A stretch of 64,000 nucleotides of DNA from Verrucomicrobiota bacterium. GTDB lineage: Bacteria; Verrucomicrobiota; Verrucomicrobiia; Palsa-1439. This document shows positions 1-64,000 of the stretch, in pieces (position 1 is the stretch's first letter; each line of letters begins with the position of its first letter). Where the stretch lies: the NCBI GenBank assembly GCA_016871575.1, contig VHCW01000003.1, forward strand, positions 36,835-100,834, read 5' to 3'. Position numbers and translations under genes: made by a program. The notes under the pieces are model-generated. The model did no database searches, was not told where the DNA came from, and saw only the letters and a list, made by a program, of their open reading frames with translations.

Positions 1-1020
1 CGGGCGCCGGTAATAAATCGCTTCGAGGAACGCGTTGCCGAAACCTTCCCATGTGGACGGATAGGTGACGAGGTCGGAATGATGATAGACATCGGCCAGC
101 GAATACACCTTGCGCCCGTCCGCCGCCGTGCCGCGTTCGTTGCGGATGATGTTGGCGACAAACCGCACCGACACGCCGAGCCGCCGGGCGAACGAGAGCA
201 CGCGCTGCTCGTAGGCGTTGCCCTCGTCGCCGGTGGCGTGGGAAATGACCAGGCGCGCTTTCGGCCCGAGCCGGTCGGTCAGTTCGATGGCATGCTCGAT
301 TCCCTTGCGCTGGACGACGCGGGTCGGTTGCAACAGCAAAAACCCATGAGGAACCACTCCCAAAGCGCTCCGCACATCGGCGGCGTATTCATCGGGCGGC
401 GCCGGCGGCGTGTCGAAGTCCATGACGTTTGGGATCAGGTGGCTCATTTGCCCCGAGCGCAAGGCAAGCTGCGTGCCGGCGGAGGAGTTGATCACCACGT
501 GCCGGATGTGGTGGATGTTGGGCGGAAATGCGGCTTGCAGATAGTCCAGACCGCAGTTGACGAGAAACCGGTCGCGTTCCCAGTAAAAATCGTGATGATG
601 CGCGATGGTCGGGATGCCGCTCTCGGCGATGAATTCGGTCAGGGCCAGGCCGAGCGGGATGTTGAGCGGAATCGCCAGCGCGTTTTCCACGATCATCACC
701 TCGATGCCGAAATCATGGACAAACGCGCGGACGTCCTCCTTGAGCTTCGCCTTCAAGAGGTCCACTTTGCGCGTGATCTCGGGCGAACGATGCGGGTTGG
801 TGAACACATCGTTGTGGATCAATCCTATTTCCGGATGCAGAAAGAACGCTTCCGGCACCACCCGGCAGCGGTCCGCCGGCCGTTCGCAGACACCGGCAAA
901 GTAAAAACAGGTGTGACCCATCCGTTCCAGCACCGTCGCCCATTTCTCGGATTCGAGCGACACGCCGTCGGTCCCCTCAAACCGCGTCGAGACAAATCCG
1001 ATGCGCCGTGTCCGTTTCAT
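1..1020 (-). CDS. GT4-type glycosyltransferase, 3'-truncated by the window edge (N-terminus MKRTRRIGFVSTRFEGTDGV...)
   Basis: Own translation of the minus strand. ATG is at 1018-1020, 2 bp downstream of the GH13 gene stop. The C-terminal part carries the GT4 EX7E motif (TWEGFGNAFLEAIYY). It is not in the ORF track because it runs off the window. The + ORF 79..1050 is its antisense artefact. Confidence 0.6.
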   Translation of the reverse strand, partial: MKRTRRIGFVSTRFEGTDGVSLESEKWATVLERMGHTCFYFAGVCERPADRCRVVPEAFFLHPEIGLIHNDVFTNPHRSPEITRKVDLLKAKLKEDVRAFVHDFGIEVMIVENALAIPLNIPLGLALTEFIAESGIPTIAHHHDFYWERDRFLVNCGLDYLQAAFPPNIHHIRHVVINSSAGTQLALRSGQMSHLIPNVMDFDTPPAPPDEYAADVRSALGVVPHGFLLLQPTRVVQRKGIEHAIELTDRLGPKARLVISHATGDEGNAYEQRVLSFARRLGVSVRFVANIIRNERGTAADGRKVYSLADVYHHSDLVTYPSTWEGFGNAFLEAIYYRRP

Positions 1021-1022
1021 TT

Positions 1023-2612
1023 TCAGTTCGTCAGCCATAATGCCTCGTAAGCTTGCAGCAAAACTTCGCGCCTGTCCACTTGAACCCGCTGGCGCTCGCC
1101 GGACACGTTGTGCAGGCAGACCACGCTCTGCCGGCCATCCAGTGATGTGCGACGCAGCGCAAACACGGCGTCGCCGCAATCCAACACCTCTTGCGGCGCG
1201 CACGGATGGAACGCGGGCGAAGCGGCGCGACGGCGCAGCAACGCCCGGTACCCCTCGAATATCCGGCTGCGCTCCGCGCCGGGATCGGCCAACTCGCGCT
1301 CCAGTTCGGCGCGCGTGAACTTTTGACGGTTGATGGTCCGGTAGCGTCCCGTCTGCTTCACGCCCTCCGGCCAACCGCGCGAACCGAAGAGGCTGTGAAA
1401 ATAGATCCCCGGCAAACCGCGCAGCGCCAGCATGATCGCCTGCGCGCAGAGAAACGCGTCAGCGGTGCCCCCGATCGCGTCGAGGTAGTTCGCGTTCAGT
1501 TCGTAGGGGCCAGCGGAGCCGTGGGAGACGAGTTGGCCGCGCCACAACGCTTCGATCTCGGAGTCCGTCAGGATGCCGCGCGCGGGGGTCAGGCCGATGC
1601 CGTCGTGCGAGGCGAGGAAATTGAAGAACGTCACGTCAGGCAGCCCGGCGGCCCAGCGCGATAACGCCGCTGCGTTGCCGGTCCGAAGCGCGTGGAGCGT
1701 GAGCGGCGGCAACGGGAAATTATAGACGAGATGCGCCTCGTTCGTGCCGTCGCCGAAGTAGGAAATGTTGTCGCGGTGCGGGACGTTTGTCTCGGTGATG
1801 AGCATCACGCCCGGCGCAACGAGAGCGAGCACGGCGCGGATGAGTTGAACGATCCGGTGCGTCTGCGGCAGGTGAATGCACGAGGTGCCGATTTCCTTCC
1901 AGAGATAGGCGATGGCGTCGAGCCGGAGGAACTGCGCGCCGTTGGCGACGTAGAACAACAGGATATCGAGCATTTCCAGCAATACGTCCGGGTTGCGGTA
2001 GTTCAGGTCAATCTGGTCGGCGCTGAAGGTCGTCCAGACGTGACGGTTCCCGACGGGCGTCAGCACCGGCGAAGTGCGGGGTCGCACCACCTGCGAGAGA
2101 TCTGCGCGCGGATCGGCTTCGATAAAGTAGCCGGTGTAGGGCGGTTCGCCGCGCCGGTAGGCTTGGAACCATGCGCTCTGCGCCGAGATGTGGTTGATGA
2201 CGGCGTCGAGCATCAGCCGGCGGTTTGCGCCGAGCCGTTGCACGTCGCTCCACGTGCCGAGCGCCGGGTTGACCTGCCGGTAATCAATCACCGAAAAACC
2301 GTCATCGGACGAATACGGAAAATGCGGAAGCAGATGGACGCCGGTGATGATGTCAGCAGTGTGCTGGTCGAGGAATTCCGACAATGTCTGCAACGGCAGT
2401 TGTCCCGGCCCGGTCACGTGATCGCCGTAGGTGATGAGCAGGTTGTCGCGCTCCGTCAACGGCGTGACAGCGGCACGCAACGGTTTGTCGAGCTTCGGCG
2501 CCAGCCGTTCCCAGGTTGCCCGGCCCGGCTGTTCTCCATATAAGAACTGCAGGCACGCGAGAATGTCTTTGTCCGGTTGCATCTTGCCCGTGTATCCTGC
2601 GTGCTGCATCAC
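1023..2612 (-). CDS. GH13 sucrose-phosphorylase-like glycoside phosphorylase (GH13_18-type)
   Basis: 529-aa ORF with sucrose phosphorylase/amylosucrase-like motifs (LPHFPYSSDDGFSVIDY, RLDAIAYLWKE, FLASHDGIG). It sits upstream of the GT4 gene in the same orientation. Confidence 0.8.
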   Translation of the reverse strand: MMQHAGYTGKMQPDKDILACLQFLYGEQPGRATWERLAPKLDKPLRAAVTPLTERDNLLITYGDHVTGPGQLPLQTLSEFLDQHTADIITGVHLLPHFPYSSDDGFSVIDYRQVNPALGTWSDVQRLGANRRLMLDAVINHISAQSAWFQAYRRGEPPYTGYFIEADPRADLSQVVRPRTSPVLTPVGNRHVWTTFSADQIDLNYRNPDVLLEMLDILLFYVANGAQFLRLDAIAYLWKEIGTSCIHLPQTHRIVQLIRAVLALVAPGVMLITETNVPHRDNISYFGDGTNEAHLVYNFPLPPLTLHALRTGNAAALSRWAAGLPDVTFFNFLASHDGIGLTPARGILTDSEIEALWRGQLVSHGSAGPYELNANYLDAIGGTADAFLCAQAIMLALRGLPGIYFHSLFGSRGWPEGVKQTGRYRTINRQKFTRAELERELADPGAERSRIFEGYRALLRRRAASPAFHPCAPQEVLDCGDAVFALRRTSLDGRQSVVCLHNVSGERQRVQVDRREVLLQAYEALWLTN

Positions 2613-2618
2613 GGCAAA

Positions 2619-3044
2619 TCAAGCGGCTTGATTTGATTCGCGCGGCACCCGGGAGTGCAACTGGAACGAGACGTAGTGGGTGATCTTGCCGTTGTCGTCG
2701 CAGATCGGGCTGATGTTCCACGAGGCGAGATACGGTGTGCCGTCCTTGCGGTAGTTGATCGTCTGGCCGGTGAACGGTTCGCCGTTCTTGAGACACTCGG
2801 CGAGTTGACGGAGCAGCCCCTTGTCCGTCCGCGGCCCCTGCAAAATGCGCGGCGTCTGGCCAATCAATTCCTTCTCCGCATAGCCCGTGCTGGCGCAGAA
2901 GGCGCGGTTGGCAAATACAATCCGCGGTCCCGGCCGCTTCAGCCCGGCTTCGGTGATGATGATCGGGATGTTCGCCCCCTGCAACGCGCGTTCCATGGCG
3001 GCCAGTAAATTCATGTAGCTCGCAACTGGGTCAGTTGTTTTCAT
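2619..3044 (-). CDS. Short LOV-type PAS domain protein lacking the adduct-forming cysteine
   Basis: Aligns along its length to LOV domains such as YtvA (PRIVFANRAF..TGY..ELIGQTPRILQGPRTD ... NYRKDGT ... ITHYVSFQ). The canonical GxNCRFLQG is replaced by GQTPRILQG. The track start at 3053 is GTG, and the first ATG is at 3044. Confidence 0.7.
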   Translation of the reverse strand: MKTTDPVASYMNLLAAMERALQGANIPIIITEAGLKRPGPRIVFANRAFCASTGYAEKELIGQTPRILQGPRTDKGLLRQLAECLKNGEPFTGQTINYRKDGTPYLASWNISPICDDNGKITHYVSFQLHSRVPRESNQAA

Positions 3045-3080
3045 GCCGCCCACTATAGCATGTGCTAGAATCCTCCCGCA

Positions 3081-4517
3081 ATGGCCACTCCACTTATTTT
3101 ACTCACCGGCGCCACCGGCTACGTCGGCGGACGGCTGCTCACCGAATTGGTGACCGCCGGCTACCGGGTCCGCTGTCTGGCGCGACGACCGGAGAATCTG
3201 CGCCCGCGCGTGCCGGCTGGCGTGGAGGTGGTCGCGGGCGATTTGCTCGATGCAGCGTCGTTGCCGGCAGCCTTCGCCGGCGTGCAGGTGGCGTATTATC
3301 TGGTCCACTCGATGGGGTCGACCGGCAACTTCGAGGAGCAAGACCGTCAGGCGGCGCACAACTTCGGCGCAGCCGCCAAGATGGCCAGTGTGCAACGCAT
3401 CATCTACCTCGGCGGCCTCGGCGACGATTCGAGCCACCTTTCCGCGCATCTGCATAGCCGGCATGAAGTCGGCGCGGTGTTGCGCGCCTCCGGGGTGCCG
3501 GTCACCGAGTTTCGCGCGTCCATCATCATCGGGTCCGGCAGTTTGTCGTTCGAAATGATCCGCGCCTTGGTCGAGCGGTTGCCGGTGATGATCACGCCCC
3601 GCTGGGTGCGCGTGTTGGCGCAGCCGATCTTCGTCGGTGACGTGCTCGCGTATCTGGTGGCGGCGGCAACGAGCGGCGAAGATCGTATTTACGAAATCGG
3701 CGGCCCGGATGTTGTTTCGTATCAGGAATTGATGCGCGAGTACGCCCGGCAACGCGGCCTGCGCCGGTGGATGATTCCGGTGCCGGTGCTGACGCCGCGG
3801 CTGTCGAGTCTGTGGCTGGGACTGGTGACGCCGTTGTACGCCCGCATCGGCCGCAAGCTGATCGCCAGCATCCAACATCCGACGGTCGTGCGCGACGACG
3901 CAGCCCGACGCGCGTTTCCCATTGAGCCGGTCGGAATCCGTGAAGCGATCACGCGCGCACTGCGCAACGAGGACCGTGAATGCGCGCAGACGCGTTGGTC
4001 CGACGCCGTCAGCGCCGCCGGCACGGAACGACAATGGGGCGGCGTTCGCTTTGGTAACCGGCTCGTGGACACGCGCAGCGTGACCGTGCCGGCAACCGTG
4101 GCCGAGGCGTTCGCGCCCATCGAACGCATTGGCGGCGTGACTGGCTGGTATTATGCCGATTGGCTCTGGACGTTGCGTGGCGGGCTGGATTTGCTGGTCG
4201 GCGGCGTCGGAATGCGACGTGACCGACGGAATCCCGAATCGCTCGCAGTCGGCGACACGGTGGATTGCTGGCGTGTCGAGGCAATCGAGCCGGGGCGACG
4301 GCTACGCTTGGCTGCGGAGATGAAGTTGCCGGGCCGCGCGTGGCTGGAGTTTGTCGTCGAACCGGCCGGGACCGGCGCAGTGATTCGACAAACGGCCATC
4401 TTTGACCCGGTGGGTTTGTGGGGGTTGCTGTACTGGTATGCGGTCTGGCCGCTGCATCAACTGGTCTTTGCCGGCATGTTGCGGGCCATCAGCCGCGCGA
4501 GCCGGCAACGATTGTAA
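3081..4517 (+). CDS. NAD(P)H-binding SDR/NmrA-like protein fused to a DUF2867-like C-terminal domain
   Basis: N-terminal TGATGYVGG Rossmann motif. 478 aa. ATG is at 3081. Confidence 0.75.
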   Translation: MATPLILLTGATGYVGGRLLTELVTAGYRVRCLARRPENLRPRVPAGVEVVAGDLLDAASLPAAFAGVQVAYYLVHSMGSTGNFEEQDRQAAHNFGAAAKMASVQRIIYLGGLGDDSSHLSAHLHSRHEVGAVLRASGVPVTEFRASIIIGSGSLSFEMIRALVERLPVMITPRWVRVLAQPIFVGDVLAYLVAAATSGEDRIYEIGGPDVVSYQELMREYARQRGLRRWMIPVPVLTPRLSSLWLGLVTPLYARIGRKLIASIQHPTVVRDDAARRAFPIEPVGIREAITRALRNEDRECAQTRWSDAVSAAGTERQWGGVRFGNRLVDTRSVTVPATVAEAFAPIERIGGVTGWYYADWLWTLRGGLDLLVGGVGMRRDRRNPESLAVGDTVDCWRVEAIEPGRRLRLAAEMKLPGRAWLEFVVEPAGTGAVIRQTAIFDPVGLWGLLYWYAVWPLHQLVFAGMLRAISRASRQRL

Positions 4518-4927
4518 CGTTGCGCGAGGATGCACGGCAGATTCGCCGCGACCGCATAGGCGACGATGATCACATCGCCCCACCACGGATTCCATAGGAA
4601 AAACACCGGCGCGCAGCCGATGGCGCACCAGTGACACAACTCCCCGCGCCACGTCTCGCGAGCGAAACGCTGCCAGTAGTCCGCGCCCTTGCCGGTCACT
4701 TCTCCTTTTGCAAACCCGCCGGAAAACCACCGCGCCGCGTCGGGCAGGTAATCCTTCCAGCGTTTGATCGCGAAGACCTGCTCGTAAAACCGGCCACCGC
4801 GCTCCCACGAGCGGGCCGGGCCGGGATTGAACCACGCGACCGGCATCTTCGTGAACGCCCACGCCAGACCAAGCTGGATGAACAGCCAGCCGCCGACGTT
4901 GAGCGCGATGATGATCTCAATCCGCAC
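4457..4927 (-). CDS. crtO: Glycosyl-4,4'-diaponeurosporenoate acyltransferase (CrtO-like)
   Basis: 156-aa membrane protein with the CrtO C-terminal signature LAQRYNRCRL (S. aureus CrtO has IVQRYNRPRL). It lies immediately downstream of crtQ and overlaps it by 11 bp. It overlaps the convergent SDR gene's 3' end by about 60 bp. Confidence 0.65.
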   Translation of the reverse strand: MRIEIIIALNVGGWLFIQLGLAWAFTKMPVAWFNPGPARSWERGGRFYEQVFAIKRWKDYLPDAARWFSGGFAKGEVTGKGADYWQRFARETWRGELCHWCAIGCAPVFFLWNPWWGDVIIVAYAVAANLPCILAQRYNRCRLARLMARNMPAKTS

Positions 4928-5846
4928 GGATTTCCCGTCCTTTCCAAGTCACCTGTTTGCCCGACCGCAACGCCGACCGGGCGAACACCGCAAAGAAGAA
5001 GCAGAGCGGCACCGGGTACAACACTGCCGTGTACCACCGAAATGCGCCGACCCGCCGGCTGACCCAGCCGACATGCGCCGCGCACAGCGCGTACGCCACC
5101 GTCGCCCAGACCGTGAACGGCAACAACACCACCGGCAACATCAACCCAATCATCCACGCCACGATCAACAGCAACCGCAATTTCGGCGTCTGCCCAGCCC
5201 CCGACGCGAATCCTTTCGTCCATCCCTCGATTAACTCGCGCAGGCCGTTCGGGTACATGCGGAACGAAAACATCCCGCGCCCGCTCACGCTGCGCACGGG
5301 AATCCCAGCCGCGCGAAACAGTGACGCCAGAAAAAAGTTTTCCAAAATGCGTCCCTTCACCGCTTCGTGTCCGCCGACGCGCCGGTAATTTTCCCGGTCC
5401 ACCAGCAACATCTGCCCGAACAACCCGCCCGGCACCGTGCCCGCCGTCATCACCAGATTGAAGAACGCCGAAAGCTGTTCGTGAGGCTGCCGGACAGCGT
5501 GATACGGCCCGACCGACAACGCGCCGCCGGTATAGGTCGCGAGAATCTTCTCTAATCCATCCGCTTCGAACCACGTATCCGCGTCGAGGAACAACAACCG
5601 GTCACCGGTCGCTGCCTGCGCCCCCTGGTGACACGCCCAAGTTTTCCCGCGCCACCCGTCCGGCAACGGCTGCGATTGAATTACCCGTGCGCCGAGTTCC
5701 CGCGCCACCGCCGCCGTCCGGTCCGTCGAGCCGTCATCCACCACGATGACCTCTGCCGGCTTGTCGGACTGCGCGTTGATGGAGCGCAACAATACCGGGA
5801 GGTTCTGCTCCTCATTGCGCGCCGGGATGATGATCGTGGTTTCCAT
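4917..5846 (-). CDS. crtQ: 4,4'-diaponeurosporenoate glycosyltransferase (GT2, CrtQ-like)
   Basis: Start METTIIIPARNEE at aa 58 of track ORF 4917..6017. It shares many blocks with S. aureus CrtQ: IIIPARNEE, DDGSTD, LSVGPYH, FRMY, EGWTK, SGAG, TWKGR. Confidence 0.8.
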   Translation of the reverse strand: METTIIIPARNEEQNLPVLLRSINAQSDKPAEVIVVDDGSTDRTAAVARELGARVIQSQPLPDGWRGKTWACHQGAQAATGDRLLFLDADTWFEADGLEKILATYTGGALSVGPYHAVRQPHEQLSAFFNLVMTAGTVPGGLFGQMLLVDRENYRRVGGHEAVKGRILENFFLASLFRAAGIPVRSVSGRGMFSFRMYPNGLRELIEGWTKGFASGAGQTPKLRLLLIVAWMIGLMLPVVLLPFTVWATVAYALCAAHVGWVSRRVGAFRWYTAVLYPVPLCFFFAVFARSALRSGKQVTWKGREIRAD

Positions 5847-5889
5847 TGCCGTTCTCTTTCTACACCCTTGCTGCCCGCCGGGCAACCAC

Positions 5890-5918
5890 TTGAAGACAAT
5901 GCACGCTTCGGGTAAAAT
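5890..5918 (+). promoter_or_regulatory. Near-consensus sigma70-type promoter (TTGAAG-17 bp-TAAAAT) directly abutting the ATG at 5925, implying a leaderless or near-leaderless transcript
   Basis: The -35 TTGAAG is at 5890-5895 and the -10 TAAAAT at 5913-5918. The ATG of the downstream four-helix-bundle gene is at 5925. The AT-rich hexamers stand out in a ~65% GC background. Confidence 0.35.
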
Positions 5919-5924
5919 CAAACC

Positions 5925-6704
5925 ATGCCATCCGACCAATCCGACGGATCTGCCCGATCTTCTGCTGCAAAGCGCCTGCGCCCCAGTGGCGGCTACCGCA
6001 CACTGCACTCCTTCCAAGTGACCACGGTGATCTACGACGGCACAGTTTCATTCTGCGAACGCTTCGTGGACAAGCGTTCCCGGCTCGTGGATCAGATGAC
6101 GCAGGCCGCGCGGTCCGGGCGGCAGAACATCGCCGAGGGCAGCCGGGCGTCCGCGACTTCCAGCCAGACCGAACTGCGCCTGATCAACGTCGCCCGCGCC
6201 AGCCTCGACGAACTGCTGCTCGACTTCGAGGACTACCTCCGCCAACACGGCCTCCCGCAATGGGCCAAGGACAGCCCCGAAGCTCTCGCCGTCCGGCGCG
6301 TGGGCCAGCAATTGGCAAAATCTGATCAGTCGGATCAGTCTAATCCGCCCGATCAATCCGCTCTCTACCGGCCGTGGCTGGCGCACAAAGACCCCGCCGT
6401 GGTCGCCAACACCCTCATCTGTCTCATTCACCAAGCCAACTACCTGCTCGACCAACAAGTGCGCGCCCTGGAAAAGGAATTTGTCACCAAAGGCGGCTAC
6501 AGCGAACAACTCGCCGCCGCCCGCCTCGCTCACCGGTCTGCCAAAGATCGGCCTGCTCCGTCCTCTTCCCCTCCGTCCCCGCCACCCTGCCCGGTCTGTG
6601 GCAGCCTCATGGCCGTGCGCACCGCCAAGAAAGGCCCGCGTGCCGGCAACCAATTCTGGGGCTGCACCAAATATCCCGCCTGCAAAGGCACGAAGCCGGT
6701 CTGA
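5925..6704 (+). CDS. Four-helix-bundle protein (23S rRNA intervening-sequence protein family) fused to a C-terminal topoisomerase-type C4 zinc ribbon
   Basis: N-terminal YRTLHSFQ...NIAEGSRASATSSQTEL..ARASLDELLLDFEDYL resembles TIGR02436-type proteins. The C-terminal CPVCGSLMAVRTAKKGPRAGNQFWGCTKYPACKGT resembles the zf-C4 topoisomerase DNA-binding motif. A low-complexity S/P/D/Q linker joins them. Confidence 0.65.
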   Translation: MPSDQSDGSARSSAAKRLRPSGGYRTLHSFQVTTVIYDGTVSFCERFVDKRSRLVDQMTQAARSGRQNIAEGSRASATSSQTELRLINVARASLDELLLDFEDYLRQHGLPQWAKDSPEALAVRRVGQQLAKSDQSDQSNPPDQSALYRPWLAHKDPAVVANTLICLIHQANYLLDQQVRALEKEFVTKGGYSEQLAAARLAHRSAKDRPAPSSSPPSPPPCPVCGSLMAVRTAKKGPRAGNQFWGCTKYPACKGTKPV

Positions 6705-6804
6705 AACCGGTTGGAGCGGTCGCAAAGAGCCAAAACTGATTTGTCTACTCCGTCCGCTCCGTCCGATTCCCCGCCTTCGCGCTTGTCGCAAAACGGTGCG
6801 GGGG

Positions 6805-8370
6805 TTACTTACCGGCCTTGTCCCACGCCACCACCTTCTTGGCGACGTTCTGGCCGCAGAGGACGACCATCGGCATCCCGCCGCCGGGGTTGACGCTGCC
6901 GCCGACGAAAAACAGGTTCTCGTATTTCGTGCTCTGCTTCGGGGCTTTGAACGCGAGGTTCTTCCAGCGGTCGCTGACGACGCCGTAGATCGAGCCTTTG
7001 TTGGAAAAGTAGTTGGCGCGGATATCGAGCGGCGTCCAGATGTGCTCGTACACGGTGTGTTTGCGGAGGTCTTTGAGGCCCATCCGTTCGAGCTTGTCCA
7101 CGACGCGCTCTTTCAACGCGATGTAATCCTCGCGCTTCAACGGCTGCGCGTCGTTGATGTATGGGATGTGCGGCAGAATCTTGAGGCAATCGCAGCCCGG
7201 CGGGGCAACGGTCGGGTCGGTCTTCGACGCGGCGACGAGGTAGATGGTCGGGTCGGGCGGGAGTTGGTGTTTTTGAAACACCGTGCGGAAATGTTCGCGC
7301 TGGTGCTGTGAAAAAAAGAAATTGTGATGCACCAACTGCGGATACTTGCAGTCAAGCCCAAGGTCGAGCACCAGCCCGGAGCAGGCCGGTTCGAATTTCT
7401 TTTCGAGCTTGGCGACGAAAGCGGCGTCTTCCTTCAGCAGTTCCCGGTAAGCGGGAATGACTTCCATGTTGGAAACGACGATGTCAGCGGCATGGAACAC
7501 GCCATCCTTGGTCACGATGCCGGTGACTCGCTCGCCGCGTGAGGTCACGCGGCCTACAGTGCCCGATGCAACATGGCCAGATGTTGTAGGCCCGCTGACC
7601 CCAGCGGGCGTTGCCGTTGTGCGGATGCCGGCAATCTCACTGTTGAGTTGAACCTTAACACCGAGTTCCTCCATCAACCGCCGCAAACCGAGCGCGATCC
7701 CGTACAGCCCGCCATCCACGTACCAGAGGTCATACCGGAACTGAATCGTCGGCATGCAGTTCATGAACGCGGGCGCCCGGTACGCCGATGAGCCGACGTA
7801 CTTGATGAAATAATCGAAGATGTCCTGCATCTTCTGGGTCTTGAGAAACCGTTTCACTCCGCCGTGCATCGAGCGCAGCAGGTCGAACTGCGGAAATTTG
7901 CTCAAGCCGTAGAACTCGCGGAACTCAGCAGAGGTATCGAGTCCTTGCTGGAAGTAACCGGCGTCGCAGAGGTCGTAGAGCTTGGCGGAGTAATCGAGAA
8001 ACCGCTGAACGTTGGCCGGGTCTTCGCCGACCTTGCGCGCCTCGGCGGCCATCACGGCGGGATCGGGATCGAGGTCCACCACCGTGCCGTCCTCGAAAAA
8101 GTTCCGCCAATGCGGACGCAGCGTGCGAATCGGGATGTAGTCCTTCATCTTCTTGCCCGACCGCTCGAACAACCGCTCGAAGATGTGCGGCAGCGTCAGG
8201 ATGGACGGGCCGAGGTCAAACGTGTAGCCGCGTTCCTTGAGCACGTTGAGCTTGCCACCGATTTTGGAGTTCTTCTCATGAATCGTGACTTCGTAACCTT
8301 CCTGCCACAGCGAAATGGCCGCTGACAATCCGCCCAGCCCGGCCCCGATGACGATGATTTTCTTTTTCAT
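6805..8370 (-). CDS. Phytoene desaturase family protein (CrtI/CrtN/CrtP-like diapocarotenoid desaturase or oxidase)
   Basis: Start MKKKIIVIGAGLGGLSAAISL (FAD Rossmann) at aa 73 of the track ORF. The ATG at 8368-8370 was checked in the sequence. Context is carotenoid genes. Confidence 0.8.
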   Translation of the reverse strand: MKKKIIVIGAGLGGLSAAISLWQEGYEVTIHEKNSKIGGKLNVLKERGYTFDLGPSILTLPHIFERLFERSGKKMKDYIPIRTLRPHWRNFFEDGTVVDLDPDPAVMAAEARKVGEDPANVQRFLDYSAKLYDLCDAGYFQQGLDTSAEFREFYGLSKFPQFDLLRSMHGGVKRFLKTQKMQDIFDYFIKYVGSSAYRAPAFMNCMPTIQFRYDLWYVDGGLYGIALGLRRLMEELGVKVQLNSEIAGIRTTATPAGVSGPTTSGHVASGTVGRVTSRGERVTGIVTKDGVFHAADIVVSNMEVIPAYRELLKEDAAFVAKLEKKFEPACSGLVLDLGLDCKYPQLVHHNFFFSQHQREHFRTVFQKHQLPPDPTIYLVAASKTDPTVAPPGCDCLKILPHIPYINDAQPLKREDYIALKERVVDKLERMGLKDLRKHTVYEHIWTPLDIRANYFSNKGSIYGVVSDRWKNLAFKAPKQSTKYENLFFVGGSVNPGGGMPMVVLCGQNVAKKVVAWDKAGK

Positions 8371-8390
8371 TGTAAGCTCTCTGCACCTGA

Positions 8391-8798
8391 TCACGGAAAG
8401 GGATTGATGACTTTCACGCAGGCCTTCTTGAAATCGGCCTGATTGCGGGTCACGACACTCAGGCCATGGACCAGTGCGGTCGCCGCAATCAGGCTGTCTT
8501 TGATCGGCATCGCCTGACCTTGCCGGCGCAAATCGGCCAGCAGTTGCGCCCAACGCAACCCGCACGCGGCATCCCACGGCACACAAACAATTCGGGCGAC
8601 GCCCTCCCGGAACCAGCGATCCAATTGCTGACGGCGTTTCCCTGCGGGGAGCAGATGAATGCCAAACCGAATCTCGCCGAGGATGATCGGGTCAACCGCA
8701 ATCTCGCGTTCATTCGTGCGCAACCATTCAATCACGGCGGGTTCCGGCGCGGGTTTGGTCGGCTCGCTCAGCACATTGGCGTCAACGAGGTAATTCAC
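8391..8798 (-). CDS. vapC: Type II toxin VapC (PIN domain)
   Basis: 135 aa starting MNYLVDANVLSE, with PIN acidic residues. It overlaps the upstream antitoxin gene by 4 bp. Its stop is 20 bp before the desaturase ATG. Confidence 0.8.
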   Translation of the reverse strand: MNYLVDANVLSEPTKPAPEPAVIEWLRTNEREIAVDPIILGEIRFGIHLLPAGKRRQQLDRWFREGVARIVCVPWDAACGLRWAQLLADLRRQGQAMPIKDSLIAATALVHGLSVVTRNQADFKKACVKVINPFP

Positions 8799-9025
8799 AG
8801 GCTATCCGTGGATTCGGATTCAATCGGGACGAAGAACCCCTTTTGCGGACAGGCCAACAACCAATCCACCAGCCCTTCATTGGGACGCGGCTGCCGGCGG
8901 ACGAGCCGGTACTCGCCCCGGTCGATGCGCTCAACCTCGAACTCCTGACCCGCCTCGATCCCGTCCTGCTGTCGAATCTTGGCGGGCAAGATGATCTGTC
9001 CTTTCGTGGAAACCATGGTTGTCAT
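8795..9025 (-). CDS. vapB: AbrB/MazE/SpoVT-type antitoxin (VapB)
   Basis: 76 aa with MTTMVSTKGQIILPAKIRQ, typical of the swapped-hairpin antitoxin family. It sits upstream of vapC and overlaps it. Confidence 0.7.
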   Translation of the reverse strand: MTTMVSTKGQIILPAKIRQQDGIEAGQEFEVERIDRGEYRLVRRQPRPNEGLVDWLLACPQKGFFVPIESESTDSL

Positions 9026-9086
9026 GCGGAGTAAGATACCGTCTTACGTTGGCGGCGTCAACCTTGCCACTGCCCCAAGTCTTGCC

Positions 9087-9800
9087 CTATTGCTTTCGTT
9101 TCTCCAATTCCGCTTTCGCGAGCTTGTCCTGCGGATTCAACTTCAACGCCTTCTGGAAATACTCTTCCGCCTCGGCGGGTTTGCCGAGCGCGTCGTACGT
9201 CTTGCCGATGTACACGAGGCACGTGCTCCATCCCCAACGCGGCTCAACCGGCCCCGCAGGTTTGCCGGCCTCGGCCTCGAACAGCTTCTCCGCTGCCAGC
9301 AGGAGCTTCAATCCTTCACTCTTCCCGCCCAGCAACCCCGGCCCATAATACCGGTTCATGCCGGCCAAGTATAACACGCGCGGATTATCGGGATTCAACT
9401 TGCGCGCCTGTTTCTCCTGATCCATCAACCGCTTCCCCAGCCAAAATCCCCGCGCCGAGTTCGCCCCGATGCTCAAGCCGTACGTCACACTCAGCAACGC
9501 CCGATTCTCCCCGTTTTGCGGATCAAGCTGCACCGCTCGTTGCAGCGCCGCAATCGTCACCTCCAACGCCTTCGCCGTTTCCGTCCGGCTCGTTTCCCCC
9601 ACCAACCAAAGCAACTGGTGAAACTCCGCTACGCCGCGCCAATAGTGGTTCGTGGACGATGCGAACGTCTTCGCCGCTTTCGCGAATCCCGCGCCATCCC
9701 ACGCCTGATATGCCGCCGCGAACTCCGCGACGCCGGTTTCGATTGGCCCGGCGGCCATCGCCGGCATGGCCAACAACAATACAATGAATCGCCAAATCAT
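9087..9800 (-). CDS. Secreted tetratricopeptide-repeat protein
   Basis: Signal peptide MIWRFIVLLLAMPAMAAG. TPR-like helical repeats. Lys-rich C-terminus. Confidence 0.6.
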   Translation of the reverse strand: MIWRFIVLLLAMPAMAAGPIETGVAEFAAAYQAWDGAGFAKAAKTFASSTNHYWRGVAEFHQLLWLVGETSRTETAKALEVTIAALQRAVQLDPQNGENRALLSVTYGLSIGANSARGFWLGKRLMDQEKQARKLNPDNPRVLYLAGMNRYYGPGLLGGKSEGLKLLLAAEKLFEAEAGKPAGPVEPRWGWSTCLVYIGKTYDALGKPAEAEEYFQKALKLNPQDKLAKAELEKRKQ

Positions 9801-9819
9801 CACTTGACGAACATACACG

Positions 9820-11202
9820 ATGCCGCCGACAATTCACCCATCAATTATGGACTGCGCGCCACTCATCGCCCGGCAACGCCAGTATTTCCAAACCGGTGCC
9901 ACGCGCCCGTTGGCCTACCGGCAGGATCAGCTTCGCCGGCTCCAAGCGGCTATCGAAGCCTGCGAGGTCGCGCTCCTCGACGCGCTCCATGCCGACCTCC
10001 GCAAATCTCCGCACGAAGCCTACACCTCCGAAATCGGTTTCGTCCTCAACGACATCCGCCACGCACTCAAATACCTGCCGGCCTGGATGAACCCAAAGCG
10101 CCGCGGTCTCCCGCTCATGGCGTGGCCGGGCCGCGCCGCGGTCCATTCCGAACCCTACGGCGTCGCCCTCATCATCGGCCCGTGGAACTATCCGTTCCAA
10201 CTTCTCCTCTCGCCGCTCGTCGGCGCAATCGCCGCCGGCAACTGTGTCGTCGTCAAACCATCCGAGTTCGCGCCGCACACTTCCGCAGTCGTGGCAAAAC
10301 TGATCGCCGATACTTTTTCACCCGAATACATCGCCGTCGTCGAGGGCGAACGCGATGCCGCCGAGGCGTTGCTCCGCGAAAAATTCGACGTCATCTTTTT
10401 TACCGGTAGCACCGCCGTTGGCCGCGCTGTGATGACCGCCGCCGCGAAGCATCTCACGCCGGTCACGCTCGAACTCGGCGGCAAGTGCCCGGCCATCGTT
10501 TGCGCCGACGCCCCGCTCGACGTCGCCGCCCGGCGCATCGCATGGGGCAAATTCATGAACGCCGGCCAGACCTGCGTCGCGCCGGACTTCGTTCTGGTGG
10601 ATCGCCGCGTCCGGCAGTTGTTGGTGGACGCGCTCCGGCAAGCCGTTCGCGAGTTCTACGGCGACGACCCGCAACAAAGTCCTGACTATGGCCGCATCAT
10701 CAACCGCCGGCACTTTGACCGGCTCAGCGCCTTCGCGACCGGCAACGCCGATGATCTCTACATCCCGCCCACGATCCTCACCGACACTTCGTGGGACGCG
10801 CCGGTGATGCAGGAGGAAATCTTCGGCCCGATCCTGCCGGTGCTGGAGTTCGACGCGCTGGATGACGCGCTCGCGAAGTTGCGCGACCGGCCGACGCCAC
10901 TGGCGCTGTACCTGTTCACCAACGACCGCGCCACGCAGGAGCGCGTGATTGCCGGAACGCGCAGCGGCGGGGCATGCCTCAACGACACCATCGTCCAGAT
11001 TATTGGTCACGATCTCCCGTTCGGCGGCGTCGGCGAAAGCGGCATGGGCCGGTATCACGGCAAGGCGAGCTTCGACTGCTTCAGTCACCGGCGATCCGTC
11101 GTGCGGCGCTCGCTGTTGTTCGATTCCCGTTTCCGTTATCCGCCACCGAAGTTGTCGCTGGAGAAATTGAAGAAGGCCTACCGGTTCTTGCTGGGCGGCT
11201 GA
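9820..11202 (+). CDS. Aldehyde dehydrogenase family (ALDH3-like), candidate diapocarotenoid aldehyde dehydrogenase
   Basis: ALDH motifs LELGGKCP and FMNAGQTCVAPD (catalytic Cys), with the second catalytic motif EEIFGPILPV. An alternative start is at 9847 (MDCAPLIARQRQYF). Sits with the carotenoid genes. Confidence 0.8.
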   Translation: MPPTIHPSIMDCAPLIARQRQYFQTGATRPLAYRQDQLRRLQAAIEACEVALLDALHADLRKSPHEAYTSEIGFVLNDIRHALKYLPAWMNPKRRGLPLMAWPGRAAVHSEPYGVALIIGPWNYPFQLLLSPLVGAIAAGNCVVVKPSEFAPHTSAVVAKLIADTFSPEYIAVVEGERDAAEALLREKFDVIFFTGSTAVGRAVMTAAAKHLTPVTLELGGKCPAIVCADAPLDVAARRIAWGKFMNAGQTCVAPDFVLVDRRVRQLLVDALRQAVREFYGDDPQQSPDYGRIINRRHFDRLSAFATGNADDLYIPPTILTDTSWDAPVMQEEIFGPILPVLEFDALDDALAKLRDRPTPLALYLFTNDRATQERVIAGTRSGGACLNDTIVQIIGHDLPFGGVGESGMGRYHGKASFDCFSHRRSVVRRSLLFDSRFRYPPPKLSLEKLKKAYRFLLGG

Positions 11203-11606
11203 ACCTGTTCGGTGATCTCGGCCACGGCCGACACCGGCGTGTTCATTGCGGCGGTGAAAAAGCTGACGCGCAGCCGAAGACAGGTCAGCCGCGAATGAAC
11301 ACGAATGCTTTCGAATGTTGCCAACTGACGCGGCCCGCCCGCGTTCGCTCCAGTGATTGTGTCAGCGCGCCAACCGGTTCAGTCTGAGGAATAACCTTCG
11401 TGATGGCGGCCTCTTTGGTGAACATTGGCGGCTCAGAATTGTCGTGGCTGGGAATTGTCACGGTGCGGATTTGTGGCTATGGTAGGCGGCGTTATGAATC
11501 GAAATGCTGACGGCAACCGGTGCGGTTGCCCAACACTTCTTTTGCGGGCACGGCGGTTGCCGGCCGTGACCCCTCGGCGTTCTCTGCGCCTCTGTGGTGA
11601 GGTACG

Positions 11607-12695
11607 TTGATGACGTTCCTCTGGTTCATCATCGGGTTGGGCGTGCTGGTGGCCGGGGCGGAGTTATTGGTGCGCGGGGCGTCGCGGCTGGCACTGGCGT
11701 TTGGGATTTCGCCGCTGGTGATCGGGTTGACCATTGTGGCGTTCGGCACGAGCACGCCGGAGGTGGCGGTGGGCGTGAAGGCGGTGTTGGTGAACCAGCC
11801 GGATTTGGTGACCGGCAACTGTCTGGGGAGCACGATGTTCAATGTGCTGCTGATTCTCGGCGCGTGCGCGGTGATCGCGCCGTTGGTGGTGGCGCAGCAA
11901 CTGGTCCGTCTCGACGTGCCCATTATGATTGGGGTGCATGTGCTGTTGCTGGCGTTGGGGTTGGATGGGAAGATCAGCCGACTCGACGGGCTGATTTTGT
12001 TTGCGGGCGTCGTGGCCTACAGCATTTTCGCGATTCGCAAAGGGAAAAAGGAATCACCCGCCGTGACGGCGGAGTACGACACGGCCTACGGCAAACGGAA
12101 GCCGGGGCGCTCGCCGGGCGAGTTGGCGTTACACGCGGGGCTGATCGTGGGCGGACTGGCGTTGTGCGTGTTGGGCGCGCGGTGGATGGTGGACAGCGCG
12201 GTGATGCTGGCGCGGGCGTGGGGCGTGAGCGAGTTGGTGATCGGGTTGACGATTGTGGCGGCCGGCACGTCGATGCCGGAAGTGGCGACGTCCATCGTGG
12301 CGACGTTCCGCGGCCAGCGCGACATCGCCATCGGGAATGTCGTCGGGAGCAATATTTTCAACATCCTCGGCATCGTCGGGGTGGCCGGCCTGGTCGCGCC
12401 GGACGGGATTGCGGTGGCGCCGTCGGTGTTGCGGTTTGACTTGCCGGTGGCCATTGCGGTGTGCGTGGCGTGTCTGCCGATCTTTTTTACCGGTCACTCG
12501 ATCTCGCGATGGGAAGGCGCGGTGTTTCTCGGCTACTACGTGGCGTACACGGCGTATCTGATCTTGGCCGCGCAACAGCACGATGCGTTGCCGGCGTTCA
12601 GCGCGGTGATGAAATGGTTCGTCCTGCCGCTGACGGTTGTGACGCTGGCGGTGGTCACGTGGCGCGCCGTGCGCGCCAGGCAGGAGGCACCATGA
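11607..12695 (+). CDS. Ca2+/Na+ (cation) antiporter, CaCA/YrbG family
   Basis: Two alpha-repeat motifs (GTSTPEVAV and GTSMPEVATS). Multi-TM, 362 aa. Confidence 0.8.
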   Translation: MMTFLWFIIGLGVLVAGAELLVRGASRLALAFGISPLVIGLTIVAFGTSTPEVAVGVKAVLVNQPDLVTGNCLGSTMFNVLLILGACAVIAPLVVAQQLVRLDVPIMIGVHVLLLALGLDGKISRLDGLILFAGVVAYSIFAIRKGKKESPAVTAEYDTAYGKRKPGRSPGELALHAGLIVGGLALCVLGARWMVDSAVMLARAWGVSELVIGLTIVAAGTSMPEVATSIVATFRGQRDIAIGNVVGSNIFNILGIVGVAGLVAPDGIAVAPSVLRFDLPVAIAVCVACLPIFFTGHSISRWEGAVFLGYYVAYTAYLILAAQQHDALPAFSAVMKWFVLPLTVVTLAVVTWRAVRARQEAP

Positions 12696-12924
12696 CGCGA
12701 TTCATTACCAACGCCAAGCCGTTTCGCTGGGTCATCGCGGCGCTGAAGAAACTGATTGCGCAGCCGAAGGCCGTTTAGCCGCTGATGCACACGTCTTCAC
12801 GGCGGGCGATGGCTCGGAGCGGCGGCAGTTGCGCCGTTGTTTTCGACGGAGGTTGTGCCATACTGACGGCTGTGAAAATTCTGCCTCACATCCGGTTGAT
12901 CAACTCATCGAGGAGCGGACGGCG

Positions 12925-13392
12925 ATGACAGCGGAAAGTGCTGCGGAGCAAATCGGGCGGTTGGTTCGGGCGCAGCCTTACGGCGTGTTGTGCACGCAGA
13001 GCGAGGCGCAGCCGTACGGGTCGCTGGTGGCGTTGGCGGCGACGGAGGACCTGACGACGCTGGTGTTCTCGACGCCGATCACGACGCGGAAGTACCGGTT
13101 GCTCGTCGAGTGCGCGCAGGTGGCCGTGGTCATTGACAGCCGGTCGGGCGCGCCGGACGAACTGATGGAGGTCGAGGCGGTGACGGCCACAGGTCGGGCG
13201 GAGCAGGCGTTGCCGGGCGCGGAGTTCGAGCGCTGGGCGGGGTTGCTGATTGCGCGGCATCCGCACTTGGCGGGGTTTGTGCAGGCGGAATCGTCGGCGC
13301 TGTTTCGGGTCGCGGTGGTGCGTTATTTTCATGTCAGCCGGTTTCAGGAGGTTGTGCAGTGGGTGCCGGTTCCCGCTACATCATCCCGTTAG
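12925..13392 (+). CDS. Pyridoxamine 5'-phosphate oxidase-like FMN-binding split-barrel protein
   Basis: ATG at 12925 preceded by GAGGAG. 155 aa with a PNPOx-like pattern. Confidence 0.55.
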   Translation: MTAESAAEQIGRLVRAQPYGVLCTQSEAQPYGSLVALAATEDLTTLVFSTPITTRKYRLLVECAQVAVVIDSRSGAPDELMEVEAVTATGRAEQALPGAEFERWAGLLIARHPHLAGFVQAESSALFRVAVVRYFHVSRFQEVVQWVPVPATSSR

Positions 13393-15653
13393 CGCAGGTC
13401 GATCAATCCCACGAACCGCTCGTGGGAGCGAAGGCGGCGCGCCTGGCCATCCTCTCCAAGACCGGTCACCCGGTTGCGCCGGGGTTTTGCGTGGCGGTCG
13501 GCGCTTACGAATGTTTTCTGGCCGAGTCCCGTCTGGAGACCCTGATCCGCATGGAACTGGATCGCAAACGATTCGAGGACATGCGCTGGGAGGAATTGTG
13601 GGACGCGGCGCTGCGGATTCGGGCCGCGTTCAACGCGCACCCCGTGCCGGCGGCGGTGGCGGCCGCGGTGGACGAGGCGCTGGCGGGTTACCCGGCGGAT
13701 CTCGCGTGGGCGGTGCGGTCGTCGGCGCCGGGCGAGGACGCCGCGCACCGGTCGTTTGCCGGGTTGCATGAGTCGTACGTGGGCGTGGTGGGCCGGGCAG
13801 CCGTGCTCGACGCGCTGCGGCTGGTCTGGGCGTCGTTGTGGTCGGATGCGGCGATGCTGTACCGGCGCGAGGTCGGGCTTGATCCCGCGCACAGCCGGAT
13901 GGCGGTGCTGGTCCAGGCCATGCGCACCGCTCCGGTCTCGGGCGTGGCGTTCGGCTGCGATCCCCGGCAATTGTCGCGCGAGATCGCCATCATCGAAGCC
14001 GTGCCGGGAGTCTGCGCGGGATTGGTGGATGGCGAGATTGATCCCGACCGTTGGCAACTGCGCCGCGCCGACGGCACGGTGGTCGCGTGGCAACCCGGCC
14101 AGCGCGAGCCGGCCGGCACTCCCGGTCCGTTGCTCGACGGCGCTGACATCAGCCATTTGCTGCGCGTGATTTCGTCGGTCGAGGAACAGTTCCGCTGGCC
14201 GCCGGACATTGAATGGACGGGGCGCGCGGCAGAGTTCACCCTGCTCCAGGCCCGGCCGGTCACCACGGCCGCGCCTGCCGGCGATGACAAACGCGAATGG
14301 TATCTCACGCTCCGGCCCGGCCTGGCCCGGTTGCGCAAGCTGCGGACGCGCGTCGCCGACGAGTTGATTCCCGCGCTCGCGGCGGAAGGCGCGCGCTTGG
14401 CCGCCGCGAACCTCGACGCGCACACCGAGGCGCAGTTGGCCGATGCGATTGCCGAACGCCGCGACGCGCTCCAGCGATGGACGAAAATCTACTGGGACGA
14501 GTTCATTCCGTTCGCCCACGGCGTGCGGCGGTTGGCGGTGTACTACAACGACGCGGTGCGCCCGCGCGACCCGTATGAGTTTGTCGGGCTGCTGCAGGGC
14601 GAAGATCTCCTGGCGAGCCAGCGCAACGCCGCGCTGCACGCCATCGCCGACCAAGTCCGCCAACAGCCGCCGCTGGCCGCCACCCTCGACCAAGCCGGCC
14701 ACTGGCTGCCCGCGGAGCCGGAACGATGGGCCGACACGGTTCGGGCGGTCACCGGCGGCGAAGTGTTTCTGGCGGCGTTCCGGCGCGTCATGGAAAACGC
14801 GCTCGACCTCGCCTACGACACCGCGCGTCTGGCCGACCGGCCCGACCTGATTCTGCGGTCGGTTCTGGAACTGGCGCGCGCCACCACGCGACCGCACGGT
14901 GCGGCGACGGAGTCGCCCAGCACCACCGTCGCGACCCTCGAACAGCGGCTGCTGGCGGCCGTCGGTCCGGCCCGGCAGGAAGAAGCGCGCGAGACACTCG
15001 CCACGGCCCGGCTCAGTTGGCGGCTGCGCGATAACGACAACCTGTTGCTGTCGCGGATCGAGTCGCAATTGATCCGAGCAATCGAAATCGCCGCACGACG
15101 GCTCAAAGCCGCGGGCCGGCTGGCGGCCAACGCCCCGGTTTCCGCCAAGGTGGCGGAACTGGTCATCGCCGCGTTACGCGACCGTTCCGGTGCCGTGCTG
15201 GTCCTGCCGGTGGAACAACCGGCCGCCGCAACGGTCGCCGTTGCCGGGACGCGCGCCGAAACCCCTCGGCAACTGACCGGCCAACCCGCCGCCGCCGGCT
15301 TGGCAACCGGCAAAGTCCGGTGCGTCCGCCGCACGGAAGACTTGGGACGATTTCAAGCCGGGGAAGTGCTGGTATGCGATGCCATCCAACCGATGATGAC
15401 CCATCTCGTGCCGTTGGCCTGTGCGGTTGTGGAACGCCGCGGCGGCATGCTCATCCACGGCGCGATCATCGCCCGCGAGCTGGGCATCCCCTGCGTCAAC
15501 GGCGTCCCCGATGTCGTCGAACTGCTGCCCGACGGCCAAGTGGTGACCGTGGATGGTTACTTGGGAATTGTGACTGTCGGCCCACCCGACTTCGACCTGG
15601 AACTGGCCGCCCGCCAGCAGCCCCGCGCGCGGCGGGCCGATCATTTGCCATGA
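13359..15653 (+). CDS. PEP-utilising enzyme, rifampin-phosphotransferase-like architecture (N-terminal PEP/pyruvate-binding ATP-grasp, C-terminal phosphohistidine swivel domain)
   Basis: 764 aa. N-terminus LVGAKAARLAILSKTGHPVAPGFCV (PPDK_N-like). C-terminus GGMLIHGAIIARELGIPCVNGV (PEP-utilisers mobile domain). The stop overlaps the next start as ATGA. Confidence 0.75.
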   Translation: MGAGSRYIIPLAQVDQSHEPLVGAKAARLAILSKTGHPVAPGFCVAVGAYECFLAESRLETLIRMELDRKRFEDMRWEELWDAALRIRAAFNAHPVPAAVAAAVDEALAGYPADLAWAVRSSAPGEDAAHRSFAGLHESYVGVVGRAAVLDALRLVWASLWSDAAMLYRREVGLDPAHSRMAVLVQAMRTAPVSGVAFGCDPRQLSREIAIIEAVPGVCAGLVDGEIDPDRWQLRRADGTVVAWQPGQREPAGTPGPLLDGADISHLLRVISSVEEQFRWPPDIEWTGRAAEFTLLQARPVTTAAPAGDDKREWYLTLRPGLARLRKLRTRVADELIPALAAEGARLAAANLDAHTEAQLADAIAERRDALQRWTKIYWDEFIPFAHGVRRLAVYYNDAVRPRDPYEFVGLLQGEDLLASQRNAALHAIADQVRQQPPLAATLDQAGHWLPAEPERWADTVRAVTGGEVFLAAFRRVMENALDLAYDTARLADRPDLILRSVLELARATTRPHGAATESPSTTVATLEQRLLAAVGPARQEEARETLATARLSWRLRDNDNLLLSRIESQLIRAIEIAARRLKAAGRLAANAPVSAKVAELVIAALRDRSGAVLVLPVEQPAAATVAVAGTRAETPRQLTGQPAAAGLATGKVRCVRRTEDLGRFQAGEVLVCDAIQPMMTHLVPLACAVVERRGGMLIHGAIIARELGIPCVNGVPDVVELLPDGQVVTVDGYLGIVTVGPPDFDLELAARQQPRARRADHLP

Positions 15654-17224
15654 GAAACTTGATCCTCGTGCTCGGCGATCAACTCGACGCGAAGTCGGCA
15701 GCCTTCGACGGTTTCGACCCGAAACAGGACGCCGTCTGGATGGCGGAGGTCAGCGACGAGGCGGAACACGTCTGGTCGCACAAGGCGCGCATCGCCATCT
15801 TCCTCTCGGCGATGCGGCATTTCCGCGACGAGTTGCGCGCGCGGGGGATCACGGTGCACTACCGGGAGTTGTGTGATTCGACCTTTGGTGCGGAACTGAC
15901 GAAATCCATCCGGCAACTCAAACCACAAAGTGTTATCGTGGTTGAACCCGGCGAGTGGCGGGTACAGGAGGAATTGAAACGCGCGGTGCCGGGTTTGGAG
16001 ATTCGACCTGACCGGCATTTTTTGTATTCGCGCGAAGAGTTCGCAGCACACGCCGCCGGGCGCAAACAGTTGCGGTTGGAATTTTTCTACCGCGAGATGC
16101 GCCGCAAACACAACGTGCTGATGGACGGCGATAAGCCCGTCGGTGGCACGTGGAACTTCGACAAGGAAAACCGCGCCACCTTCGGCAAAGAGGGGCCGGG
16201 GTTGATTCCGAAGCCGGTCGGGTTCAAGCCGGATACGACGACGCGCGAGGTGTTGGCGCTGGTCGAGAAACGATTCGCGAAGCATCCCGGCCGCCTGGAC
16301 AAGTTTGATTGGCCGGTCACGCGCGTGCAAGCGAAAGAGGCGCTCGACGACTTCATTGCGAACCGGCTGGCGGATTTCGGCCGGGTCGAGGACGCGATGT
16401 GGACAGGGCAGCCGTTGTTGTACCATTCCCGGCTGTCGGCAGCGCTGAACCTGAAATTACTTGACCCGCGCGAGGGGATCGCCGCCGCTGTAGGCCGACT
16501 CTGTGAGTCGGCGAAGGAGGGGCGCGCCGCTTCGCAGAAGCGGCCTACAACAGGCGCGCCGTTGCCGGCGGTGGAGGGATTTGTTCGGCAACTGCTCGGC
16601 TGGCGCGAATATGTACGGGGCGTGTACTGGCAGTTCATGCCGGGTTACGCCTCACTCAACGCGCTCGAAGCCAAGCGGAAGTTGCCGGAGTTTTATTGGA
16701 CGGGTGACACGGAGATGAATTGTTTGCGCGAGGTGATTGGGCAGACGCTCGAACTCGGATTCGCGCATCACATCCAGCGGTTGATGGTGACCGGCACGTA
16801 CGCGTTGTTACTTGGCGTGGATCCGGTCGAGGTGCACAAGTGGTATCTGGCGGTGTACGTGGACGCGGTGGAATGGGTCGAGTTGCCCAACGTGCTTGGC
16901 ATGTCGCAATACGCCGACGGCGGGATCATGGCGTCGAAACCCTACATCGCGACCGGCAAATACATTCAGCGGATGAGCAATTACTGTCAAGGTTGCCGGT
17001 TCAAGACGGACAAGGCGACCGGCCCGGAAGCGTGTCCGTTCACGACGTTGTATTGGGATTTTTTGCTGCGCCACGAGAAACTGCTGAAGCAAAATCAACG
17101 AATGGCGTTGCAGGTGAAAAATCTGGCGCGGCTTGACGCTGATCAGCGCGCGGCGATTCGCCGGCAAGCCGACGCTATTCGCGTGGTGCCGGCAGGTGCA
17201 TCTGGAACGAAACGTAGTGGGTGA
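15650..17224 (+). CDS. FeS-BCP / CryB-PhrB-type cryptochrome-photolyase family protein (COG3046), candidate (6-4) photolyase
   Basis: Start MRNLILVLGDQLD at aa 111 of the track ORF. The C-terminal four-Cys cluster YCQGCRF...EACPF is typical of Fe-S bacterial cryptochrome/photolyases. Confidence 0.8.
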   Translation: MRNLILVLGDQLDAKSAAFDGFDPKQDAVWMAEVSDEAEHVWSHKARIAIFLSAMRHFRDELRARGITVHYRELCDSTFGAELTKSIRQLKPQSVIVVEPGEWRVQEELKRAVPGLEIRPDRHFLYSREEFAAHAAGRKQLRLEFFYREMRRKHNVLMDGDKPVGGTWNFDKENRATFGKEGPGLIPKPVGFKPDTTTREVLALVEKRFAKHPGRLDKFDWPVTRVQAKEALDDFIANRLADFGRVEDAMWTGQPLLYHSRLSAALNLKLLDPREGIAAAVGRLCESAKEGRAASQKRPTTGAPLPAVEGFVRQLLGWREYVRGVYWQFMPGYASLNALEAKRKLPEFYWTGDTEMNCLREVIGQTLELGFAHHIQRLMVTGTYALLLGVDPVEVHKWYLAVYVDAVEWVELPNVLGMSQYADGGIMASKPYIATGKYIQRMSNYCQGCRFKTDKATGPEACPFTTLYWDFLLRHEKLLKQNQRMALQVKNLARLDADQRAAIRRQADAIRVVPAGASGTKRSG

Positions 17225-17333
17225 TCTTGCCGTTGTCGTTGCAGATCGGGCTGACCGGATTGGCGGCCTTGCCCGGCGGAAGCGAATACCAGACAAAGCT
17301 ATCGAGGACTTGTGGGTCGCGCTGGTTGGGGAC
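17172..17333 (-). pseudogene. Remnant of a LOV/PAS gene (C-terminal ~50 codons only), directly after the nitroreductase stop and in the same frame
   Basis: The minus-strand translation after the nitroreductase TGA reads VPNQRDPQVLDSFVWYSLPPGKAANPVSPICNDNGKITHYVSFQMHLPAPRE*. That matches the C-terminus of the 2619..3044 LOV protein (SPICDDNGKITHYVSFQLH). It is a ~57-bp near-identical DNA repeat of 2662-2718, with no start codon. Confidence 0.4.
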
Positions 17334-17990
17334 TCAGTGGATCTGGATCAGTGCGGCGGACGGGAAACGCACTTTCGGTGCGGCGGCGTACTTGTCGTCG
17401 GCACTCCGGTAACCCAGCGCACAGCAGACGACCGCTGCGCAGCCTTGCGCCGGCAAGCCGAGAATCTTATCGAACTCCGCCGGCACGAAGCCTTCCATCG
17501 GGCAGGCGTCCACGCCGAGCAACGCGGCGCTGGTCAGCAGATTGCCCAGCGCGATGTAGCATTGCCGGGCCGTCCAATGCGGAATGCGCGCCTTGGCGTC
17601 GTCGCCGAGCAGGCTGCCGGCCATCATCTGCCGGTAATCGGCGAGCGAGTCGCGGTTGACGCCGCGGACTTCGACAATGCGGTCGAGAAACCGGTCGATC
17701 TCCGCTTCCGTCATCGCGGTGCGGGCGGCGAAGACGATGAAGTGGGAGGCGTTGACGACCTGCGGTTGGTTCCAGGCGTGCGGCAGGAGCTTCGCGCGGG
17801 TGGCGGGATCGTTGACGACAATGAAGCGATACGGCTGGAGGCCAAACGAGGAGGCGGACAACGCGAGCGCCTCCTGCAACGCGTTCCATGTCGCGGCCGG
17901 TAGCTGGCGGTTCGGATCGAAGACCTTGGTGGCGTAGCGCCAATTCAGAGCGCTTAACAATTCATGGGAGTCAATGGGTTGGTTGTTCAT
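17334..17990 (-). CDS. NAD(P)H nitroreductase family protein
   Basis: Start MNNQPIDSHELLSALNWRYATKVF with an AGAGGAAA RBS upstream. Matches the nitroreductase fold pattern. Confidence 0.8.
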   Translation of the reverse strand: MNNQPIDSHELLSALNWRYATKVFDPNRQLPAATWNALQEALALSASSFGLQPYRFIVVNDPATRAKLLPHAWNQPQVVNASHFIVFAARTAMTEAEIDRFLDRIVEVRGVNRDSLADYRQMMAGSLLGDDAKARIPHWTARQCYIALGNLLTSAALLGVDACPMEGFVPAEFDKILGLPAQGCAAVVCCALGYRSADDKYAAAPKVRFPSAALIQIH

Positions 17991-18097
17991 GGTTTCCTCT
18001 TTGATTGTGTGTGATGTTGGCTGCGAAGATCGCACAAAGCAGAGGCGACTGCCAGTCGCGGCTTGCCGGAACCCGGCTTTTCGGATAGAAACGCCTC

Positions 18098-19579
18098 ATG
18101 CCAAAGAGCGTACTCATCATCGGCGCGGGGCCGGGCGGACTGGCTTCGGCGATGTTGCTGGCCAAGGCCGGGCTGGACGTCACCATCATCGAGAAACAAC
18201 CGCGCGTCGGCGGGCGCACCTCGGCCATCGAGGGCGATGGTTACCGGTTCGATCTCGGGCCGACGTTTTTCCTCTACCCGCAGATCTTGGAAGAAATCTT
18301 CGCCGCGTGTGGTCGCGACCTGCACCGCGAAGTGCCGATGAAGAAGCTCGACCCGCAATACCAGCTCATCTTCGGCGCGGGCGGCGAACTGCTGTGCACG
18401 CCGGACATCGAGCGGATGGTGGCCGAGATTGCGAAGATTGCGCCCGACGATGCGCCGCAGTTCCGTCGGTTCATGGATTACAACCGGGTGAAGCTGGAGA
18501 AAATTTCGCCTTGTCTGCAATCGCCGTTCCTCGGCTGGACGAGCCTGCTGCAAGCGCGGCTGCTGGCCGTGCTGCCGTACCTGAAGCCGTGGAAATCGCT
18601 GCACGCCGAACTGGCCGGGTACTTCAAAGATCCGCGCCTGCAACTGGCGTTCACGTTCCAGTCGAAATACCTCGGCATGTCGCCCTTCCAGTGCCCGAGC
18701 TTGTTCTCGATTCTGTCGTTCCTCGAATACGAGCATGGCGTGTTTCACCCGATGGGCGGATGCAACGCGCTCACGGCCGGCATGGCGCGCGTCGCCAACG
18801 AACTCGGCGCGAAGATTCGTCTGAACGAGCCGGTTGAGGAAGTTTTGTTTGAAGGTCGCCGCGCTGTCGGCGTCCGCACCCCGACCGGCGAGCACCGTGC
18901 CGACGCCGTCGTGGTCAATGCCGACTTCGGCCATGCGATGACGAAGCTCGTGCCGAACCGGCTGCGCCGGCGGTGGACGGATGAAACGATTGCGAAGAAG
19001 AAGTTCTCCTGCTCAACATTCATGCTCTATCTGGGCATCGAAGGCCGGTATGACCAACTTGCGCATCACAACATCTACGTTGCAAAAGATTACCGGCAGA
19101 ACCTCGACGACATCGAGAACCGCCACGTGCTCACCGAGGACACATCGTTCTACGTCGAGAATCCGTGCCGGACCGACGACACGATGGCGCCGGCCGGGCA
19201 CAGCACGTTATACGTGTTGGTGCCGGTCAGCCATCAGCATCCGAACATTGATTGGAGCAAGGAGCGCGACCGTTACCGGCAAATGACCCTGCGCCAACTC
19301 GCAAAGATCGGCCTCCACGATGTCGAGCGCCGCATCCGGTTCGAGCGCGTCGTGACGCCCGTCGAGTGGGAGAACAACGTTGGCATCTACAAGGGGGCGA
19401 CGTTCAACCTCGCCCACAACCTCGGCCAGATGCTGCATTTCCGTCCTCAGAACCGGTTCGAGGAATTCGAGCGGATGTATCTGGTCGGTGGCGGCACGCA
19501 TCCCGGCAGCGGGTTGCCGGTGATCTTCGAGTCGGCCAAGATCAGCAGCCGGTTGTTGCGCGAAGATCTCGAACGGTGA
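18098..19579 (+). CDS. Phytoene desaturase family protein (CrtI/CrtN-like)
   Basis: 493 aa. N-terminal IIGAGPGGLASAMLLAKAG FAD motif. Second member of the family in the window. Confidence 0.8.
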   Translation: MPKSVLIIGAGPGGLASAMLLAKAGLDVTIIEKQPRVGGRTSAIEGDGYRFDLGPTFFLYPQILEEIFAACGRDLHREVPMKKLDPQYQLIFGAGGELLCTPDIERMVAEIAKIAPDDAPQFRRFMDYNRVKLEKISPCLQSPFLGWTSLLQARLLAVLPYLKPWKSLHAELAGYFKDPRLQLAFTFQSKYLGMSPFQCPSLFSILSFLEYEHGVFHPMGGCNALTAGMARVANELGAKIRLNEPVEEVLFEGRRAVGVRTPTGEHRADAVVVNADFGHAMTKLVPNRLRRRWTDETIAKKKFSCSTFMLYLGIEGRYDQLAHHNIYVAKDYRQNLDDIENRHVLTEDTSFYVENPCRTDDTMAPAGHSTLYVLVPVSHQHPNIDWSKERDRYRQMTLRQLAKIGLHDVERRIRFERVVTPVEWENNVGIYKGATFNLAHNLGQMLHFRPQNRFEEFERMYLVGGGTHPGSGLPVIFESAKISSRLLREDLER

Positions 19580-19650
19580 CATCGCAAGGGTATTCGCCCA
19601 TTGTTTGCGGGGCGTGACAAGGGAAAGCCCTTTGGCTAGGATGACGGCGC

Positions 19651-21423
19651 ATGGAACCGTGGCCCATTCTTTCAGTGCTGGTGATCGTCGGCGCGACGAT
19701 CTGGTTTTTTGCCGCCGAGAAGTTTCCGGTGGACCTCGTCGCCGTCATGGTGTTGGCGGCGCTGGTGCTTTGCCGGTTGGTCACACCGGTGGAAGGCGTT
19801 TCCGGGTTTGCCAACCCGGCCACGATCACCGTGGCGGCGATGTTCGTCCTCAGCGCGGGGCTGGCGAAAACCGGCGCGGTGTCCAGCGTGGGACGCGCCT
19901 TGGCGGTGATCGGCGTGAACCGCTGGATCTTGTTGCCGGTGATGATGGTGGTGGTGGCGGCGCTCTCGGCGTTCATCAACAACACCGCCTGCGTCGCCAT
20001 TCTGTTGCCGGTGGTGCTCGCGTTGGCCGTCCAGAAAAAAATCGCGCCATCGAAACTGCTCATCCCGTTGTCGTTCGCCTCGCAGTTTGGCGGCGTCTGC
20101 ACGCTGATTGGCAGTTCGCCCAACATCCTTGTCAGCTCGATGGCCGCGCAGGCCGGGCTGGAGCCGTTCTCGATGTTCGAGATGGGCCGGTTCGGCCTGA
20201 TCCTCTGCGGCGCGGGCGTGCTCTATTTTCTTGTCGCGGGACAATTTCTATTGCCGACAGCCGGTGACGCGACCCTGACGGAGACGTACCAGCTCGGCGG
20301 ATACGTGACCGAGTTGCGGGTCATGGAACAATCGCCGTTGATCGGGCGCACGGTGACGGAAGCGCGCGTCGGCGAACGGGCGGGACTGATCGTGCTGGAG
20401 GTGTTGCGGGGCGCGGAGAAAATCATCGCGCCCCACGATGAACTGTTGCAGGCGGGCGACGTGTTGCTGGTGCGCGGCGACATGCAGCGGGTGATGGCGT
20501 TCAAGACGGCGCAGAAACTGGAGATCGCGCCCGAATTCAAGCTCGCGGACGAGACGCTGCGGGCGCGCGACCTGCACCTGACGGAAGTGGTGATCGCGCC
20601 GAACTCGCGCATGGCGGGACAAACGCTGGTGGAACTGGATTTTCGCCGGCAGTTCAGCGCGATTGTGCTGGCCATTCACCGGCACGGCGAGGCGCTGCGC
20701 GACAAACTCAACGCCGTCCGGTTGCAGGCCGGCGACGTCCTGCTGCTTATCAGCGCCCGCGAGCAGGCGCCCCGGTTCCGGGGCAACCCGAATTTCCTCG
20801 TGCTCGACCGCGTCGAGGAACCGTCGTTGCGCCGGCGAAAAGCGCCGGTGGCGCTGTTGATTTTGGCGACAGTCGTGGCGCTGGCGGCGCTCAATCTCAT
20901 GCCGATTGTCGTGGCCGCGTTGTTGGGGTGCATGGCGTTGGTGCTGACCCGGTGCCTGACCTTGGACGAGGCGTACGCCGCCGTGGACTGGAAAGTCATC
21001 GTCGTGCTGGCCGGGGTGTTGCCGCTCGGGCTGGCGATGGAAAAAACCGGCACGGCGCAATTGTTGGCCGACCAGGCGTTGTGGGCCGTGGGCTGGTTGG
21101 GACCGATCGGCGCGCTGACGGTCGTTTATCTCGTCACGCTTTTGTTGTCGGAGATCATGAGCAACACGGCGACGGCGGCGATGATGGTGCCCATCGGGAT
21201 TTCCACGGCGCTGGCGCTCGATGTTTCGCCGCGCCCGTTCCTCATGGCGATTGCGTTTGCCGCCGCGACCTGTTTCGCGACGCCGGTCGGTTATCAGACC
21301 AACCTGATGGTTTATACGCCGGGCGGCTACAAGTTCCGCGATTACCTTCGGGTCGGCATCCCGCTCGACATCCTGCTGACCGCGCTCGCCCTCTACTTCA
21401 TCCCGAAGTTCTGGCCGTTTTAG
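19651..21423 (+). CDS. SLC13/DASS family anion permease with two internal TrkA-C (RCK_C) domains
   Basis: 590 aa. Central soluble region between transmembrane halves, typical of this family. Confidence 0.8.
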   Translation: MEPWPILSVLVIVGATIWFFAAEKFPVDLVAVMVLAALVLCRLVTPVEGVSGFANPATITVAAMFVLSAGLAKTGAVSSVGRALAVIGVNRWILLPVMMVVVAALSAFINNTACVAILLPVVLALAVQKKIAPSKLLIPLSFASQFGGVCTLIGSSPNILVSSMAAQAGLEPFSMFEMGRFGLILCGAGVLYFLVAGQFLLPTAGDATLTETYQLGGYVTELRVMEQSPLIGRTVTEARVGERAGLIVLEVLRGAEKIIAPHDELLQAGDVLLVRGDMQRVMAFKTAQKLEIAPEFKLADETLRARDLHLTEVVIAPNSRMAGQTLVELDFRRQFSAIVLAIHRHGEALRDKLNAVRLQAGDVLLLISAREQAPRFRGNPNFLVLDRVEEPSLRRRKAPVALLILATVVALAALNLMPIVVAALLGCMALVLTRCLTLDEAYAAVDWKVIVVLAGVLPLGLAMEKTGTAQLLADQALWAVGWLGPIGALTVVYLVTLLLSEIMSNTATAAMMVPIGISTALALDVSPRPFLMAIAFAAATCFATPVGYQTNLMVYTPGGYKFRDYLRVGIPLDILLTALALYFIPKFWPF

Positions 21424-22664
21424 GTTCCGGCAGACGACGCGTGCGTGATGGCCACCTCGAAGATTTTTCCGCGACGAAGACGGCGGATCATGAACTCCGT
21501 GTTCTCCACCCGGTACGTGGCGTTCAGTGTCGCATGGGAGCCGAGTTGCCGCAGCAGCCAACTGGAGACGCTCCCGCTGGCGTCCGTCAAGCCCAAGCCC
21601 AGCGTGGCGCCCACTTCGGCGACGGGCACGCCGCCGCCCACCATCCAGGTGCCGGCGCTGAGTTGGTGCATCATGCGTGGCAGACGGTCGAATTCATCCT
21701 CCAGTTCCCCGACCAACTCTTCAATGACGTCCTCCAGCGTGATCAATCCCAGCGTGGTTCCATTCGCGTTGCGAACGATGGCCATGTGCTCGTGGCGCTC
21801 CACAAACACCCTCAACAACTGCGCCGCGGAATCATCGGGCGCGACCAGATAGACCGGGCGAATGATCCCGCGCAGGCTGGGATCCGTCGGGTTGGTCCGC
21901 ACGCGCGCCACCAATTCCTTGAAGTTGATGTAGCCGAGCACGTGGTTGCGGTCGTCGCCTTCGCAGATGGGGAAGCGCGTATGCGGGTCGAGGTGCGCGG
22001 CCACGATGGCCTCGCTGATGGTTTGGTTGGTGGACAGGAACGTCACCTCCACCGCGGGAATCATCACCTCGCTGGCCCGTTTGCTGGCCAGTTGCGACGT
22101 GCCGCGAATGATCTGCTCCTGTTGCGAACTGAGCAGGTTGGACATCCGCGCCAGCCCCGCCAGCGCGGCAATCTCCGTCAACGTGACCGGCGCTGGTTGG
22201 GTCGCGGATCGTTTCGGCTCAAACGGGCGGTTCAGCCAGCGCACCGCTGCAATCACCGGCGCCAATAGTTGCACCAGAAACGCCAGCGGACGGGCCGCGA
22301 CCAAGGCGACCGATTCATTGAACCGCACGCCGAGGGTCTTGGGCAGGATTTCGGTGTACTGCAACATCACCCATGTGAACAACACGGCGAATATCAACGG
22401 GCTTTTATCCCCAAAGGCCTGTTCAAATTGCGCCCCGGCCATTGTTGCCCCAATGGTGTGTGCGGCCGTGTTGAGAATCAGAATGACGGAGATTGGCCGG
22501 TCAATGTGCATCTTGAACTGCTGCCAGATTGCCCCACGCCGGGGATAGCGGCTCGACAGAGACGCCACCTGACTCGGCGTCAAACTCAACAGCGTCGCCT
22601 CCAGCACGGAGCAGAGGAACGACACGCTCAGCGCAACTAACACGCTCACGATTAATAACGTCAT
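21420..22664 (-). CDS. CNNM/HlyC-CorC family transporter (DUF21 + CBS pair + CorC_HlyC)
   Basis: Start MTLLIVSVLVALSV at aa 33 of the track ORF. Domain order is typical. Confidence 0.8.
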   Translation of the reverse strand: MTLLIVSVLVALSVSFLCSVLEATLLSLTPSQVASLSSRYPRRGAIWQQFKMHIDRPISVILILNTAAHTIGATMAGAQFEQAFGDKSPLIFAVLFTWVMLQYTEILPKTLGVRFNESVALVAARPLAFLVQLLAPVIAAVRWLNRPFEPKRSATQPAPVTLTEIAALAGLARMSNLLSSQQEQIIRGTSQLASKRASEVMIPAVEVTFLSTNQTISEAIVAAHLDPHTRFPICEGDDRNHVLGYINFKELVARVRTNPTDPSLRGIIRPVYLVAPDDSAAQLLRVFVERHEHMAIVRNANGTTLGLITLEDVIEELVGELEDEFDRLPRMMHQLSAGTWMVGGGVPVAEVGATLGLGLTDASGSVSSWLLRQLGSHATLNATYRVENTEFMIRRLRRGKIFEVAITHASSAGT

Positions 22665-22674
22665 ACGATTCCTT

Positions 22675-22995
22675 TCATGGTGACGTACCGTCTGGTTGGC
22701 GGACCCCGCGGCAATCCTGTGCGCCCTGCACTGCATCACTGCAAAGTCCAGCGCCAACATCGTCGCTGCCTCCCGTCACGAGATGGCTTCCCCATTGATG
22801 CAGCCATTCCGTCAGGGCCGCCCAGCCCAGCAACAACGTGCTAAAATACACCGCCGTCAGTGTCAACATCAACAGACCAGCCAGAACAAAATAGCCATCC
22901 CGCTCCAACATCGCCGCCGCCAGCAGCACCACTGTCAAGGCCGGCCGGCCGTTGCTGAATGACAGGGGGAAGGGTGACATTTGCGTTTCGGGCAT
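22675..22995 (-). CDS. Hypothetical small membrane protein (2 predicted TM helices)
   Basis: 106-aa ORF directly upstream of the CNNM gene. Hydrophobic stretches present. No recognised family. Confidence 0.25.
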   Translation of the reverse strand: MPETQMSPFPLSFSNGRPALTVVLLAAAMLERDGYFVLAGLLMLTLTAVYFSTLLLGWAALTEWLHQWGSHLVTGGSDDVGAGLCSDAVQGAQDCRGVRQPDGTSP

Positions 22996-23233
22996 CTGCG
23001 CCTAGCAACCCAGACTTTTCTGACAAGAACGCAAGGGGCTGGTGTGATGAGCGGAAGTCAGAATGGCGTCCAGCCACAATCCCTTGGAGTTGGCGCAGAC
23101 GTCCACTTCTTCCCTGACGAATTGCTCTTCTTTTTCGCTGGGTATAATCGGCATGATATCGTGTCTCTTGCGCTAGGCTTGCCTGTGCTGGCGACCTTGT
23201 CAAGGCATTCCGATTCAATCTCCGCCCCGGCGG

Positions 23234-24388
23234 TTACGGTTTTCTCCAAAACCAATGTTGGCTGCGGACGGACTGTTCGACTTTCTTGAAGTGAAGGCGT
23301 TCCTGAATTTCCACGGCCTTGGCGCGGCATCGTTCGGCGCGGTTCGTGTGCCCCAGTTTGTCGTGGGCAACAGCGGCGCCCTCCCATGCCGGCAGGTACA
23401 GGTGATCTTTGGCGAGGCACGCCTCGAATTGCTGGAGCGCTTCCGCGGGACATTCTTTTTCCAACAACGCCTCCCCGTGCGCGCATTGCGCTTCGAGGCG
23501 GTCAAGTTGGAGATCCACTTCCACGCGGATAACATGCTCCGCCTTGACCGTGATGACCGAACAAGGCAGTTCGCGCACCACCTTCTCCGCCACGCTGCCG
23601 AGCAGGATGCGCGGCAAGCCGGTGCGCCCCACGGACCCCATGACCAGCAAGTCGCAACCGGTGTCGCGCACCGCGTTGAGAATCTCCCACGACGGACCGC
23701 CGGCGCGCAGGCTGGGCGTGACCCGCACGCCATTGAGGTGGAACCCGGCCAGGAATCCGTCAAATTCCTTCTGCCGTTCCTGTTGCTTCCGGGCCAGTTC
23801 CTCGGCGGCGGGCGACGGCGTTTGCGCAAACGCCGCCAGCGCGGTGTCGAGCACGTGCAACACGGTCAGGTCGGCGTCGAGTTGCCGGGCGAGATGAATC
23901 GCGTTGGTCAACGCGCGGCGGGACGGATCGGAAAAATCCACCGCGCATAAAATCTTGCGCGGCAGCGCCGGGCTGCCGGGTTTGACCACCCAGACCGGTT
24001 TGTCCGATTTGCGGATCAGCCGCTCGGGGGTCACGCCCAGACGGAACGGGCTGTCCGTCGATTTCTGTTCCGAGCCGACGAAGATGACGTTCACATCCTC
24101 GACATCCGCCCAGTGGATGATGCGGTCGAACGGCGTCCCGTGGGCGATGATGCTTTTGTCCACGCGCAAACCGGCGGTGAGAATCTCCTTTTCCCAATCG
24201 GCGAATTGTTCCCGGATCGGCGCTTGGAGCCGCTCCAGTTCCAGCGGCGCGTCCACCGCGCCCGGAATGACGTGCAGCAACACCAACTTCGACCGGAACT
24301 TCCCTGCCACCGCCAGCGCGGCCCGCAACGCGTCGTGCGCCGCCTCGCTGAAATCAGTGGCCACCAGGATTTTTTCAATCAGTTTCAT
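23234..24388 (-). CDS. Tandem universal stress protein (two UspA domains) with a TPR-like C-terminal tail
   Basis: Both Usp cores are present (ILVATDFSE... and ILCAVDFSDPS...). Overlaps pyk by 14 bp. Confidence 0.75.
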   Translation of the reverse strand: MKLIEKILVATDFSEAAHDALRAALAVAGKFRSKLVLLHVIPGAVDAPLELERLQAPIREQFADWEKEILTAGLRVDKSIIAHGTPFDRIIHWADVEDVNVIFVGSEQKSTDSPFRLGVTPERLIRKSDKPVWVVKPGSPALPRKILCAVDFSDPSRRALTNAIHLARQLDADLTVLHVLDTALAAFAQTPSPAAEELARKQQERQKEFDGFLAGFHLNGVRVTPSLRAGGPSWEILNAVRDTGCDLLVMGSVGRTGLPRILLGSVAEKVVRELPCSVITVKAEHVIRVEVDLQLDRLEAQCAHGEALLEKECPAEALQQFEACLAKDHLYLPAWEGAAVAHDKLGHTNRAERCRAKAVEIQERLHFKKVEQSVRSQHWFWRKP

Positions 24389-25889
24389 GGGATGATTTCC
24401 TTTCGGGAGTTGACCACGAGTGATTACCCGTCAAGCGGATGACCTGCAGCGAATCGGGCGCGCCCGGACCGGACGCGGAGACCACAACGGCCACATCGCC
24501 GGGACACGCCAGCCGGTGCGCCAACAGCCAACGGCTGGCCAGCGCGAGGCGCGTTCGTCTGGTCGCGCGCGCACTGGCCAACAAGGGCGCCACGCCCCAG
24601 ACCACCGTCAACTGCCGGCACAAATGGGCGGCGTCCGACACCACCAAGACCGGCGCGCGCGGTCGGAACCGGGCGATGGCCTGTGCAACGGCAATGTCGC
24701 CGTCGGGCGCGATGATGGCCTTGGCGTTGAGGCGCGCGGCCAGTTGGCAGGTCACCACGCTGAGCGGGTCATCGGTGGAAACCGAGTCGCTTGCCTGAAG
24801 CCGGTCGAGCGCCAGGCGCGTGGCGTATTCGGTCTCGGTGGCCGTGAGCACGCGTTGCAGAATTTCCACCGCCGCCACGGGAAACCGGCCAATGGCGGTC
24901 TCGGCGGACAGCATGACCGCGTCCGTGCCATCGAGCACGGCGTTGGCGATGTCGGTGACTTCGGCCCGCGTCGGTTGTTCGTGCGCGACCATGGATTCGA
25001 GCATCTGGGTGGCGGTGATGACCGGACGCGCCTGTGCATTGGCTGCCGCGATGATGCGTTTTTGCAGGAGCGGGATTTCGGCCAGGTCGGTTTCCACGCC
25101 GAGGTCCCCGCGCGCAACCATCACGCCGTCGGCTGCCGCAACAATCGCGTCGAGATCAGCCAGCGCCTGCCGTTTCTCGATCTTGGCCAGCACCAACGGC
25201 GATGAGCCGCGCGGCAGCAACCGGCGCACGCGCGCCAGATCATCCGCTGACTGGACAAACGACACGCCCAGCCATTCAGCGTGGACAGAGCGGGCAAACG
25301 CGATGTGCCGGCGGTCGGCAGCGGTCGGGACGAGCGGGGCGAGCTTGGATTCGGGAACATTGATCCCGGAGCCGGACCGCACCGTGCCGCCGATGAGCAC
25401 CGCACAACCGATCCGGTCCGCCGCCCGGCTGGTCACCCGCAACCGGATCAATCCGTCGGCCAGATACACCGATTCGCCGGCGTGCAGCGCGCGCAACAAT
25501 TGGCGGTGCCGCACCGGCAGCGCAAACGGCGAGCGGTCGGCTGCCAGGAAAATGTTCTCGCCCGGCCGCAATTCGCGCACGCCGCCGGGCAGGTCGCCCA
25601 ACCGGAACTTCGGCCCCGGCAGATCCATCAACACGGCCACGGGCTGCGCCAGTTGCCGGGCCAGCCGTCGCACCTGTTGAATTCGTCGGGCATGATCGGC
25701 GTGCTGGCCGTGGGAGGCGTTGATGCGCGCCACGTCCATCCCCGCGCGAATCAGCCGTTCCAACACGCCCGGCGGATCGGTTGCCGGTCCCAGCGTGCAG
25801 ACGATCCTGGTTCGGTGCCACGGAGTGATGGCGCCGTCGCGCCCACAAGGACGCGAAGCTGTCGGCGACTGTTTTGTGCTCGTCTCCAT
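24375..25889 (-). CDS. pyk: Pyruvate kinase
   Basis: Start at aa 30 of the track ORF (METSTKQ...RTRIVCTLGP). Motifs ARGDLGVE and MVARGDLG-like are present. Confidence 0.8.
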   Translation of the reverse strand: METSTKQSPTASRPCGRDGAITPWHRTRIVCTLGPATDPPGVLERLIRAGMDVARINASHGQHADHARRIQQVRRLARQLAQPVAVLMDLPGPKFRLGDLPGGVRELRPGENIFLAADRSPFALPVRHRQLLRALHAGESVYLADGLIRLRVTSRAADRIGCAVLIGGTVRSGSGINVPESKLAPLVPTAADRRHIAFARSVHAEWLGVSFVQSADDLARVRRLLPRGSSPLVLAKIEKRQALADLDAIVAAADGVMVARGDLGVETDLAEIPLLQKRIIAAANAQARPVITATQMLESMVAHEQPTRAEVTDIANAVLDGTDAVMLSAETAIGRFPVAAVEILQRVLTATETEYATRLALDRLQASDSVSTDDPLSVVTCQLAARLNAKAIIAPDGDIAVAQAIARFRPRAPVLVVSDAAHLCRQLTVVWGVAPLLASARATRRTRLALASRWLLAHRLACPGDVAVVVSASGPGAPDSLQVIRLTGNHSWSTPERKSSHETD

Positions 25890-25994
25890 ACCGTCTTGTT
25901 CGGTTTGTAACGAGCGGCACTGTACCCGCACGCGACAGAGAAATCCACCGATAACTCCGCAACGCGCTTCTCCCACAATTGCTCCGAGCGATGT

Positions 25995-27503
25995 TCAAAC
26001 GGAATAACGTAAAATCCGCAACGACCGCTTGGGGAGCTGCCATCGTTTCGCAGGTGTGGCGGCGGAGTCATCCGTGGGAACACACGCATCGGTCATCTCG
26101 ATCTGCTGAGTCGAGTGACCGTAGTTGGCCAAGACCAAGAACAGGTCGCGATTGGCAAAAACTGAAGCCACACAGTCTTTTGGCAGAGGGGTGGCGAACA
26201 AGTCCGAATCGGTGATCTCCAGATAAGCCCAAGTTCCTTCTTCGACCAGCGGCAGGTATTGCTTGAGCCAGCGAGCGTGGGCTGGCCGCATCTCGGTATC
26301 GGGCGGAATCGGATCCCAACCGCCATAGATGTAGGGGCCATTCGGATGTTTCTGATGGTATTCCCAGGCCTTGAGGTAGAGTTCTTCTGGTGGCACTCCC
26401 GGCAGGCGGGGAATCGGAATGACAGCGCGTTCTCCGGTGAGAGGCCGTCCGCCTTGCAGCAACGGGAATTGCATATAGGGAATCGAGTGCAAGAAATGAT
26501 CGTTTGTGTCCTCGACCTTGGCTGCGGTCCCTTGGATGCAGGGGACAACGTAAGGCGTATGGTTCTTCGTCGTTTCGCGCAGGCCGTCGGCATTGGCGAC
26601 GCCCTCTCCCACCCAGAGATAGTCGTAAACCTGAAGCCCGCCGGTCTTCGGTTCATTGGCAAAATCGGCGTGCATCTTATAAATGCCGCCGCGTCGCTTC
26701 ACTTCCGAGTAGATGAGACATAAGAGATCGGTCATGGCGCCGTCATACTGCGGCGTTTCCCGGAACGCGACCACCTCATCTTGGGCAGGCTCCTTGATCC
26801 GCTTTTCCGCATTAGGAACATAGCCCCAGTCGTTATAGAGTCCGTCAAGCTCATAATCTTCGAGAATCTGCAACATGCGCGGCAGGAAATACGCGCGCCA
26901 ACCAGGACTGGCCGGCGAGCATCGCGTCAAATCCCACCAGCCGCCGAGTTCATCACCGGGGCGCGCCCATTCCTTGCGGCAGTCCGGATCGCTTTTGACA
27001 AAATATCCGCTCGAAGCATAGGCGAGAATCTTCATGCCGCGCCTGTGTGCCATCCCGACAAAACGGCGAAATCCCTTCGGATTGACCGCCGTCAACTTGT
27101 TGCCGCCAAACAGTCCGTAGCGATCATTCCATTCGTCCATCACATGAATCAACTGGATTCCATGTTGCTTCAACCGATCCAATTCCTGTTCGTCGGCTTC
27201 GCCGGGTTCCCACGGTTGGCGGCTGGGATATTCCCCCATGTTATACACACATTGAGCGGGCAGGTAATTGACGATCAGGTGCTGGCGCAGACATCGGCGA
27301 ATCTTCTGCGTGCCGATGCCAATGTGTGTGAGGCGTCGCCGGTGATCCTCCGCCGTGTAGTCCTTCAAGATCGCAGGCGCAAAGGAAGACCCCCTGCGGG
27401 TGGCGGCGACTGCGTCTGCCAGTGCGGGGCGCGGTTGAGCGGTGGTGGCAGCGCCCGCCACAACAACTTGGACGCTTGTCTTGAGAAATGTCCGACGATT
27501 CAT
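25995..27503 (-). CDS. Tat-exported hypothetical protein, possibly a glycoside-hydrolase-like TIM-barrel enzyme
   Basis: Twin-arginine signal MNRRTFLKTSVQVVVAGAA. 502 aa. Function is not recognisable from sequence. Confidence 0.55.
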   Translation of the reverse strand: MNRRTFLKTSVQVVVAGAATTAQPRPALADAVAATRRGSSFAPAILKDYTAEDHRRRLTHIGIGTQKIRRCLRQHLIVNYLPAQCVYNMGEYPSRQPWEPGEADEQELDRLKQHGIQLIHVMDEWNDRYGLFGGNKLTAVNPKGFRRFVGMAHRRGMKILAYASSGYFVKSDPDCRKEWARPGDELGGWWDLTRCSPASPGWRAYFLPRMLQILEDYELDGLYNDWGYVPNAEKRIKEPAQDEVVAFRETPQYDGAMTDLLCLIYSEVKRRGGIYKMHADFANEPKTGGLQVYDYLWVGEGVANADGLRETTKNHTPYVVPCIQGTAAKVEDTNDHFLHSIPYMQFPLLQGGRPLTGERAVIPIPRLPGVPPEELYLKAWEYHQKHPNGPYIYGGWDPIPPDTEMRPAHARWLKQYLPLVEEGTWAYLEITDSDLFATPLPKDCVASVFANRDLFLVLANYGHSTQQIEMTDACVPTDDSAATPAKRWQLPKRSLRILRYSV

Positions 27504-27618
27504 AGTGAAACCTCCTCAGCCGCGCCGGAGGTCGTGTCCCGGCCCGGCGCATTGCGTTTGCTTTGTCATTGCCGGCGGTGATGGATGTGATGTTCCGCTC
27601 ATGCAGCGGTTCCAACAT

Positions 27619-28035
27619 TCAAAAAGCGTCCCACGGCGGCGTGGCCGATGGCGCCGGCGGCTCGCCGCCGAGGGCGCGACGCACACAGGCCAGCAGTTGT
27701 GTCTTGTCAATCGGTTTGCACAGAAACTCGAACGCGCCTTCGCCGAGCGCGTTGCGATATTGTTCCCAATCGCCATAGGCCGTGATCAGGATGACCGGCA
27801 TGGCGGGGAACGCTTTTTTCAGCGCGGTCAAAAACGGCAGCCCGGTCATGCCCGGCATGGCGATGTCGGTGATGACCAGGTCGAAGCGCGGTGTGTCGCC
27901 TCGCAGCGATGACAGCGCGCTGTCGGCGCTCGGCTGGCCGGTCACGGCGTAGCCTTCTTTTTCGAGCGCAAACGTGAGCGCCTTGAGCATCTCCGCGTCG
28001 TCGTCCACAACAAGAATGGATTGGGGATTGTTCAT
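27619..28035 (-). CDS. Stand-alone response regulator receiver domain protein
   Basis: Starts ILVVDDD; phospho-accepting Asp in LVITDIAMPGMTG. Overlaps the upstream HK stop by 4 bp. Confidence 0.8.
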   Translation of the reverse strand: MNNPQSILVVDDDAEMLKALTFALEKEGYAVTGQPSADSALSSLRGDTPRFDLVITDIAMPGMTGLPFLTALKKAFPAMPVILITAYGDWEQYRNALGEGAFEFLCKPIDKTQLLACVRRALGGEPPAPSATPPWDAF

Positions 28036-29402
28036 GAGGTTTCTCCTGGGCAGTCCGAGGCATTCGGGCGGCGGCTGGTTGTTGGTTGTTCCACCGGTGT
28101 TTCCTTGCTACAAGGCAATTCGATGCAGAACGTCGTGCCGGCGCCCGGCCGGCTGGCGCAGGTGATACGGCCGCCGTGTTCGAGGATGATTTGCTGGGTG
28201 AGCGCCAGTCCCAATCCCGTGCCGCCTTTCTTGCTGCTGAAAAACGGCTGGAACAATCTTTGGGACTGTTCCTCGTTCATGCCGTGGCCGGTATCGGCGA
28301 TTTCCAGCCGCACATGCGGGCGGACAAAAGCGGTGCGGATCGTGAGGGCGCCGCCATCGGGCATCGCTTCCCAAGCGTTGTGGATGATGTTCAGCATCGC
28401 CTGCCACAACTGCGCGCCGTCTGCGCGCACCGCGGGGAGGGTTGGGACGAATTGCGTGTCGAGCCGGATGCGGCGATGCGCAAACTCGGCGGCGCAAATC
28501 TGGAGTTGCTGTGCCAGCCATTCGTTCAACGCGATGGTCGCGTACGTTCCCTTGGGCAGCCGGGCAAACTTCAGGTAGCCGCTCGACACGCGCTGGATAC
28601 GGCGCAGTTCCGAATCAATCGAGCCGAGCAACGCCGGGGCGTGATTGCCGGCAAGGTTTTCGCGCAGGGAATCGAGGTTCAGGCGGATCGAGCCGAGTGG
28701 GTTGCGGATTTCATGGGCGAATTTCGCCGCCATCGTGCCGATGACCGCCAGCCGTTCGGAACGCAAACGCTCGTCGTGCTCCTGCTGGATGCGGCGCACC
28801 AACGGGCGAAACACGCACCACCCCAGCAGCGCCAGCGTCCCGAGTTGGACCGCGAGCAGTCCGGCGGCAGTCCGCCGCAACTGTTGGATGCCGGCGGCGT
28901 CGAGTCGCTGGTAGGCCAATGCCAGCGATTCCAAATCATCGCTCAATCGGCCGGTGGCTTGCGCGAAGATGGCCTTGGAGAGCGGATGCCCCGCCGTCCG
29001 TTCCGATGACGGCAATTCCAACAGTCTCCGCACATTGGCGATATGCTCGTGAACCTGACGATCCAGTTCCGCCGGCACTGCCAAGCGCGGATCGGCGCGA
29101 TGCAGCCGGGTTTGCGCTTCTTCCATTTCCCGCGCCTCCCGCTCCAACTCCTCGCGCAGGCGCGCCCGCTGGCCGTCGTCGGATGTTTTCAGGAAGTGTT
29201 CCGCCAACAACGCCGTGCGTTCGAGCAATATGTCCTGGCGATCAATCAGGTTGAGCACAGCGGCGCTGGTCTGCTGGTATTTCAATTCCGCCTGGGGCAG
29301 GTGGTAGCCGACGACGGCCAACGCCGCGAGCACGGCCAGCGCCCCCAGATAGGTGGTCGTGATCCGTTTCGTGAATGTGGCTGCTGCGTGTGACATCGTC
29401 AT
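28032..29402 (-). CDS. Sensor histidine kinase (HisKA + HATPase_c) with a periplasmic or extracytoplasmic sensor region
   Basis: H-box FAHEIRNPLGSI. N, G1 and G2 boxes present (HNAWEAM, DTGHGM, GTGLGLAL). Confidence 0.8.
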   Translation of the reverse strand: MTMSHAAATFTKRITTTYLGALAVLAALAVVGYHLPQAELKYQQTSAAVLNLIDRQDILLERTALLAEHFLKTSDDGQRARLREELEREAREMEEAQTRLHRADPRLAVPAELDRQVHEHIANVRRLLELPSSERTAGHPLSKAIFAQATGRLSDDLESLALAYQRLDAAGIQQLRRTAAGLLAVQLGTLALLGWCVFRPLVRRIQQEHDERLRSERLAVIGTMAAKFAHEIRNPLGSIRLNLDSLRENLAGNHAPALLGSIDSELRRIQRVSSGYLKFARLPKGTYATIALNEWLAQQLQICAAEFAHRRIRLDTQFVPTLPAVRADGAQLWQAMLNIIHNAWEAMPDGGALTIRTAFVRPHVRLEIADTGHGMNEEQSQRLFQPFFSSKKGGTGLGLALTQQIILEHGGRITCASRPGAGTTFCIELPCSKETPVEQPTTSRRPNASDCPGETS

Positions 29403-29727
29403 GCTTTCCTCGCGGAAACATTACCTGCAATCATCTGGAAATCCATCAAAACCGAAATCACTGTGATCCGTTCTTCACTCTTGCGTGAAGTTGTGGCGGG
29501 TTGAAAATCAGGAAATCGAAAACCATCGGAAAGCGTCGCGTGGCTGCCAAGGCGAAAAAACTGGCCGGCCAAGTAAAGGCCGCGCACATCGCCGAAACCG
29601 GATTGACCACGCGCATCTGCGGCCATCTGTCCGCCCGCGGACGGCGCACGCAAGGTTGGCGCGATGCGAAGCAGGCGGCCACCGTCGCGGATTCACAATA
29701 GTCCGGTTGTTCCGGGGACGCGGCCCG

Positions 29728-31308
29728 TCACGGTTTGGCGTGGCCGCTGAGGTAATGGCTGATGCGCCACGTGTGATAGGCGACGCGTTCGAGCCAGCGC
29801 ATCGCGTCGAGCGCCTCCAACGCCTGCGATGCCTCCCAGTTTCCGTCGGCGGTCTGCCGCAGGATGGCGGGGCGCTCCTGCCGTTGTTGTTCGGCCAATG
29901 CCGCCGCGCATTGTTCCACCACGGCCAGCCAATCCGTCGTCGCGCCGTCCCGCAACCCGTTCGTTGCCAGCGCCAGCGATTCCTGGGCGCGCTCCACGGC
30001 CGGCCGCAAGCGTTCATGGGCGAGCATCTGGCGAAGACTGAACGGCGGTTCCAGTCGCATTTCGAGCCGCAGCAGATGATCAATCGCGTGAACCTGCGCC
30101 AGCCGCAACTCCGACAACGGCGCGCCTTCGGTCACCGGCGGAATCCGGGCGAAAAATTCCTGCGTCCGTTCCAACGCCTGCCGAATCAGCACACGACGTG
30201 ATTCCTCCCGGATTCCACTTGGCGCGTGGAGGGTGTCGCGCAGCACGGCGAACAAGTCGCAGGCGATTTCGCTCAACGCGCGGCGGGTCGCTTCCAGCGC
30301 GACGGCGGGCACGCTGAGCAGCGTGTTGTCCAGATGCCGGGTCAGTGTCGGCCCTTGTTCCGGCAACAACCGTTCGATGACCCGGGCGCACCGGTTGACG
30401 TGCGGCAGGAAAATCGCCACGCCCAGCGCGATAAAGGTCGTGTGAAACGCCGCCAGGCTTGTTGCGCCGGCCTCCAGGCCCAGATGCGTCTGCGCCCATT
30501 GGATGACCCACAACAACAACGGCAACAACACCACCGCGATCAGGCCCGTTGCCAGATTGAACAGCACGTGCGCCAACGCCGTCCGCTTCGCGGGCACACT
30601 GCCGCCAATCGCCGCCAGCGCGCCGGTCACCGTCGTGCCGATGGCTGCGCCGATCACCAGCGACGCGGCCTGCTCGAAGTTCACCGCGCCGGTGTGCAAC
30701 GCCGTCAAGGTGGTTGCCACCGCGGCGCTTGACGACTGCATGATGATCGTCATCACAACGCCAATGAGCATCGCCAACAGATGACCGAGGAATCCGCCCG
30801 CCGGCAGCTTGGCCAGTTGAAACACGCCCGACAATCCCTCCATTCCCGTTTGCAGGGTTTCGATGCCGATGAAAATCAATCCGAACCCCGCCAGCGCCAG
30901 GCCGAGCGATTTCCAACGGTCTCGCGCCAGCAGCTTCAGGAACGCGCCCACTCCCACCAACGGCAGCGCGTAAAATCCCACACTGACTTTCAATCCGAGC
31001 ACCGACACGATCCAGCCTGTGCCGGTAGTGCCGAGGCTGGCGCCCAGCACCACGCCGACCGCCTGCGGAAACGTCAGCAGCCCCGCGCTGACAAACCCGA
31101 TCACAGTCACGGTCGTCGCACTGGACGATTGCACCATGGCGGTCACGAGCGCGCCGGACCCGAACGCCTTCAGCGGCGTGCCTGTGAAGCGCATCAACGC
31201 CCGGCGCAACGCCTCGCCGGCGAACGCCTTCAGGCCGTCGGTGAGCATGACCATTCCCATCAGAAACAACCCGATCCCGCCCACCAGTCGAAAAACCATT
31301 CCAATCAT
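29728..31308 (-). CDS. Na+/phosphate cotransporter family protein (NptA-like) with a PhoU-like C-terminal domain
   Basis: 526 aa. Duplicated Na_Pi_cotrans-like hydrophobic halves. Confidence 0.8.
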   Translation of the reverse strand: MIGMVFRLVGGIGLFLMGMVMLTDGLKAFAGEALRRALMRFTGTPLKAFGSGALVTAMVQSSSATTVTVIGFVSAGLLTFPQAVGVVLGASLGTTGTGWIVSVLGLKVSVGFYALPLVGVGAFLKLLARDRWKSLGLALAGFGLIFIGIETLQTGMEGLSGVFQLAKLPAGGFLGHLLAMLIGVVMTIIMQSSSAAVATTLTALHTGAVNFEQAASLVIGAAIGTTVTGALAAIGGSVPAKRTALAHVLFNLATGLIAVVLLPLLLWVIQWAQTHLGLEAGATSLAAFHTTFIALGVAIFLPHVNRCARVIERLLPEQGPTLTRHLDNTLLSVPAVALEATRRALSEIACDLFAVLRDTLHAPSGIREESRRVLIRQALERTQEFFARIPPVTEGAPLSELRLAQVHAIDHLLRLEMRLEPPFSLRQMLAHERLRPAVERAQESLALATNGLRDGATTDWLAVVEQCAAALAEQQRQERPAILRQTADGNWEASQALEALDAMRWLERVAYHTWRISHYLSGHAKP

Positions 31309-31417
31309 GCCGTGATTCTAGAGCGCGTCGCACGCGAGTCAAGAACGCATCGGATAAAGAGCGCAGCGCGAATCTTCGGCTTGCCTGCGCCGGTTCTTTG
31401 TGCGACAAGCCGGAGCC

Positions 31418-34400
31418 ATGAGAACCAGATTTTTCTTCGCATCGTTCCTCTTGTTGTCCGCGATTCTGGTCCGCGCCGATGATTGGCCCACGTACCGGCA
31501 CGACAACGCCCGCAGCGGCATCACACAGGAGAAACTCGCAACGCCTTTGGCCGAGGCGTGGGTGTTCCAATCACGCCACGCACCATCCCCGGCGTGGGAA
31601 CCGCCGCGGGATGTCCCTGTCGAGGGGTTTCTGGAATTGCCGCGCGTGCGATTTGACGATGCCTATCATGTGGTCGCCGCCGGCGACGCGCTCTACTTCG
31701 GCTCGTCCTCCGACAACAAAGTCTATTGTCTCGACGCCCGCACCGGGAAAATACGTTGGACGTTTTTCACCGGCGGCCCGGTCCGGCTTGCGCCAACCAT
31801 CGCGCACAACCGGGTGTACTTCGGCTCGGACGATGGTTTTGTCTATTGTCTCGCTGCCGCTGACGGCTCAGTGGTCTGGCAACGGCGCGTTGGCCCCTCG
31901 GACAAGCGCCTGATCGGCCACGGCAAGATGATTTCGCTCTGGCCGGTCCGCACCGGCGTGTTGGTGGACAAGGACATCGCCTATTGCGGCGCGGGGCTTT
32001 TCCCGTCGGAAGGCATCTATCTCGAAGCGGTTCGCGCCGCCGACGGCGAGTTGCTCTGGCGCAACGACACCGGCGGCGAATCCACCGGCAGCCGGCTCTC
32101 GCCGCAAGGCTATCTGCTGGCCTCGGACACGCAATTGTTCGTGCCCCAAGGCCGGTCCACGCCAGCATTGTTTGACCGTCAGGACGGCAAACTCATCACC
32201 CAACCGACTTTCGGAAAGAGCATCGGCGGCACCGATGCGTGGCTGGTCAACGACACGCTCTACACCGGCACGGAAGAAATCATGGGCTACGACGCGGGGA
32301 CCCGCGCGCGTGTCACATGGTTTGCCGGGCGCAAAGTCATCATCACGCCCAGCATGTCGTACGTCACCACGACCAATGCGATGCTCGCGTTGAATCCTGA
32401 AGGCTATTCGCCGCTGGCCAACGTTTGGCTGCGCCTGCAAGCGGAGCGCACCAAGGTTGCGCGGGACATGCGGACGCCCACCAACGAAAAGAAACGCCTC
32501 ACCGACGCCATTGCTTTGGACCGTGCCGCGCTCGCCAAGGCCGCCAGCGAAACCGAACGCGCCAAGTTGGAAAAAGAAATCCAAGAGCAGGAGACAAAAC
32601 TTGAGTCTGTGACAAAACAATTGGCCGCCTCCAAGGAACGGTTGCAGTCGCTTGATGAAAAACTGAAAGAAGCCCACGCGGGGATGTCCAAGACCATCAA
32701 ATGGCAGTTGCCCTGTGAATGTCCGGATTCCCTCGTCATGGCCGGCGATTTGTTGATTGGCGGGGGACAAGACCACGTGCTCGCCGTCAACGCTGAAACG
32801 GGCAAACAACTCTGGCAGGCAAAAGTCTCCGGTAAAGCCAAAGGTCTCGCCGTTGCCAATGGACGGCTTTACGTCAGCACCGACACCGGCGCCATCCACT
32901 GTTTTGCCACCGGGAAAACGGCTGCGCCTGCGCGTGTCGCGGTGCGAACCAATCCCGCGCCGTATCCATCCGACAAGTTGACCGCGCAATACGCCGCTGC
33001 TGCTGATACCATCGTCCGTGAGTCCGGCGTCAAACGCGGTTTCTGCCTTGTGCTCGGCTGCGAAACCGGCCGTCTCGCGCTCGAACTCGCAAAGCGCACT
33101 GAATTGAACATCATCGGCATCGAACCCGACCCGAAGAAGGTCGTCGCCTCCCGCCGCGCGCTCGATGCCGCCGGCGTGTACGGGGCGCGTGTCATTGTGG
33201 ACTGCGGCCCGCTCAACCGTCTGCCGTACTCGGATTTTTTTGCCAATCTCGTTGTGTCCGATACGGCATTGCTCGGCAACTCTGTTGATGCCGGGCGCGA
33301 ACTGGACCGCGTGCTCAAGCCGGTCGGCGGCGTGGCCATGATCGGCTCCGCCGCGCAATTGAAACAATCCAAGATCATGCGCGGCCCGTTGCCCGGCGCG
33401 GGCGCGTGGACGCACCTCTACGCCAATGCCGCCAACACCGCGTCCAGCGATGACACATTCTTGAAATGTCCGCTCGGCCTGTTGTGGTTCGGCGATCCCG
33501 GCCCGCTGCAAATGCCCAGCCGCCACGTGCGCGCCGCCGGGCCGTTGTCGGTCAACGGTGTGCTCTTTGTGCCCAGCGAACACGCGGTCACCGCCTACGA
33601 TGCGTACAATGGGTTGAAGTTGTGGGAGCGCTCCATTCCCAATGTGTTGCGCACGCGAATTTCGTCGGAATCAAGTTGCGTCGCTGCTGACATGAAAAGT
33701 TTCTACATCGTCAATGCCGACACCTGCCTGCAACTCGACATACAGACCGGCGCAGTTCAGGCGACGTACAAAGTGCCGGCGCAACCCGGCGGTAACCCCC
33801 GTCGTTGGGGGCATCTTGCCGTCGCCGAAGGACGATTGATCGGCAGCGGAGTCGCCGCCACTGACCGCACTTCCGACTTGTTGTTCGCCTACGACACGGC
33901 TACCAGTCAACTGGCGTGGACGCACAAGGCCGAGCGCGTGTTGCACACGGCCATCTCGGTGGGCGAAGGCCGCGTATTCTTCGCCGAACCTCCGGCCCCG
34001 GCCAAGCCGTCGAAAAGCAGCAAGTCGAAGAGCCGCAAGGCAAAGGCGGGCAATGCGCATTCGATAACAGCCATCACCCTGGCCACCGGCCAAACGGCAT
34101 GGCAACAATCCGTGGACTTGACCGGGTGCGTGGACGGCAAATACTGGGGCGCGTTGGGCAGCATGGTTCATGACGGCGTGCTCGTTCTGTTCGGCATCTA
34201 TACCGACGGCCATTACTGGAAAGAATTTTTCGCCAACCAGTTTGACCAGCGCCGGGTCATCACATTGAAAGCGCGTGACGGCTCGCCGCTCTGGTCGAAG
34301 AACATCGCCTACCGGGTGCGTCCGCTCATTCTCGGCGACACGCTGCACGCCGAGCCGTGGGCGTTCGATCTCCAGACCGGCGCGCAACGCCAGCGCACCA

Positions 34401-35257
34401 ATCCCATCACCGGCAATGTCGAGCCGTGGCAGTTCGCCCGGCCCGGCCACCACTGCGGCACGCCCATCGCCGCGCCCAATGTTATGTTCTTCCGCTCCTA
34501 CTATCTCGGCTACTACGACCTCACCGGCGATTACGGCACGATGACCTTCGGCGGACAACGTCCCGGCTGCTGGATCAACTTCATTCCCGCCAACGGCCTC
34601 GCCTTGATGCCCGAAGCCAGTTCCGGTTGCATGTGCCCGTTCCCCAACATGTGCACCGTCGTCTTCGCCCCGCGCCCCGACAACCGCGCGTGGGCGCAAT
34701 ACAGCATCACCGGGGACATCAAACCCGTCCAACACCTCGCCCTGCAACTCGGCGCCCCCGGCGACCGTCGCGATGACAATGGCACGATCTGGCTCGGTTA
34801 TCCGCGTCCCAAAGGCAGCCTCGTGCTGCAATTCAAGCTCGACATCAAACTCAGCCCCGGCGGCGAGTATTTCGCGCACAGTCCCGACTTCATGCGCATC
34901 ACCGGCACGGGCAGCCCGTGGCTCTACACGTTTGGGGCGCGCGGCCTGCAACGCTGTGAAATCCCGCTGCTCGATCCCGGCACCGGCGCGGCTCGTTACA
35001 CCGTGCGGCTCGGCTTTGCCGAGATCGAAGATCGCAAACCCGGTGAGCGCGTCTTCGACATCGCGCTCCAAGGCAAACCCGTGCAAAAGAACTTCGACAT
35101 AGTCGCGCAAGCGCGCGGCCCCCGCAAAGCGCTCATCAAGGAATTCACCGGCGTTGAAGTGACTGACAACCTCGTCATTGAGTTGACGCCGTCAGCATCC
35201 TCCCAACCGCCCATCCTCCAAACCATCGAAATCATCAAGGAACGGACGCTGAAGTAG
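31418..35257 (+). CDS. Giant secreted multidomain protein: PQQ-like beta-propeller repeats, coiled coil, embedded class-I methyltransferase-like segment, C-terminal malectin-like carbohydrate-binding domain
   Basis: Signal peptide MRTRFFFASFLLLSAILVRA. Repeated PQQ/BamB-like blade motifs. Lys/Glu-rich coiled coil around aa 350-440. GFCLVLGCETGRLALELAK...IIGIEPD resembles a SAM-MTase motif I. The C-terminal YTVRLGFAEIEDRKPGERVFDIALQGK resembles malectin. Confidence 0.7.
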   Translation: MRTRFFFASFLLLSAILVRADDWPTYRHDNARSGITQEKLATPLAEAWVFQSRHAPSPAWEPPRDVPVEGFLELPRVRFDDAYHVVAAGDALYFGSSSDNKVYCLDARTGKIRWTFFTGGPVRLAPTIAHNRVYFGSDDGFVYCLAAADGSVVWQRRVGPSDKRLIGHGKMISLWPVRTGVLVDKDIAYCGAGLFPSEGIYLEAVRAADGELLWRNDTGGESTGSRLSPQGYLLASDTQLFVPQGRSTPALFDRQDGKLITQPTFGKSIGGTDAWLVNDTLYTGTEEIMGYDAGTRARVTWFAGRKVIITPSMSYVTTTNAMLALNPEGYSPLANVWLRLQAERTKVARDMRTPTNEKKRLTDAIALDRAALAKAASETERAKLEKEIQEQETKLESVTKQLAASKERLQSLDEKLKEAHAGMSKTIKWQLPCECPDSLVMAGDLLIGGGQDHVLAVNAETGKQLWQAKVSGKAKGLAVANGRLYVSTDTGAIHCFATGKTAAPARVAVRTNPAPYPSDKLTAQYAAAADTIVRESGVKRGFCLVLGCETGRLALELAKRTELNIIGIEPDPKKVVASRRALDAAGVYGARVIVDCGPLNRLPYSDFFANLVVSDTALLGNSVDAGRELDRVLKPVGGVAMIGSAAQLKQSKIMRGPLPGAGAWTHLYANAANTASSDDTFLKCPLGLLWFGDPGPLQMPSRHVRAAGPLSVNGVLFVPSEHAVTAYDAYNGLKLWERSIPNVLRTRISSESSCVAADMKSFYIVNADTCLQLDIQTGAVQATYKVPAQPGGNPRRWGHLAVAEGRLIGSGVAATDRTSDLLFAYDTATSQLAWTHKAERVLHTAISVGEGRVFFAEPPAPAKPSKSSKSKSRKAKAGNAHSITAITLATGQTAWQQSVDLTGCVDGKYWGALGSMVHDGVLVLFGIYTDGHYWKEFFANQFDQRRVITLKARDGSPLWSKNIAYRVRPLILGDTLHAEPWAFDLQTGAQRQRTNPITGNVEPWQFARPGHHCGTPIAAPNVMFFRSYYLGYYDLTGDYGTMTFGGQRPGCWINFIPANGLALMPEASSGCMCPFPNMCTVVFAPRPDNRAWAQYSITGDIKPVQHLALQLGAPGDRRDDNGTIWLGYPRPKGSLVLQFKLDIKLSPGGEYFAHSPDFMRITGTGSPWLYTFGARGLQRCEIPLLDPGTGAARYTVRLGFAEIEDRKPGERVFDIALQGKPVQKNFDIVAQARGPRKALIKEFTGVEVTDNLVIELTPSASSQPPILQTIEIIKERTLK

Positions 35258-35310
35258 AAGTGGAGTGCAAACGGCTTGCGGCGTGGTACGGGCAAGCGTA
35301 GGATGCCGCT

Positions 35311-35802
35311 GTGATGAGACGCTTGCGCATCTACCTCGACACCTCAGTAATCAACTTCCTGTTTGCTGAGGACTCACCGGATTTCCAGAAAGCGACTGTC
35401 GAGTTTTTCACGAAGTACGCGGCGATGTATGAGTTGTATGTGTCAGAGATCGTCCGGCTGGAGATTGGACGGACACCGGACCTGAAACACCGGGAAAGGT
35501 TGTTGGAGGTGTTGCAGCAGTACCCAATCAACATCCTCACGAACGCGGCACGCGCAGAAATCGAGCAGTTGGCGAAGCTTTATGTGTTGCAACAGGTGAT
35601 GCCCGCCGCCAAGTTCGAGGATGCCTTGCACGTTGCCTATGCAACCGTTTACCAAATGGATATATTGCTGTCATGGAACTTCAAGCACTTGGCGAATGTC
35701 CGGCGCGAAGGATTGATTACAGCGGTCAACCAGCAGGCTGGTTACCGCTATCCTTTGCGGCTGTTGTCGCCACTGGAGGTGGAAGATGAAGGCGAAGCCT
35801 AA
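35311..35802 (+). CDS. PIN-domain protein (VapC-like nuclease fold) with a C-terminal extension
   Basis: IYLDTSVINFL plus acidic residues at the expected PIN spacing. Sits in a lower-GC segment. Confidence 0.6.
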   Translation: MMRRLRIYLDTSVINFLFAEDSPDFQKATVEFFTKYAAMYELYVSEIVRLEIGRTPDLKHRERLLEVLQQYPINILTNAARAEIEQLAKLYVLQQVMPAAKFEDALHVAYATVYQMDILLSWNFKHLANVRREGLITAVNQQAGYRYPLRLLSPLEVEDEGEA

Positions 35803-36010
35803 AGATGAATTTGTGCCCAGAGCGTTGCGCGAGGTCTGGGAATGGAAAGACTCCATTTATCAGGACGTCAAACATCTGCCCACCGATCAAGCTCTTCACG
35901 AGATCATGCGGATGGCCCACGAGGCCGCCATCGCGCAGGGTGCGATTCCCGCCGCTCCGGCCAAGGTCGCCGAATCACCTGCCAAATACCGGGCCAAGCG
36001 ACGGAAGTAG
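35786..36010 (+). CDS. Small hypothetical protein downstream of, and overlapping, the PIN gene (possible antitoxin in reversed gene order)
   Basis: 74-aa ORF whose ATG overlaps the PIN gene's 3' end by 17 bp. Basic C-terminus. No recognised family. Confidence 0.35.
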   Translation: MKAKPKDEFVPRALREVWEWKDSIYQDVKHLPTDQALHEIMRMAHEAAIAQGAIPAAPAKVAESPAKYRAKRRK

Positions 36011-36034
36011 CCACAAACCCACAGCAAGAGCAGC

Positions 36035-37066
36035 CTACTTCTGTTTTCCCTCCAGTTGTTTGCGGACGGCGCTGATGGCCTTGGCTTCGTCGAGATTGCC
36101 GGCGTCCATCGCGGACTTCTGCGCGGCATCAAGGTCGCGGATGTATTGCTGCGCCGCCGACGTGGCCGCGTTTTCGTAACGACTCTTTGCGGTGTTAGCA
36201 AGCGCGCTCGTGAATTGCGGGTTAACCGGCTTGCCGTCCTTGATGTCGCGGGTGGCGTCGCGAATGACGACGGCCTCATCGAGATTGTTGGCGCGCATCG
36301 CGGCCTGCAATGCGGCGTCGAGATCGGCAAGATACTGCTGAGTGGCGGCTGCCAAATATTGGTTGTATCGTGCTTCCGCGGCAGCAGCTTGCCGCGTAGC
36401 AAGTGATGATCCCGACGGGAGAGGTACAGTTGCGGGTGGCGCAACGGTGGGTGCCGGCACAACTGGAGTAGAAACAGCCGCTGAGGGAATCACTCTGCCT
36501 CGCGTCACGAAAATGTTCTTGTATTCGACTTCCCCCTTGGACCAGCTATCGCCGCCGCAGAATCGGAGTTTGTCAGGCGCATTCTTTACTCCTCGGCCCT
36601 TGTTAACCAGTTTTCCGTCCACATAAAACTCGACAGCATCCGGCCTGATGGAAAGAAGAATGTGATAAACGGTTTGCTGATTGTAGTGGAACAGAGGAGC
36701 ACCTTTCGTAGCGGGATAAATTCCAAAGGTCTTCTCGTAGCCTTCGTTCGCAAACGAAAAACGCCCATACTTCACACGCGGGCGCATTCCCTTCAGCACG
36801 TTGATGTCAAACTCCAAGGTGAAGGGCGGTTGGAAATCTTTTTGATACTCGATTTCACTAGCACCACTACCGATCAACGATCCGCCCTTAAACTTCCAAT
36901 CACCGGAGATCACTTTCCATTTCGATTCCTTGTCCTTGGCGAGTAATGCATCCCCATCACTGGCCGGTTTGCCGCCGGGATTGCTGCCAAACCGATCTGC
37001 AGCATTCACACACTCAAGCGTGACCACCAAGACGACGCAGGCAATGGCAAGCAACCAGTGTTTCAT
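36035..37066 (-). CDS. Secreted DUF1080 (3-keto-disaccharide-hydrolase-like) domain protein with a Pro/Ala/Thr-rich linker and a C-terminal tandem ~45-aa repeat
   Basis: Signal peptide. WKVISGDWKFKGGSLIG...FTLEFDINV matches the DUF1080 pattern. C-terminal repeats: QQYLADLDAALQAAMRANNLDEAVVIRD and QQYIRDLDAAQKSAMDAGNLDEAKAISA. Confidence 0.65.
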   Translation of the reverse strand: MKHWLLAIACVVLVVTLECVNAADRFGSNPGGKPASDGDALLAKDKESKWKVISGDWKFKGGSLIGSGASEIEYQKDFQPPFTLEFDINVLKGMRPRVKYGRFSFANEGYEKTFGIYPATKGAPLFHYNQQTVYHILLSIRPDAVEFYVDGKLVNKGRGVKNAPDKLRFCGGDSWSKGEVEYKNIFVTRGRVIPSAAVSTPVVPAPTVAPPATVPLPSGSSLATRQAAAAEARYNQYLAAATQQYLADLDAALQAAMRANNLDEAVVIRDATRDIKDGKPVNPQFTSALANTAKSRYENAATSAAQQYIRDLDAAQKSAMDAGNLDEAKAISAVRKQLEGKQK

Positions 37067-37162
37067 AGCAATCCCTCTGTTTTTCCGCGCAGACTACTCA
37101 ATGCCACCGCCAAATACAGGCCCACGCGGCGTCGCGCCGTGTTCCGGTTTTGTTCCGTTGCG

Positions 37163-38071
37163 TCACTTCAAATACTGGCCGAGGTTCTCTTTCGTCACAA
37201 GCTGGAACGGGATGAAGACCTGTTTCTCGTAAGGCTGTTTCTTGACGATCTTGACGGCGACATCGACAGCGCCGCTGCCTTGGCCGCGCGCATCTTGAAA
37301 CACCGTGGCGTCAAGCCGCCCGGCTTTGACGGCTTGCAGCGCATCGGCAATCGCATCTACTCCGGCGACGATGACTTTGTCTTTCATCTTCGCCTGCTCC
37401 AACGCAAGTAGCGCACCCATCGCCATTTCGTCGTTCTGCGCGAACACAGCCTTGATCTTTGGGCCGAGCGATTGAATCCAGTTTTCCATCAAGCTCATCG
37501 CCTTGGCCCGGTCCCATTCGCCGGTCTGGTCGGCGAGCAACTTCAAGCCGGGATTCTTCGCGAGGATTTCGCGGGCGCCCTGGTCGCGCTTAATCTGCGC
37601 GGCTTGTCCCATGAACCCGTGCATCATCACGACGTTGCCTTGGCTGTTGAGCCGCTTGGCGAGGTAGTCCATCGCGATGCGGCCGGATTCCTCGTCGCGC
37701 GAGCCGACAAACGCCGTCGGCGCGGTCCGCGTCTCGGAGTTCACGTTCACAATCGGGATGCCGGCGGCCAGCGCCTTGTCAACGGCGGGCGCACTCGCCT
37801 CGACTTCGCACGGGTTAAGGATGATGGCGTCCACCCGCTGCGCGATGAAGCTCTCGACCTGCTGAACCTGCCGCTCGGCGCTGCGTTGGGCGTCATTGAT
37901 GATGAGCTTCACGCCAAGTTCCTTCGCCTTCGCTTCCATCGCTTGATGAATCATCACGATGAATTCGTTCGACAAGTTCAACAGTGTAACCCCGATGGTG
38001 ATGCGTTTCTCTCCCGATTGCTCACAACCGCACAACGCCAGCACGAAAACCAATGCGATGATTCGTTTCAC
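37163..38071 (-). CDS. Sugar ABC transporter substrate-binding lipoprotein (RbsB/periplasmic binding protein family)
   Basis: Lipobox LALCGC. PBP type I fold pattern. Confidence 0.8.
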   Translation of the reverse strand: MKRIIALVFVLALCGCEQSGEKRITIGVTLLNLSNEFIVMIHQAMEAKAKELGVKLIINDAQRSAERQVQQVESFIAQRVDAIILNPCEVEASAPAVDKALAAGIPIVNVNSETRTAPTAFVGSRDEESGRIAMDYLAKRLNSQGNVVMMHGFMGQAAQIKRDQGAREILAKNPGLKLLADQTGEWDRAKAMSLMENWIQSLGPKIKAVFAQNDEMAMGALLALEQAKMKDKVIVAGVDAIADALQAVKAGRLDATVFQDARGQGSGAVDVAVKIVKKQPYEKQVFIPFQLVTKENLGQYLK

Positions 38072-38988
38072 GATTTCTCCTTGCGACGGTCGAGCCAGAC
38101 AGCGCCGACGATAATGATGCCTTTCACGATGGCTTGATAGTAGGGCGACACGTTCAGTAAATCGAGGCCGTTATTGATGACACCCATCAACAGTGCGCCG
38201 AGAATCGTCCCGCCAACGCCACCGACGCCGCCCGACAAGCTCGTGCCGCCGATGACAACCGCTGCGATCGCGTCGAGCTCGTAGCCCGCGCCGGCGTTGG
38301 GCTGGCCGGTCGTGATGCGCGAGGCGAGCACGACGCCGGCAAGTCCCGCCAGCGAGCCGCAGACGGTGTAGGCAAACAATTTCACCCGTTCCACGTTGAT
38401 GCCCGAAGCGCGCGCGGCGTTCTCGTTGCCGCCGACCGCGTAGATGTGACGGCCCAGTTTCAGGTTCGCCAGGAAAACCCACGAGACAATCGCAACGGCA
38501 ACGAGGATGAGAATCGGGACCGGACCGTTGCCGATCCATTTGAACTCCTCGCTCAAGTTAGACACCGGCCGCCCGCCACTGATGACGAGCGCCAGCCCGC
38601 GCGCAACTGTCATCATGCCGAGCGTCACGATAAACGGCGCAACGCGTCCTTTCGTGACGACCAGACCGTTGACTGCACCGCAAGCCGTCCCTGCCAGCAC
38701 GCCTAGCAACACGGGCACGAACACCGGGTACTCGCCCGGATGCGCGAAGCTGGCCGCGACGACGCCCGTCAGCGCCACGAGCGAGCCAAGCGAGAGGTCC
38801 ACGCCGCCGGTCAACAGCACGTAGGTCACGCCAACGGCCAGGATACCGTTGATGGAAATCTGACGGACGACATTGAGCAGGTTCGGCCACGTCAGGAAAG
38901 CCGGGTGAACGACGGCCATTGTTGCGCCGATAACAACCAGCGCGATGACAAGGCCAAATCGAGAGAGCCAAACTTTCAGCGAGTTCAT
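38068..38988 (-). CDS. Sugar ABC transporter permease (RbsC/AraH-like)
   Basis: Start MNSLKVWLSRFG at aa 15 of the track ORF (ATG checked). Multi-TM. Confidence 0.75.
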   Translation of the reverse strand: MNSLKVWLSRFGLVIALVVIGATMAVVHPAFLTWPNLLNVVRQISINGILAVGVTYVLLTGGVDLSLGSLVALTGVVAASFAHPGEYPVFVPVLLGVLAGTACGAVNGLVVTKGRVAPFIVTLGMMTVARGLALVISGGRPVSNLSEEFKWIGNGPVPILILVAVAIVSWVFLANLKLGRHIYAVGGNENAARASGINVERVKLFAYTVCGSLAGLAGVVLASRITTGQPNAGAGYELDAIAAVVIGGTSLSGGVGGVGGTILGALLMGVINNGLDLLNVSPYYQAIVKGIIIVGAVWLDRRKEKS

Positions 38989-39136
38989 GCGATGAACGGG
39001 ATAATAGCCGTTTTGCCAAACGCAGGTCAATCAGGTCGAACGGGAACTGTTGTAGCTGCGCTTGTGTCAAGCGCAGCGGTCCGGACTGCTCTGAAACAGC
39101 ATCGGCGCTTGGCACAAGCGCCACTACAGCGCGTCG

Positions 39137-40585
<1,449 letters not shown>

Positions 40586-40678
40586 GCGAACCAGTTACCA
40601 CAATTTTCGTCAATCAAGGAGTTGATTTTTGACGGGGCACCGGGTAGCCTGTGCGGTCGTTACGGCGAGTATCTAATT

Positions 40679-41284
40679 ATGAAACGAATCTGTGTAGCAT
40701 TGATGATGTTGGCGAGTGTGGTCCCCTTGCTGGGGGCGCAGAAAGCGAACTGGACGTCGTTGTTTAACGGCAAGGACCTCGACGGCTGGAAACAACAGGG
40801 CGCCGGCATCTTCAAGGTCGAGGACGGCTGCCTCCTCGGCACGCAGACCGACGGCAAGGGCGGCGACTTGTTCACAACGCGCGAGTTCGACAACTTCGAG
40901 TGCCGGTTCACCTACAAAATGAAATGGCCCGGCAACAGCGGCGTCTGGTTCCGCGACAAATATCAGTTCGACATCCTCAAGTATAAAAAGCCCGTCGCGT
41001 TTAGCGGCTCGATTTATTGTCCCGGCAAGTTGTTCATCACGACGAACCTCGACGAGGGCCTTGAGAACCGCGACGGCTGGAACGAAGCCCGCATCTTTGC
41101 CAACGGCGACCATCTCGCCGTCTGGCTGAACGGCAAGAAAGTCGGCGATTGCCGCGACAGTACGCTCGCCAAGGGACGGATCGGCATCCAGGTCCACGGT
41201 GGCGAAGGCGCCAAGAACATGCAGATTCTCATCAAACGCATTGAAGTCCGCCCGCTCGCTGCGGGCGAGACGCCAAAAGAATAA
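40679..41284 (+). CDS. Secreted DUF1080 (3-keto-disaccharide-hydrolase-like) protein
   Basis: Real start MKRICVALMMLASV sits inside the long track ORF 39425..41284, whose upstream part is antisense to the ABC ATPase. 201 aa. LFNGKDLDGWKQ...GNSGVWFR...HLAVWLNGKKV matches the DUF1080 pattern. Confidence 0.7.
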   Translation: MKRICVALMMLASVVPLLGAQKANWTSLFNGKDLDGWKQQGAGIFKVEDGCLLGTQTDGKGGDLFTTREFDNFECRFTYKMKWPGNSGVWFRDKYQFDILKYKKPVAFSGSIYCPGKLFITTNLDEGLENRDGWNEARIFANGDHLAVWLNGKKVGDCRDSTLAKGRIGIQVHGGEGAKNMQILIKRIEVRPLAAGETPKE

Positions 41285-41308
41285 TCAACCAGCAAAGGAG
41301 CCAATAAC

Positions 41309-42526
41309 ATGCCATCCACCAAAACCATTCAACTCGCATTCGAGCAAGGCAAAGGAATTCTTCGTCTCGCACCCAACTGGGTGCCGCGATCCTTCTGCGT
41401 CCCCGGCCGCCGAATCAAACTTCACCCGAATGACTACTACGCGCTCGGCGGACAGCGCGGCGGCATTGACGAACGCTGGTTCTCCTCCACCACGCCTGCC
41501 GACAACGGCCCGCTCACCGGCAAGAACGAAGGCCTCAGCCAGGTCGTGTTCGAGGACGGCGGCAAAGTCGAACAGGTTCTGTTGCGCGAGGCTGTCAGCG
41601 AACTAAAAGGCAAACTCATTGGCGACCGTTTGTGGAAAGAATACAAATCATGGCCGATGTACTCGAAGTTCTTCGACAACAAAGGCGCCCTCCCGCACCA
41701 CGTCCACCACCGCGACGCACACGCAGCGCTGACGGGACAGAAAGGCAAACCCGAAGCCTATTATTTCTCGCCCCAAGCCAACAACTACGGCGGCGATTTT
41801 CCGTACACGTTCTTCGGGTTCGCCCCCGGCACCACCAAGGACCAGGTTCGTCAATGCCTGATCAACTTCACCAAGGGCGATAACCAGATCACGAGCATTT
41901 CCCAAGCCTACCGACTCGACCCCGGCACCGGCTGGGATGTGCCGCCCGGCGTCTTGCACGCTCCCGGCAGCATGTGCACCTACGAGCCGCAGAAAGCCTC
42001 CGATGTGTTCGCGATGTACCAGTCGTTGACCGGCGACGCGATTGTGCCGGCCGAGTTGCTCTGGAAGAACACGCCGAAGGAGCGCATGAACGACGTTGAC
42101 TGGCTGATGGAAGTGATTGACTGGGACCTGAACGTTGACCCGAACTTCCGTGCGAACCACTTCATGGCGCCCAAGCCCGTGAAACCGTTGAAGCAAATGC
42201 AAGCCGACGGCTACATTGATAACTGGATCTGCTACAAAGCGACCGCCTACAGCGCCAAGGAACTCACCGTGTTGCCCGGCAAGACCGTGACGATCAAGGA
42301 TGGTGGCGCCTACGGCCTGATCATGATGCAAGGCCACGGTACGATGGGCGTGTGGGACATCGAAACCCCGTCGCTGATTCGCTACGGCCAACTGACCCAC
42401 GACGAATTCTTCGTGAGCGAATCCGCCGCCAAGGCCGGCGTGAAGATCACGAATCCGTCCAAGAGCGACCCGATCGTCATGCTCAAACACTTCGGCCCCG
42501 AGAACCCAGACTTGGTTATCGAGTAA
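41309..42526 (+). CDS. Hypothetical protein, possibly a cupin-type sugar isomerase related to class I phosphomannose isomerase
   Basis: 405 aa with an AAAGGAG RBS. LPHHVHHRD and GVLHAPG loosely resemble the ManA metal-binding segments (LSIQVHP..., ETPHAYL). Weak call. Confidence 0.45.
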   Translation: MPSTKTIQLAFEQGKGILRLAPNWVPRSFCVPGRRIKLHPNDYYALGGQRGGIDERWFSSTTPADNGPLTGKNEGLSQVVFEDGGKVEQVLLREAVSELKGKLIGDRLWKEYKSWPMYSKFFDNKGALPHHVHHRDAHAALTGQKGKPEAYYFSPQANNYGGDFPYTFFGFAPGTTKDQVRQCLINFTKGDNQITSISQAYRLDPGTGWDVPPGVLHAPGSMCTYEPQKASDVFAMYQSLTGDAIVPAELLWKNTPKERMNDVDWLMEVIDWDLNVDPNFRANHFMAPKPVKPLKQMQADGYIDNWICYKATAYSAKELTVLPGKTVTIKDGGAYGLIMMQGHGTMGVWDIETPSLIRYGQLTHDEFFVSESAAKAGVKITNPSKSDPIVMLKHFGPENPDLVIE

Positions 42527-42635
42527 TAGGAACAGCGCAATGCAAATCCGAATGATCCAAACTCAAAACTGTACCTGTGTTGTGACTGTGCAGGCCGCAT
42601 GATTACGCCTGAACAAAATCGTAACCGGTGGTAGA

Positions 42636-42908
42636 GTGATCGAGAAACTGCGACAAGCAATCCGTGAACAACGCTACCGTGTTAGCACACATGCCAACGA
42701 AGAGATGTCAGAAGACGCACTGGAGTCCGCGGACATTGAGCGGGTCGTCCTTTCGGGTAACATTGCCCGCAAGTTCACCCGTGACCCACGTGGCACTCGC
42801 TATGAAGTCCTTGGCGAGGCCAGCGACGGACGGCAGGCCTACGTGGTCTGCCGCTTCCTGCCTTCCGGTGTGTTGTTGATCATCACGGCGTATGCCGCAG
42901 AGGAATAA
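42636..42908 (+). CDS. DUF4258-like small protein (toxin-like partner of a YgiT zinc-finger protein)
   Basis: 90 aa with a GTG start per the track. Lower-GC segment. Directly followed by the zinc-finger gene. Confidence 0.5.
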   Translation: MIEKLRQAIREQRYRVSTHANEEMSEDALESADIERVVLSGNIARKFTRDPRGTRYEVLGEASDGRQAYVVCRFLPSGVLLIITAYAAEE

Positions 42909-42911
42909 GAG

Positions 42912-43175
42912 GTGACGAACATGACCAAGAAAGAGCAATGCGAGTTCTGCGACGGACCGGTGGAACACCGGGCCATCCGCGCCGAGTTTCACTACAAAGG
43001 CGAAACGATCTTTGTGGACAACGTACCTGCTTGGGTTTGCACCCAGTGTGCAGAACAATACTTCGATGCGCCAGTGTACAAACGGCTCGAAGAAATCGCC
43101 CGCCATCGCCGCCAAATCAAGAAGACCGTCAGTTTTCCGCTGGCGGAATTCGAAATGTTGAACGCTAAAGCGTGA
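42912..43175 (+). CDS. YgiT-type zinc-finger protein (MqsA-like N-terminal Zn ribbon; antitoxin-like)
   Basis: CEFCDG...CTQCAEQYF four-Cys pattern. 87 aa. GTG start 3 bp after the previous stop. Confidence 0.5.
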
Positions 43176-43191
43176 TTCGAAAGGAGAAATC

Positions 43192-44232
<1,041 letters not shown>

Positions 44233-44243
44233 CAATTGATGTT

Positions 44244-44314
44244 ATTCCGAGCTTGCGAGGAATCTCAAACTTCTCTCCGGAGGGATTCCAGAGATTCCTC
44301 ACTTCGTTCGGAAT
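44244..44314. repeat. Intergenic imperfect hairpin (10-bp perfect stem GAGGAATCTC/GAGATTCCTC plus 7-bp outer stem ATTCCGA/TCGGAAT, ~24-nt loop); possible terminator or attenuator
   Basis: Inverted repeat read directly at 44257-44266 and 44291-44300, between the TIM-barrel gene stop (44232) and the Gfo gene start (44338). No U-tract. Confidence 0.3.
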
Positions 44315-44337
44315 GACAAAATAAAGAAAGGCAATCA

Positions 44338-45486
44338 ATGAAACAACTCAACGTCGGTCTCATCGGTTGCGGCTTCATGGGCCGCACACACTCCAACGCC
44401 CACCGCAAGGTCGGCAACTTCTTCAACCTCGAATACCAGCCGGTATTGAAGGCGATCTGCGACTTCAACGCCGAGAAAGCCGGTGCCTTCGCGAAGCAAT
44501 GGGGCTTCGAGTCGGTCGAGACTTGCTGGAAAGCGTTGCTCGCGCGCAAGGACATTGACCTCATTGACATTTGCCTGCCGAACAATCTGCACGCGGAAGT
44601 CGCCATCGCCGCCGCCAAGGCCGGCAAGATGATTATCTGCGAAAAACCGTTGGCCCGCGACGGCAAGGAAGCCGCGCCGATGGTCAAGGCCGTCGAAAAA
44701 GCCGGCGTGCCCAATCTCGTTTCCTTCAACTACCGCCGCATTCCCGCTGTCACGCTCGCCAAGCAACTAATTACTGAAGGCCGGCTCGGAAAGATTTTCC
44801 ATTACCGCGCGAAATTCCTCCAAGACTGGACGATCTCGAAAGACCTGCCGCAGGGCGGCGACGCGCTGTGGCGGCTCGATGTGAAGGCCGCCGGTTCCGG
44901 CGTGACGGGCGATCTGCTCGCGCACTGCATTGACACCGCGCTCTGGCTCAACGGCAGCATCAACACTGTCAACGCGATGACCGAGACGTTCATCAAGGAG
45001 CGTAAGAGCAACATCACCGGCAAGGTGGAGAAGGTCGGCATTGACGACGCGTGCGCGTTCCTGTGCCGGTTTGCCAACGGCTCGCTTGCGACCTTCGAGT
45101 CCACGCGTTACGCCCGCGGCCACAAGGCGCTCTACACCTTCGAGATCAACGGCGAGCACGCCTCGATCTTCTGGGACCTGCACGACCTGCACCGCCTGCA
45201 ATGGTTCGACCACAAGGACGAAGGCAAGTTGCGCGGCTGGCGTTCCATCCACGTCACCGACGGCGATCATCCCTACATGAAGAACTGGTGGGTGCCCGGC
45301 TTGAACGTCGGTTTCGAGCATTCCTTCGTGCATCAACTGGCCGACTTCCTGACCGGCGTTGCCACCGGCAAGCCGGCCAGCCCGACGTTCCGCGAGGCGC
45401 TCGAAACGCAGTACGTTTGCGATGCCGTGTTGAAGTCCGCGAAGACCTGCCGCTGGGAAAAGGTCAAACAAGCGAAGGCGCAATGA
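44338..45486 (+). CDS. Gfo/Idh/MocA family oxidoreductase (cytoplasmic, no signal peptide)
   Basis: [11 protein letters not shown] Rossmann motif and EKP motif. RBS AAAGAAAGG. Confidence 0.85.
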
Positions 45487-46748
45487 ACCGGCGCGCCTTC
45501 CTCAAGACGGCGGCAAAGGCCGGCGCGCTGTTGGCCATGCCGATGGTTCTGCCGGCGTCCGTGTTGGGCCGCGGCGGCGCGGTGGCGCCGAGCGAACGAA
45601 TCGTGCTCGGCGCCATCGGCATTGGCCGGCGCGGTTCCTACGTGCTCGGTTGTTTCCTCGAAGAACAGGACGTGCAGTTCGTGGCCATCTGCGACGTGAA
45701 GAAGGAACGCCGCGACGAGGTCAAGGCGCGCGCCGACCAGAAATACGGCAACAACGAATGCAAGACCTACCGCGACCTGCGCGAGATTCTTGCGCGCGAC
45801 GACATTGACGCGTTGCTCATCGCCACGGGACCGAACTGGCATTGTCTCGCCTCCGTGCTGGCCGCCAAGGCCGGCAAGGATGTCTATTCTGAGAAACCTT
45901 GCACGAAAAACATTGCCGAGAGTTTGATTCTCGCCGACACCTTCCGCCGCACCGGTCGCATCTTTCAGGCCGGCACGCAGCGGCGCAGTCTGCCGAACTT
46001 CGAGTTCGCCGTGGACCTTGCCCGGCTCGGCAAACTCGGCAAGCTCCAGACGCTACACGCGCAGCCGTGGGGAATGGCCACGGGCATGAGCGGTTGGTTG
46101 CCGGAAGAACCGCCGTTGCCCAAGGAGGAAGGCGACTGGGACATGTGGCTCGGACCCGCCGCGTGGCGGCCGTTCAATGCCGAGCTGTTCAAGAGCGCGT
46201 TCCACTTCGAGAAAGGCGGCGGCCTTGTCGGCGGCGGCTGTCTCGAATGGGGGTCGCACTGTGTGGACCTCTGCCAGTGGGCCAACGACGCCGACCACAC
46301 GGCGGCCATCGAGTATTGGCCCGAAGGCAAGGAACTGCACGCCCGCTACCCCAACGGCGTCAAGCTCGTCATGCGCGACACCGGCTGGCTGCCCAACATC
46401 GGTTCCTGCCCCATCCGCTTCGAGGGCGAGAAAGGCTGGGTGGAAACCGGCGACAACGGCGACCTCTACGCCAGTTCGCCTGACCTGCTCGCCGGCCGGC
46501 GCGCCAAGGTTGCCGGGTACCCGGCGAACTTCCACGTCCGCAACTTCCTCGACTGCGTCAAGACCCGCGCCCAGCCCCGCGCCCACGCGGATGCCGCTTG
46601 TTACGCCCACATCACCTGTCACGCCGCCAACATCGCGCTGTTCCTCAACCGCAAGGTCGTTTACGACACGGTGAAACACGAGTTTCCCGGCGATGCCGTG
46701 GCCAACCGTCTGCGCTCCGAAGCGTTGCGCGAACCCTGGAGGATTTGA
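45483..46748 (+). CDS. Tat-exported Gfo/Idh/MocA family oxidoreductase (candidate periplasmic glycoside 3-dehydrogenase)
   Basis: Start [18 protein letters not shown] at aa 145 of the track ORF, with an ATGA overlap. YSEKP motif. Confidence 0.85.
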
Positions 46749-46751
46749 AAG

Positions 46752-48641
46752 ATGCTCGCTGTATTGCTCGCCGCCGGGATGGCCATGAGCATGGTCGCCC
46801 CGGAAACCGACACGACGAAACTCATGGCGGTCCTCCGCTCCGACGCGCCGCCCGCCGAAAAAGCCATCGCCTGCAAAAGCCTCGCCATCTACGGCAACAA
46901 AGACGCCGTGCCGCTCCTGGCGCCGTTGCTGGCCAACGAACAGATCGCTTCCTGGGCGCGCATCGCGCTGGAAGCCATCACGGATCCCGCCGCCGATGAT
47001 GCGCTGCGCGCCGCCCTCGGCAAACTCAACGGCAAACTGCTGGTCGGCGTCATCAACTCCATCGCCGTTCGCCGCGACGCAAAAGCCATCAGTGCGCTGG
47101 CTGCAAAACTCAAGGATGCCGATGCCGAAGTTGCGTCGGCGGCCGCCGTGGCGCTCGGCCATATCGGCGGACAAACCGTCGCCTCGGCGCTGGCACCGTT
47201 GCTCGCCAAAGCGCCGGCTGGCGTTCGGCCGGCCGTGGCGGAAGGTTGCATCCTCTGCGCTGAAAAATTCATCGCCGACAAGAAACACGATGCCGCCGTG
47301 AAATTGTACGATGCCGTCCGCAAGGCCAACATCTCCAAGCAAAACACGCTCGAAGCAACACGCGGCGCCATCCTCGCGCGCCGGTCCGCCGGCGCCCCGT
47401 TGCTCGTCGAGCAACTCAGGTCGGAAGACCGCGCGTCCTTCAACATGGCGTTGCGCACCGCCCGCGAGATGCCCGGCCGCGACGTGGCGAAACTGTTGCT
47501 GGCCGAGATGAAGCGCGCCGCGGCCGACCGCCAGCCCGCGTTGCTCCTCACGCTGTTCGACCGCGGCGACGCCGACGCGTTGTCCGCCGCGCTGGACGCC
47601 GCCCAAGCCGGCCCTGTCGAGTTGCGCCTCACCGCCATCAACATCCTCGAACGCCTCTGCCACCCGTCCTCCGCCTCCGTGCTCTTGACCATTGCCGTGC
47701 AGGATGACGCCGCGCTCTCGCAAGCCGCCAAGTCCGCGCTGATCAAGCTGCCCGGCGACGGCGTGGACGCCGCCATCGTGGCATTGCTGAAACAATCCTC
47801 CGCCAATGCCCGCCGCGCCGGCATCGAACTGATCGGCGCCCGCCGCATCCACAGCGCGACCCCTGCGCTGTTGCGCGCCGCGGAAGATTCCACCGTCGCC
47901 AACGCCAGCCTCAAAGTCCTCGCCGACCTCGCCGGCACGGCCGAGGTCCCGGCGTTGCTCGGCTTGCTCGCCCAAGCGAAAGACACTGCTGCCATCGAAG
48001 CTACGCTCTCCACGATCTTCGCCCGGCAAACCGACCGCGCCGCGTGCGCCGAAAAGGTTCTCGCGTCGCTTGCGCCGGCAAAGGGACAACAAAAACTTGC
48101 GTTGCTGCGCCTGCTCCGTTCCGCCGGCGGCTCGAAGGCGCTTGCGGCTGTTCGCGCCGCCGCCAATGATCCCGACACGGAGACGAAAGAAACCGCGTTG
48201 CGGACGTTGTGTGATTGGCCGACGCCCGATGCGTTGCCCGACCTCGCTGCGCTCGGACAAACGGCTGGCGACTTGAAATGGAAGATCCTCGCCTTGCGCG
48301 GCCAACTCCGGTTGATCCCGCAGCAAGAGGCCGCCCCGGCCAAGAAACTCGCCGCGATCAAGGAACTGACGCCGTTGATCGAGCGCGCCGAGGAGAAACG
48401 CTTGTTGCTCGCGGCGCTCGGCCAGATTCCCGCGCCCGATTCGCTCGCGCTCATCGCGCCATATCTGAAAACCGATCTGAAGGAGGAAGCCGCCATCGCC
48501 GCGGTTGCCGTCGCCGAGAAAATCGTCCAGAAACACCCGGCAGCGGTCGCCAGCGCGCTTCGCGATGTTCCCAACGCGACTTCCGACAAGAAACTCGCCA
48601 ACCGCGCCCGCCAGTTGATGCAGCCGACCAAAAAGAAATGA
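46752..48641 (+). CDS. Secreted HEAT-repeat protein (paralog of 51888..53957)
   Basis: GGAGG RBS. Signal peptide. Ala/Leu-rich HEAT-like repeats. The C-terminal ~150 aa are clearly homologous to the second HEAT protein. Confidence 0.75.
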   Translation: MLAVLLAAGMAMSMVAPETDTTKLMAVLRSDAPPAEKAIACKSLAIYGNKDAVPLLAPLLANEQIASWARIALEAITDPAADDALRAALGKLNGKLLVGVINSIAVRRDAKAISALAAKLKDADAEVASAAAVALGHIGGQTVASALAPLLAKAPAGVRPAVAEGCILCAEKFIADKKHDAAVKLYDAVRKANISKQNTLEATRGAILARRSAGAPLLVEQLRSEDRASFNMALRTAREMPGRDVAKLLLAEMKRAAADRQPALLLTLFDRGDADALSAALDAAQAGPVELRLTAINILERLCHPSSASVLLTIAVQDDAALSQAAKSALIKLPGDGVDAAIVALLKQSSANARRAGIELIGARRIHSATPALLRAAEDSTVANASLKVLADLAGTAEVPALLGLLAQAKDTAAIEATLSTIFARQTDRAACAEKVLASLAPAKGQQKLALLRLLRSAGGSKALAAVRAAANDPDTETKETALRTLCDWPTPDALPDLAALGQTAGDLKWKILALRGQLRLIPQQEAAPAKKLAAIKELTPLIERAEEKRLLLAALGQIPAPDSLALIAPYLKTDLKEEAAIAAVAVAEKIVQKHPAAVASALRDVPNATSDKKLANRARQLMQPTKKK

Positions 48642-49894
48642 AGCATCTCAGCCGGCGGGCGTTTTTGAAAAACTCGCTGCTGGCGGGCGGCGCGCTGGCG
48701 TTTCCGTGGGTCGCCCCGGCGCACGCCGTGGCGCCGAGCGAACGCATCACGCTCGGTGTGATCGGGATTGGCCGGCGTTGCCAGCATGTGCTCGGTTGCC
48801 TGCTCGAAGAACCCGACATGCAGTGCGTGACGATCTGCGACGTGCAAGCCAGCCGGCGCGAAACCGCCAAAAAAATGGTGGACGACAAGTACGGCAACCA
48901 CGACTGCACCACCATCCGGGATTTCCGCGAACTGCTCGCGCGACCCGACATTGACGCCGTCCTCATCGCCACGGGCGACCACTGGCACGCGCTCGCTTCC
49001 ATCATGGCCGCCAAGGCCGGCAAGGACGTTTACAGCGAGAAACCGTGCGCGATGACCATCGCCGATTGCCAGGCCCTCGACGACACGATGCGCCGCTACG
49101 CGCGCGTCTTCCAAGCCGGCACCCAGCGGCGCAGCATCGGCAATTTCCAGTCCGCCGTCCATCTCGCCCGCTCCGGCAAACTCGGGCGGCTCCACACGTT
49201 GCACGCGTCCATCTACAAACTCAGCGTCCGTTACGATTGGCTGCCCGAAGAACCGTTGCCGCCGAAGGAGGAAGTGGACTGGGACATGTGGCTCGGCCCG
49301 TCGCCGTGGCGTCCGTACAACTCCCAGTACGTCGCCGGCCGATGGCGCGAGCATTTCGATTTTGATTCCGGCGGCAAACTGCTCGACTGGGGCGCGCACA
49401 CTGCCGACTTGTGCCAGTGGGCCAACAACGCCGACGATGCCACGCCGGTCGAGTTCATCCCGGACGGCAACACCATCACCGGCCGTTACGCCAACGGCGT
49501 CAAACTTGTCCTGCGTCACGAAGGCTGGCTGGGGACGGGCACCTGCCCGGTCCGCTTCGAGGGCGACGAAGGCTGGGTCGAGACCGGCGACAACGGCGAC
49601 ATCGAAGTCCATCCGGCTTCCCTGCGAAGCGAATTGCGCCAGTTGTCCCAACAACGGCGCGGCACCGATGCCGGCAGTCACGGACGAAATTTCCTCGACT
49701 GCATCCGGTCGCGCGCCCAGACCAATGCGAATTCGAGCGTCATGCGCCACTCACACATCGCCTGTCACGTCGCCGCCATTGCGTGGCTCTTGAAACGCAA
49801 GGTCACATTTGATCCAGTCGCTGAGGCGTTTGTTGGCGACGACGAAGCCAACCGGATGCGTTCCCGCGCCTACCGTGAACCATGGAGGATCTGA
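48638..49894 (+). CDS. Tat-exported Gfo/Idh/MocA family oxidoreductase
   Basis: Start MKHLSRRAFLKNSLLAGGALA with an ATGA overlap to the HEAT gene. YSEKP motif. Confidence 0.85.
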   Translation: MKHLSRRAFLKNSLLAGGALAFPWVAPAHAVAPSERITLGVIGIGRRCQHVLGCLLEEPDMQCVTICDVQASRRETAKKMVDDKYGNHDCTTIRDFRELLARPDIDAVLIATGDHWHALASIMAAKAGKDVYSEKPCAMTIADCQALDDTMRRYARVFQAGTQRRSIGNFQSAVHLARSGKLGRLHTLHASIYKLSVRYDWLPEEPLPPKEEVDWDMWLGPSPWRPYNSQYVAGRWREHFDFDSGGKLLDWGAHTADLCQWANNADDATPVEFIPDGNTITGRYANGVKLVLRHEGWLGTGTCPVRFEGDEGWVETGDNGDIEVHPASLRSELRQLSQQRRGTDAGSHGRNFLDCIRSRAQTNANSSVMRHSHIACHVAAIAWLLKRKVTFDPVAEAFVGDDEANRMRSRAYREPWRI

Positions 49895-51597
49895 AACTTG
49901 TGAATCTCTCTCGCCGAAACTTTCTGAAGGGCGCGTCTGCAATGGCGGCCACAGTTCCGTGGCTGGCTAGGGCCGCAGAGCCAACCGAACAACAACGGAT
50001 CGAAGCCGCCCTGCCGGCGCGCGCTGTCGTGAAGCCGCGCAAACCGCGCAAGCTGCTGATCTTCGACCTCAACGTCGGCTACGGCGGCCATCCGTCCGCC
50101 AAGGTTGCCAACACAGCGTTTACGTTGATGGGACAAAAGACCGGTGCGTTCGAGGCGACGGTCAGCCGCGACCCCGCTGTTTTCCAGCGTGACAGCCTGC
50201 GAAAGTTCGACGCCGTGTTTTTCAACAACAACGTCGGCAATTTGTTCACAGACCCCGAACTCCGGCAGAATCTCATTGAGTTCGTGTACGGCGGTGGCGG
50301 GTTGATGGGTGTGCACGGCACGTCGGTGGCGTTCACCCGCTGGCCCGAAGGCGCAAAAGAAGACTGGCCGGAGTTTGCGTTGATGCTTGGCACGCGCGGC
50401 GCGGCGCACATGCCGGGGGACGGCAGCGAAGTGGTCATCGTCAAGCTCGACGACCCTGGTCACCCGTTGAACCGCGCGTTTGACGGCAAGAGTTTCGAGT
50501 ACCGCAGCGAGTTCTTCCGGTTCCACGACCCGTACTCGCGGAACCGGGTGCGCGTCATCCAGAGCATTGACAACGCCGCCACGGAGAAACTCCAGGGCGC
50601 GCCGTTGAAGCAGTTCCGCAAGGACAACGACTACCCGGTTGCCTGGGTCCGAAACTACGGGCGCGGTCGCGTGTTCTACGGTTCCATCGCGCACAACCCG
50701 TACGTTTTCTGGGACGCGAAGATGTTGCAGTTCTACCTCGATGCGACGCAATTCGCCCTCGGCGATCTTCCGGCGCCGACGATTCCCAGCGGCAAACTGA
50801 CACCGGCGATCCGTGCCCAGGAACAACTCGGCTGGCGGCTCGGCATCGAGGCGTACACGTTCCACAAGTTCACCTTCTTTGAGGCCATCGAGAAGACCGC
50901 GCAGCTCGGCCTGCCGTTCATCGGCGGCCTCAGCTTCCAGAAAGTCAGCAAGGAAATTCCGAAGAACTTCAACCCCCAACTCACCGACGACGAACTGAAA
51001 CAGATTCGCCTCAAACTGGACGCCCACGGCGTGCGCCTGTTGACGTACTACTACGGCGCGATCCCCGGCGACCCCGCCGCGTGCCGCACGGTCTTCGAGT
51101 TCGCCCGCCAGATGGGCATCGAAACCTTCATGAGCGAACCGGACCCGAAGGCGTTGGATACGATTGAGAAGTTCTGCGACGAGTACGACATCAACGTTGC
51201 CCTCCACAACCATGCGCAAAAGGAGTCGCCGCACTACTGGCATCCCGACGAACTGTTGAAGGTCTGCCAAGGCCGCAGCCGCCGTATCGGCGCGTGTCCC
51301 GACCTCGGCTACTGGATGCGTTCCGGCATTGACCCGATCAAGGGCCTGCGCACGCTCAAAGATCGCGTCATCACCATCCAGATGCACGACCTCCACGAAC
51401 TCACCCCGGAAGGCCACGATGTCCCGTGGGGCACCGGCGCCGGCAAAGCAGCGGATTTTCTCCGGGAAGTCCACCGTCTCGGCATCAAGCCGACGATGTT
51501 CGGCCTCGAATACTCCTACAACTGGCTCGAATCCATGCCCGACATCGCCACGTGCATCGAGTTCTTCAACAAGGTCAGCGTGAATCTGGCGAAATGA
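49882..51597 (+). CDS. Tat-exported fusion protein: N-terminal ThuA-like domain plus C-terminal xylose-isomerase-like TIM barrel
   Basis: Twin-arginine signal LSRRNFLKGASAMAA. LLIFDLNVGYGGHPS...GGGLMGVHGT is ThuA-like. The C-terminal half is TIM-barrel-like. Confidence 0.75.
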   Translation: MEDLKLVNLSRRNFLKGASAMAATVPWLARAAEPTEQQRIEAALPARAVVKPRKPRKLLIFDLNVGYGGHPSAKVANTAFTLMGQKTGAFEATVSRDPAVFQRDSLRKFDAVFFNNNVGNLFTDPELRQNLIEFVYGGGGLMGVHGTSVAFTRWPEGAKEDWPEFALMLGTRGAAHMPGDGSEVVIVKLDDPGHPLNRAFDGKSFEYRSEFFRFHDPYSRNRVRVIQSIDNAATEKLQGAPLKQFRKDNDYPVAWVRNYGRGRVFYGSIAHNPYVFWDAKMLQFYLDATQFALGDLPAPTIPSGKLTPAIRAQEQLGWRLGIEAYTFHKFTFFEAIEKTAQLGLPFIGGLSFQKVSKEIPKNFNPQLTDDELKQIRLKLDAHGVRLLTYYYGAIPGDPAACRTVFEFARQMGIETFMSEPDPKALDTIEKFCDEYDINVALHNHAQKESPHYWHPDELLKVCQGRSRRIGACPDLGYWMRSGIDPIKGLRTLKDRVITIQMHDLHELTPEGHDVPWGTGAGKAADFLREVHRLGIKPTMFGLEYSYNWLESMPDIATCIEFFNKVSVNLAK

Positions 51598-51614
51598 AAT
51601 GTGACGTTGATGCA

Positions 51615-51720
51615 GGGCGGGGATACAATGCGCCGCCCGCGCACCCGGAGGCCAAGATCGAAATCCCGTCCTCCACACACAAACAGATGCACAGGGCCGG
51701 GCATGATGACGTGCCGGCCC
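51615..51720. terminator. Two GC-rich stem-loops between convergent genes (GGGCGG-12 nt-CCGCCC at 51615-51638; GGGCCGG...CCGGCCC at 51694-51720); possible bidirectional terminators
   Basis: Inverted repeats read directly. No U-tracts. Intergenic between the ThuA-TIM gene (+) and the HEAT gene (-). Confidence 0.25.
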
Positions 51721-51887
51721 ACAGCCTCTCGCTTTTCTGCCGCGCCACGCAAAGCGTATTGACGGAACGCCTCGCGTAATCGCGGTGACGTGTGTGGCCG
51801 GTGTTGCAGGATGGAGATGGCATCATCAGCAATTGTCCGGCCACGCTTCCCCACCACCCTGCCGACGGGACGGCGGCAGCGACATCA

Positions 51888-53957
51888 TTATTTTGCAGCT
51901 TTTTTCGCGCGGTCGAGCAATTCCTTGGCGCGGTCGGCGATGCGGCGGTTCTTCGGTTCCGCCTTTTCGAGCGCCGCGGCAACCGCCGCCGGCTGGGAAT
52001 CAACAATCTTCTCCCCGATGCCGACGATGGTGACGCACGCCGTCTCTTTCAGGCGCGGCGTTTCGAGGAACGTCAACGCCATCGTCAACGCTTCCGCGCA
52101 CGGAGCCTGGCCGAGCGCCGACAACAGCAGTTGCCGCTCGTCGTCGCGCGTGATCAATGCCGACGCTTCCTTCAGCGACGCGACCTTCTTCTGCGGGGCC
52201 GCGTCCTGCACACCGATCAAGCGCAGCCAGCCGCGCAACGCGAGAATCTTGAACTTCGCGTCGGGCGACGTCTTTGCGAGATTCGCCAAGTCGGGCAGCG
52301 CCTCCGCTGTCGGCCAATCGCACATCGCGCGCAACGCCGTCTCGCGGACCTCGGTGTCGCTGTCGGACGCCGCCGCGCGAATCGCGCCCAGCGCCTTCGC
52401 GCCGCCGGCGGAACGCAGGACGCGGAGCAACGAGATCTTGGCTGCGCCGGAAGATTTCGGCACCGCGGCGCAGAGCGCATCGGTTATGGCTGCGGGAACC
52501 GCGATGGCCGATAACGCAATCGAATCGCGTTCCGCGACGGTCTTGCTTTGCACGCCGCTGCCGGCGTCGTAGTCAATGCGCAGCTTCTTTGGCTTGTTAC
52601 GGGCCGGGTCGCCGAAATTCTTGTTCGACGCCTCGATGCTGAACTTGCCGGCCTTCAGGAGCTTGGCGACTTTCTCGGTTACGTCGGCGGACTTGCCGTC
52701 CGGTAGATCGCCGTACACGGCCTTGACGACGGTGATGTTGGCGGCGGTCGGTTTCGATTCGCGTGTGCAAACGCCGGTGAGCGCGGTTTCGAGGGACTCG
52801 GCTTCGGCGGATGATTTCGCCTTCAACAGCAAATCAACCAACAACGGGAAGTCTTTCGCAGTGGCCAATTCGCCGGCGGCGCGGATGGCGGCGGTGCGAA
52901 CGGCTTCATCGGAATCGCCAGTCGCCTTCAACAGCATGGGCACGGCGCCGGCGACGCGGCGTTGGCCGATAAGGCTGACGCCGAGCGCGCGGATTTTCGC
53001 GTCGGAGTTGTCGAGCAACGCCAACACGGCCTTTTCGGCTTCCTTGCCGGGCATGCTGACAAGCGCGGCCTGCGCGACGGGCGCGAGTTCACGTCCGCCG
53101 AGCGCAACTTCGACCATCATCGGCACGGCCGAAGTTTCGCGGAGCTGCGTCAGCACTTGGATCGAGGCGGCGGTGCGCAGCGCGAGCAACGCGGGCACAA
53201 CGGCGCGGTCGCCACGGTCGCCGAGCGCGCGGATCAGCAGATCTTGCCGGTCGGCTGGCAGCTTGGTGATTTCGGCGGCGAGCGCGGCAGTCAGCTTCTT
53301 CTCGTCCCACTCGCGCGTCAGGCGGAGCGCGACGCCGAACATGCCGGGGTCGTCGCTGTGAAGTTGTTGAATCAACGTCGGGATGCCCTTGGCGCCGCGA
53401 TTGCGAATGGCCCCGGCCATCGCGCCGATGCGGATGTGCGCCGGAATCGAGGGCGCGATGAGTTTTTCGTAAAGCGCCGGTTTCGTTTCGGCTGCGATGA
53501 GACAGGCCGCGGCAGTGGCGGGCAGGTTCTTCTCAATCGCGGCGAGGGCGTCGGGCGTGCCGATGCGCGCGAGCGCCGACGCCGCAAACGTGTCGGGCAA
53601 CAACGCGATGAGCGCCGGCACGGCTTTCTTGTCCTGTCGGACGCCAATGGAATGGATGACGCCGGCGCGGAGCCGGTCGGTCGTCTTGCCGAGGGCGTCG
53701 CGCAGCACTTCGTCAACGCTCGGGTCCTTGAGCGGTTCGAGCGCGTAGCGGGCCATGTGCGACATCTCTTCGTTGGTGAGCAACGCGGCAAGCGTCGGGA
53801 TGGACGCTTTTGTGGCGACGATGGCGAGTTGCCGGCAGGCGTCGGATTTCTCGTAGCGCGAGGCGGTGCTGGATTTCAGCGTGGCCAGCAGTTCAGCTTC
53901 GCCAGCAAAAGCCGACGTCACGGCGGCAAGGAGGAGTGAGAGGATGATGTTTTTCAT
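51888..53957 (-). CDS. Secreted HEAT-repeat protein with an inserted SUEL/galactose-binding-lectin-like segment
   Basis: Signal peptide MKNIILSLLLAAVTSAFA. HEAT repeats. The insert ITVVKAVYGDLPDGKSADVTEKV...ASNKNFGDPARNKPKKLRIDY resembles a Cys-free Gal_Lectin/SUEL pattern. Paralog of 46752..48641. Confidence 0.7.
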   Translation of the reverse strand: MKNIILSLLLAAVTSAFAGEAELLATLKSSTASRYEKSDACRQLAIVATKASIPTLAALLTNEEMSHMARYALEPLKDPSVDEVLRDALGKTTDRLRAGVIHSIGVRQDKKAVPALIALLPDTFAASALARIGTPDALAAIEKNLPATAAACLIAAETKPALYEKLIAPSIPAHIRIGAMAGAIRNRGAKGIPTLIQQLHSDDPGMFGVALRLTREWDEKKLTAALAAEITKLPADRQDLLIRALGDRGDRAVVPALLALRTAASIQVLTQLRETSAVPMMVEVALGGRELAPVAQAALVSMPGKEAEKAVLALLDNSDAKIRALGVSLIGQRRVAGAVPMLLKATGDSDEAVRTAAIRAAGELATAKDFPLLVDLLLKAKSSAEAESLETALTGVCTRESKPTAANITVVKAVYGDLPDGKSADVTEKVAKLLKAGKFSIEASNKNFGDPARNKPKKLRIDYDAGSGVQSKTVAERDSIALSAIAVPAAITDALCAAVPKSSGAAKISLLRVLRSAGGAKALGAIRAAASDSDTEVRETALRAMCDWPTAEALPDLANLAKTSPDAKFKILALRGWLRLIGVQDAAPQKKVASLKEASALITRDDERQLLLSALGQAPCAEALTMALTFLETPRLKETACVTIVGIGEKIVDSQPAAVAAALEKAEPKNRRIADRAKELLDRAKKAAK

Positions 53958-53969
53958 GGTGGGATTTCC

Positions 53970-55265
53970 TTAGATGGTGTACGGGGCGCGCATCGCACGG
54001 GCGCGATAACGGTTGGCTTCGGGGTCGTTGATGAACGTCTCGGTGGCGGGATCGAACTTCATGTCGCGCTTCAGCCACATGCAGATGTTGGCAGCGTGAA
54101 CGGTTGTCATCGAGTGGTGCATCACGCTCTCGTTCGCGACGGTCTTTTGGCGCGAACGGACGCAGTCGAAGAAGTTGCGGACGTGGTCGAGCGAGCGGCC
54201 AGTGCGGGCGACGTAGTCGGCGAGGATTTTCTTGTACTCGGCGAGCAACGACGGCGAGGAGGCCTCCGGCTTCGCGTAGCCGTCGGCCGCGGCGACCCAG
54301 CCTTCGGGGCCGTCGAACCGTTCGCCACAGGAGCCATGCCAGTATTTGTCGCCGCGGGAGAGGATCATCTTCGTGCCGTTGGCGAAATGCGTGGCCATGC
54401 CGTCGCCGGACTCGTTGTTGACGTACTCGTAGGCGATGGGCGAGAGGTCGCCGGCGTCAATGCCCGCCTGGGCTTGCGCGAACGTGTGCGCGCCCCATTC
54501 GCCGATGCAACTGGTGTGGAAATCGAAGTGGCCGCGCCAGCGACCGTCAACGTAGGCTTTGTTGTACGGACGCCACGGACACGGGCCAAGCCAGGCGTCC
54601 CAATCCAACTCGTCCTTCGGCGGCAACGGTTCTTCCGGCAGCCAGTCGGTGCGCATCTGCGCGGCGTCCCACGGCGCGATGTGCGCGTAGGCGGTGTGGA
54701 CTTTGCCGAGCCGGCCGGAGCGCGCCATCTCGATGCAGAACACGTGGTTCGGTTCGCTGAGGCGTTGCGTGCCGGTCTGGTAGATGCGGCCGTATTGCTG
54801 CGCGGTCTCGATGACGGCACGGCCCTCGGCAATGGTCATGCAAGAGGGTTTCTCGCTGTAAATGTCTTTGCCGGCGCGCATGACATAGATGGACATCAAC
54901 GCGTGCCAGCGGTCGCTCGTGGCGCTGAGCACGGCGTCCACATCAGGGCGCGCGGCAAGAAACTCGTGCACGTTGCTGTACATCGCGCAATCGGTCGTGC
55001 CGTATTGCTTGTCAATCATCTCCTTGACGGCGAGGCGGCGGTCCTTGCGGATGTCGCAGATGGCGACGAACTGGACGTCTTTTTCGCGCATCATCCAGGT
55101 CAGGTCGTGCGTGCCGCGCCCGCGAATGCCGATGCCGGCCATGATGATGCGTTCGCTCGGCGCCACGCCGCCGCCGCGCCCGATGGTGCGCGCCGGTACG
55201 ATCAATGGCGCCACCGCGGCTACGCCGGCGGCTTTGAGAAATTGACGGCGACTGAATTGTTTCAT
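53970..55265 (-). CDS. Tat-exported Gfo/Idh/MocA family oxidoreductase (tandem array copy 1)
   Basis: Start MKQFSRRQFLKAAGVAAVA at aa 11 of the track ORF. YSEKP motif. About 75% identical to copy 2 by eye. Confidence 0.85.
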   Translation of the reverse strand: MKQFSRRQFLKAAGVAAVAPLIVPARTIGRGGGVAPSERIIMAGIGIRGRGTHDLTWMMREKDVQFVAICDIRKDRRLAVKEMIDKQYGTTDCAMYSNVHEFLAARPDVDAVLSATSDRWHALMSIYVMRAGKDIYSEKPSCMTIAEGRAVIETAQQYGRIYQTGTQRLSEPNHVFCIEMARSGRLGKVHTAYAHIAPWDAAQMRTDWLPEEPLPPKDELDWDAWLGPCPWRPYNKAYVDGRWRGHFDFHTSCIGEWGAHTFAQAQAGIDAGDLSPIAYEYVNNESGDGMATHFANGTKMILSRGDKYWHGSCGERFDGPEGWVAAADGYAKPEASSPSLLAEYKKILADYVARTGRSLDHVRNFFDCVRSRQKTVANESVMHHSMTTVHAANICMWLKRDMKFDPATETFINDPEANRYRARAMRAPYTI

Positions 55266-55275
55266 GTGTTCTCCT

Positions 55276-56586
55276 TTAGATTGTCCAAGGCGCACGCATC
55301 GCGCGCGACCGGTAACGGTTCGCTTCGGGGTCGTTGATAAATTCTTCTTTCTCGGGATCGAGCTTCATGTCGCGTTTCAACCACATGCAGATGTTGGCCG
55401 CGTGCACCGTCATCATCGAATGATGCATCACGCTCGGGTTTGCGACGGTCTGCTGGCGCGAACGCATGCAGTCGAAGAAATTCCGCCAGTGGTCGAGCGA
55501 ACGCCCCGTGCGGGCGACATACTCGGCGATGACCTTCTTGTACTCGCTCAACAGCGACGGCGACGAGGCGTCGGGTTTCTGGTAGCCGTCCGCGGCGGCG
55601 ACCCAGCCTTCTTCGCCGTCGAAACGCTCGCCACACGAGCCGTGCCAGTGTTTCTTGCCCTGCGAGAAAATCATCTTCGTGCCGTTGGCGAATTGCGTGA
55701 CCATGCCGTCGCCGGAATCATTGTCAATGTACTTGTAGAGAACCGGCGACGTGTCCGACATGTCGAGTCCCGCTTGCGCCTGCGCGAACGTGTGTGCGCC
55801 CCATTCGCCGATGCAGCTCGTGTGAAAATCGTAGTGGCCGCGCCAGCCGCCTTGGATGTAGCGGGAGTTGTACGGACGCCACGGACACGGGCCGAGCCAG
55901 GCATCCCAGTCTACTTCGTCCTTCGACGGCAACGGTTCCTCCGGCAGCCAATCTTGTTTCAATCCGGCAGCGGTCCCGCCGGAGATGTGCGCGTAGGCGG
56001 TGTGGACTTTGCCGAGCCGGCCGGTGCGGGCCATCTCGATGCAGAAAACGTGGTTCGCTTCGCTGAGCCGCTGCGTGCCGGTCTGGTAGATGCGGCCGTA
56101 TTGCTTCGCCGTCTCGACGACCGCGCGGCCTTCGGCGATGGTCAGGGACGACGGTTTCTCGGTGTACACGTCTTTGCCGGCGCGCATCGCGTAAATCGAG
56201 GCGAGCGCGTGCCAGCGGTCGCCCGTCGCGATCAACACGCCGTCAATGTCGGCGCGCTCGGTGACGAACTCGCGGAGGTCGCGGTACATCTTGCAGTCTT
56301 TGCTGTTGTACCGGCTGTCAATCATCTCCTTGACGGCCTCACGACGGTCCTTGCGGATGTCGCAGATGGCGACGAACTGCACGTCCTGTTCTCCCATCAT
56401 CTTTTTCAAGTCACCGGTGCCGCGTCCGCGAATGCCGATGCAACCCATGATGATCTTCTCGCTTGGCGCGACACCGCCGCCGCGTCCGAGCACATGCGCC
56501 GGCACGACCAACGGCATCGCCATCGCCGCGCTGGCGATTTTCAAAAACTGGCGTCGCGAAAAGTTGGGCGTTTTCAAATTCTCCAT
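55276..56586 (-). CDS. Tat-exported Gfo/Idh/MocA family oxidoreductase (tandem array copy 2)
   Basis: MENLKTPNFSRRQFLKIASAAMA. YTEKP motif. Confidence 0.85.
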   Translation of the reverse strand: MENLKTPNFSRRQFLKIASAAMAMPLVVPAHVLGRGGGVAPSEKIIMGCIGIRGRGTGDLKKMMGEQDVQFVAICDIRKDRREAVKEMIDSRYNSKDCKMYRDLREFVTERADIDGVLIATGDRWHALASIYAMRAGKDVYTEKPSSLTIAEGRAVVETAKQYGRIYQTGTQRLSEANHVFCIEMARTGRLGKVHTAYAHISGGTAAGLKQDWLPEEPLPSKDEVDWDAWLGPCPWRPYNSRYIQGGWRGHYDFHTSCIGEWGAHTFAQAQAGLDMSDTSPVLYKYIDNDSGDGMVTQFANGTKMIFSQGKKHWHGSCGERFDGEEGWVAAADGYQKPDASSPSLLSEYKKVIAEYVARTGRSLDHWRNFFDCMRSRQQTVANPSVMHHSMMTVHAANICMWLKRDMKLDPEKEEFINDPEANRYRSRAMRAPWTI

Positions 56587-57878
56587 GGCTCGCGCATCGG
56601 GCGGGAACGCAGACGGTTGGCTTCGGCGTCGCCGATGAATTCGTATTTGAGCAGGTCAAACTTCACGTTTCGTTTCAATTGTTCGCAGATGTCGGCAGCC
56701 AGACAGATCGCCATCGAGCGGAGCATGACTTCGGGATTCGCGATTGCCTGCCGACGCGACCGGACACAGTCGAGGAAATCGCGCATGTGATTCAGGGAAC
56801 GTTGTGTCCGTCCGACGTATTCGGCGATCACCTTCTTGTATTCGAGCAACAGCGACGGCGAAGAGACATCGGTGGTCGCATACCCATCGGCAGCCGCTGT
56901 CCATCCTTTGGGGCCATCGAACCGCTCGCCACAAGCGCCGTGCCAGAACTCGCACTTTTTCCAAACATCACCGGCGACCCGGTACAGTACCAACTTCACG
57001 CCGTTGGACAGCCGCGTCATGATCGTCGCATCCGGCCCGGCGAACTCGAACTCAATCGTCGAAACATTCGACAGATCGAGCCCGGCCAACGCCTGCGCAA
57101 CCGTGTGCGCGCCCCACATCGCGACATCGGTGGCGAGATCGTAGAAACCATACCAGCTTCCACCGCCTTTCAAATACGCGCTGTTGTACGGACGCCACGG
57201 ACACGGCCCGAGCCAAGTGTCCCAGTCCACTTCCTCCTTCGGCGGCAGAGGTTCCTCCGGCAGCCAATCGTAACGTTGCCCGCCGCGCCACCGGCAGTCG
57301 GCGTAGGCCGTGTGAATTGGTCCGAGCTGGCCAGTGCGCGCCATTTCGATGGCAAACACGTGATTCGGCTCGCTGAGCCGCTGCGCGCCGGTCTGGTAAA
57401 CCCGCGCGTAGCGGGCTGCTGTCTCCACGACCGCCTGTCCTTGCGCGATCGTGAGACACGCAGGTTTCTCGGTGTAAACGTCTTTCCCCGCTTTCATCGC
57501 GAGGATGGACGCCAGCGCGTGCCAGCGGTCGCCCGTCGCAATCAACAGCGCATCAATGTCAGTCCGCGTCGCCAGAAACTCCCGAATCTCGCTGTACGTG
57601 GCGCAATCCTTGTTGCCGTATTTGTTGTCCACGACATTCTTGGCGGCTTCGCGCCGGCGTTTCTGGAGGTCGCAGACGGCGACGAACTGAACGTCTTGCT
57701 CGACGAGCATCCAATTCAAATCGTGCGTCCCGCGGCCACCGATGCCGATGCCGCCGGCGATGATGCGCTCGCTCGGCGCGACAGCACCGCCCCGGCCGAG
57801 CACGCGGGCAGGAACCACTAACGGCGCGGCAGCAAGGACGGCTGCGCTCTTCAAAAAAGTGCGGCGATTGATTTGCAT
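56574..57878 (-). CDS. Tat-exported Gfo/Idh/MocA family oxidoreductase (tandem array copy 3, more divergent)
   Basis: MQINRRTFLKSAAVLAAA. YTEKP motif. Confidence 0.85.
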   Translation of the reverse strand: MQINRRTFLKSAAVLAAAPLVVPARVLGRGGAVAPSERIIAGGIGIGGRGTHDLNWMLVEQDVQFVAVCDLQKRRREAAKNVVDNKYGNKDCATYSEIREFLATRTDIDALLIATGDRWHALASILAMKAGKDVYTEKPACLTIAQGQAVVETAARYARVYQTGAQRLSEPNHVFAIEMARTGQLGPIHTAYADCRWRGGQRYDWLPEEPLPPKEEVDWDTWLGPCPWRPYNSAYLKGGGSWYGFYDLATDVAMWGAHTVAQALAGLDLSNVSTIEFEFAGPDATIMTRLSNGVKLVLYRVAGDVWKKCEFWHGACGERFDGPKGWTAAADGYATTDVSSPSLLLEYKKVIAEYVGRTQRSLNHMRDFLDCVRSRRQAIANPEVMLRSMAICLAADICEQLKRNVKFDLLKYEFIGDAEANRLRSRPMREPWRI

Positions 57879-57982
57879 GAGTTGAATAGTAACGACGCTT
57901 CGACGAATGGCCAGACAAAATGTTCAGGCGGTTTGGTTTATTTGAGAAAGACATTGACCTGCGCTACGGTGCGTGGAAAACG

Positions 57983-58480
57983 ATGGCAAATCCATCCGAT
58001 GCGGACTTTGAAGAACTGCTCGCCCGGTATCGCCGGCCGGTGTTGAACTTCGTGTATCGCTTGCTCGGCGACGCGACAGAGTCCGAGGACGTGGCGCAGG
58101 AGGTTTTTATTCGCGCGTATCAACACTGGAACGAGTTCGATCCGCGCCGCAAAGTCTCGACGTGGCTCTTTGCGCTGGCTCGCAACGCCGCCATTGACCG
58201 GCTCCGCTATCGCCAGCGCCATCCCGTTGAGCCATTGGATTCAGTTCCCGAACCGGCCACCGTTTCCCGCGAAGTCGAAACCCGCGAACTCGGCGACCAA
58301 ATCGCCGCCGCCATCCAATCGTTGCCCGAAGACCAGCGCACCGCCATTGTGCTGGCCGAGTATCACGGTCTTTCTCATGCCGAGATTGCCGAGGTGATGC
58401 ATGGCTCGGAAAAATCCGTTGAGTCACGCCTCTATCGGGCCCGTCAAAGTCTCCGCATCGCACTTGCGCCGCTTCTCTGA
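57983..58480 (+). CDS. ECF-type RNA polymerase sigma-70 factor
   Basis: Region 2 ESEDVAQEVFIRAYQ. Region 4 LSHAEIAEVMHGSEKSVESRLYRARQ. Start at aa 22 of the track ORF. Confidence 0.75.
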   Translation: MANPSDADFEELLARYRRPVLNFVYRLLGDATESEDVAQEVFIRAYQHWNEFDPRRKVSTWLFALARNAAIDRLRYRQRHPVEPLDSVPEPATVSREVETRELGDQIAAAIQSLPEDQRTAIVLAEYHGLSHAEIAEVMHGSEKSVESRLYRARQSLRIALAPLL

Positions 58481-58504
58481 ATCCCGTCGCGCCTCCTTCC
58501 GCGG

Positions 58505-58532
58505 TCACAAAGAAACTGCGCTCACAAAGAAA
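58505..58532. promoter_or_regulatory. Tandem direct repeat TCACAAAGAAA (x2, 17-bp register) upstream of the PaaX-like gene; candidate operator or promoter element
   Basis: Read directly at 58505-58515 and 58522-58532. Confidence 0.3.
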
Positions 58533-58556
58533 TGCCGCCGACAGTTTTACACTATT

Positions 58557-58584
58557 TTGTAACGGTCGTTTCAATATTGTGTAA
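58557..58584. repeat. 28-bp element TTGTAACGGTCGTTTCAATATTGTGTAA. A second copy (23/28 identical, containing the perfect palindrome ACAATATTGT) lies at 59425-59450 just after the PaaX-like gene
   Basis: Direct comparison of the two flanks. The upstream copy ends at the ATG (58584). The downstream copy begins 14 bp after the stop. Confidence 0.4.
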
Positions 58585-59411
58585 TGTTGGGCTTGCCTTG
58601 GGAGGGAGGTTTCGATTATGGATCGGCCATGCCACGGCTCGATTACGCGGATGTGCTGGACTTGTTTCTCTGGACGATGGACAAGCTGACGCGGCCCACG
58701 TTGCAGAACTTGCTGGCTGGTTACGAGGAGTACGCCCACCGTCCCGGCAATGCACATTTGTTTCTTCGCTTGGAACACCAACGGCTGTTGGAACGCACCG
58801 GCAAATCCGGCAAGGAGGCGTCGTACCGGATTACAGCCGACGGCATTCAGCGCGTTCGCGTCACAGATCCGCGGGTCGAATGGAACCAGTCATGGGATGG
58901 TCAATGGCGCGTGGTGGTGTTCGATCTGCCCGAGGCGCGTCGCAAGGACCGCCACGACCTCTGGCGGGCGTTGCGGACGCGAAAACTCGGCATGTTGCAG
59001 CGCAGTGTGTGGATTTGGCCACACGCCTTGCAGCCGATTCTGGAGGAAATCATCCAGGCAGAAGGGATTCCAGAGTGTTTTTGCGGGTTCACCGTCCGTG
59101 ATTTGTTTCTGTGCAGCCACGCCGAAGTGGTTGCCATTGCATGGAATTGGGAGGAGATAGGAAAAGCACACGAGACTTATCTCAAGCATCCGGTGCTGAC
59201 AGGTCGAGGGCTGACAGCTGCGCGGAATGTGGGCCAACTGGCTGCGCTGGCCCGGAATGAACGCCGCTCGTATTCCTACGCATTCGCATTGGATCCGCTG
59301 CTGCCGCGCGCGCTGTGGCCCAAAGGATACCGAGGGGCCGACGTGCACCGCCAAAGCGAACAATTCCGTCATCAGCTCAAAGAAAAATTCCACAATTTGA
59401 ACAACCCCTGA
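58584..59411 (+). CDS. PaaX-family-like transcriptional regulator
   Basis: C-terminal region with RKLGMLQRSVWIWP is PaaX_C-like. The N-terminus has a wHTH-like segment. An alternative start is at 58629, with GGAGGGAGG 20 nt upstream. Flanking GC is lower. Confidence 0.55.
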   Translation: MLGLPWEGGFDYGSAMPRLDYADVLDLFLWTMDKLTRPTLQNLLAGYEEYAHRPGNAHLFLRLEHQRLLERTGKSGKEASYRITADGIQRVRVTDPRVEWNQSWDGQWRVVVFDLPEARRKDRHDLWRALRTRKLGMLQRSVWIWPHALQPILEEIIQAEGIPECFCGFTVRDLFLCSHAEVVAIAWNWEEIGKAHETYLKHPVLTGRGLTAARNVGQLAALARNERRSYSYAFALDPLLPRALWPKGYRGADVHRQSEQFRHQLKEKFHNLNNP

Positions 59412-59424
59412 ATTACGCAATAAT

Positions 59425-59450
59425 GTAATGACCGTTACAATATTGTGTAA
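59425..59450. repeat. Second copy of the 28-bp palindromic element (GTAATGACCGTTACAATATTGTGTAA)
   Basis: See 58557..58584. Confidence 0.4.
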
Positions 59451-59567
59451 CTCTGGTTTTGTTTCAGGTCTGCCTGCCGCGCGCGCTGTGGGTACTGGGG
59501 GTGAGCGGGTGACGGTGGCCATTGAAAAAAAGAGCGAGGGGTTTTCCATTGGCTGACGTATCACTGG

Positions 59568-59864
59568 TTGATGAACCACCAGGACGACCAACTTCACCGG
59601 CTCCTCCAGCAATGGAAGGAGATTGAGCCGCCCGCCCATTTCGACGCGCAAGTCTGGCGTCGCCTCCGACAGAGGAAACCAACCTTTGCAGACTGGTTGC
59701 GCCTGTGGCTGCCGCGACCGGCGTTTGCGCTCGGCGCTGCCGCTCTTGTCGGCGCTGCCATCGGCGTGGCTGGCGGATGGTTCTCCGTCACGCCCGCGAG
59801 TGGGTTCGGGTTGCTCGGACCGGACACGCTGGCCGGCGGTTACGTCCGCATGGCCCAGAGGTAA
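59568..59864 (+). CDS. Small single-pass membrane protein, candidate anti-sigma factor
   Basis: 98 aa with a cytoplasmic N-terminus and one TM (AFALGAAALVGAAIGVAGGWF). Sits between the ECF sigma and the LTxxQ periplasmic protein. Confidence 0.4.
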   Translation: MMNHQDDQLHRLLQQWKEIEPPAHFDAQVWRRLRQRKPTFADWLRLWLPRPAFALGAAALVGAAIGVAGGWFSVTPASGFGLLGPDTLAGGYVRMAQR

Positions 59865-59867
59865 ACC

Positions 59868-60305
59868 ATGAAAACCACACTCGCTCTTCTCATCGTCACC
59901 GCCATCGTGGCGACGACTGCATTTGGCGTCGCGCGATCGCTGCGTTCGCGCCCGCTTGAACTTCACGACACGGCGTGGCTCCGTCATGAGTTGAAGTTGA
60001 CTGACGCTCAAACCGCCGAGGTTGCCAAACTCGAAGCCGACTTCCAAAAGAGCCTGGCCGATTGCTGCGCCGCGCACTGTGCCGCGCGCGCCGAACTCGC
60101 CGGGTCGCTGGCCGATGCGACGAAGGCCGCCGATTGCTGCGCCCGGATGTGCGCCGCGCAAAACGATTCCGAGAAAGTTGCGCTCGACCACATTTTGCGG
60201 GTCCGCGCTCTGTTGACGCCCAAGCAGCAGAAGCGTTACACGGCGTTGATCCAACAACAACTTACCGGTCCCTGCACGATGCGGATTCAACCGGCAACCA
60301 ACTGA
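59868..60305 (+). CDS. Periplasmic LTxxQ-motif protein (CpxP/Spy/ZraP/CnrX-like envelope-stress or metal sensor/chaperone family)
   Basis: Signal peptide MKTTLALLIVTAIVATTAFG. Two LTxxQ-like motifs (LKLTDAQTAEV and LLTPKQQKRY). Several CC pairs. Confidence 0.65.
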   Translation: MKTTLALLIVTAIVATTAFGVARSLRSRPLELHDTAWLRHELKLTDAQTAEVAKLEADFQKSLADCCAAHCAARAELAGSLADATKAADCCARMCAAQNDSEKVALDHILRVRALLTPKQQKRYTALIQQQLTGPCTMRIQPATN

Positions 60306-60352
60306 GATCCCGACACCGATTGGCAACATACCAACCAAAGAAAGGAACAAAC

Positions 60353-60529
60353 ATGAAAACACTGAACATCCTGATGGTGGCGCTGATATTGGGCGCTGCT
60401 CCATTGTGGGCGCAGTGCGGCTCGGGCTGCGACAAGTCCAAGTCCAAGGGCAAGTGTTGCTGCAAGCAATGCGGCGACCCCTGCCCGAACAAGGACTGCA
60501 AGTGCCCGTCCTGCCCGTCCAAGAAGTAG
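60353..60529 (+). CDS. Secreted cysteine-rich, lysine-rich small peptide (58 aa; 11 Cys in the 38-aa predicted mature part), metallothionein-like
   Basis: Strong RBS AAAGGAACAAAC then ATG. Signal-peptide-like MKTLNILMVALILGAAPLWA, then QCGSGCDKSKSKGKCCCKQCGDPCPNKDCKCPSCPSKK with CxC, CCC and CxxC clusters. Confidence 0.5.
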   Translation: MKTLNILMVALILGAAPLWAQCGSGCDKSKSKGKCCCKQCGDPCPNKDCKCPSCPSKK

Positions 60530-60698
60530 TCCCTCCGCCACACAAGGCCGCCCGGTCATACCCTCTATGGCCGGGCGCGCTCTTCAATGACACAGGCTGA
60601 GAAACTGCAGGGTTGTTGGATGCGCCACGCGACGTGTTGGTAGCTGAAGTCAGTCAATTCGCGGCTCGACCGAGCCAGGCAAACGCCTTGCGAGAAGC

Positions 60699-61676
60699 TC
60701 AAACTCCCGCTTTGATGTCCGTTGTGTCAGCGCGCGAGAAAAAAAGCACCTGCGTGAAAAGGGCGCCTTCCGTCCGCTGCCCCAGAACGTTGTCATTCTC
60801 CAGATGGAATCCTGCTGTTTCCAAGTGTGAGATGAGTTGTTCCAGTTCTTTCACCGGGTGAATCTCGGAGACATGAACCTCAATGAACATCCGTCGGATC
60901 CGCTGGAGCGTCGCCACCGGCGTATTGAGGAAGATCTCAAACTCGGCGCCTTCCACGTCGCACTTCAAAAGATCCACAGCGTCCAGTCGTTGCCCGTCGA
61001 GCAGATCGGTCAGGCTGACAGTGCCGACCTCCTCAAAAGTGTTTCGGCCTGTCCCGAAATGATTGGTCCATGATTCATCAATCGAGTAGCTGGCGGCGTT
61101 TCGGATGTCACCGTGATGGATCTTCACGATGCCGCCCGTTCGTCCGGTGACCGCCCGATGCAGCACTTCGTGCGTGTCTCCCCCGTTCAAGGCAACCTGC
61201 TTCACCGCCTGCTCGAAGGTCTCCCGGCTTGCCTCGACGGCCACCACCCGTTTGGCTCTATCCAACATGGCGGAGGTGAAATAGCCGACATTTGCGCCCA
61301 GATCCACGACGTTGCCTAGCGGGCCTTCCAGGGACTTGATCCGATAAACGTCGGTGAAGAACACCTCCTTGAGCGTCGCCCAATCCGAGCCATTCGGCCT
61401 GATCAGCGCGATCGTACTCCCCATATCGATCTGATACTCATCCCCGCCGGTCATGGTCCAGCCTTGAACACCTGATGTGAAGAGCCAATCCCACAACACC
61501 TCACTGCCCGCACGCCGCGACAGGAGAACCGACTGTCCGTTGAGAAACTCCACAACAAACGGTTGATGGGTAAAAAGGCACGTGCGCCAGAAAACCTGAT
61601 ACGGATGCACAAACAGCTTTCGGCAGAGCCTCAGCCGGCGCAAAGAAAACAGATTGGGAATGCGCTTTGATCTCAT
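60699..61676 (-). CDS. FkbM-family SAM-dependent methyltransferase
   Basis: VVDLGANVGYFT (motif I), VVAVEASRETFEQ, LLKCDVEGAEFEIF are typical of FkbM-family MTases. Confidence 0.7.
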   Translation of the reverse strand: MRSKRIPNLFSLRRLRLCRKLFVHPYQVFWRTCLFTHQPFVVEFLNGQSVLLSRRAGSEVLWDWLFTSGVQGWTMTGGDEYQIDMGSTIALIRPNGSDWATLKEVFFTDVYRIKSLEGPLGNVVDLGANVGYFTSAMLDRAKRVVAVEASRETFEQAVKQVALNGGDTHEVLHRAVTGRTGGIVKIHHGDIRNAASYSIDESWTNHFGTGRNTFEEVGTVSLTDLLDGQRLDAVDLLKCDVEGAEFEIFLNTPVATLQRIRRMFIEVHVSEIHPVKELEQLISHLETAGFHLENDNVLGQRTEGALFTQVLFFSRADTTDIKAGV

Positions 61677-61861
61677 CGAGGAAATCTCTTCACTCTGGCA
61701 GGCGTTCTGTCACAGCAGGAAACAGCCCACAAGTTGAAATACAAAAGGCGATGGTTTTTCGGGGCGCAACGCATGACAGGTTGATGAACAATCAACTGCT
61801 CCTCCAAGAACGGAAGGAGATCGGACCGCCGCCTGACTGCGCTCGCTGCGTTCGCGCCCCA

Positions 61862-62302
61862 TTACGAAACGCGCACTTTGACGACCACCTTCGTCACCGG
61901 CGCGGGTTTGTCCAGCGCCGTGCAGGGCATGTGGGCGTCCTCAGGGAACAGGATGACAAACCAACCGGCCGGTACCGTCACGAAATCGCCCTCGCCTTTG
62001 TAGAACGCAACATCCCGGCTATCATCGTACGGTTCACTCAGTTTGAGGCGGTGGATGTTCGCCCATCCAATCCGCTCGATGCCGGCGGCGACATACTGGA
62101 CGTCAATGTATTTGCGATGCGCTTCCCATTTGCCCGCGGACTGCGGCTTGGTTTCGTACTGTTGGACGAGCGCGTACACTTTATCGCCGTCCAAGTCGTA
62201 GCGGCCTGTTTCGCGTTTGGCTCGCACCGACGCCAACGCCAGCGCGATTCGTTGTCCCAGCCCGCCGTAGAGTGCGGCATTTTCGATTCGGTCAATAATC
62301 AT
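61862..62302 (-). CDS. YhcH/YjgK/YiaL family protein (DUF386, EbgC/NanQ-like cupin)
   Basis: 146 aa starting MIIDRIENAALY, with the ATG checked at 62300-62302. The upstream 560 aa of track ORF 61862..63982 are an antisense artefact. Confidence 0.65.
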   Translation of the reverse strand: MIIDRIENAALYGGLGQRIALALASVRAKRETGRYDLDGDKVYALVQQYETKPQSAGKWEAHRKYIDVQYVAAGIERIGWANIHRLKLSEPYDDSRDVAFYKGEGDFVTVPAGWFVILFPEDAHMPCTALDKPAPVTKVVVKVRVS

Positions 62303-62365
62303 GGCTTCTAAGTACCGCACCGAAATCTCCTTTACAAGGCGGAACTCACCGCTACGCTGGCGCCC

Positions 62366-63334
62366 ATGACAGTTCGATTTGGCATTCTCGGCGCCGGCAG
62401 AATCCTCGCCAAGATCGGCACGGCGTTCAGCCTGGCGCGCGGCGCGAAGCTTGTCGCCATCGCCAGCCGCGACAAGGCGCGCGTGGAGGCGGCGGCCCGG
62501 CAATACGGCGCGGCGCGTGCGCACACCGGCTACGAGGCGTTGATCGCGGACCCGGAGGTGGACGCCGTGTTCAACGCGCTCCACAACGGCCTGCACTGCG
62601 AATGGACCGTGCGCGCGCTCGAAGCGGGGAAACACGTGCTCTGCGAAAAACCGCTTGCGTGCTCGACGGCGGAAGTGGACCGGATGTTTGCGGCGGCGCA
62701 CGCGCATCGCCGACAATTGATGGAAGGGTTCATGTACCGGTTTCATCCGCAGATGATCGAGGCGGCGCGCCGGGTGCGCGCCGGCGAACTCGGTCGGCTG
62801 CTCCACATCCGCGCCAGCTACGCGACGCGCGGACGCGAGCCGGAAAATCCGCGTTACTGGCCTGACGCCGGCGGCGGTGCATTGATGGATGTCGGGTGTT
62901 ACTGCGTGAATGCGTCGCTTCTGTTGGCCGGGAGAACGCCTGAACATGCCACGGCACGGGCGCGTTTTGCCGGCGGTGTGGACATGACGTTGAGCGGCGT
63001 GCTCGATTTTGGGGGCGGGTCGGCGTCGCACATCCTGTGCAGCTTCGAGTCGGAAGGCGTGTATGGTGTTGAAGTCGTCGGCACCGAAGCGAAGCTGGTG
63101 ATTCCGAATCCGTGGCTGCCGCCGGGCGGCGTGGGGGAGGTTCACGTGACGAGCGGCGGACAGACGGAGGTGGTGCGGCTGGCAACGCCGCATCCCTTGT
63201 CCCATTTCGCGGCGGAGATCGAGCATTTTGCGGAGTGCGTCCACGAGAACCGCGCGCCGACGATGGTGCCGGAGGCGGACTCGCGCCAGACAATGCGCGT
63301 GATCGAGATGCTGCTGGCGTCGGCAAGGCGATGA
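62366..63334 (+). CDS. Gfo/Idh/MocA family oxidoreductase (cytoplasmic)
   Basis: FGILGAGRI Rossmann motif. CEKP motif. 322 aa. Confidence 0.8.
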   Translation: MTVRFGILGAGRILAKIGTAFSLARGAKLVAIASRDKARVEAAARQYGAARAHTGYEALIADPEVDAVFNALHNGLHCEWTVRALEAGKHVLCEKPLACSTAEVDRMFAAAHAHRRQLMEGFMYRFHPQMIEAARRVRAGELGRLLHIRASYATRGREPENPRYWPDAGGGALMDVGCYCVNASLLLAGRTPEHATARARFAGGVDMTLSGVLDFGGGSASHILCSFESEGVYGVEVVGTEAKLVIPNPWLPPGGVGEVHVTSGGQTEVVRLATPHPLSHFAAEIEHFAECVHENRAPTMVPEADSRQTMRVIEMLLASARR

Positions 63335-63445
63335 TGCTTGCGTTCGTATCCAGAGCGATTCTGAATATCGGAGTTTTTCATTTGACGGCGTGAGCGGGTT
63401 TGGTAGCATCCGCGCCCACTGCACAGAAACCCAGAAGCAATATAG

Positions 63446-64000
<555 letters not shown>

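Follow-up and report, generated by a model that had tools for sequence, protein, structure and literature searches.

The window analysed here is a stretch of 64,000 nucleotides from a Verrucomicrobia genome, in which a cluster of about 22 kb joins three widely conserved gene modules. The genes are listed below with their positions in the window.

36035..37066, minus strand: G1, secreted 343-aa protein with a Sec-type N-terminus in the translation, not verifiable as DUF1080
37163..38071, minus strand: G2, predicted CUT2 substrate-binding lipoprotein; PF13407 (Peripla_BP_4), 228 bits
38068..38988, minus strand: G3, ABC permease; PF02653, 160 bits
39137..40585, minus strand: G4, ABC ATPase with a duplicated cassette; PF00005 twice
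40679..41284, plus strand: G5, DUF1080 protein with a Sec signal; PF06439
41309..42526, plus strand: G6, cytosolic 405-aa protein without a Pfam family, ultra-conserved
43192..44232, plus strand: G7, cytosolic xylose-isomerase-like TIM barrel; PF01261, 45.7 bits
44338..45486, plus strand: G8, cytosolic GFO oxidoreductase, levoglucosan-dehydrogenase-like; PDB 4h3v, 6a3f
45483..46748, plus strand: G9, Tat-exported GFO (Tat-GFO) of PF19051 type, upstream partner of G10; PF01408 and PF19051
46752..48641, plus strand: G10, HEAT-repeat paralogue 1, without beta insert, signal peptide shortened; PF13646
48638..49894, plus strand: G11, Tat-GFO, upstream partner of G12; PF01408 and PF19051
49882..51597, plus strand: G12, Tat-exported fusion of ThuA and TIM barrel; PF06283 109 bits, PF01261 45 bits, TAT_signal
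51888..53957, minus strand: G13, secreted HEAT solenoid, paralogue 2, with an inserted beta domain; PF13646
53970..55265, minus strand: G14, Tat-GFO, upstream partner of G13; PF01408 and PF19051
55276..56586, minus strand: G15, Tat-GFO, tandem paralogue, 77% identical to G14; PF01408 and PF19051
56574..57878, minus strand: G16, Tat-GFO, tandem paralogue, 62% identical to G14; PF01408 and PF19051
57920..58480, plus strand: ECF-type sigma factor; Sigma70_r2/r4_2, TIGR02937

The Tat-GFO paralogues share 44-77% mutual identity, and genes of the locus overlap or abut by 4-13 nt (13 nt of overlap between G11 and G12); judged from this arrangement, the locus is therefore a genuine operonic cluster and not a product of chance. 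The ECF-type sigma factor gene is divergent from the G16-G13 operon across a gap of 42 bp, and from its position it is a candidate regulator of the locus. Three modules, each conserved across PVC-type phyla, make up the cluster: a Tat-GFO followed by a HEAT gene, a Tat-GFO together with the Tat-exported ThuA-TIM fusion, and a cytosolic triad consisting of the TIM barrel G7, the levoglucosan-dehydrogenase-like G8 and the Pfam-less G6. In locus L005 all modules are present together. A literature search found no paper on these PVC families.

The first-pass annotation had counted six GFO oxidoreductases, five of them with twin-arginine signals, and domain searches bore this out (PF01408 and PF19051 in the five). 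The motif was found in all five exported proteins, as NRRAFLK in G9, SRRAFLK in G11, SRRQFLK in G14 and G15, and NRRTFLK in G16. Pfam or TIGR Tat models matched three of the five, G9 (TIGR01409, E=0.0044), G14 and G16; for G15 the TAT_signal score of 19.8 bits lay under the Pfam cut-off of 22.7, and no Tat model matched G11, so that in these two the Tat call is made from the motif alone.

By sequence comparison, the characterised proteins nearest to the Tat-GFOs are glycoside 3-dehydrogenases, AL3/BT2158 and then DgpA. The top NCBIfam match of all five was the BT_2158 glycoside 3-dehydrogenase model with 100-156 bits (G9 100, G11 111, G14 142), far under its equivalog cut-off of 750 bits, while IolG gave 49-80 bits. 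G14 alone matched AL3 (PDB 8tdf) at E=8e-27. With a family profile AL3 was the top named enzyme (1e-35), followed by the C-glycoside enzymes DgpA1 (1e-19) and DgpA (5e-18), and further down by inositol dehydrogenase (1e-15), GFOR (4e-13) and GH109 (2e-10). Since the BT_2158 model outscored IolG in every paralogue and the profile ranked AL3 and DgpA over these last three, the paralogues stand closer by score to glycoside 3-dehydrogenases than to inositol or glucose-fructose dehydrogenases. The 3-keto-glycoside chemistry proposed earlier fits this ranking, but the scores are far below cut-off and the alignment to AL3 is restricted to the N-terminal ~240 residues. All members of the Tat-GFO family keep the lysine of EKP and the counterparts of AL3 Gln161 and His252, and the position of Asp248 is Glu or Asp in most members; in G16 it is Met and the acidic residue is gone. 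AL3 Arg192 is not kept, and the paralogues diverge most in the loop aligned with the sugar-contacting loop of AL3.

GH109 and the GFOR of Zymomonas mobilis are likewise GFO-fold enzymes exported by Tat, and they bind NAD(P) tightly without exchanging it. The GH109/GH4 type suggests another reading, in which each Tat-GFO would be an NAD-dependent glycosidase complete in itself, performing all four steps at a single active site, and its lyase-like neighbours would be unrelated. Structures 6t2b and 2ixa are indeed among the Tat-GFO matches. We consider this quite unlikely, as the GH109 matches (2e-10 and 7e-10) are far weaker than that of AL3, and DUF1080 and ThuA-TIM, which recur as fusions or neighbours, argue for a division of labour. 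GFOR is also much more distant than AL3; it oxidises C1 of free glucose, whereas GH109 is a one-enzyme glycosidase.

The closest described system is the 3-keto-glycoside pathway of Bacteroides thetaiotaomicron and Alistipes, BT2156-BT2160 and AL1-AL5 (Liu et al. 2021, PMC8121099; Nasseri et al., bioRxiv 10.1101/2024.03.25.586180). Its parts are a GFO that is exported by Tat and binds NAD tightly, a TIM lyase that is secreted, a lyase/hydratase of the DUF1080 family and a further GFO in the cytosol, and 3-ketoglucose recycles the NAD (PMC8121099; bioRxiv 10.1101/2024.03.25.586180). Common to both are a Tat-exported PF01408 GFO, secreted proteins of the DUF1080 and xylose-isomerase-like TIM-barrel types, and an additional GFO in the cytosol. 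Among solved structures AL3 is nearest to the Tat-GFOs here, with catalytic His, Gln and EKP motif kept; only ~240 N-terminal residues align, and the scores amount to about 15-20% of the NCBIfam cut-off. The present locus differs in having five Tat-GFO paralogues in place of one, an obligate HEAT partner, which the Bacteroides/Alistipes cluster lacks in the published descriptions, a TIM barrel fused to ThuA, a distinct cytosolic triad with the cupin-like G6, and a nearby ECF sigma factor instead of a SusR-type regulator. Compared with the solved AL1/BT1 and AL2/BT2, its TIM and DUF1080 proteins show weak sequence similarity or none.

Two TIM barrels, one of them Tat-exported and fused to ThuA, had been annotated, and G7 and G12 agreed with this description. 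The TIM half of G12 matched PDB 3p6l at E=2e-48, across PVC bacteria the fusion is conserved at 69-92% identity, and it adjoins Tat-GFO genes in all three other contexts. According to literature cited in PMC8121099, ThuAB of Sinorhizobium/Agrobacterium (trehalose/sucrose-isomer) form 3-keto-disaccharides. As in ThuAB, the ThuA-domain gene adjoins a GFO gene, with translational coupling (G11-G12); unlike there, ThuA is Tat-exported and fused to TIM, and the GFO is of PF19051 type. The DgpA/DgpBC system of C-glycoside deglycosylation, source of the second-best characterised relatives of the profile, is alike in that TIM-barrel lyases act after oxidation, but the sequences are alike in the Rossmann half only. 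The locus carries no specific sign of C-glycoside lyases, and nothing in it singles out the C-glycoside cleavage suggested previously.

Of two proposed DUF1080 proteins one was upheld. G5 matched PF06439 with 126 bits (cut-off 26.8) and carries the Sec signal MKRICVALMMLASVVPLLGA; its PDB matches were 4jqt (4e-22) and, in the N-terminal part only, 8tda (2e-7), and by homology its family would be that of the 3-keto-glycoside lyase/hydratases. For G1 the assignment was not borne out, as a local DUF1080 HMM, Pfam and NCBIfam gave no match. The sole hint in Pfam and NCBIfam was Laminin_G_3 at E=0.18; a ConA-like N-terminal domain followed by two C-terminal helical repeats is possible. The near-identical locus L087 has a G1 homologue at the equivalent place.

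The HEAT_2 paralogues G10 and G13 are 42% identical. Both had been called secreted; this holds for G13, but the signal peptide of G10 is truncated and lacks a positively charged n-region, while those of its orthologues are canonical. An NCBI Verrucomicrobia MAG protein is 100% identical to G13. The AF2 model of G13 (pLDDT 90.6), with the inserted beta domain at residues ~402-486, retrieved CAND1, karyopherin and SF3B1 in Foldseek, and is a confidently predicted solenoid of protein-binding type. The association of HEAT genes with GFO genes, noted before, was confirmed and extended on 79 HEAT genes drawn from at least 589 species (GTDB loci, at least 6 phyla): a same-strand GFO gene lay upstream of all 79, directly so in 76. 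The pairing is thus general and reaches beyond the present locus. G14 shares 63-72% identity with GFOs encoded beside HEAT genes in Planctomycetes, and pairwise GFO and HEAT distances correlated (r=0.58; 0 of 999 permutations as high). Of 80 loci, 16 carry DUF1080 fused to HEAT and 12 have it directly downstream (28 in all); it was absent within 8 kb at 65% of HEAT loci, and in the window none stands next to G10 or G13. Besides GFO and DUF1080 no conserved neighbour was found among the 80 loci.

The sugar ABC importer was verified as G2-G4 (PF13407, PF02653, PF00005), which by family assignment is of the CUT2 monosaccharide type. G2 has the N-terminus MKRIIALVFVLALCGC with a lipobox, and its best NCBIfam models were RbsB, AlsB, YtfQ and MglB; those of G3 were ribose/arabinose permeases, and G4 is XylG/AraG/RbsA-like (509-542 bits), all under cut-off. 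In the triad, homologues of G8 and G6 adjoin each other in 39 of 48 loci, G7 homologues adjoin those of G8 or G6 in 28 of 48 long loci, and DUF1080 is linked to the triad in 14 of 48. G6 had been described as a cupin isomerase-like protein, which was not borne out at usual thresholds in Pfam, NCBIfam and PDB, nor did it match KduI/IolB. Hypothetical proteins from Kiritimatiellia, Sedimentisphaerales, Phycisphaerales and Bacteroidota share 76-98% identity with it, identity across phyla spans 74-98%, and its family holds 328 clusters at E<=1e-30, with distant members likewise Pfam-less. Weak motif alignments to PMI and Foldseek matches that were all cupins (query model pLDDT 52) weakly suggest that it is probably a cupin/PMI-like metalloenzyme. 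No relative of G7 was found among solved structures, even with a family profile; it is a candidate keto-sugar lyase, hydratase or isomerase.

The Lgd pathway proceeds by oxidation, elimination, hydration and reduction. With LgdA and the TIM-barrel LgdB it resembles this part of the locus, where G8 (4h3v, 6e-95; levoglucosan dehydrogenase 6a3f, 3e-82) stands beside a TIM barrel and an ABC importer; G6 has no counterpart in that pathway. The whole locus, or the cytosolic half at least, might catabolise cyclitols (inositols) or anhydrosugars such as levoglucosan and not cleave glycosides: levoglucosan dehydrogenase is the nearest named relative of G8, scyllo-inositol dehydrogenase matched at 5e-48, the set of GFO, TIM, cupin-like protein and PfkB kinase (L005, L006) recalls IolG/IolE/IolB/IolC, and inositols as well as monosaccharides are cargo of CUT2 importers. 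This is unlikely, as G8 stays under both equivalog cut-offs (LevoglcsnDh, NF052479, 337 of 650 bits, about half; IolG 116 of 355), IolD, IolA and IolJ are absent from the locus, G6 lacks a KduI/IolB match, G7 has no detectable solved relative, and the triad is physically linked with DUF1080 and GFO-HEAT.

Gene content, export signals, homology ranking, cross-phylum linkage and fusions were observed directly; from these we infer all of the catalysis, what the substrates are and what HEAT does. On balance we favour, with some reserve, a reading in which the three modules jointly cleave glycosides by a non-Koshland route of oxidation, elimination, hydration and reduction, with HEAT as a non-catalytic partner. 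Genes of the GH78, GH123, GH2 and trehalase-like kinds, found among the neighbours in other genomes, speak for this reading. The five Tat-GFOs would fold round tightly bound NAD(P) in the cytoplasm, be exported by Tat, and oxidise the sugar of different glycosides, most likely at C3. The keto-glycosides would then lose the aglycone by beta-elimination, for which the TIM lyase of the Tat-exported ThuA-TIM protein and the secreted DUF1080 protein are candidates, and DUF1080 would hydrate the enone to a keto-sugar. Reduction of the keto-sugar would re-oxidise the reduced GFO, so that the periplasmic process would be redox-neutral and need no cytochrome. Gene linkage, fusion and fold class suggest that the HEAT solenoids are partners of the GFO encoded upstream, probably as a scaffold holding GFO and DUF1080 or as a glycan presenter, with intermediates and reducing equivalents recycled locally. 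Monosaccharide-sized products would enter through the CUT2 importer, and G8, G7 and the cupin-like G6 may complete their processing. The multi-substrate periplasmic pathway first proposed is supported in part, but the locus also holds a cytosolic triad and a monosaccharide importer.

It is rather unlikely that the Tat-GFOs are instead net oxidative periplasmic dehydrogenases of sugars or glycosides which pass electrons to the respiratory chain, as in LacABC-type glucoside 3-dehydrogenases, with HEAT and/or ThuA acting as adaptors or as cofactor-binding partners in electron transfer. Nasseri et al. (bioRxiv 10.1101/2024.03.25.586180) allow for re-oxidation by specialised proteins such as cytochromes; the HEAT family has an invariant His-Met pair (SHMARYALE), conserved Cys residues and homologues with PBS-lyase-type HEAT repeats (PF03130), and in the Bacteroidota locus L004 a cytochrome-c-like protein of 909 aa is encoded near the G6 cassette. 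Against this, no CxxCH motif was found in the high-GC3 ORFs screened outside 31-62 kb of the window, no Pfam cytochrome domain in any locus ORF, and no cytochrome family conserved beside GFO-HEAT across 80 loci; the modelled HEAT fold resembles protein-binding solenoids and not redox proteins, and many carriers belong to anaerobic lineages (Kiritimatiellia, Sedimentisphaerales, Brocadiia). In the glycoside-cleaving pathway that we favour, the HEAT partner and the ultra-conserved G6 are the uncharacterised components.

The locus at 36035-57878 is real and well organised. Genes were picked by codon-position GC and Pfam matches, which gave 16 pathway-type genes (G1-G16, in coordinate order) in three transcription units. 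Below, GFO denotes a Gfo/Idh/MocA oxidoreductase, Tat-GFO one with a twin-arginine export signal, and TIM a TIM-barrel protein.

Unit 1, minus strand: G4 ABC ATPase, G3 permease, G2 lipoprotein binding protein (together a CUT2 importer), G1 secreted protein
Unit 2, first half, plus strand: G5 DUF1080 protein with Sec signal, G6 (405 aa), a two-gene toxin-antitoxin insertion, G7 TIM barrel
Unit 2, second half, plus strand: G8 cytosolic GFO, G9 Tat-GFO, G10 HEAT-repeat protein, G11 Tat-GFO, G12 Tat-exported ThuA-TIM fusion
Unit 3, minus strand, convergent with G12: G16, G15 and G14 Tat-GFOs, then G13 HEAT-repeat protein

Overlaps or abutments of 4-13 nt between adjacent genes point to operons. 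The signal in a promoter and terminator scan did not exceed the shuffled background and was hence uninformative. The gene list of the first-pass annotation was correct apart from three points, namely G1, the label of G6 and the signal peptide of G10. Long antisense ORFs are frequent in the window because of its G+C content of about 62%. Overlong ORFs of up to 953 aa at 46889-49750 (minus), 46053-48536 (minus) and 39425-41284 (plus) overlap real genes on the opposite strand or in another frame; we regard them as artefacts that arise from the high G+C and from the many alanine codons of HEAT genes. The antisense ORFs of HEAT genes also form a mock "family" (cluster 1) in the neighbour clustering of 80 related loci. 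The insertion between G6 and G7 consists of two small genes:

42636-42908, plus strand: DUF4258 protein (48 bits), first of the toxin-antitoxin-like pair
42912-43175, plus strand: MqsA/YgiT-type zinc-finger antitoxin (25 bits, under the Pfam cut-off of 30)

This intergenic region is variable, since the near-identical locus L087 has a gap of different length (1.6 kb) there.

Cleavage of glycosides via 3-keto intermediates was described for BT2156-2160 (the first four also called BT1-BT4) of Bacteroides thetaiotaomicron and AL1-AL5 of Alistipes by Liu et al. (PMC8121099) and Nasseri et al. (bioRxiv 10.1101/2024.03.25.586180). Many alpha- and beta-glycosides are oxidised at C3 by a Tat-exported GFO whose NAD does not exchange; beta-aglycones are eliminated by a secreted TIM barrel and alpha-aglycones by a DUF1080 protein, which also hydrates the enone, and the 3-ketoglucose product re-oxidises the GFO. 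In vitro the pathway works without its second, cytosolic GFO, and its rate is limited by cofactor recycling because 3-ketoglucose isomerises away (PMC8121099; 10.1101/2024.03.25.586180). The window holds every part type of this scheme and the mechanism proposed here therefore follows it. By analogy, the Tat-GFOs would oxidise glycosides at C3 with tightly bound NAD. The locus is best filed as a variant of this recently described 3-keto (oxidation-elimination) system, with every catalytic assignment drawn from homology and gene linkage.

Five GFOs had been credited with twin-arginine signals, and we could confirm this. Each of the five (G9, G11, G14, G15 and G16) has an [SN]RRxFLK motif, and the Tat models PF10518 or TIGR01409 matched three, G9, G14 and G16; G15 fell slightly under the PF10518 cut-off and G11 was unmatched. 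The highest-scoring NCBIfam model for each Tat-GFO was NF058561 (BT_2158 family glycoside 3-dehydrogenase, the family of AL3 and BT3), at 100-156 bits vs 49-80 bits for IolG. Alignments to this 487-position model were limited to positions 1 to ~260, and all scores (G9 100.5, G11 110.8, G14 142.2, G15 156.5 and G16 128.2 bits) were below its equivalog cut-off of 750 bits. Despite the top rank of the model, the Tat-GFOs would not be placed in the curated BT_2158 family on their sequences.

In a PDB search with G14 as single sequence, 8tdf (E=8e-27) and 8tdh (3e-24) came well ahead of all others. 8tdf presumably represents the Alistipes glycoside 3-dehydrogenase AL3, because the numbers of five AL3 active-site residues, Gln161, Arg192, Trp195, Asp248 and His252 (10.1101/2024.03.25.586180), fit it at a constant offset of 29; Tyr349 is also counted to this active site. 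A profile built from ten members of the Tat-GFO family matched AL3 (8tdf) at E=1e-35, followed by 3ec7 and DgpA1 (both 1e-19), DgpA (5e-18), inositol dehydrogenase (1e-15), GFOR (4e-13) and GH109 (6t2b 2.3e-10, 2ixa 7.4e-10). AL3 and BT_2158 thus rank first by profile and NCBIfam, respectively. The clustering with inositol or glucose-fructose dehydrogenases, which the first-pass annotation had named as speaking against its 3-keto reading, was not observed, and in this respect the evidence fits that reading. A function of the Tat-GFOs as GH109-like glycosidases, acting as single enzymes, is disfavoured; the GH109 matches failed a test of close relationship, being 25 orders of magnitude weaker than the match to AL3, and lyase partners recur beside the Tat-GFOs.

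Aligned to 8tdf, the Tat-GFO family is invariant at the EKP lysine and at the positions of AL3 Gln161 and His252, and the Asp248 position holds Glu or Asp in most members and Met in G16. The counterpart of Trp195 is kept in G14 only, Arg192 is not conserved, and Tyr349 falls beyond the alignable segment. The C-terminal ~160 residues are family-specific (PF19051) and end in a conserved REPWRI tail. Variation among the five Tat-GFOs is greatest in the loop aligned with the sugar-contacting Arg192/Trp195 of AL3, which fits paralogues that may differ in sugar specificity. G14, G15 and G16 fall into a clade of HEAT-adjacent GFOs and are 63-72% identical to planctomycete members; G9 and G11 represent a second clade. 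The motif with Met at the Asp248 position of G16 (56574-57878, minus strand) reads AMWGAH, where the other paralogues have Glu or Asp (alignment A3), and G16 may differ from them in chemistry or substrate.

A constant association with HEAT-repeat proteins had been proposed as well, and our survey bears it out. At E<=1e-5 the HEAT family comprises 713 relatives, with 40-48% identity in Planctomycetes among the matches listed, and on three unrelated contigs a PF19051-type GFO of 434-442 aa stands immediately 5' of the HEAT gene on the same strand. Counting one genome per GTDB species, HEAT carriers amount to at least 589 species from Verrucomicrobiota, Planctomycetota, Lentisphaerota/Victivallales, Kiritimatiellia and Hydrogenedentota, together with some Nitrospiraceae MAGs and one FCB-group MAG. 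From this survey 80 loci were kept, in which 79 HEAT genes had upstream sequence sufficient for judging. A Tat-GFO family ORF was found directly upstream in 76 of the 79, with an RRxF[L]-type motif in 73 of these 76. For the remaining three the Tat-GFO was still upstream, past a 1.1-kb gap or before a frameshifted HEAT gene, so that the order holds in 79/79 surveyed cases and in both window pairs (G9 before G10, G14 before G13). Several HEAT relatives carry a C-terminal DUF1080 fusion; of the 80 loci, 16 have the domain fused to HEAT and 12 have a separate DUF1080 gene immediately downstream of the HEAT gene. Unbiased clustering of all neighbouring ORFs revealed no further family in more than 12/80. 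Pairwise distances of GFO and HEAT proteins were correlated (r=0.58; 0/999 permutations as high), the GFO being more conserved than its partner (mean identity 64% vs 46%).

These neighbourhoods also bear on a respiratory-linked oxidative role of the Tat-GFOs, an explanation that is weakened by several results. No cytochrome c is conserved around the GFO-HEAT pair in the 80 loci, Pfam gave no cytochrome domain in the locus proteins, and no CxxCH cytochrome c motif occurred in the window ORFs screened, all of which lie outside 31-62 kb. Moreover, many carriers are anaerobes.

The AlphaFold2 model of G13 (51888-53957, minus strand; pLDDT 90.6) predicts a long alpha-solenoid that is interrupted by a beta domain at residues ~402-486. 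G13 is 100% identical to an NCBI protein of a Verrucomicrobia metagenome-assembled genome, which points to such a genome as the source of the window. Foldseek matched this model to protein-binding solenoids only (CAND1, karyopherin-beta, SF3B1), with no enzyme or cofactor-binding analogue among the matches. Invariant residues of the family include C41, the SHMARYALE motif and LCDWPT. The beta insert, with the motif VVKAVYGDLPDG..ADVT...NFGDP..KKLRV.Y (alignment A1), is present in G13 and most homologues, in which it is a weak match to PF11875 (DnaJ-like C11 C-terminal / DUF3395); G10 and the homologue P0009 are without it (alignment A1). Both window genes had been annotated as secreted HEAT paralogues. 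The HEAT assignment stands for both, but the signal peptide of G10 is truncated compared to its orthologues and is without their charged n-region. G9 and G10 share one frame, split by the G9 stop and one codon (46746-46754). Stop-codon read-through was considered and rejected, as same-frame pairs make up ~12/79 relatives, less than the one-third expected by chance. From linkage, fusion and fold class we read the HEAT protein as a non-catalytic partner, which would either scaffold the GFO with DUF1080 or present the glycan. A literature search found no paper on the GFO-HEAT pair.

G5 passed the DUF1080 or 3-keto-disaccharide hydrolase model (PF06439, the AL2/BT2157 family) with 126.2 bits against a cut-off of 26.8. 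Its alignment to 8tda spans only G5 residues 24-92, and G5 measures 201 aa, as compared to ~280 aa for BT2, whose conserved channel residues are Glu103, Asn134, Glu164, Gln166, Tyr190, Lys245, Gln273 and His275. G1 (36035-37066) had been taken for a second DUF1080 protein. This assignment was dropped, since G1 had no match in Pfam at E<=10, in NCBIfam or with our own HMM of 13 DUF1080 domains taken from related loci.

The description of G12 as a Tat-exported TIM barrel fused to ThuA proved accurate; it carries a Tat signal, the ThuA domain (PF06283, residues 57-292) scored 109 bits against a cut-off of 33.4, and the TIM half passed PF01261 (45.1 vs 31.1). The solved relatives of the TIM half, 3p6l (2e-48), 4kw2 and 3lmz, are Bacteroidales structural-genomics proteins, whereas entries of AL1/BT1 (3-keto-beta-glucoside 1,2-lyase) were absent from its PDB matches. 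Members of the fusion family from Planctomycetota, Verrucomicrobiota and Lentisphaerota share 69-92% identity. The fusion adjoins Tat-GFO genes in 3/3 other contexts, and here G12 and G11 overlap by 13 nt.

The cytosolic GFO G8 is clearly homologous to levoglucosan dehydrogenase (6a3f, E=2.6e-82) and to 4h3v. It matched the levoglucosan dehydrogenase model NF052479 over the full length with 337.5 bits, below the cut-off of 650, and would accordingly be classed by sequence as a homologue rather than an equivalog. With NF058563 (BT_2159 disaccharide 3-dehydrogenase, the cytosolic AL4/BT4) it reached 31.3 bits, again failing a cut-off of 650. The IolG equivalog (TIGR04380, at least 355 bits) was failed by both G8 (115.7 bits) and the Tat-GFOs (49-80 bits). 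By these scores the locus enzymes fall outside the curated BT_2158, BT_2159 and LgdA families. A cyclitol or levoglucosan pathway for the cytosolic half, for which the homology of G8 might speak, appears improbable to us; G8 failed both the IolG and the Lgd equivalog tests, and enzymes of the IolD, IolB and IolC types are absent from the locus, among whose proteins no ThDP enzyme, KduI/IolB domain or PfkB kinase was found. G7 passed PF01261, and neither its single sequence nor a 17-sequence profile retrieved a solved relative.

G6 (41309-42526, plus strand) had no Pfam match at E<=10 and no NCBIfam or PDB relative at the usual level. It is 76-98% identical to "hypothetical proteins" of Kiritimatiellia, Sedimentisphaerales, Phycisphaerales and Bacteroidota, and with Verrucomicrobiota and Planctomycetota as a whole included the range is 74-98%; such conservation is unusual for an unannotated protein. 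At E<=1e-30 the family covers 328 clusters of a 50%-identity library, its distant full-length members being Pfam-less too, and one distant member matches PF01050 at E=0.025. Of 48 metagenomic G6 loci that are 9 kb or longer, 39 have a G8-like GFO, the near-constant neighbour of G6, 28 a G7-like TIM barrel, 14 DUF1080 and ~6 the GFO-HEAT pair. A PfkB kinase follows G6 in L005 and L006, and L005 (Sedimentisphaerales) shows a full chain of Tat-GFO, HEAT-DUF1080 fusion, cytosolic GFO, TIM, FG-GAP, G6 and PfkB.

In the PDB a G6 profile weakly matched phosphomannose isomerases (PMI; 1qwr E=0.15, 5zuy 1.9), the sole other match being KIN17 (2ckk, E=0.21) at chance level. The weak alignments fall on the PMI metal and catalytic motifs of G6, which include HHxHH (~130-134), KPEAYYF (~147-153) and PPGVLHAPG...EPQKASD (~212-232). 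An AlphaFold2 model from a 27-sequence alignment, which was too uniform, had a pLDDT of 52; the top 50 Foldseek matches of this model were almost all cupins, which at such a pLDDT may hint at a cupin fold. The "cupin" label given to G6 earlier thus agrees with the weak PMI and cupin matches, but no model matched significantly. Taking motif alignments and cupin matches together, we read G6 as probably cupin/PMI-like, in which case it would be a metalloenzyme that acts on an unphosphorylated sugar. The ABC importer is of the monosaccharide type (CUT2), in keeping with a product of monosaccharide size being taken up and not an intact oligosaccharide.

What is new in the 3-keto variant lies in its architecture: an enlarged dehydrogenase set, a Tat-GFO-HEAT(-DUF1080) module invariant across phyla, a second module of Tat-GFO and ThuA-TIM, and a cytosolic triad (G6-G8) with the ultra-conserved, unannotated G6. 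The HEAT partner and G6 are both absent from the characterised Bacteroidota system. A bolder proposal, which we hold to be rather doubtful, is that Tat-GFO, HEAT and DUF1080 form an obligate periplasmic "oxidative glycosidase" complex and that G6 is a missing enzyme of keto-sugar salvage in the cytosol. In such a complex the HEAT subunit would wrap the dehydrogenase and channel keto-intermediates back. If true, this would solve the cofactor-recycling bottleneck reported in vitro for the Bacteroides enzymes, and the complex would occur widely in Planctomycetota, Verrucomicrobiota, Lentisphaerota, Kiritimatiellia and Hydrogenedentota; together with G6, two new protein families would gain defined roles, in a major and barely explored route of environmental glycan turnover.

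Oxidation-elimination cleavage of glycosides was defined only recently, in gut Bacteroidota, and hundreds of PVC-type genomes (Planctomycetota, Verrucomicrobiota and allied phyla) from sediments, lakes and sludge seem to encode a scheme of this kind. CAZy-based surveys leave such genes uncounted, and if these work as proposed, the glycan-degrading capacity of the phyla is underestimated. The HEAT-GFO pair offers a testable handle on periplasmic recycling of a Tat-exported, non-exchanging NAD cofactor.

The genes flanking the locus are as follows:

31400-35257, plus strand: 1285-aa protein with PQQ_2/BamB-like beta-propeller repeats, SAM-methyltransferase and C-terminal malectin (carbohydrate-binding) domains
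35311-35802, plus strand: PIN-domain protein (VapC-like), between the malectin protein and G1
57920-58480, plus strand: ECF-type sigma factor, divergent from the G16-G13 operon, which starts 42 bp away
58584-59411, plus strand: PaaX-like protein (PaaX_M Cas2-like domain), after the sigma factor
62366-63334, plus strand: seventh GFO, cytosolic, 322 aa (PF01408 and PF22725), 4.5 kb past the locus
63458-64000, plus strand: start of a GAPDH gene, downstream of the seventh GFO

The PQQ_2/malectin protein sits just upstream of the locus. In L001 and L003, too, PQQ_2-repeat proteins occur beside the GFO-HEAT pair, but they are not a conserved neighbour across the 80 loci. On the other side, the ECF sigma factor or the PaaX-like protein could be a regulator of the G16-G13 operon.

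What the first reader, a model, noticed from the sequence alone, without database searches (positions are those of the whole stretch)
57983..60529. CnrYXH-like envelope metal/stress module: ECF sigma, membrane protein, LTxxQ periplasmic protein, plus a secreted metallothionein-like peptide
The sigma, single-pass membrane protein and LTxxQ periplasmic protein mirror Ni/Co-sensing CnrH/CnrY/CnrX-type or ZraP/CpxP-type systems. Immediately downstream, with a strong RBS, is a 58-aa ORF with a signal-peptide-like N-terminus. It has a 38-aa Cys- and Lys-rich tail (11 Cys; CxC, CCC, CxxC) that resembles metallothioneins. Known bacterial metallothioneins are cytoplasmic. An exported metal-binding peptide under ECF control would be a new kind of envelope metal buffer or effector.
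Basis: partly seen in the sequence, partly recalled or inferred. Interest (0 to 1): 0.7.

Follow-up and report, generated by a model that had tools for sequence, protein, structure and literature searches.

The report
Exported metallothionein-like peptide, copper-sensing sigma module
A freshwater Verrucomicrobium carries a CnrYXH-style membrane metal-sensing switch that has lost its copper/silver efflux pump. It keeps a small, conserved, exported, cysteine-packed peptide that most likely soaks up soft metals in the periplasm, a compartment where metallothionein-like proteins are not normally found.

Summary
The genes are real, but the description was incomplete. The mature peptide has 10 Cys in 38 residues, not 11.

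Comparative genomics supports the metal reading. In related Verrucomicrobia the same sigma/anti-sigma/LTXXQ trio sits directly upstream of CusC-CusB-CusA, and the pump keeps the CusA Cu(I)/Ag(I) methionine triad. Peptide homologues (8 family members) follow cusA, in one lineage with a 4-nt start/stop overlap. The window has no pump. A 69/76-nt recombination scar in a relative links the LTXXQ 3' end to the peptide gene.

The peptide is under purifying selection (dN/dS 0.16-0.29) with 9 invariant Cys columns. It has a conserved signal peptide and no His, Met or aromatic residues, and it matches no known protein family. The predicted sensor fold is closest to CnrX/NccX. A motif conserved upstream of every anti-sigma gene resembles the CnrH-dependent cnrYp promoter.

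Metal binding, export and ECF control are all inferred, not shown. I rate this a new variant of a known kind: an exported metallothionein-like accessory of Cus-type systems.

The parts
57983..58480 (+). ECF sigma factor (165 aa). The start at 57983 is supported by where the alignments with relatives begin.
   Evidence: Pfam Sigma70_r2 and r4_2. NCBIfam sigma70-ECF scores 108.9 bits against a 42.9 cut-off. 79-85% identical orthologues in L012 and L031. CnrH is a PDB hit at 8e-11 but not the best.
58547..58584 (.). Operator-like palindrome 1. Two 16-bp half sites (consensus TTACACAATATTGTAA) separated by 6 bp, just upstream of the PaaX-like gene.
   Evidence: the four half sites give 5 strand matches in 64 kb where 0.02 are expected. 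The core is conserved in L031.
58584..59411 (+). PaaX-family transcriptional regulator (275 aa, or 260 aa if it starts at ATG 58629). It is inserted between the sigma and anti-sigma genes.
   Evidence: PaaX_M 9.5e-19. TIGR02277 scores only 38.6 bits against a 264.55 cut-off. Present at the same place in L031/L032 at 88% identity. Absent there in L012 and in the distant loci.
59413..59450 (.). Operator-like palindrome 2, directly after the PaaX-like stop codon and upstream of the anti-sigma operon.
   Evidence: A sigma-70-like TTGAAC-16-AATAAT match (59397-59424) overlaps it.
59534..59564 (+). Candidate ECF-dependent promoter, GCGAGGGG-N15-CGTATCAC. The ATG lies 14 nt after the C of CGTAT, which implies a leaderless or near-leaderless mRNA.
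   Evidence: The strict pattern occurs once in the window, with 0.12 expected. It occurs exactly once in each of 26 loci, always before the anti-sigma gene. There are 15 distinct sequences with the same spacing apart from one that is 1 nt shorter. It resembles cnrYp, -35 CCGAGG / -10 CCGTATA (PMC13492112).
59571..59864 (+). Single-pass membrane protein, the presumed anti-sigma (97 aa; 98 aa from TTG 59568). About 50 aa are cytoplasmic, the TM segment is residues 52-70, and about 28 aa are periplasmic.
   Evidence: Hydropathy. Weak NCBIfam anti-sigma hits at 1e-3 and 4e-3, far below cut-off. It always sits between sigma and LTXXQ in relatives. No PDB match.
59868..60305 (+). Membrane-anchored periplasmic LTXXQ sensor with a CnrX-like predicted fold (145 aa). 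Invariant C67, H70, C71, R93, M94; near-invariant H108 and C136.
   Evidence: PF07813 1.8e-8. Alignment of 20 homologues. Profile against PDB: Spy 3.6e-6, NccX full-length 6e-4, CnrX 0.035. AlphaFold pLDDT 87 and top 15 fold matches CnrX/NccX at TM 0.56-0.78.
60231..60302 (+). LTXXQ 3' tail. A near-identical copy is fused to the end of the cusA reading frame in relative L012, which marks a recombination junction.
   Evidence: tblastn: 87.5% over 24 aa. DNA alignment. 69/76 nt identical including the stop codon, against 48/63 for L012's own LTXXQ tail.
60353..60529 (+). Pre-peptide (58 aa). The signal peptide is 60353-60412 (cleavage predicted after LWA). The mature 38-aa peptide is 60413-60526: QCGSGCDKSKSKGKCCCKQCGDPCPNKDCKCPSCPSKK.
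   Evidence: Eight family members. dN/dS 0.16-0.29 and 9 invariant Cys columns. No Pfam, NCBIfam or PDB family.
60544..60584 (+). Stable stem-loop after the peptide stop codon, the probable end of the transcript. The next gene is convergent.
   Evidence: RNA fold of 60525-60600: -28.7 kcal/mol, z -2.3, 17-bp main stem. There is no T-run, so the simple terminator scan does not call it.

Best explanation
This is a Verrucomicrobial version of the CnrYXH transmembrane metal-signalling system, tuned to soft metals (most likely Cu(I)/Ag(I)).

Proposed mechanism:
- The membrane-anchored LTXXQ protein has a CnrX-like fold and senses metal in the periplasm through a conserved Cys/His/Met site.
- It passes the signal to the single-pass anti-sigma, which releases the ECF sigma.
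- The sigma then transcribes, from a cnrYp-like promoter immediately upstream of the anti-sigma gene, a leaderless operon: anti-sigma, sensor and cargo.

In related genomes the cargo is a CusCBA-type Cu(I)/Ag(I) efflux pump plus small exported Cys-rich accessory proteins. In this genome the pump is absent from the locus. The only cargo is the 58-aa pre-peptide. It would be exported by Sec, cleaved after LWA, and act as a 38-residue, 10-Cys, Lys-rich, metallothionein-like peptide. That peptide would bind soft metal ions through thiolate clusters in the periplasm, either as a buffer or as a hand-off to pumps encoded elsewhere.

A PaaX-family repressor with two palindromic operators has been inserted between sigma and anti-sigma. 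It probably adds a second, ligand-dependent layer of control.

Shown: gene content, conservation, synteny, fold similarity, purifying selection, the cis motifs.
Inferred: metal identity, export, metal binding, promoter function, repressor function.
For: Module:
- Domain hits.
- CnrX/NccX are the top structural matches of a confident model.
- The profile aligns full-length with NccX, including the anchor.
- Invariant C67-x2-H70-C71, M94 and C136 in 20 homologues.

Pump link:
- In L027/L028, L037 and L039 the order is sigma, anti-sigma, LTXXQ, OEP, CusB (with HMBD), CusA, with overlapping or abutting genes.
- L037 adds a YHS/HMBD P1B ATPase. DsbD and a redoxin lie beside the locus in L027 and L037.
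- These pumps are 47-49% identical to E. coli CusA. They keep M573/M623/M672 and lack the first TM4 Asp of divalent-type pumps.

Peptide:
- It follows cusA with an ATGA overlap in L001-L003.
- It follows cusA plus a DUF3347 protein in L026.
- It follows cusA in L012, the closest syntenic relative with a pump.
- It follows LTXXQ directly in the window, L031/L032 and L033.
- It occupies the slot that other exported Cys-rich proteins fill in L027.
- Mature peptides are 26-30% Cys, have no His, Met or aromatic residues, and carry net charge +5 to +8. Several have odd Cys counts.
- dN/dS 0.16-0.29.

Operon:
- Gaps of 3 nt and 47 nt, no terminator before the peptide, and a strong hairpin after it.

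Promoter:
- One conserved copy per locus, with near-constant spacing.
- It resembles cnrYp.
- CnrYXH mechanism as described in PMC6851896.
Against: - No experiment or expression data were available. Metal binding, export and sigma dependence are all inferences.
- The periplasm is oxidising, so a 10-Cys peptide might be disulfide-bonded rather than metal-loaded.
- The anti-sigma has no detectable similarity to CnrY and only sub-threshold HMM hits.
- The sigma is not specifically CnrH-like by sequence.
- The CnrX ligand set is only partly kept. Reading the alignment by eye, H119 corresponds to H108 and M123 corresponds to Val.
- In the distant loci the promoter motif overlaps a terminator-like hairpin, so part of its conservation could be structural.
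- The peptide family is tiny: 8 members, all from one Verrucomicrobial clade.
- The peptide is absent from most loci that carry the ECF/LTXXQ module.
- With the pump gone, the module here could be a decaying remnant. However, two lineages about 85-90% identical (window and L031) keep the full pump-less, PaaX-containing arrangement, and L033 keeps the LTXXQ-peptide adjacency.
Confidence: 0.6

Rival explanations
1. The peptide is a periplasmic thiol or redox buffer, or a sacrificial target. The module would respond to oxidative, chlorine or disulfide stress (or Spy/CpxP-type protein-folding stress), with the sensor's Cys residues acting as a redox switch rather than a metal site.
For: The LTXXQ profile's best sequence hits are to the chaperone Spy. 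The sensor's invariant residues are mostly Cys. DsbD and redoxin genes flank related loci. The periplasm is oxidising (general knowledge).
Against: The module is physically fused to CusCBA pumps with a Cu(I) Met triad, HMBD-bearing CusB and a P1B ATPase in relatives. The fold is closer to CnrX than to Spy or CpxP. Copper stress and disulfide stress are linked, so this partly overlaps the main explanation.
Confidence: 0.15
2. The peptide is a secreted, disulfide-knotted bioactive peptide unrelated to metals: a cationic antimicrobial, a bacteriocin or a signal peptide.
For: It is small, cationic (+6), Cys-rich and has a signal peptide. It matches no known family.
Against: The mature part has no hydrophobic or aromatic residue at all. 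The Cys number varies from 10 to 16 and is odd in several members, which does not fit a fixed disulfide scaffold. No immunity, transporter or maturation gene is conserved nearby. The gene is repeatedly linked to cusA and to metal-sensor genes.
Confidence: 0.08
3. The locus is a decaying remnant left by pump loss. The sigma module and peptide would no longer serve a function in this organism.
For: There is no HME-RND gene in the 64-kb window. cusA fragments lie near the peptide in L031 and L033/L034. L013/L029 show an obviously eroded version with no sigma, cusA or peptide. The region is a rearrangement hot spot.
Against: All five ORFs are intact. Identical copies occur on many contigs from several samples. 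The same pump-less, PaaX-containing architecture is kept in a lineage 85-90% identical. The peptide is under purifying selection. The L012 scar shows that LTXXQ-peptide adjacency predates that pump-containing arrangement.
Confidence: 0.07
4. The small ORF is a regulatory nascent peptide (as CutF is for cutO) or a RiPP precursor, not a free metal-binding product.
For: Exported Cu-sensing leader-type proteins exist (PMC9973294, listed). An FkbM methyltransferase gene lies next door at 60699-61676.
Against: It is the last gene before a hairpin and a convergent gene, so there is nothing downstream to regulate. The FkbM gene is on the other strand and is not conserved next to the peptide in L031, L033, L012 or L001. 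No RiPP maturase is conserved.
Confidence: 0.04

Closest known systems
CnrYXH / NccYXH of Cupriavidus metallidurans (ECF sigma CnrH, class II anti-sigma CnrY, periplasmic sensor CnrX, controlling the cnrCBA RND pump)
   Same: A three-part design: an ECF sigma, a short single-pass anti-sigma and a membrane-anchored LTXXQ-superfamily sensor of about 148 aa. The sensor fold is closest to CnrX/NccX. In relatives the module adjoins an HME-RND pump. A promoter-like motif before the anti-sigma gene resembles cnrYp. Mechanism as in PMC6851896.
   Different: The gene order is sigma first, not last. The anti-sigma is not detectably related to CnrY. The sensor's conserved residues are Cys/His/Met, not the His3Glu(+Met) Ni/Co site. 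The associated pumps are CusA-type (Cu/Ag), not CnrA. The pump is missing here, and a PaaX-family gene and an exported Cys-rich peptide are added.
CusCFBA / SilCFBA copper-silver efflux with the periplasmic chaperone CusF/SilF
   Same: In relatives the peptide gene is an accessory gene of a CusA-type operon, as cusF is. It is expected to be periplasmic and to bind Cu(I)/Ag(I).
   Different: CusF is an OB-fold protein of about 110 aa (the cusF gene is 333 nt). From general knowledge it binds one ion through Met/His/Trp. The peptide is 36-55 aa when mature, all-Cys, and has no Met, His or Trp. It follows cusA rather than preceding cusB. The Cus system is controlled by a two-component system (CusRS), not by an ECF sigma.
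Bacterial metallothioneins (SmtA/BmtA, MymT, PmtA)
   Same: Small size, about 26-30% Cys, CxC/CC(C)/CxxC motifs, Lys next to Cys, and no aromatic residues. This fits the definition of metallothioneins as small Cys-rich metal-thiolate cluster proteins (PMC7558416).
   Different: There is no sequence relationship to any metallothionein family in Pfam or the PDB. It carries a cleavable Sec-type signal peptide, whereas metallothioneins are placed among cytosolic Cu-binding proteins (Figure 1 legend of PMC7558416). It sits in efflux-pump or ECF operons.
Csp1 copper storage proteins (Tat-exported)
   Same: An exported protein that stores Cu(I) on many Cys thiolates, so there is precedent for thiolate-based copper binding outside the cytoplasm (PMC7558416).
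   Different: Csp1 is a pre-folded four-helix bundle that forms tetramers and has a Tat signal. The peptide is too short for a bundle and has no twin-arginine motif. It would fold only around metal.
PaaX (phenylacetate catabolism repressor)
   Same: Shares the central Cas2-like PaaX_M domain and has a weak C-terminal PaaX_C match.
   Different: It scores far below the PaaX equivalog threshold, 38.6 against 264.55 bits. There are no paa genes nearby. The palindromic operator TTACACAATATTGTAA is defined here only by conservation.

Membership tests
CnrYXH-type ECF signalling module | [quoted passage not shown] | tested here: met
   Pfam r2 5e-21 and r4_2 6e-19. NCBIfam sigma70-ECF above cut-off.
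CnrYXH-type ECF signalling module | Sigma belongs to the CnrH group (ECF20, called ECF291 in the newer scheme) | tested here: inconclusive
   CnrH (4cxf) is hit at 8e-11, but SigH, SigW and RpoE score higher. No ECF-group classifier was available. The promoter-like motif resembles cnrYp.
CnrYXH-type ECF signalling module | Short single-pass anti-sigma with a cytoplasmic N-terminal domain of about 45 aa (class II, CnrY-like) | tested here: inconclusive
   The topology fits: about 50 aa, then TM 52-70, then about 28 aa. The position is conserved. Only sub-threshold anti-sigma HMM hits and no PDB or CnrY similarity. Sigma binding was not tested.
CnrYXH-type ECF signalling module | Membrane-anchored periplasmic sensor with the CnrX fold | tested here: met
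   N-terminal hydrophobic anchor, residues 4-22. Model pLDDT 87. Top 15 PDB fold matches are CnrX/NccX at TM 0.56-0.78. Full-length profile match to NccX.
CnrYXH-type ECF signalling module | CnrX Ni/Co ligand set (H42, H46, E63, H119, M123) | tested here: inconclusive
   Read by eye from the low-scoring NccX alignment. The H119 equivalent is near-invariant H108. The H42 equivalent (H33) is present only in the window's clade. The M123 equivalent is Val. The family's own invariant residues are C67, H70, C71, M94 and C136. The site is different and probably suited to soft metals.
CnrYXH-type ECF signalling module | Controls an adjacent HME-RND efflux pump | tested here: not met
   No RND gene lies in this locus or anywhere in the 64-kb window. 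The feature is met in relatives L012, L027, L037 and L039.
Spy/CpxP/ZraP LTXXQ superfamily | LTXXQ-motif helical hairpin domain (PF07813) | tested here: met
   PF07813 scores 35.4 bits against a 24.3 cut-off. LTDAQ and LTPKQ motifs are visible. Spy is the best sequence hit in the PDB.
Metallothionein (operational class) | Small size, high Cys content, CxC/CC/CxxC motifs, few or no aromatic residues | tested here: met
   38 aa, 10 Cys (26%), no aromatic, His or Met residues. Family members are 26-30% Cys.
Metallothionein (operational class) | Binds several metal ions in thiolate clusters | not testable with these tools
   This needs metal titration and mass spectrometry on reduced peptide.
Known metallothionein sequence families (SmtA/BmtA, eukaryotic metallothioneins) | Significant match to the family profile | tested here: not met
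   No Pfam hit at E<=0.1 for the window peptide. Across the 8 members the best is Metallothio_Euk at E 9.7 in one member. The PDB contains a solved SmtA structure (1JJD per PMC7558416), yet the profile search found no metallothionein.
Sec-exported protein (SPase I substrate) | n-region, h-region and c-region with small residues at -1 and -3, and no lipobox | tested here: inconclusive
   K2, a 15-residue hydrophobic core, P at -4, L at -3 and A at -1. The site is conserved as LWA or LALA in all 8 members. Cys is not at +1, so there is no lipobox. This is a rule-based reading only, because no SignalP was available.
CusF/SilF periplasmic chaperone | OB fold with a Met/His/Trp Cu(I)/Ag(I) site (from general knowledge) | tested here: not met
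   No Met, His or Trp in the mature peptide. No family hit.
PaaX regulator | Match to the PaaX equivalog model and a paa operon context | tested here: not met
   TIGR02277 scores 38.6 bits against a 264.55 cut-off. Only the PaaX_M domain passes. No paa genes were seen among the neighbouring genes.

The most novel reading that the evidence does not exclude
This would be the first gene-encoded periplasmic metallothionein. The family consists of Sec-exported, all-Cys, Lys-rich peptides that evolve by adding and dropping CxC units. In some Verrucomicrobia they would replace CusF-type chaperones as the periplasmic Cu(I)/Ag(I) acceptor of Cus-type pumps. The peptide can also persist as the sole effector of a CnrYXH-like ECF switch once the pump is gone. 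That would make sequestration, rather than efflux, the output of an envelope metal-stress regulon.
Probability: 0.45. Interest if true: 0.7.

Novelty: new variant of a known kind. Interest (0 to 1): 0.6.

Why it matters
Bacterial metallothioneins are rare and are treated as cytoplasmic. Periplasmic copper and silver handling is thought to rely on Met/His proteins (CusF, SilE/PcoE, CopC), because free thiols are unstable in an oxidising compartment.

A conserved, exported, thiol-only peptide wired into Cus-type and CnrYXH-type loci would show that thiolate-cluster sequestration is also used in the cell envelope. It would give a very small natural scaffold (36-55 residues) for metal capture.

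It would also extend the CnrYXH signalling design to soft metals and to a phylum where ECF systems are abundant but almost unstudied. The locus further offers a natural series of pump gain and loss, with scars, for studying how resistance operons are remodelled.

Tried and rejected
- **Family searches for the peptide.** Pfam, NCBIfam and PDB gave nothing meaningful. The one NCBIfam hit (PExPT-CTERM, 17.8 bits against a 40 cut-off) covers only the signal peptide.
- **Exhaustive phmmer over 1.84 billion representatives.** Only two relatives were found. The word-indexed search gave two and then seven. The metagenome DNA-pattern scan gave one locus. The family is genuinely small or too divergent to detect.
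- **Lipoprotein.** Rejected. There is no lipobox; the sequence is LWA-QC and Cys is not at +1.
- **Tat export (Csp1-like).** Rejected. There is no twin-arginine motif.
- **RiPP precursor with the neighbouring FkbM methyltransferase.** Rejected. That gene is convergent and not conserved beside the peptide.
- **cus/czc genes elsewhere in the window.** None were found; only the 24-codon scar matched.
- **Simple sigma-70 promoter and terminator scan.** It gave one promoter-like site and no relevant terminator.
- **Direction of pump gain or loss.** Only partly resolved. The L012 scar argues that LTXXQ-peptide adjacency came first there. The cusA fragments near the peptide in L031 and L033 argue for earlier pump adjacency.
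- **The original cnr promoter paper (PMC94429).** It is not held, so I used the restatement in PMC13492112.
- **Structure prediction of the peptide.** Not attempted, because a metal-dependent fold would not be modelled meaningfully.

Full report
**What is in the span**

The + strand from 57983 to 60529 carries five genes, not four.
- An ECF sigma factor at 57983-58480: Sigma70_r2 5e-21, r4_2 6e-19.
- A 275-aa PaaX-family regulator at 58584-59411: PaaX_M 9.5e-19, but only 38.6 bits against the 264.55-bit PaaX equivalog cut-off.
- A 97/98-aa protein at 59568/59571-59864 with one hydrophobic segment (residues 52-70). It gives only sub-threshold anti-sigma hits.
- A 145-aa LTXXQ protein at 59868-60305: PF07813 above cut-off, PF13801 'heavy-metal resistance' just below.
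- A 58-aa ORF at 60353-60529.

The mature 38-residue part of the small ORF has 10 Cys, not 11. Protein identities point to an uncultured freshwater Verrucomicrobium. An identical LTXXQ protein is deposited as 'MAG: periplasmic heavy metal sensor [Verrucomicrobia bacterium]'. Identical loci occur on JGI and Logan metagenome contigs.

**The small ORF is a real gene**

Its 38-aa stretch is the most Cys-dense of all 859 six-frame open segments in the window. That alone is weak evidence, because off-frame segments reach 8 Cys. The stronger evidence is conservation.

Searches found eight family members, 56-75 aa long. They share three features.
- A signal-peptide-like N-terminus ending in LWA or LALA.
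- An invariant KCCC-x2-C-x3-C ... CKC-x2-C core.
- A C-terminal basic tail.

Codon-level comparison of six loci gives dN/dS of 0.16-0.29 and nine invariant Cys columns. Synonymous TGC/TGT changes occur at some of those columns. Between the window and L002, the differences in the mature part are synonymous changes plus a 2-codon in-frame indel. The purine-rich leader with its AAGGA ribosome-binding site is conserved too.

**What the mature peptide looks like**

The predicted mature peptides are 36-55 residues long.
- They are 26-30% Cys and rich in Lys, with net charge +5 to +8.
- They contain no His, no Met and no aromatic residue.
- In the window peptide there is no hydrophobic residue at all.
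- Cys counts vary (10, 14, 15, 16) through gain and loss of CxC units, and several counts are odd.

That composition fits the operational definition of a metallothionein (PMC7558416). It fits poorly with a fixed disulfide-knot scaffold or an amphipathic antimicrobial peptide. The family matches no Pfam, NCBIfam or PDB family, including the metallothionein families. There is no lipobox and no twin-arginine motif.

**Where the peptide gene sits in other genomes**

This is the main new evidence.
- In L001-L003 a 93%-identical peptide gene overlaps (ATGA) the stop codon of a CusA/CzcA-family RND pump gene.
- In L026 a 68-aa member follows cusA and a secreted DUF3347-like protein.
- L012 is the closest relative with a pump and shares the upstream GFO/Idh synteny. 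Its order is sigma, anti-sigma, LTXXQ, cusB, cusA, peptide, with no PaaX gene there.
- In L031/L032, whose flanking proteins are 85-90% identical to the window's, the architecture matches the window exactly: sigma, PaaX-like, anti-sigma, LTXXQ, peptide. Yet the peptide is only 46% identical.
- In L033/L034 the order is LTXXQ, peptide, then a 40-codon cusA 3' fragment.

So the peptide gene is found next to either a Cus-type pump gene or the LTXXQ sensor gene, and its flanks are a rearrangement hot spot.

**The recombination scar**

In L012 the last 24 codons and the stop codon of the 'cusA' reading frame are a copy of an LTXXQ gene's 3' end. That copy is 69/76 nt identical to the window's LTXXQ tail. 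L012's own LTXXQ tail is only 48/63 identical. An LTXXQ-then-peptide arrangement like the window's therefore existed before cusBA came to lie between them in that lineage.

Conversely, cusA fragments near the peptide in L031 and L033 point to older pump adjacency. The history is one of repeated gain and loss, and I could not fully order the events. The window has no HME-RND gene at this locus or anywhere in its 64 kb.

**The wider module is a copper/silver system**

More distant Verrucomicrobial loci (LTXXQ 42-55% identical) show the complete arrangement. The order is ECF sigma, anti-sigma, LTXXQ, outer-membrane factor, CusB with a heavy-metal-binding domain, then CusA. The genes overlap or abut.
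- DsbD and a redoxin lie beside the locus in L027 and L037.
- In L037 a YHS/HMBD P1B-type ATPase sits between sigma and anti-sigma.
- The pumps are 47-49% identical to E. coli CusA and keep the Cu(I)/Ag(I) methionine triad M573/M623/M672.
- Their TM4 motif is S-I-G...D...E-N. From my recollection of the HME-RND classification, the lack of a first Asp marks monovalent-cation pumps.
- After cusA, L027 encodes other exported Cys-rich proteins: a 149-aa lipoprotein with 12 Cys and a 120-aa secreted protein. A membrane protein follows, and its homologue also follows the peptide in L001.

The peptide therefore occupies a slot reserved for small periplasmic metal-handling accessories.

**The sensor**

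Twenty homologues share invariant C67, H70, C71, R93 and M94, and near-invariant H108 and C136. The profile hits Spy best by sequence (3.6e-6). It aligns full-length, N-terminal anchor included, with NccX (6e-4), and it hits CnrX at 0.035.

An AlphaFold model (pLDDT 87) consists of an N-terminal helix plus a helical hairpin domain. Its top 15 PDB matches are all CnrX/NccX structures at TM 0.56-0.78, well ahead of CpxP. The fold and architecture are therefore CnrX-like. The conserved residues suggest a thiolate/His/Met site suited to soft metals, not the Ni/Co site of CnrX.

**Regulatory DNA**

A motif lies immediately upstream of every anti-sigma gene examined: GCGAGGG(T)TTT, then 11-12 nt, then CGTAT(C/T)AC, then 5 nt, then TGATG.
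- It occurs once per locus in 26 loci. There are 15 distinct sequences with the same spacing apart from one that is 1 nt shorter.
- In the window it lies at 59534-59564, and the ATG is at 59571.
- Its two blocks resemble the CnrH-dependent promoter cnrYp in front of cnrY. That promoter has -35 CCGAGG and -10 CCGTATA and was verified by primer extension and run-off transcription according to PMC13492112.
- The constant 14-nt distance from CGTAT to the ATG, and the lack of a Shine-Dalgarno sequence, suggest a leaderless transcript.

I treat it as a candidate ECF promoter. One caveat applies: in the distant loci its upstream block also forms the 3' half of a terminator-like hairpin.

Downstream, the gaps are 3 nt (anti-sigma to LTXXQ) and 47 nt (LTXXQ to peptide), with no terminator-like site between them. 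A 17-bp stem-loop (-28.7 kcal/mol) follows the peptide stop codon. The anti-sigma, sensor and peptide genes are therefore most likely one operon.

**The PaaX-family insert**

The 1.09-kb sigma-to-anti-sigma interval holds the PaaX-like gene flanked by two 38-bp elements. Each element is an inverted pair of the 16-bp palindrome TTACACAATATTGTAA.
- These four half sites are the only matches in 64 kb, where 0.02 are expected.
- They are conserved at both positions in L031.
- The first overlaps the regulator's own upstream region. The second overlaps a sigma-70-like hexamer pair upstream of the ECF-type motif.

I infer an autoregulated repressor that also gates a housekeeping-sigma promoter for the anti-sigma operon. 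This is untested. The same intergenic site holds the ATPase insert in L037, together with a truncated duplicate of the anti-sigma N-terminus. It is therefore a recurrent insertion point. L012 has a 35%-identical PaaX-like paralogue convergent with the peptide.

**Most likely mechanism**

By analogy with CnrYXH (PMC6851896), periplasmic Cu(I)/Ag(I) binds the CnrX-like sensor. The sensor then alters its contact with the single-pass anti-sigma, and the ECF sigma is freed. The sigma transcribes the leaderless anti-sigma/sensor/cargo operon.

Here the cargo is only the pre-peptide. It is exported, cleaved after LWA, and binds soft metals through thiolate clusters, either as a periplasmic buffer or as a donor to pumps encoded elsewhere. 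I put about 0.6 on this whole chain. My component estimates are:
- The peptide is a real gene: about 0.95.
- The module is copper/silver-related: about 0.8.
- The peptide is exported: about 0.85.
- The peptide binds metal: about 0.65.

The rivals are listed with their evidence in the Rival explanations section: a redox or thiol-stress buffer, a non-metal bioactive peptide, a decaying remnant, and a regulatory leader or RiPP precursor. The oxidising periplasm is the main objection to the favoured reading. In its favour, related loci encode DsbD and redoxin functions alongside the module, which could keep periplasmic thiols reduced.

**Comparison with known systems, and novelty**

The signalling part works like CnrYXH, and its sensor shares the CnrX fold. 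It is not a demonstrated orthologue, for four reasons.
- The anti-sigma is unrelated by sequence.
- The sigma is not specifically CnrH-like.
- The ligand set differs.
- In this window the defining adjacent pump is absent.

The peptide meets the compositional definition of a metallothionein but belongs to no known metallothionein family, and it carries an export signal. Tat-exported Csp1 is a precedent for thiolate-based copper storage outside the cytoplasm (PMC7558416), but Csp1 is a pre-folded four-helix bundle. Four full-text literature searches found no description of an exported metallothionein-like peptide in cus or ECF operons. That is absence from the searched library, not proof of novelty.

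I rate the finding as a new variant of a known kind, with moderate-to-high interest (0.6). The interest is limited by the family's very narrow distribution and by the lack of any functional data.

Noticed in passing
window 59301-59318 and 59474-59491: An exact 18-nt direct repeat, CTGCCGCGCGCGCTGTGG. One copy is inside the 3' coding region of the PaaX-like gene (encoding LPRALW). The other is in the intergenic stretch between operator 2 and the ECF-type promoter motif. It may be a duplication scar from the insertion of the PaaX cassette.
   Followed up: no
L037 5725-10004: In this relative a YHS/HMBD P1B-type ATPase, two small ORFs and a 37-aa truncated duplicate of the anti-sigma N-terminus lie between the sigma and anti-sigma genes. 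This is the same insertion site as the PaaX cassette in the window.
   Followed up: partly
L027 16395-17305; L037 5355-5681; L021 3379-3681: Other exported Cys-rich proteins occur in these copper loci. One is a 149-aa lipoprotein with 12 Cys after cusA. Another is a 120-aa secreted protein with Cys/His motifs. Others are secreted proteins with N-terminal clusters such as DDCCTPEPCCPVGECQCH next to the sigma gene. None has a confident family assignment.
   Followed up: partly
L013 / L029 (anti-sigma, LTXXQ, cusB): An eroded version of the locus in a close relative. It has anti-sigma, LTXXQ and cusB only, with no adjacent sigma, no cusA and no peptide. The GAGGG..CGTAT motif is still present.
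   Followed up: partly
L012 10144-10419 (- strand): A PaaX-like paralogue (35% identical over 72 aa) lies convergent with the peptide gene in the relative that lacks the PaaX insert between sigma and anti-sigma.
   Followed up: no
L015-L025, about 60-110 nt upstream of the sigma gene: A conserved long inverted repeat (CTGATCTGAGAC ... GTCTCAGATCAG) precedes the sigma gene in the distant loci. It is absent from the window.
   Followed up: no
window 53973-57878 (- strand), 45483-46745 and 48647-49891 (+ strand): Five paralogous GFO/Idh/MocA oxidoreductase genes, 47-62% identical to one another; the copy scanned with Pfam carries a Tat signal. Three are in tandem directly upstream of the sigma gene. 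This tandem set is syntenic in L012 and L031.
   Followed up: no
window 60699-61676 (- strand): An FkbM-family methyltransferase gene is convergent with the peptide. The segment between the peptide and the conserved DUF386/GFO genes differs in each lineage: FkbM here, peptidase M28 in L033, unknown genes in L031. The peptide's downstream flank is therefore a variable region.
   Followed up: partly
P0001 versus P0003 source lists: The identical LTXXQ protein is listed from NCBI, but the identical 58-aa peptide is listed only from JGI, Logan and ENA. The small ORF may therefore be unannotated in the NCBI record of this MAG.
   Followed up: no
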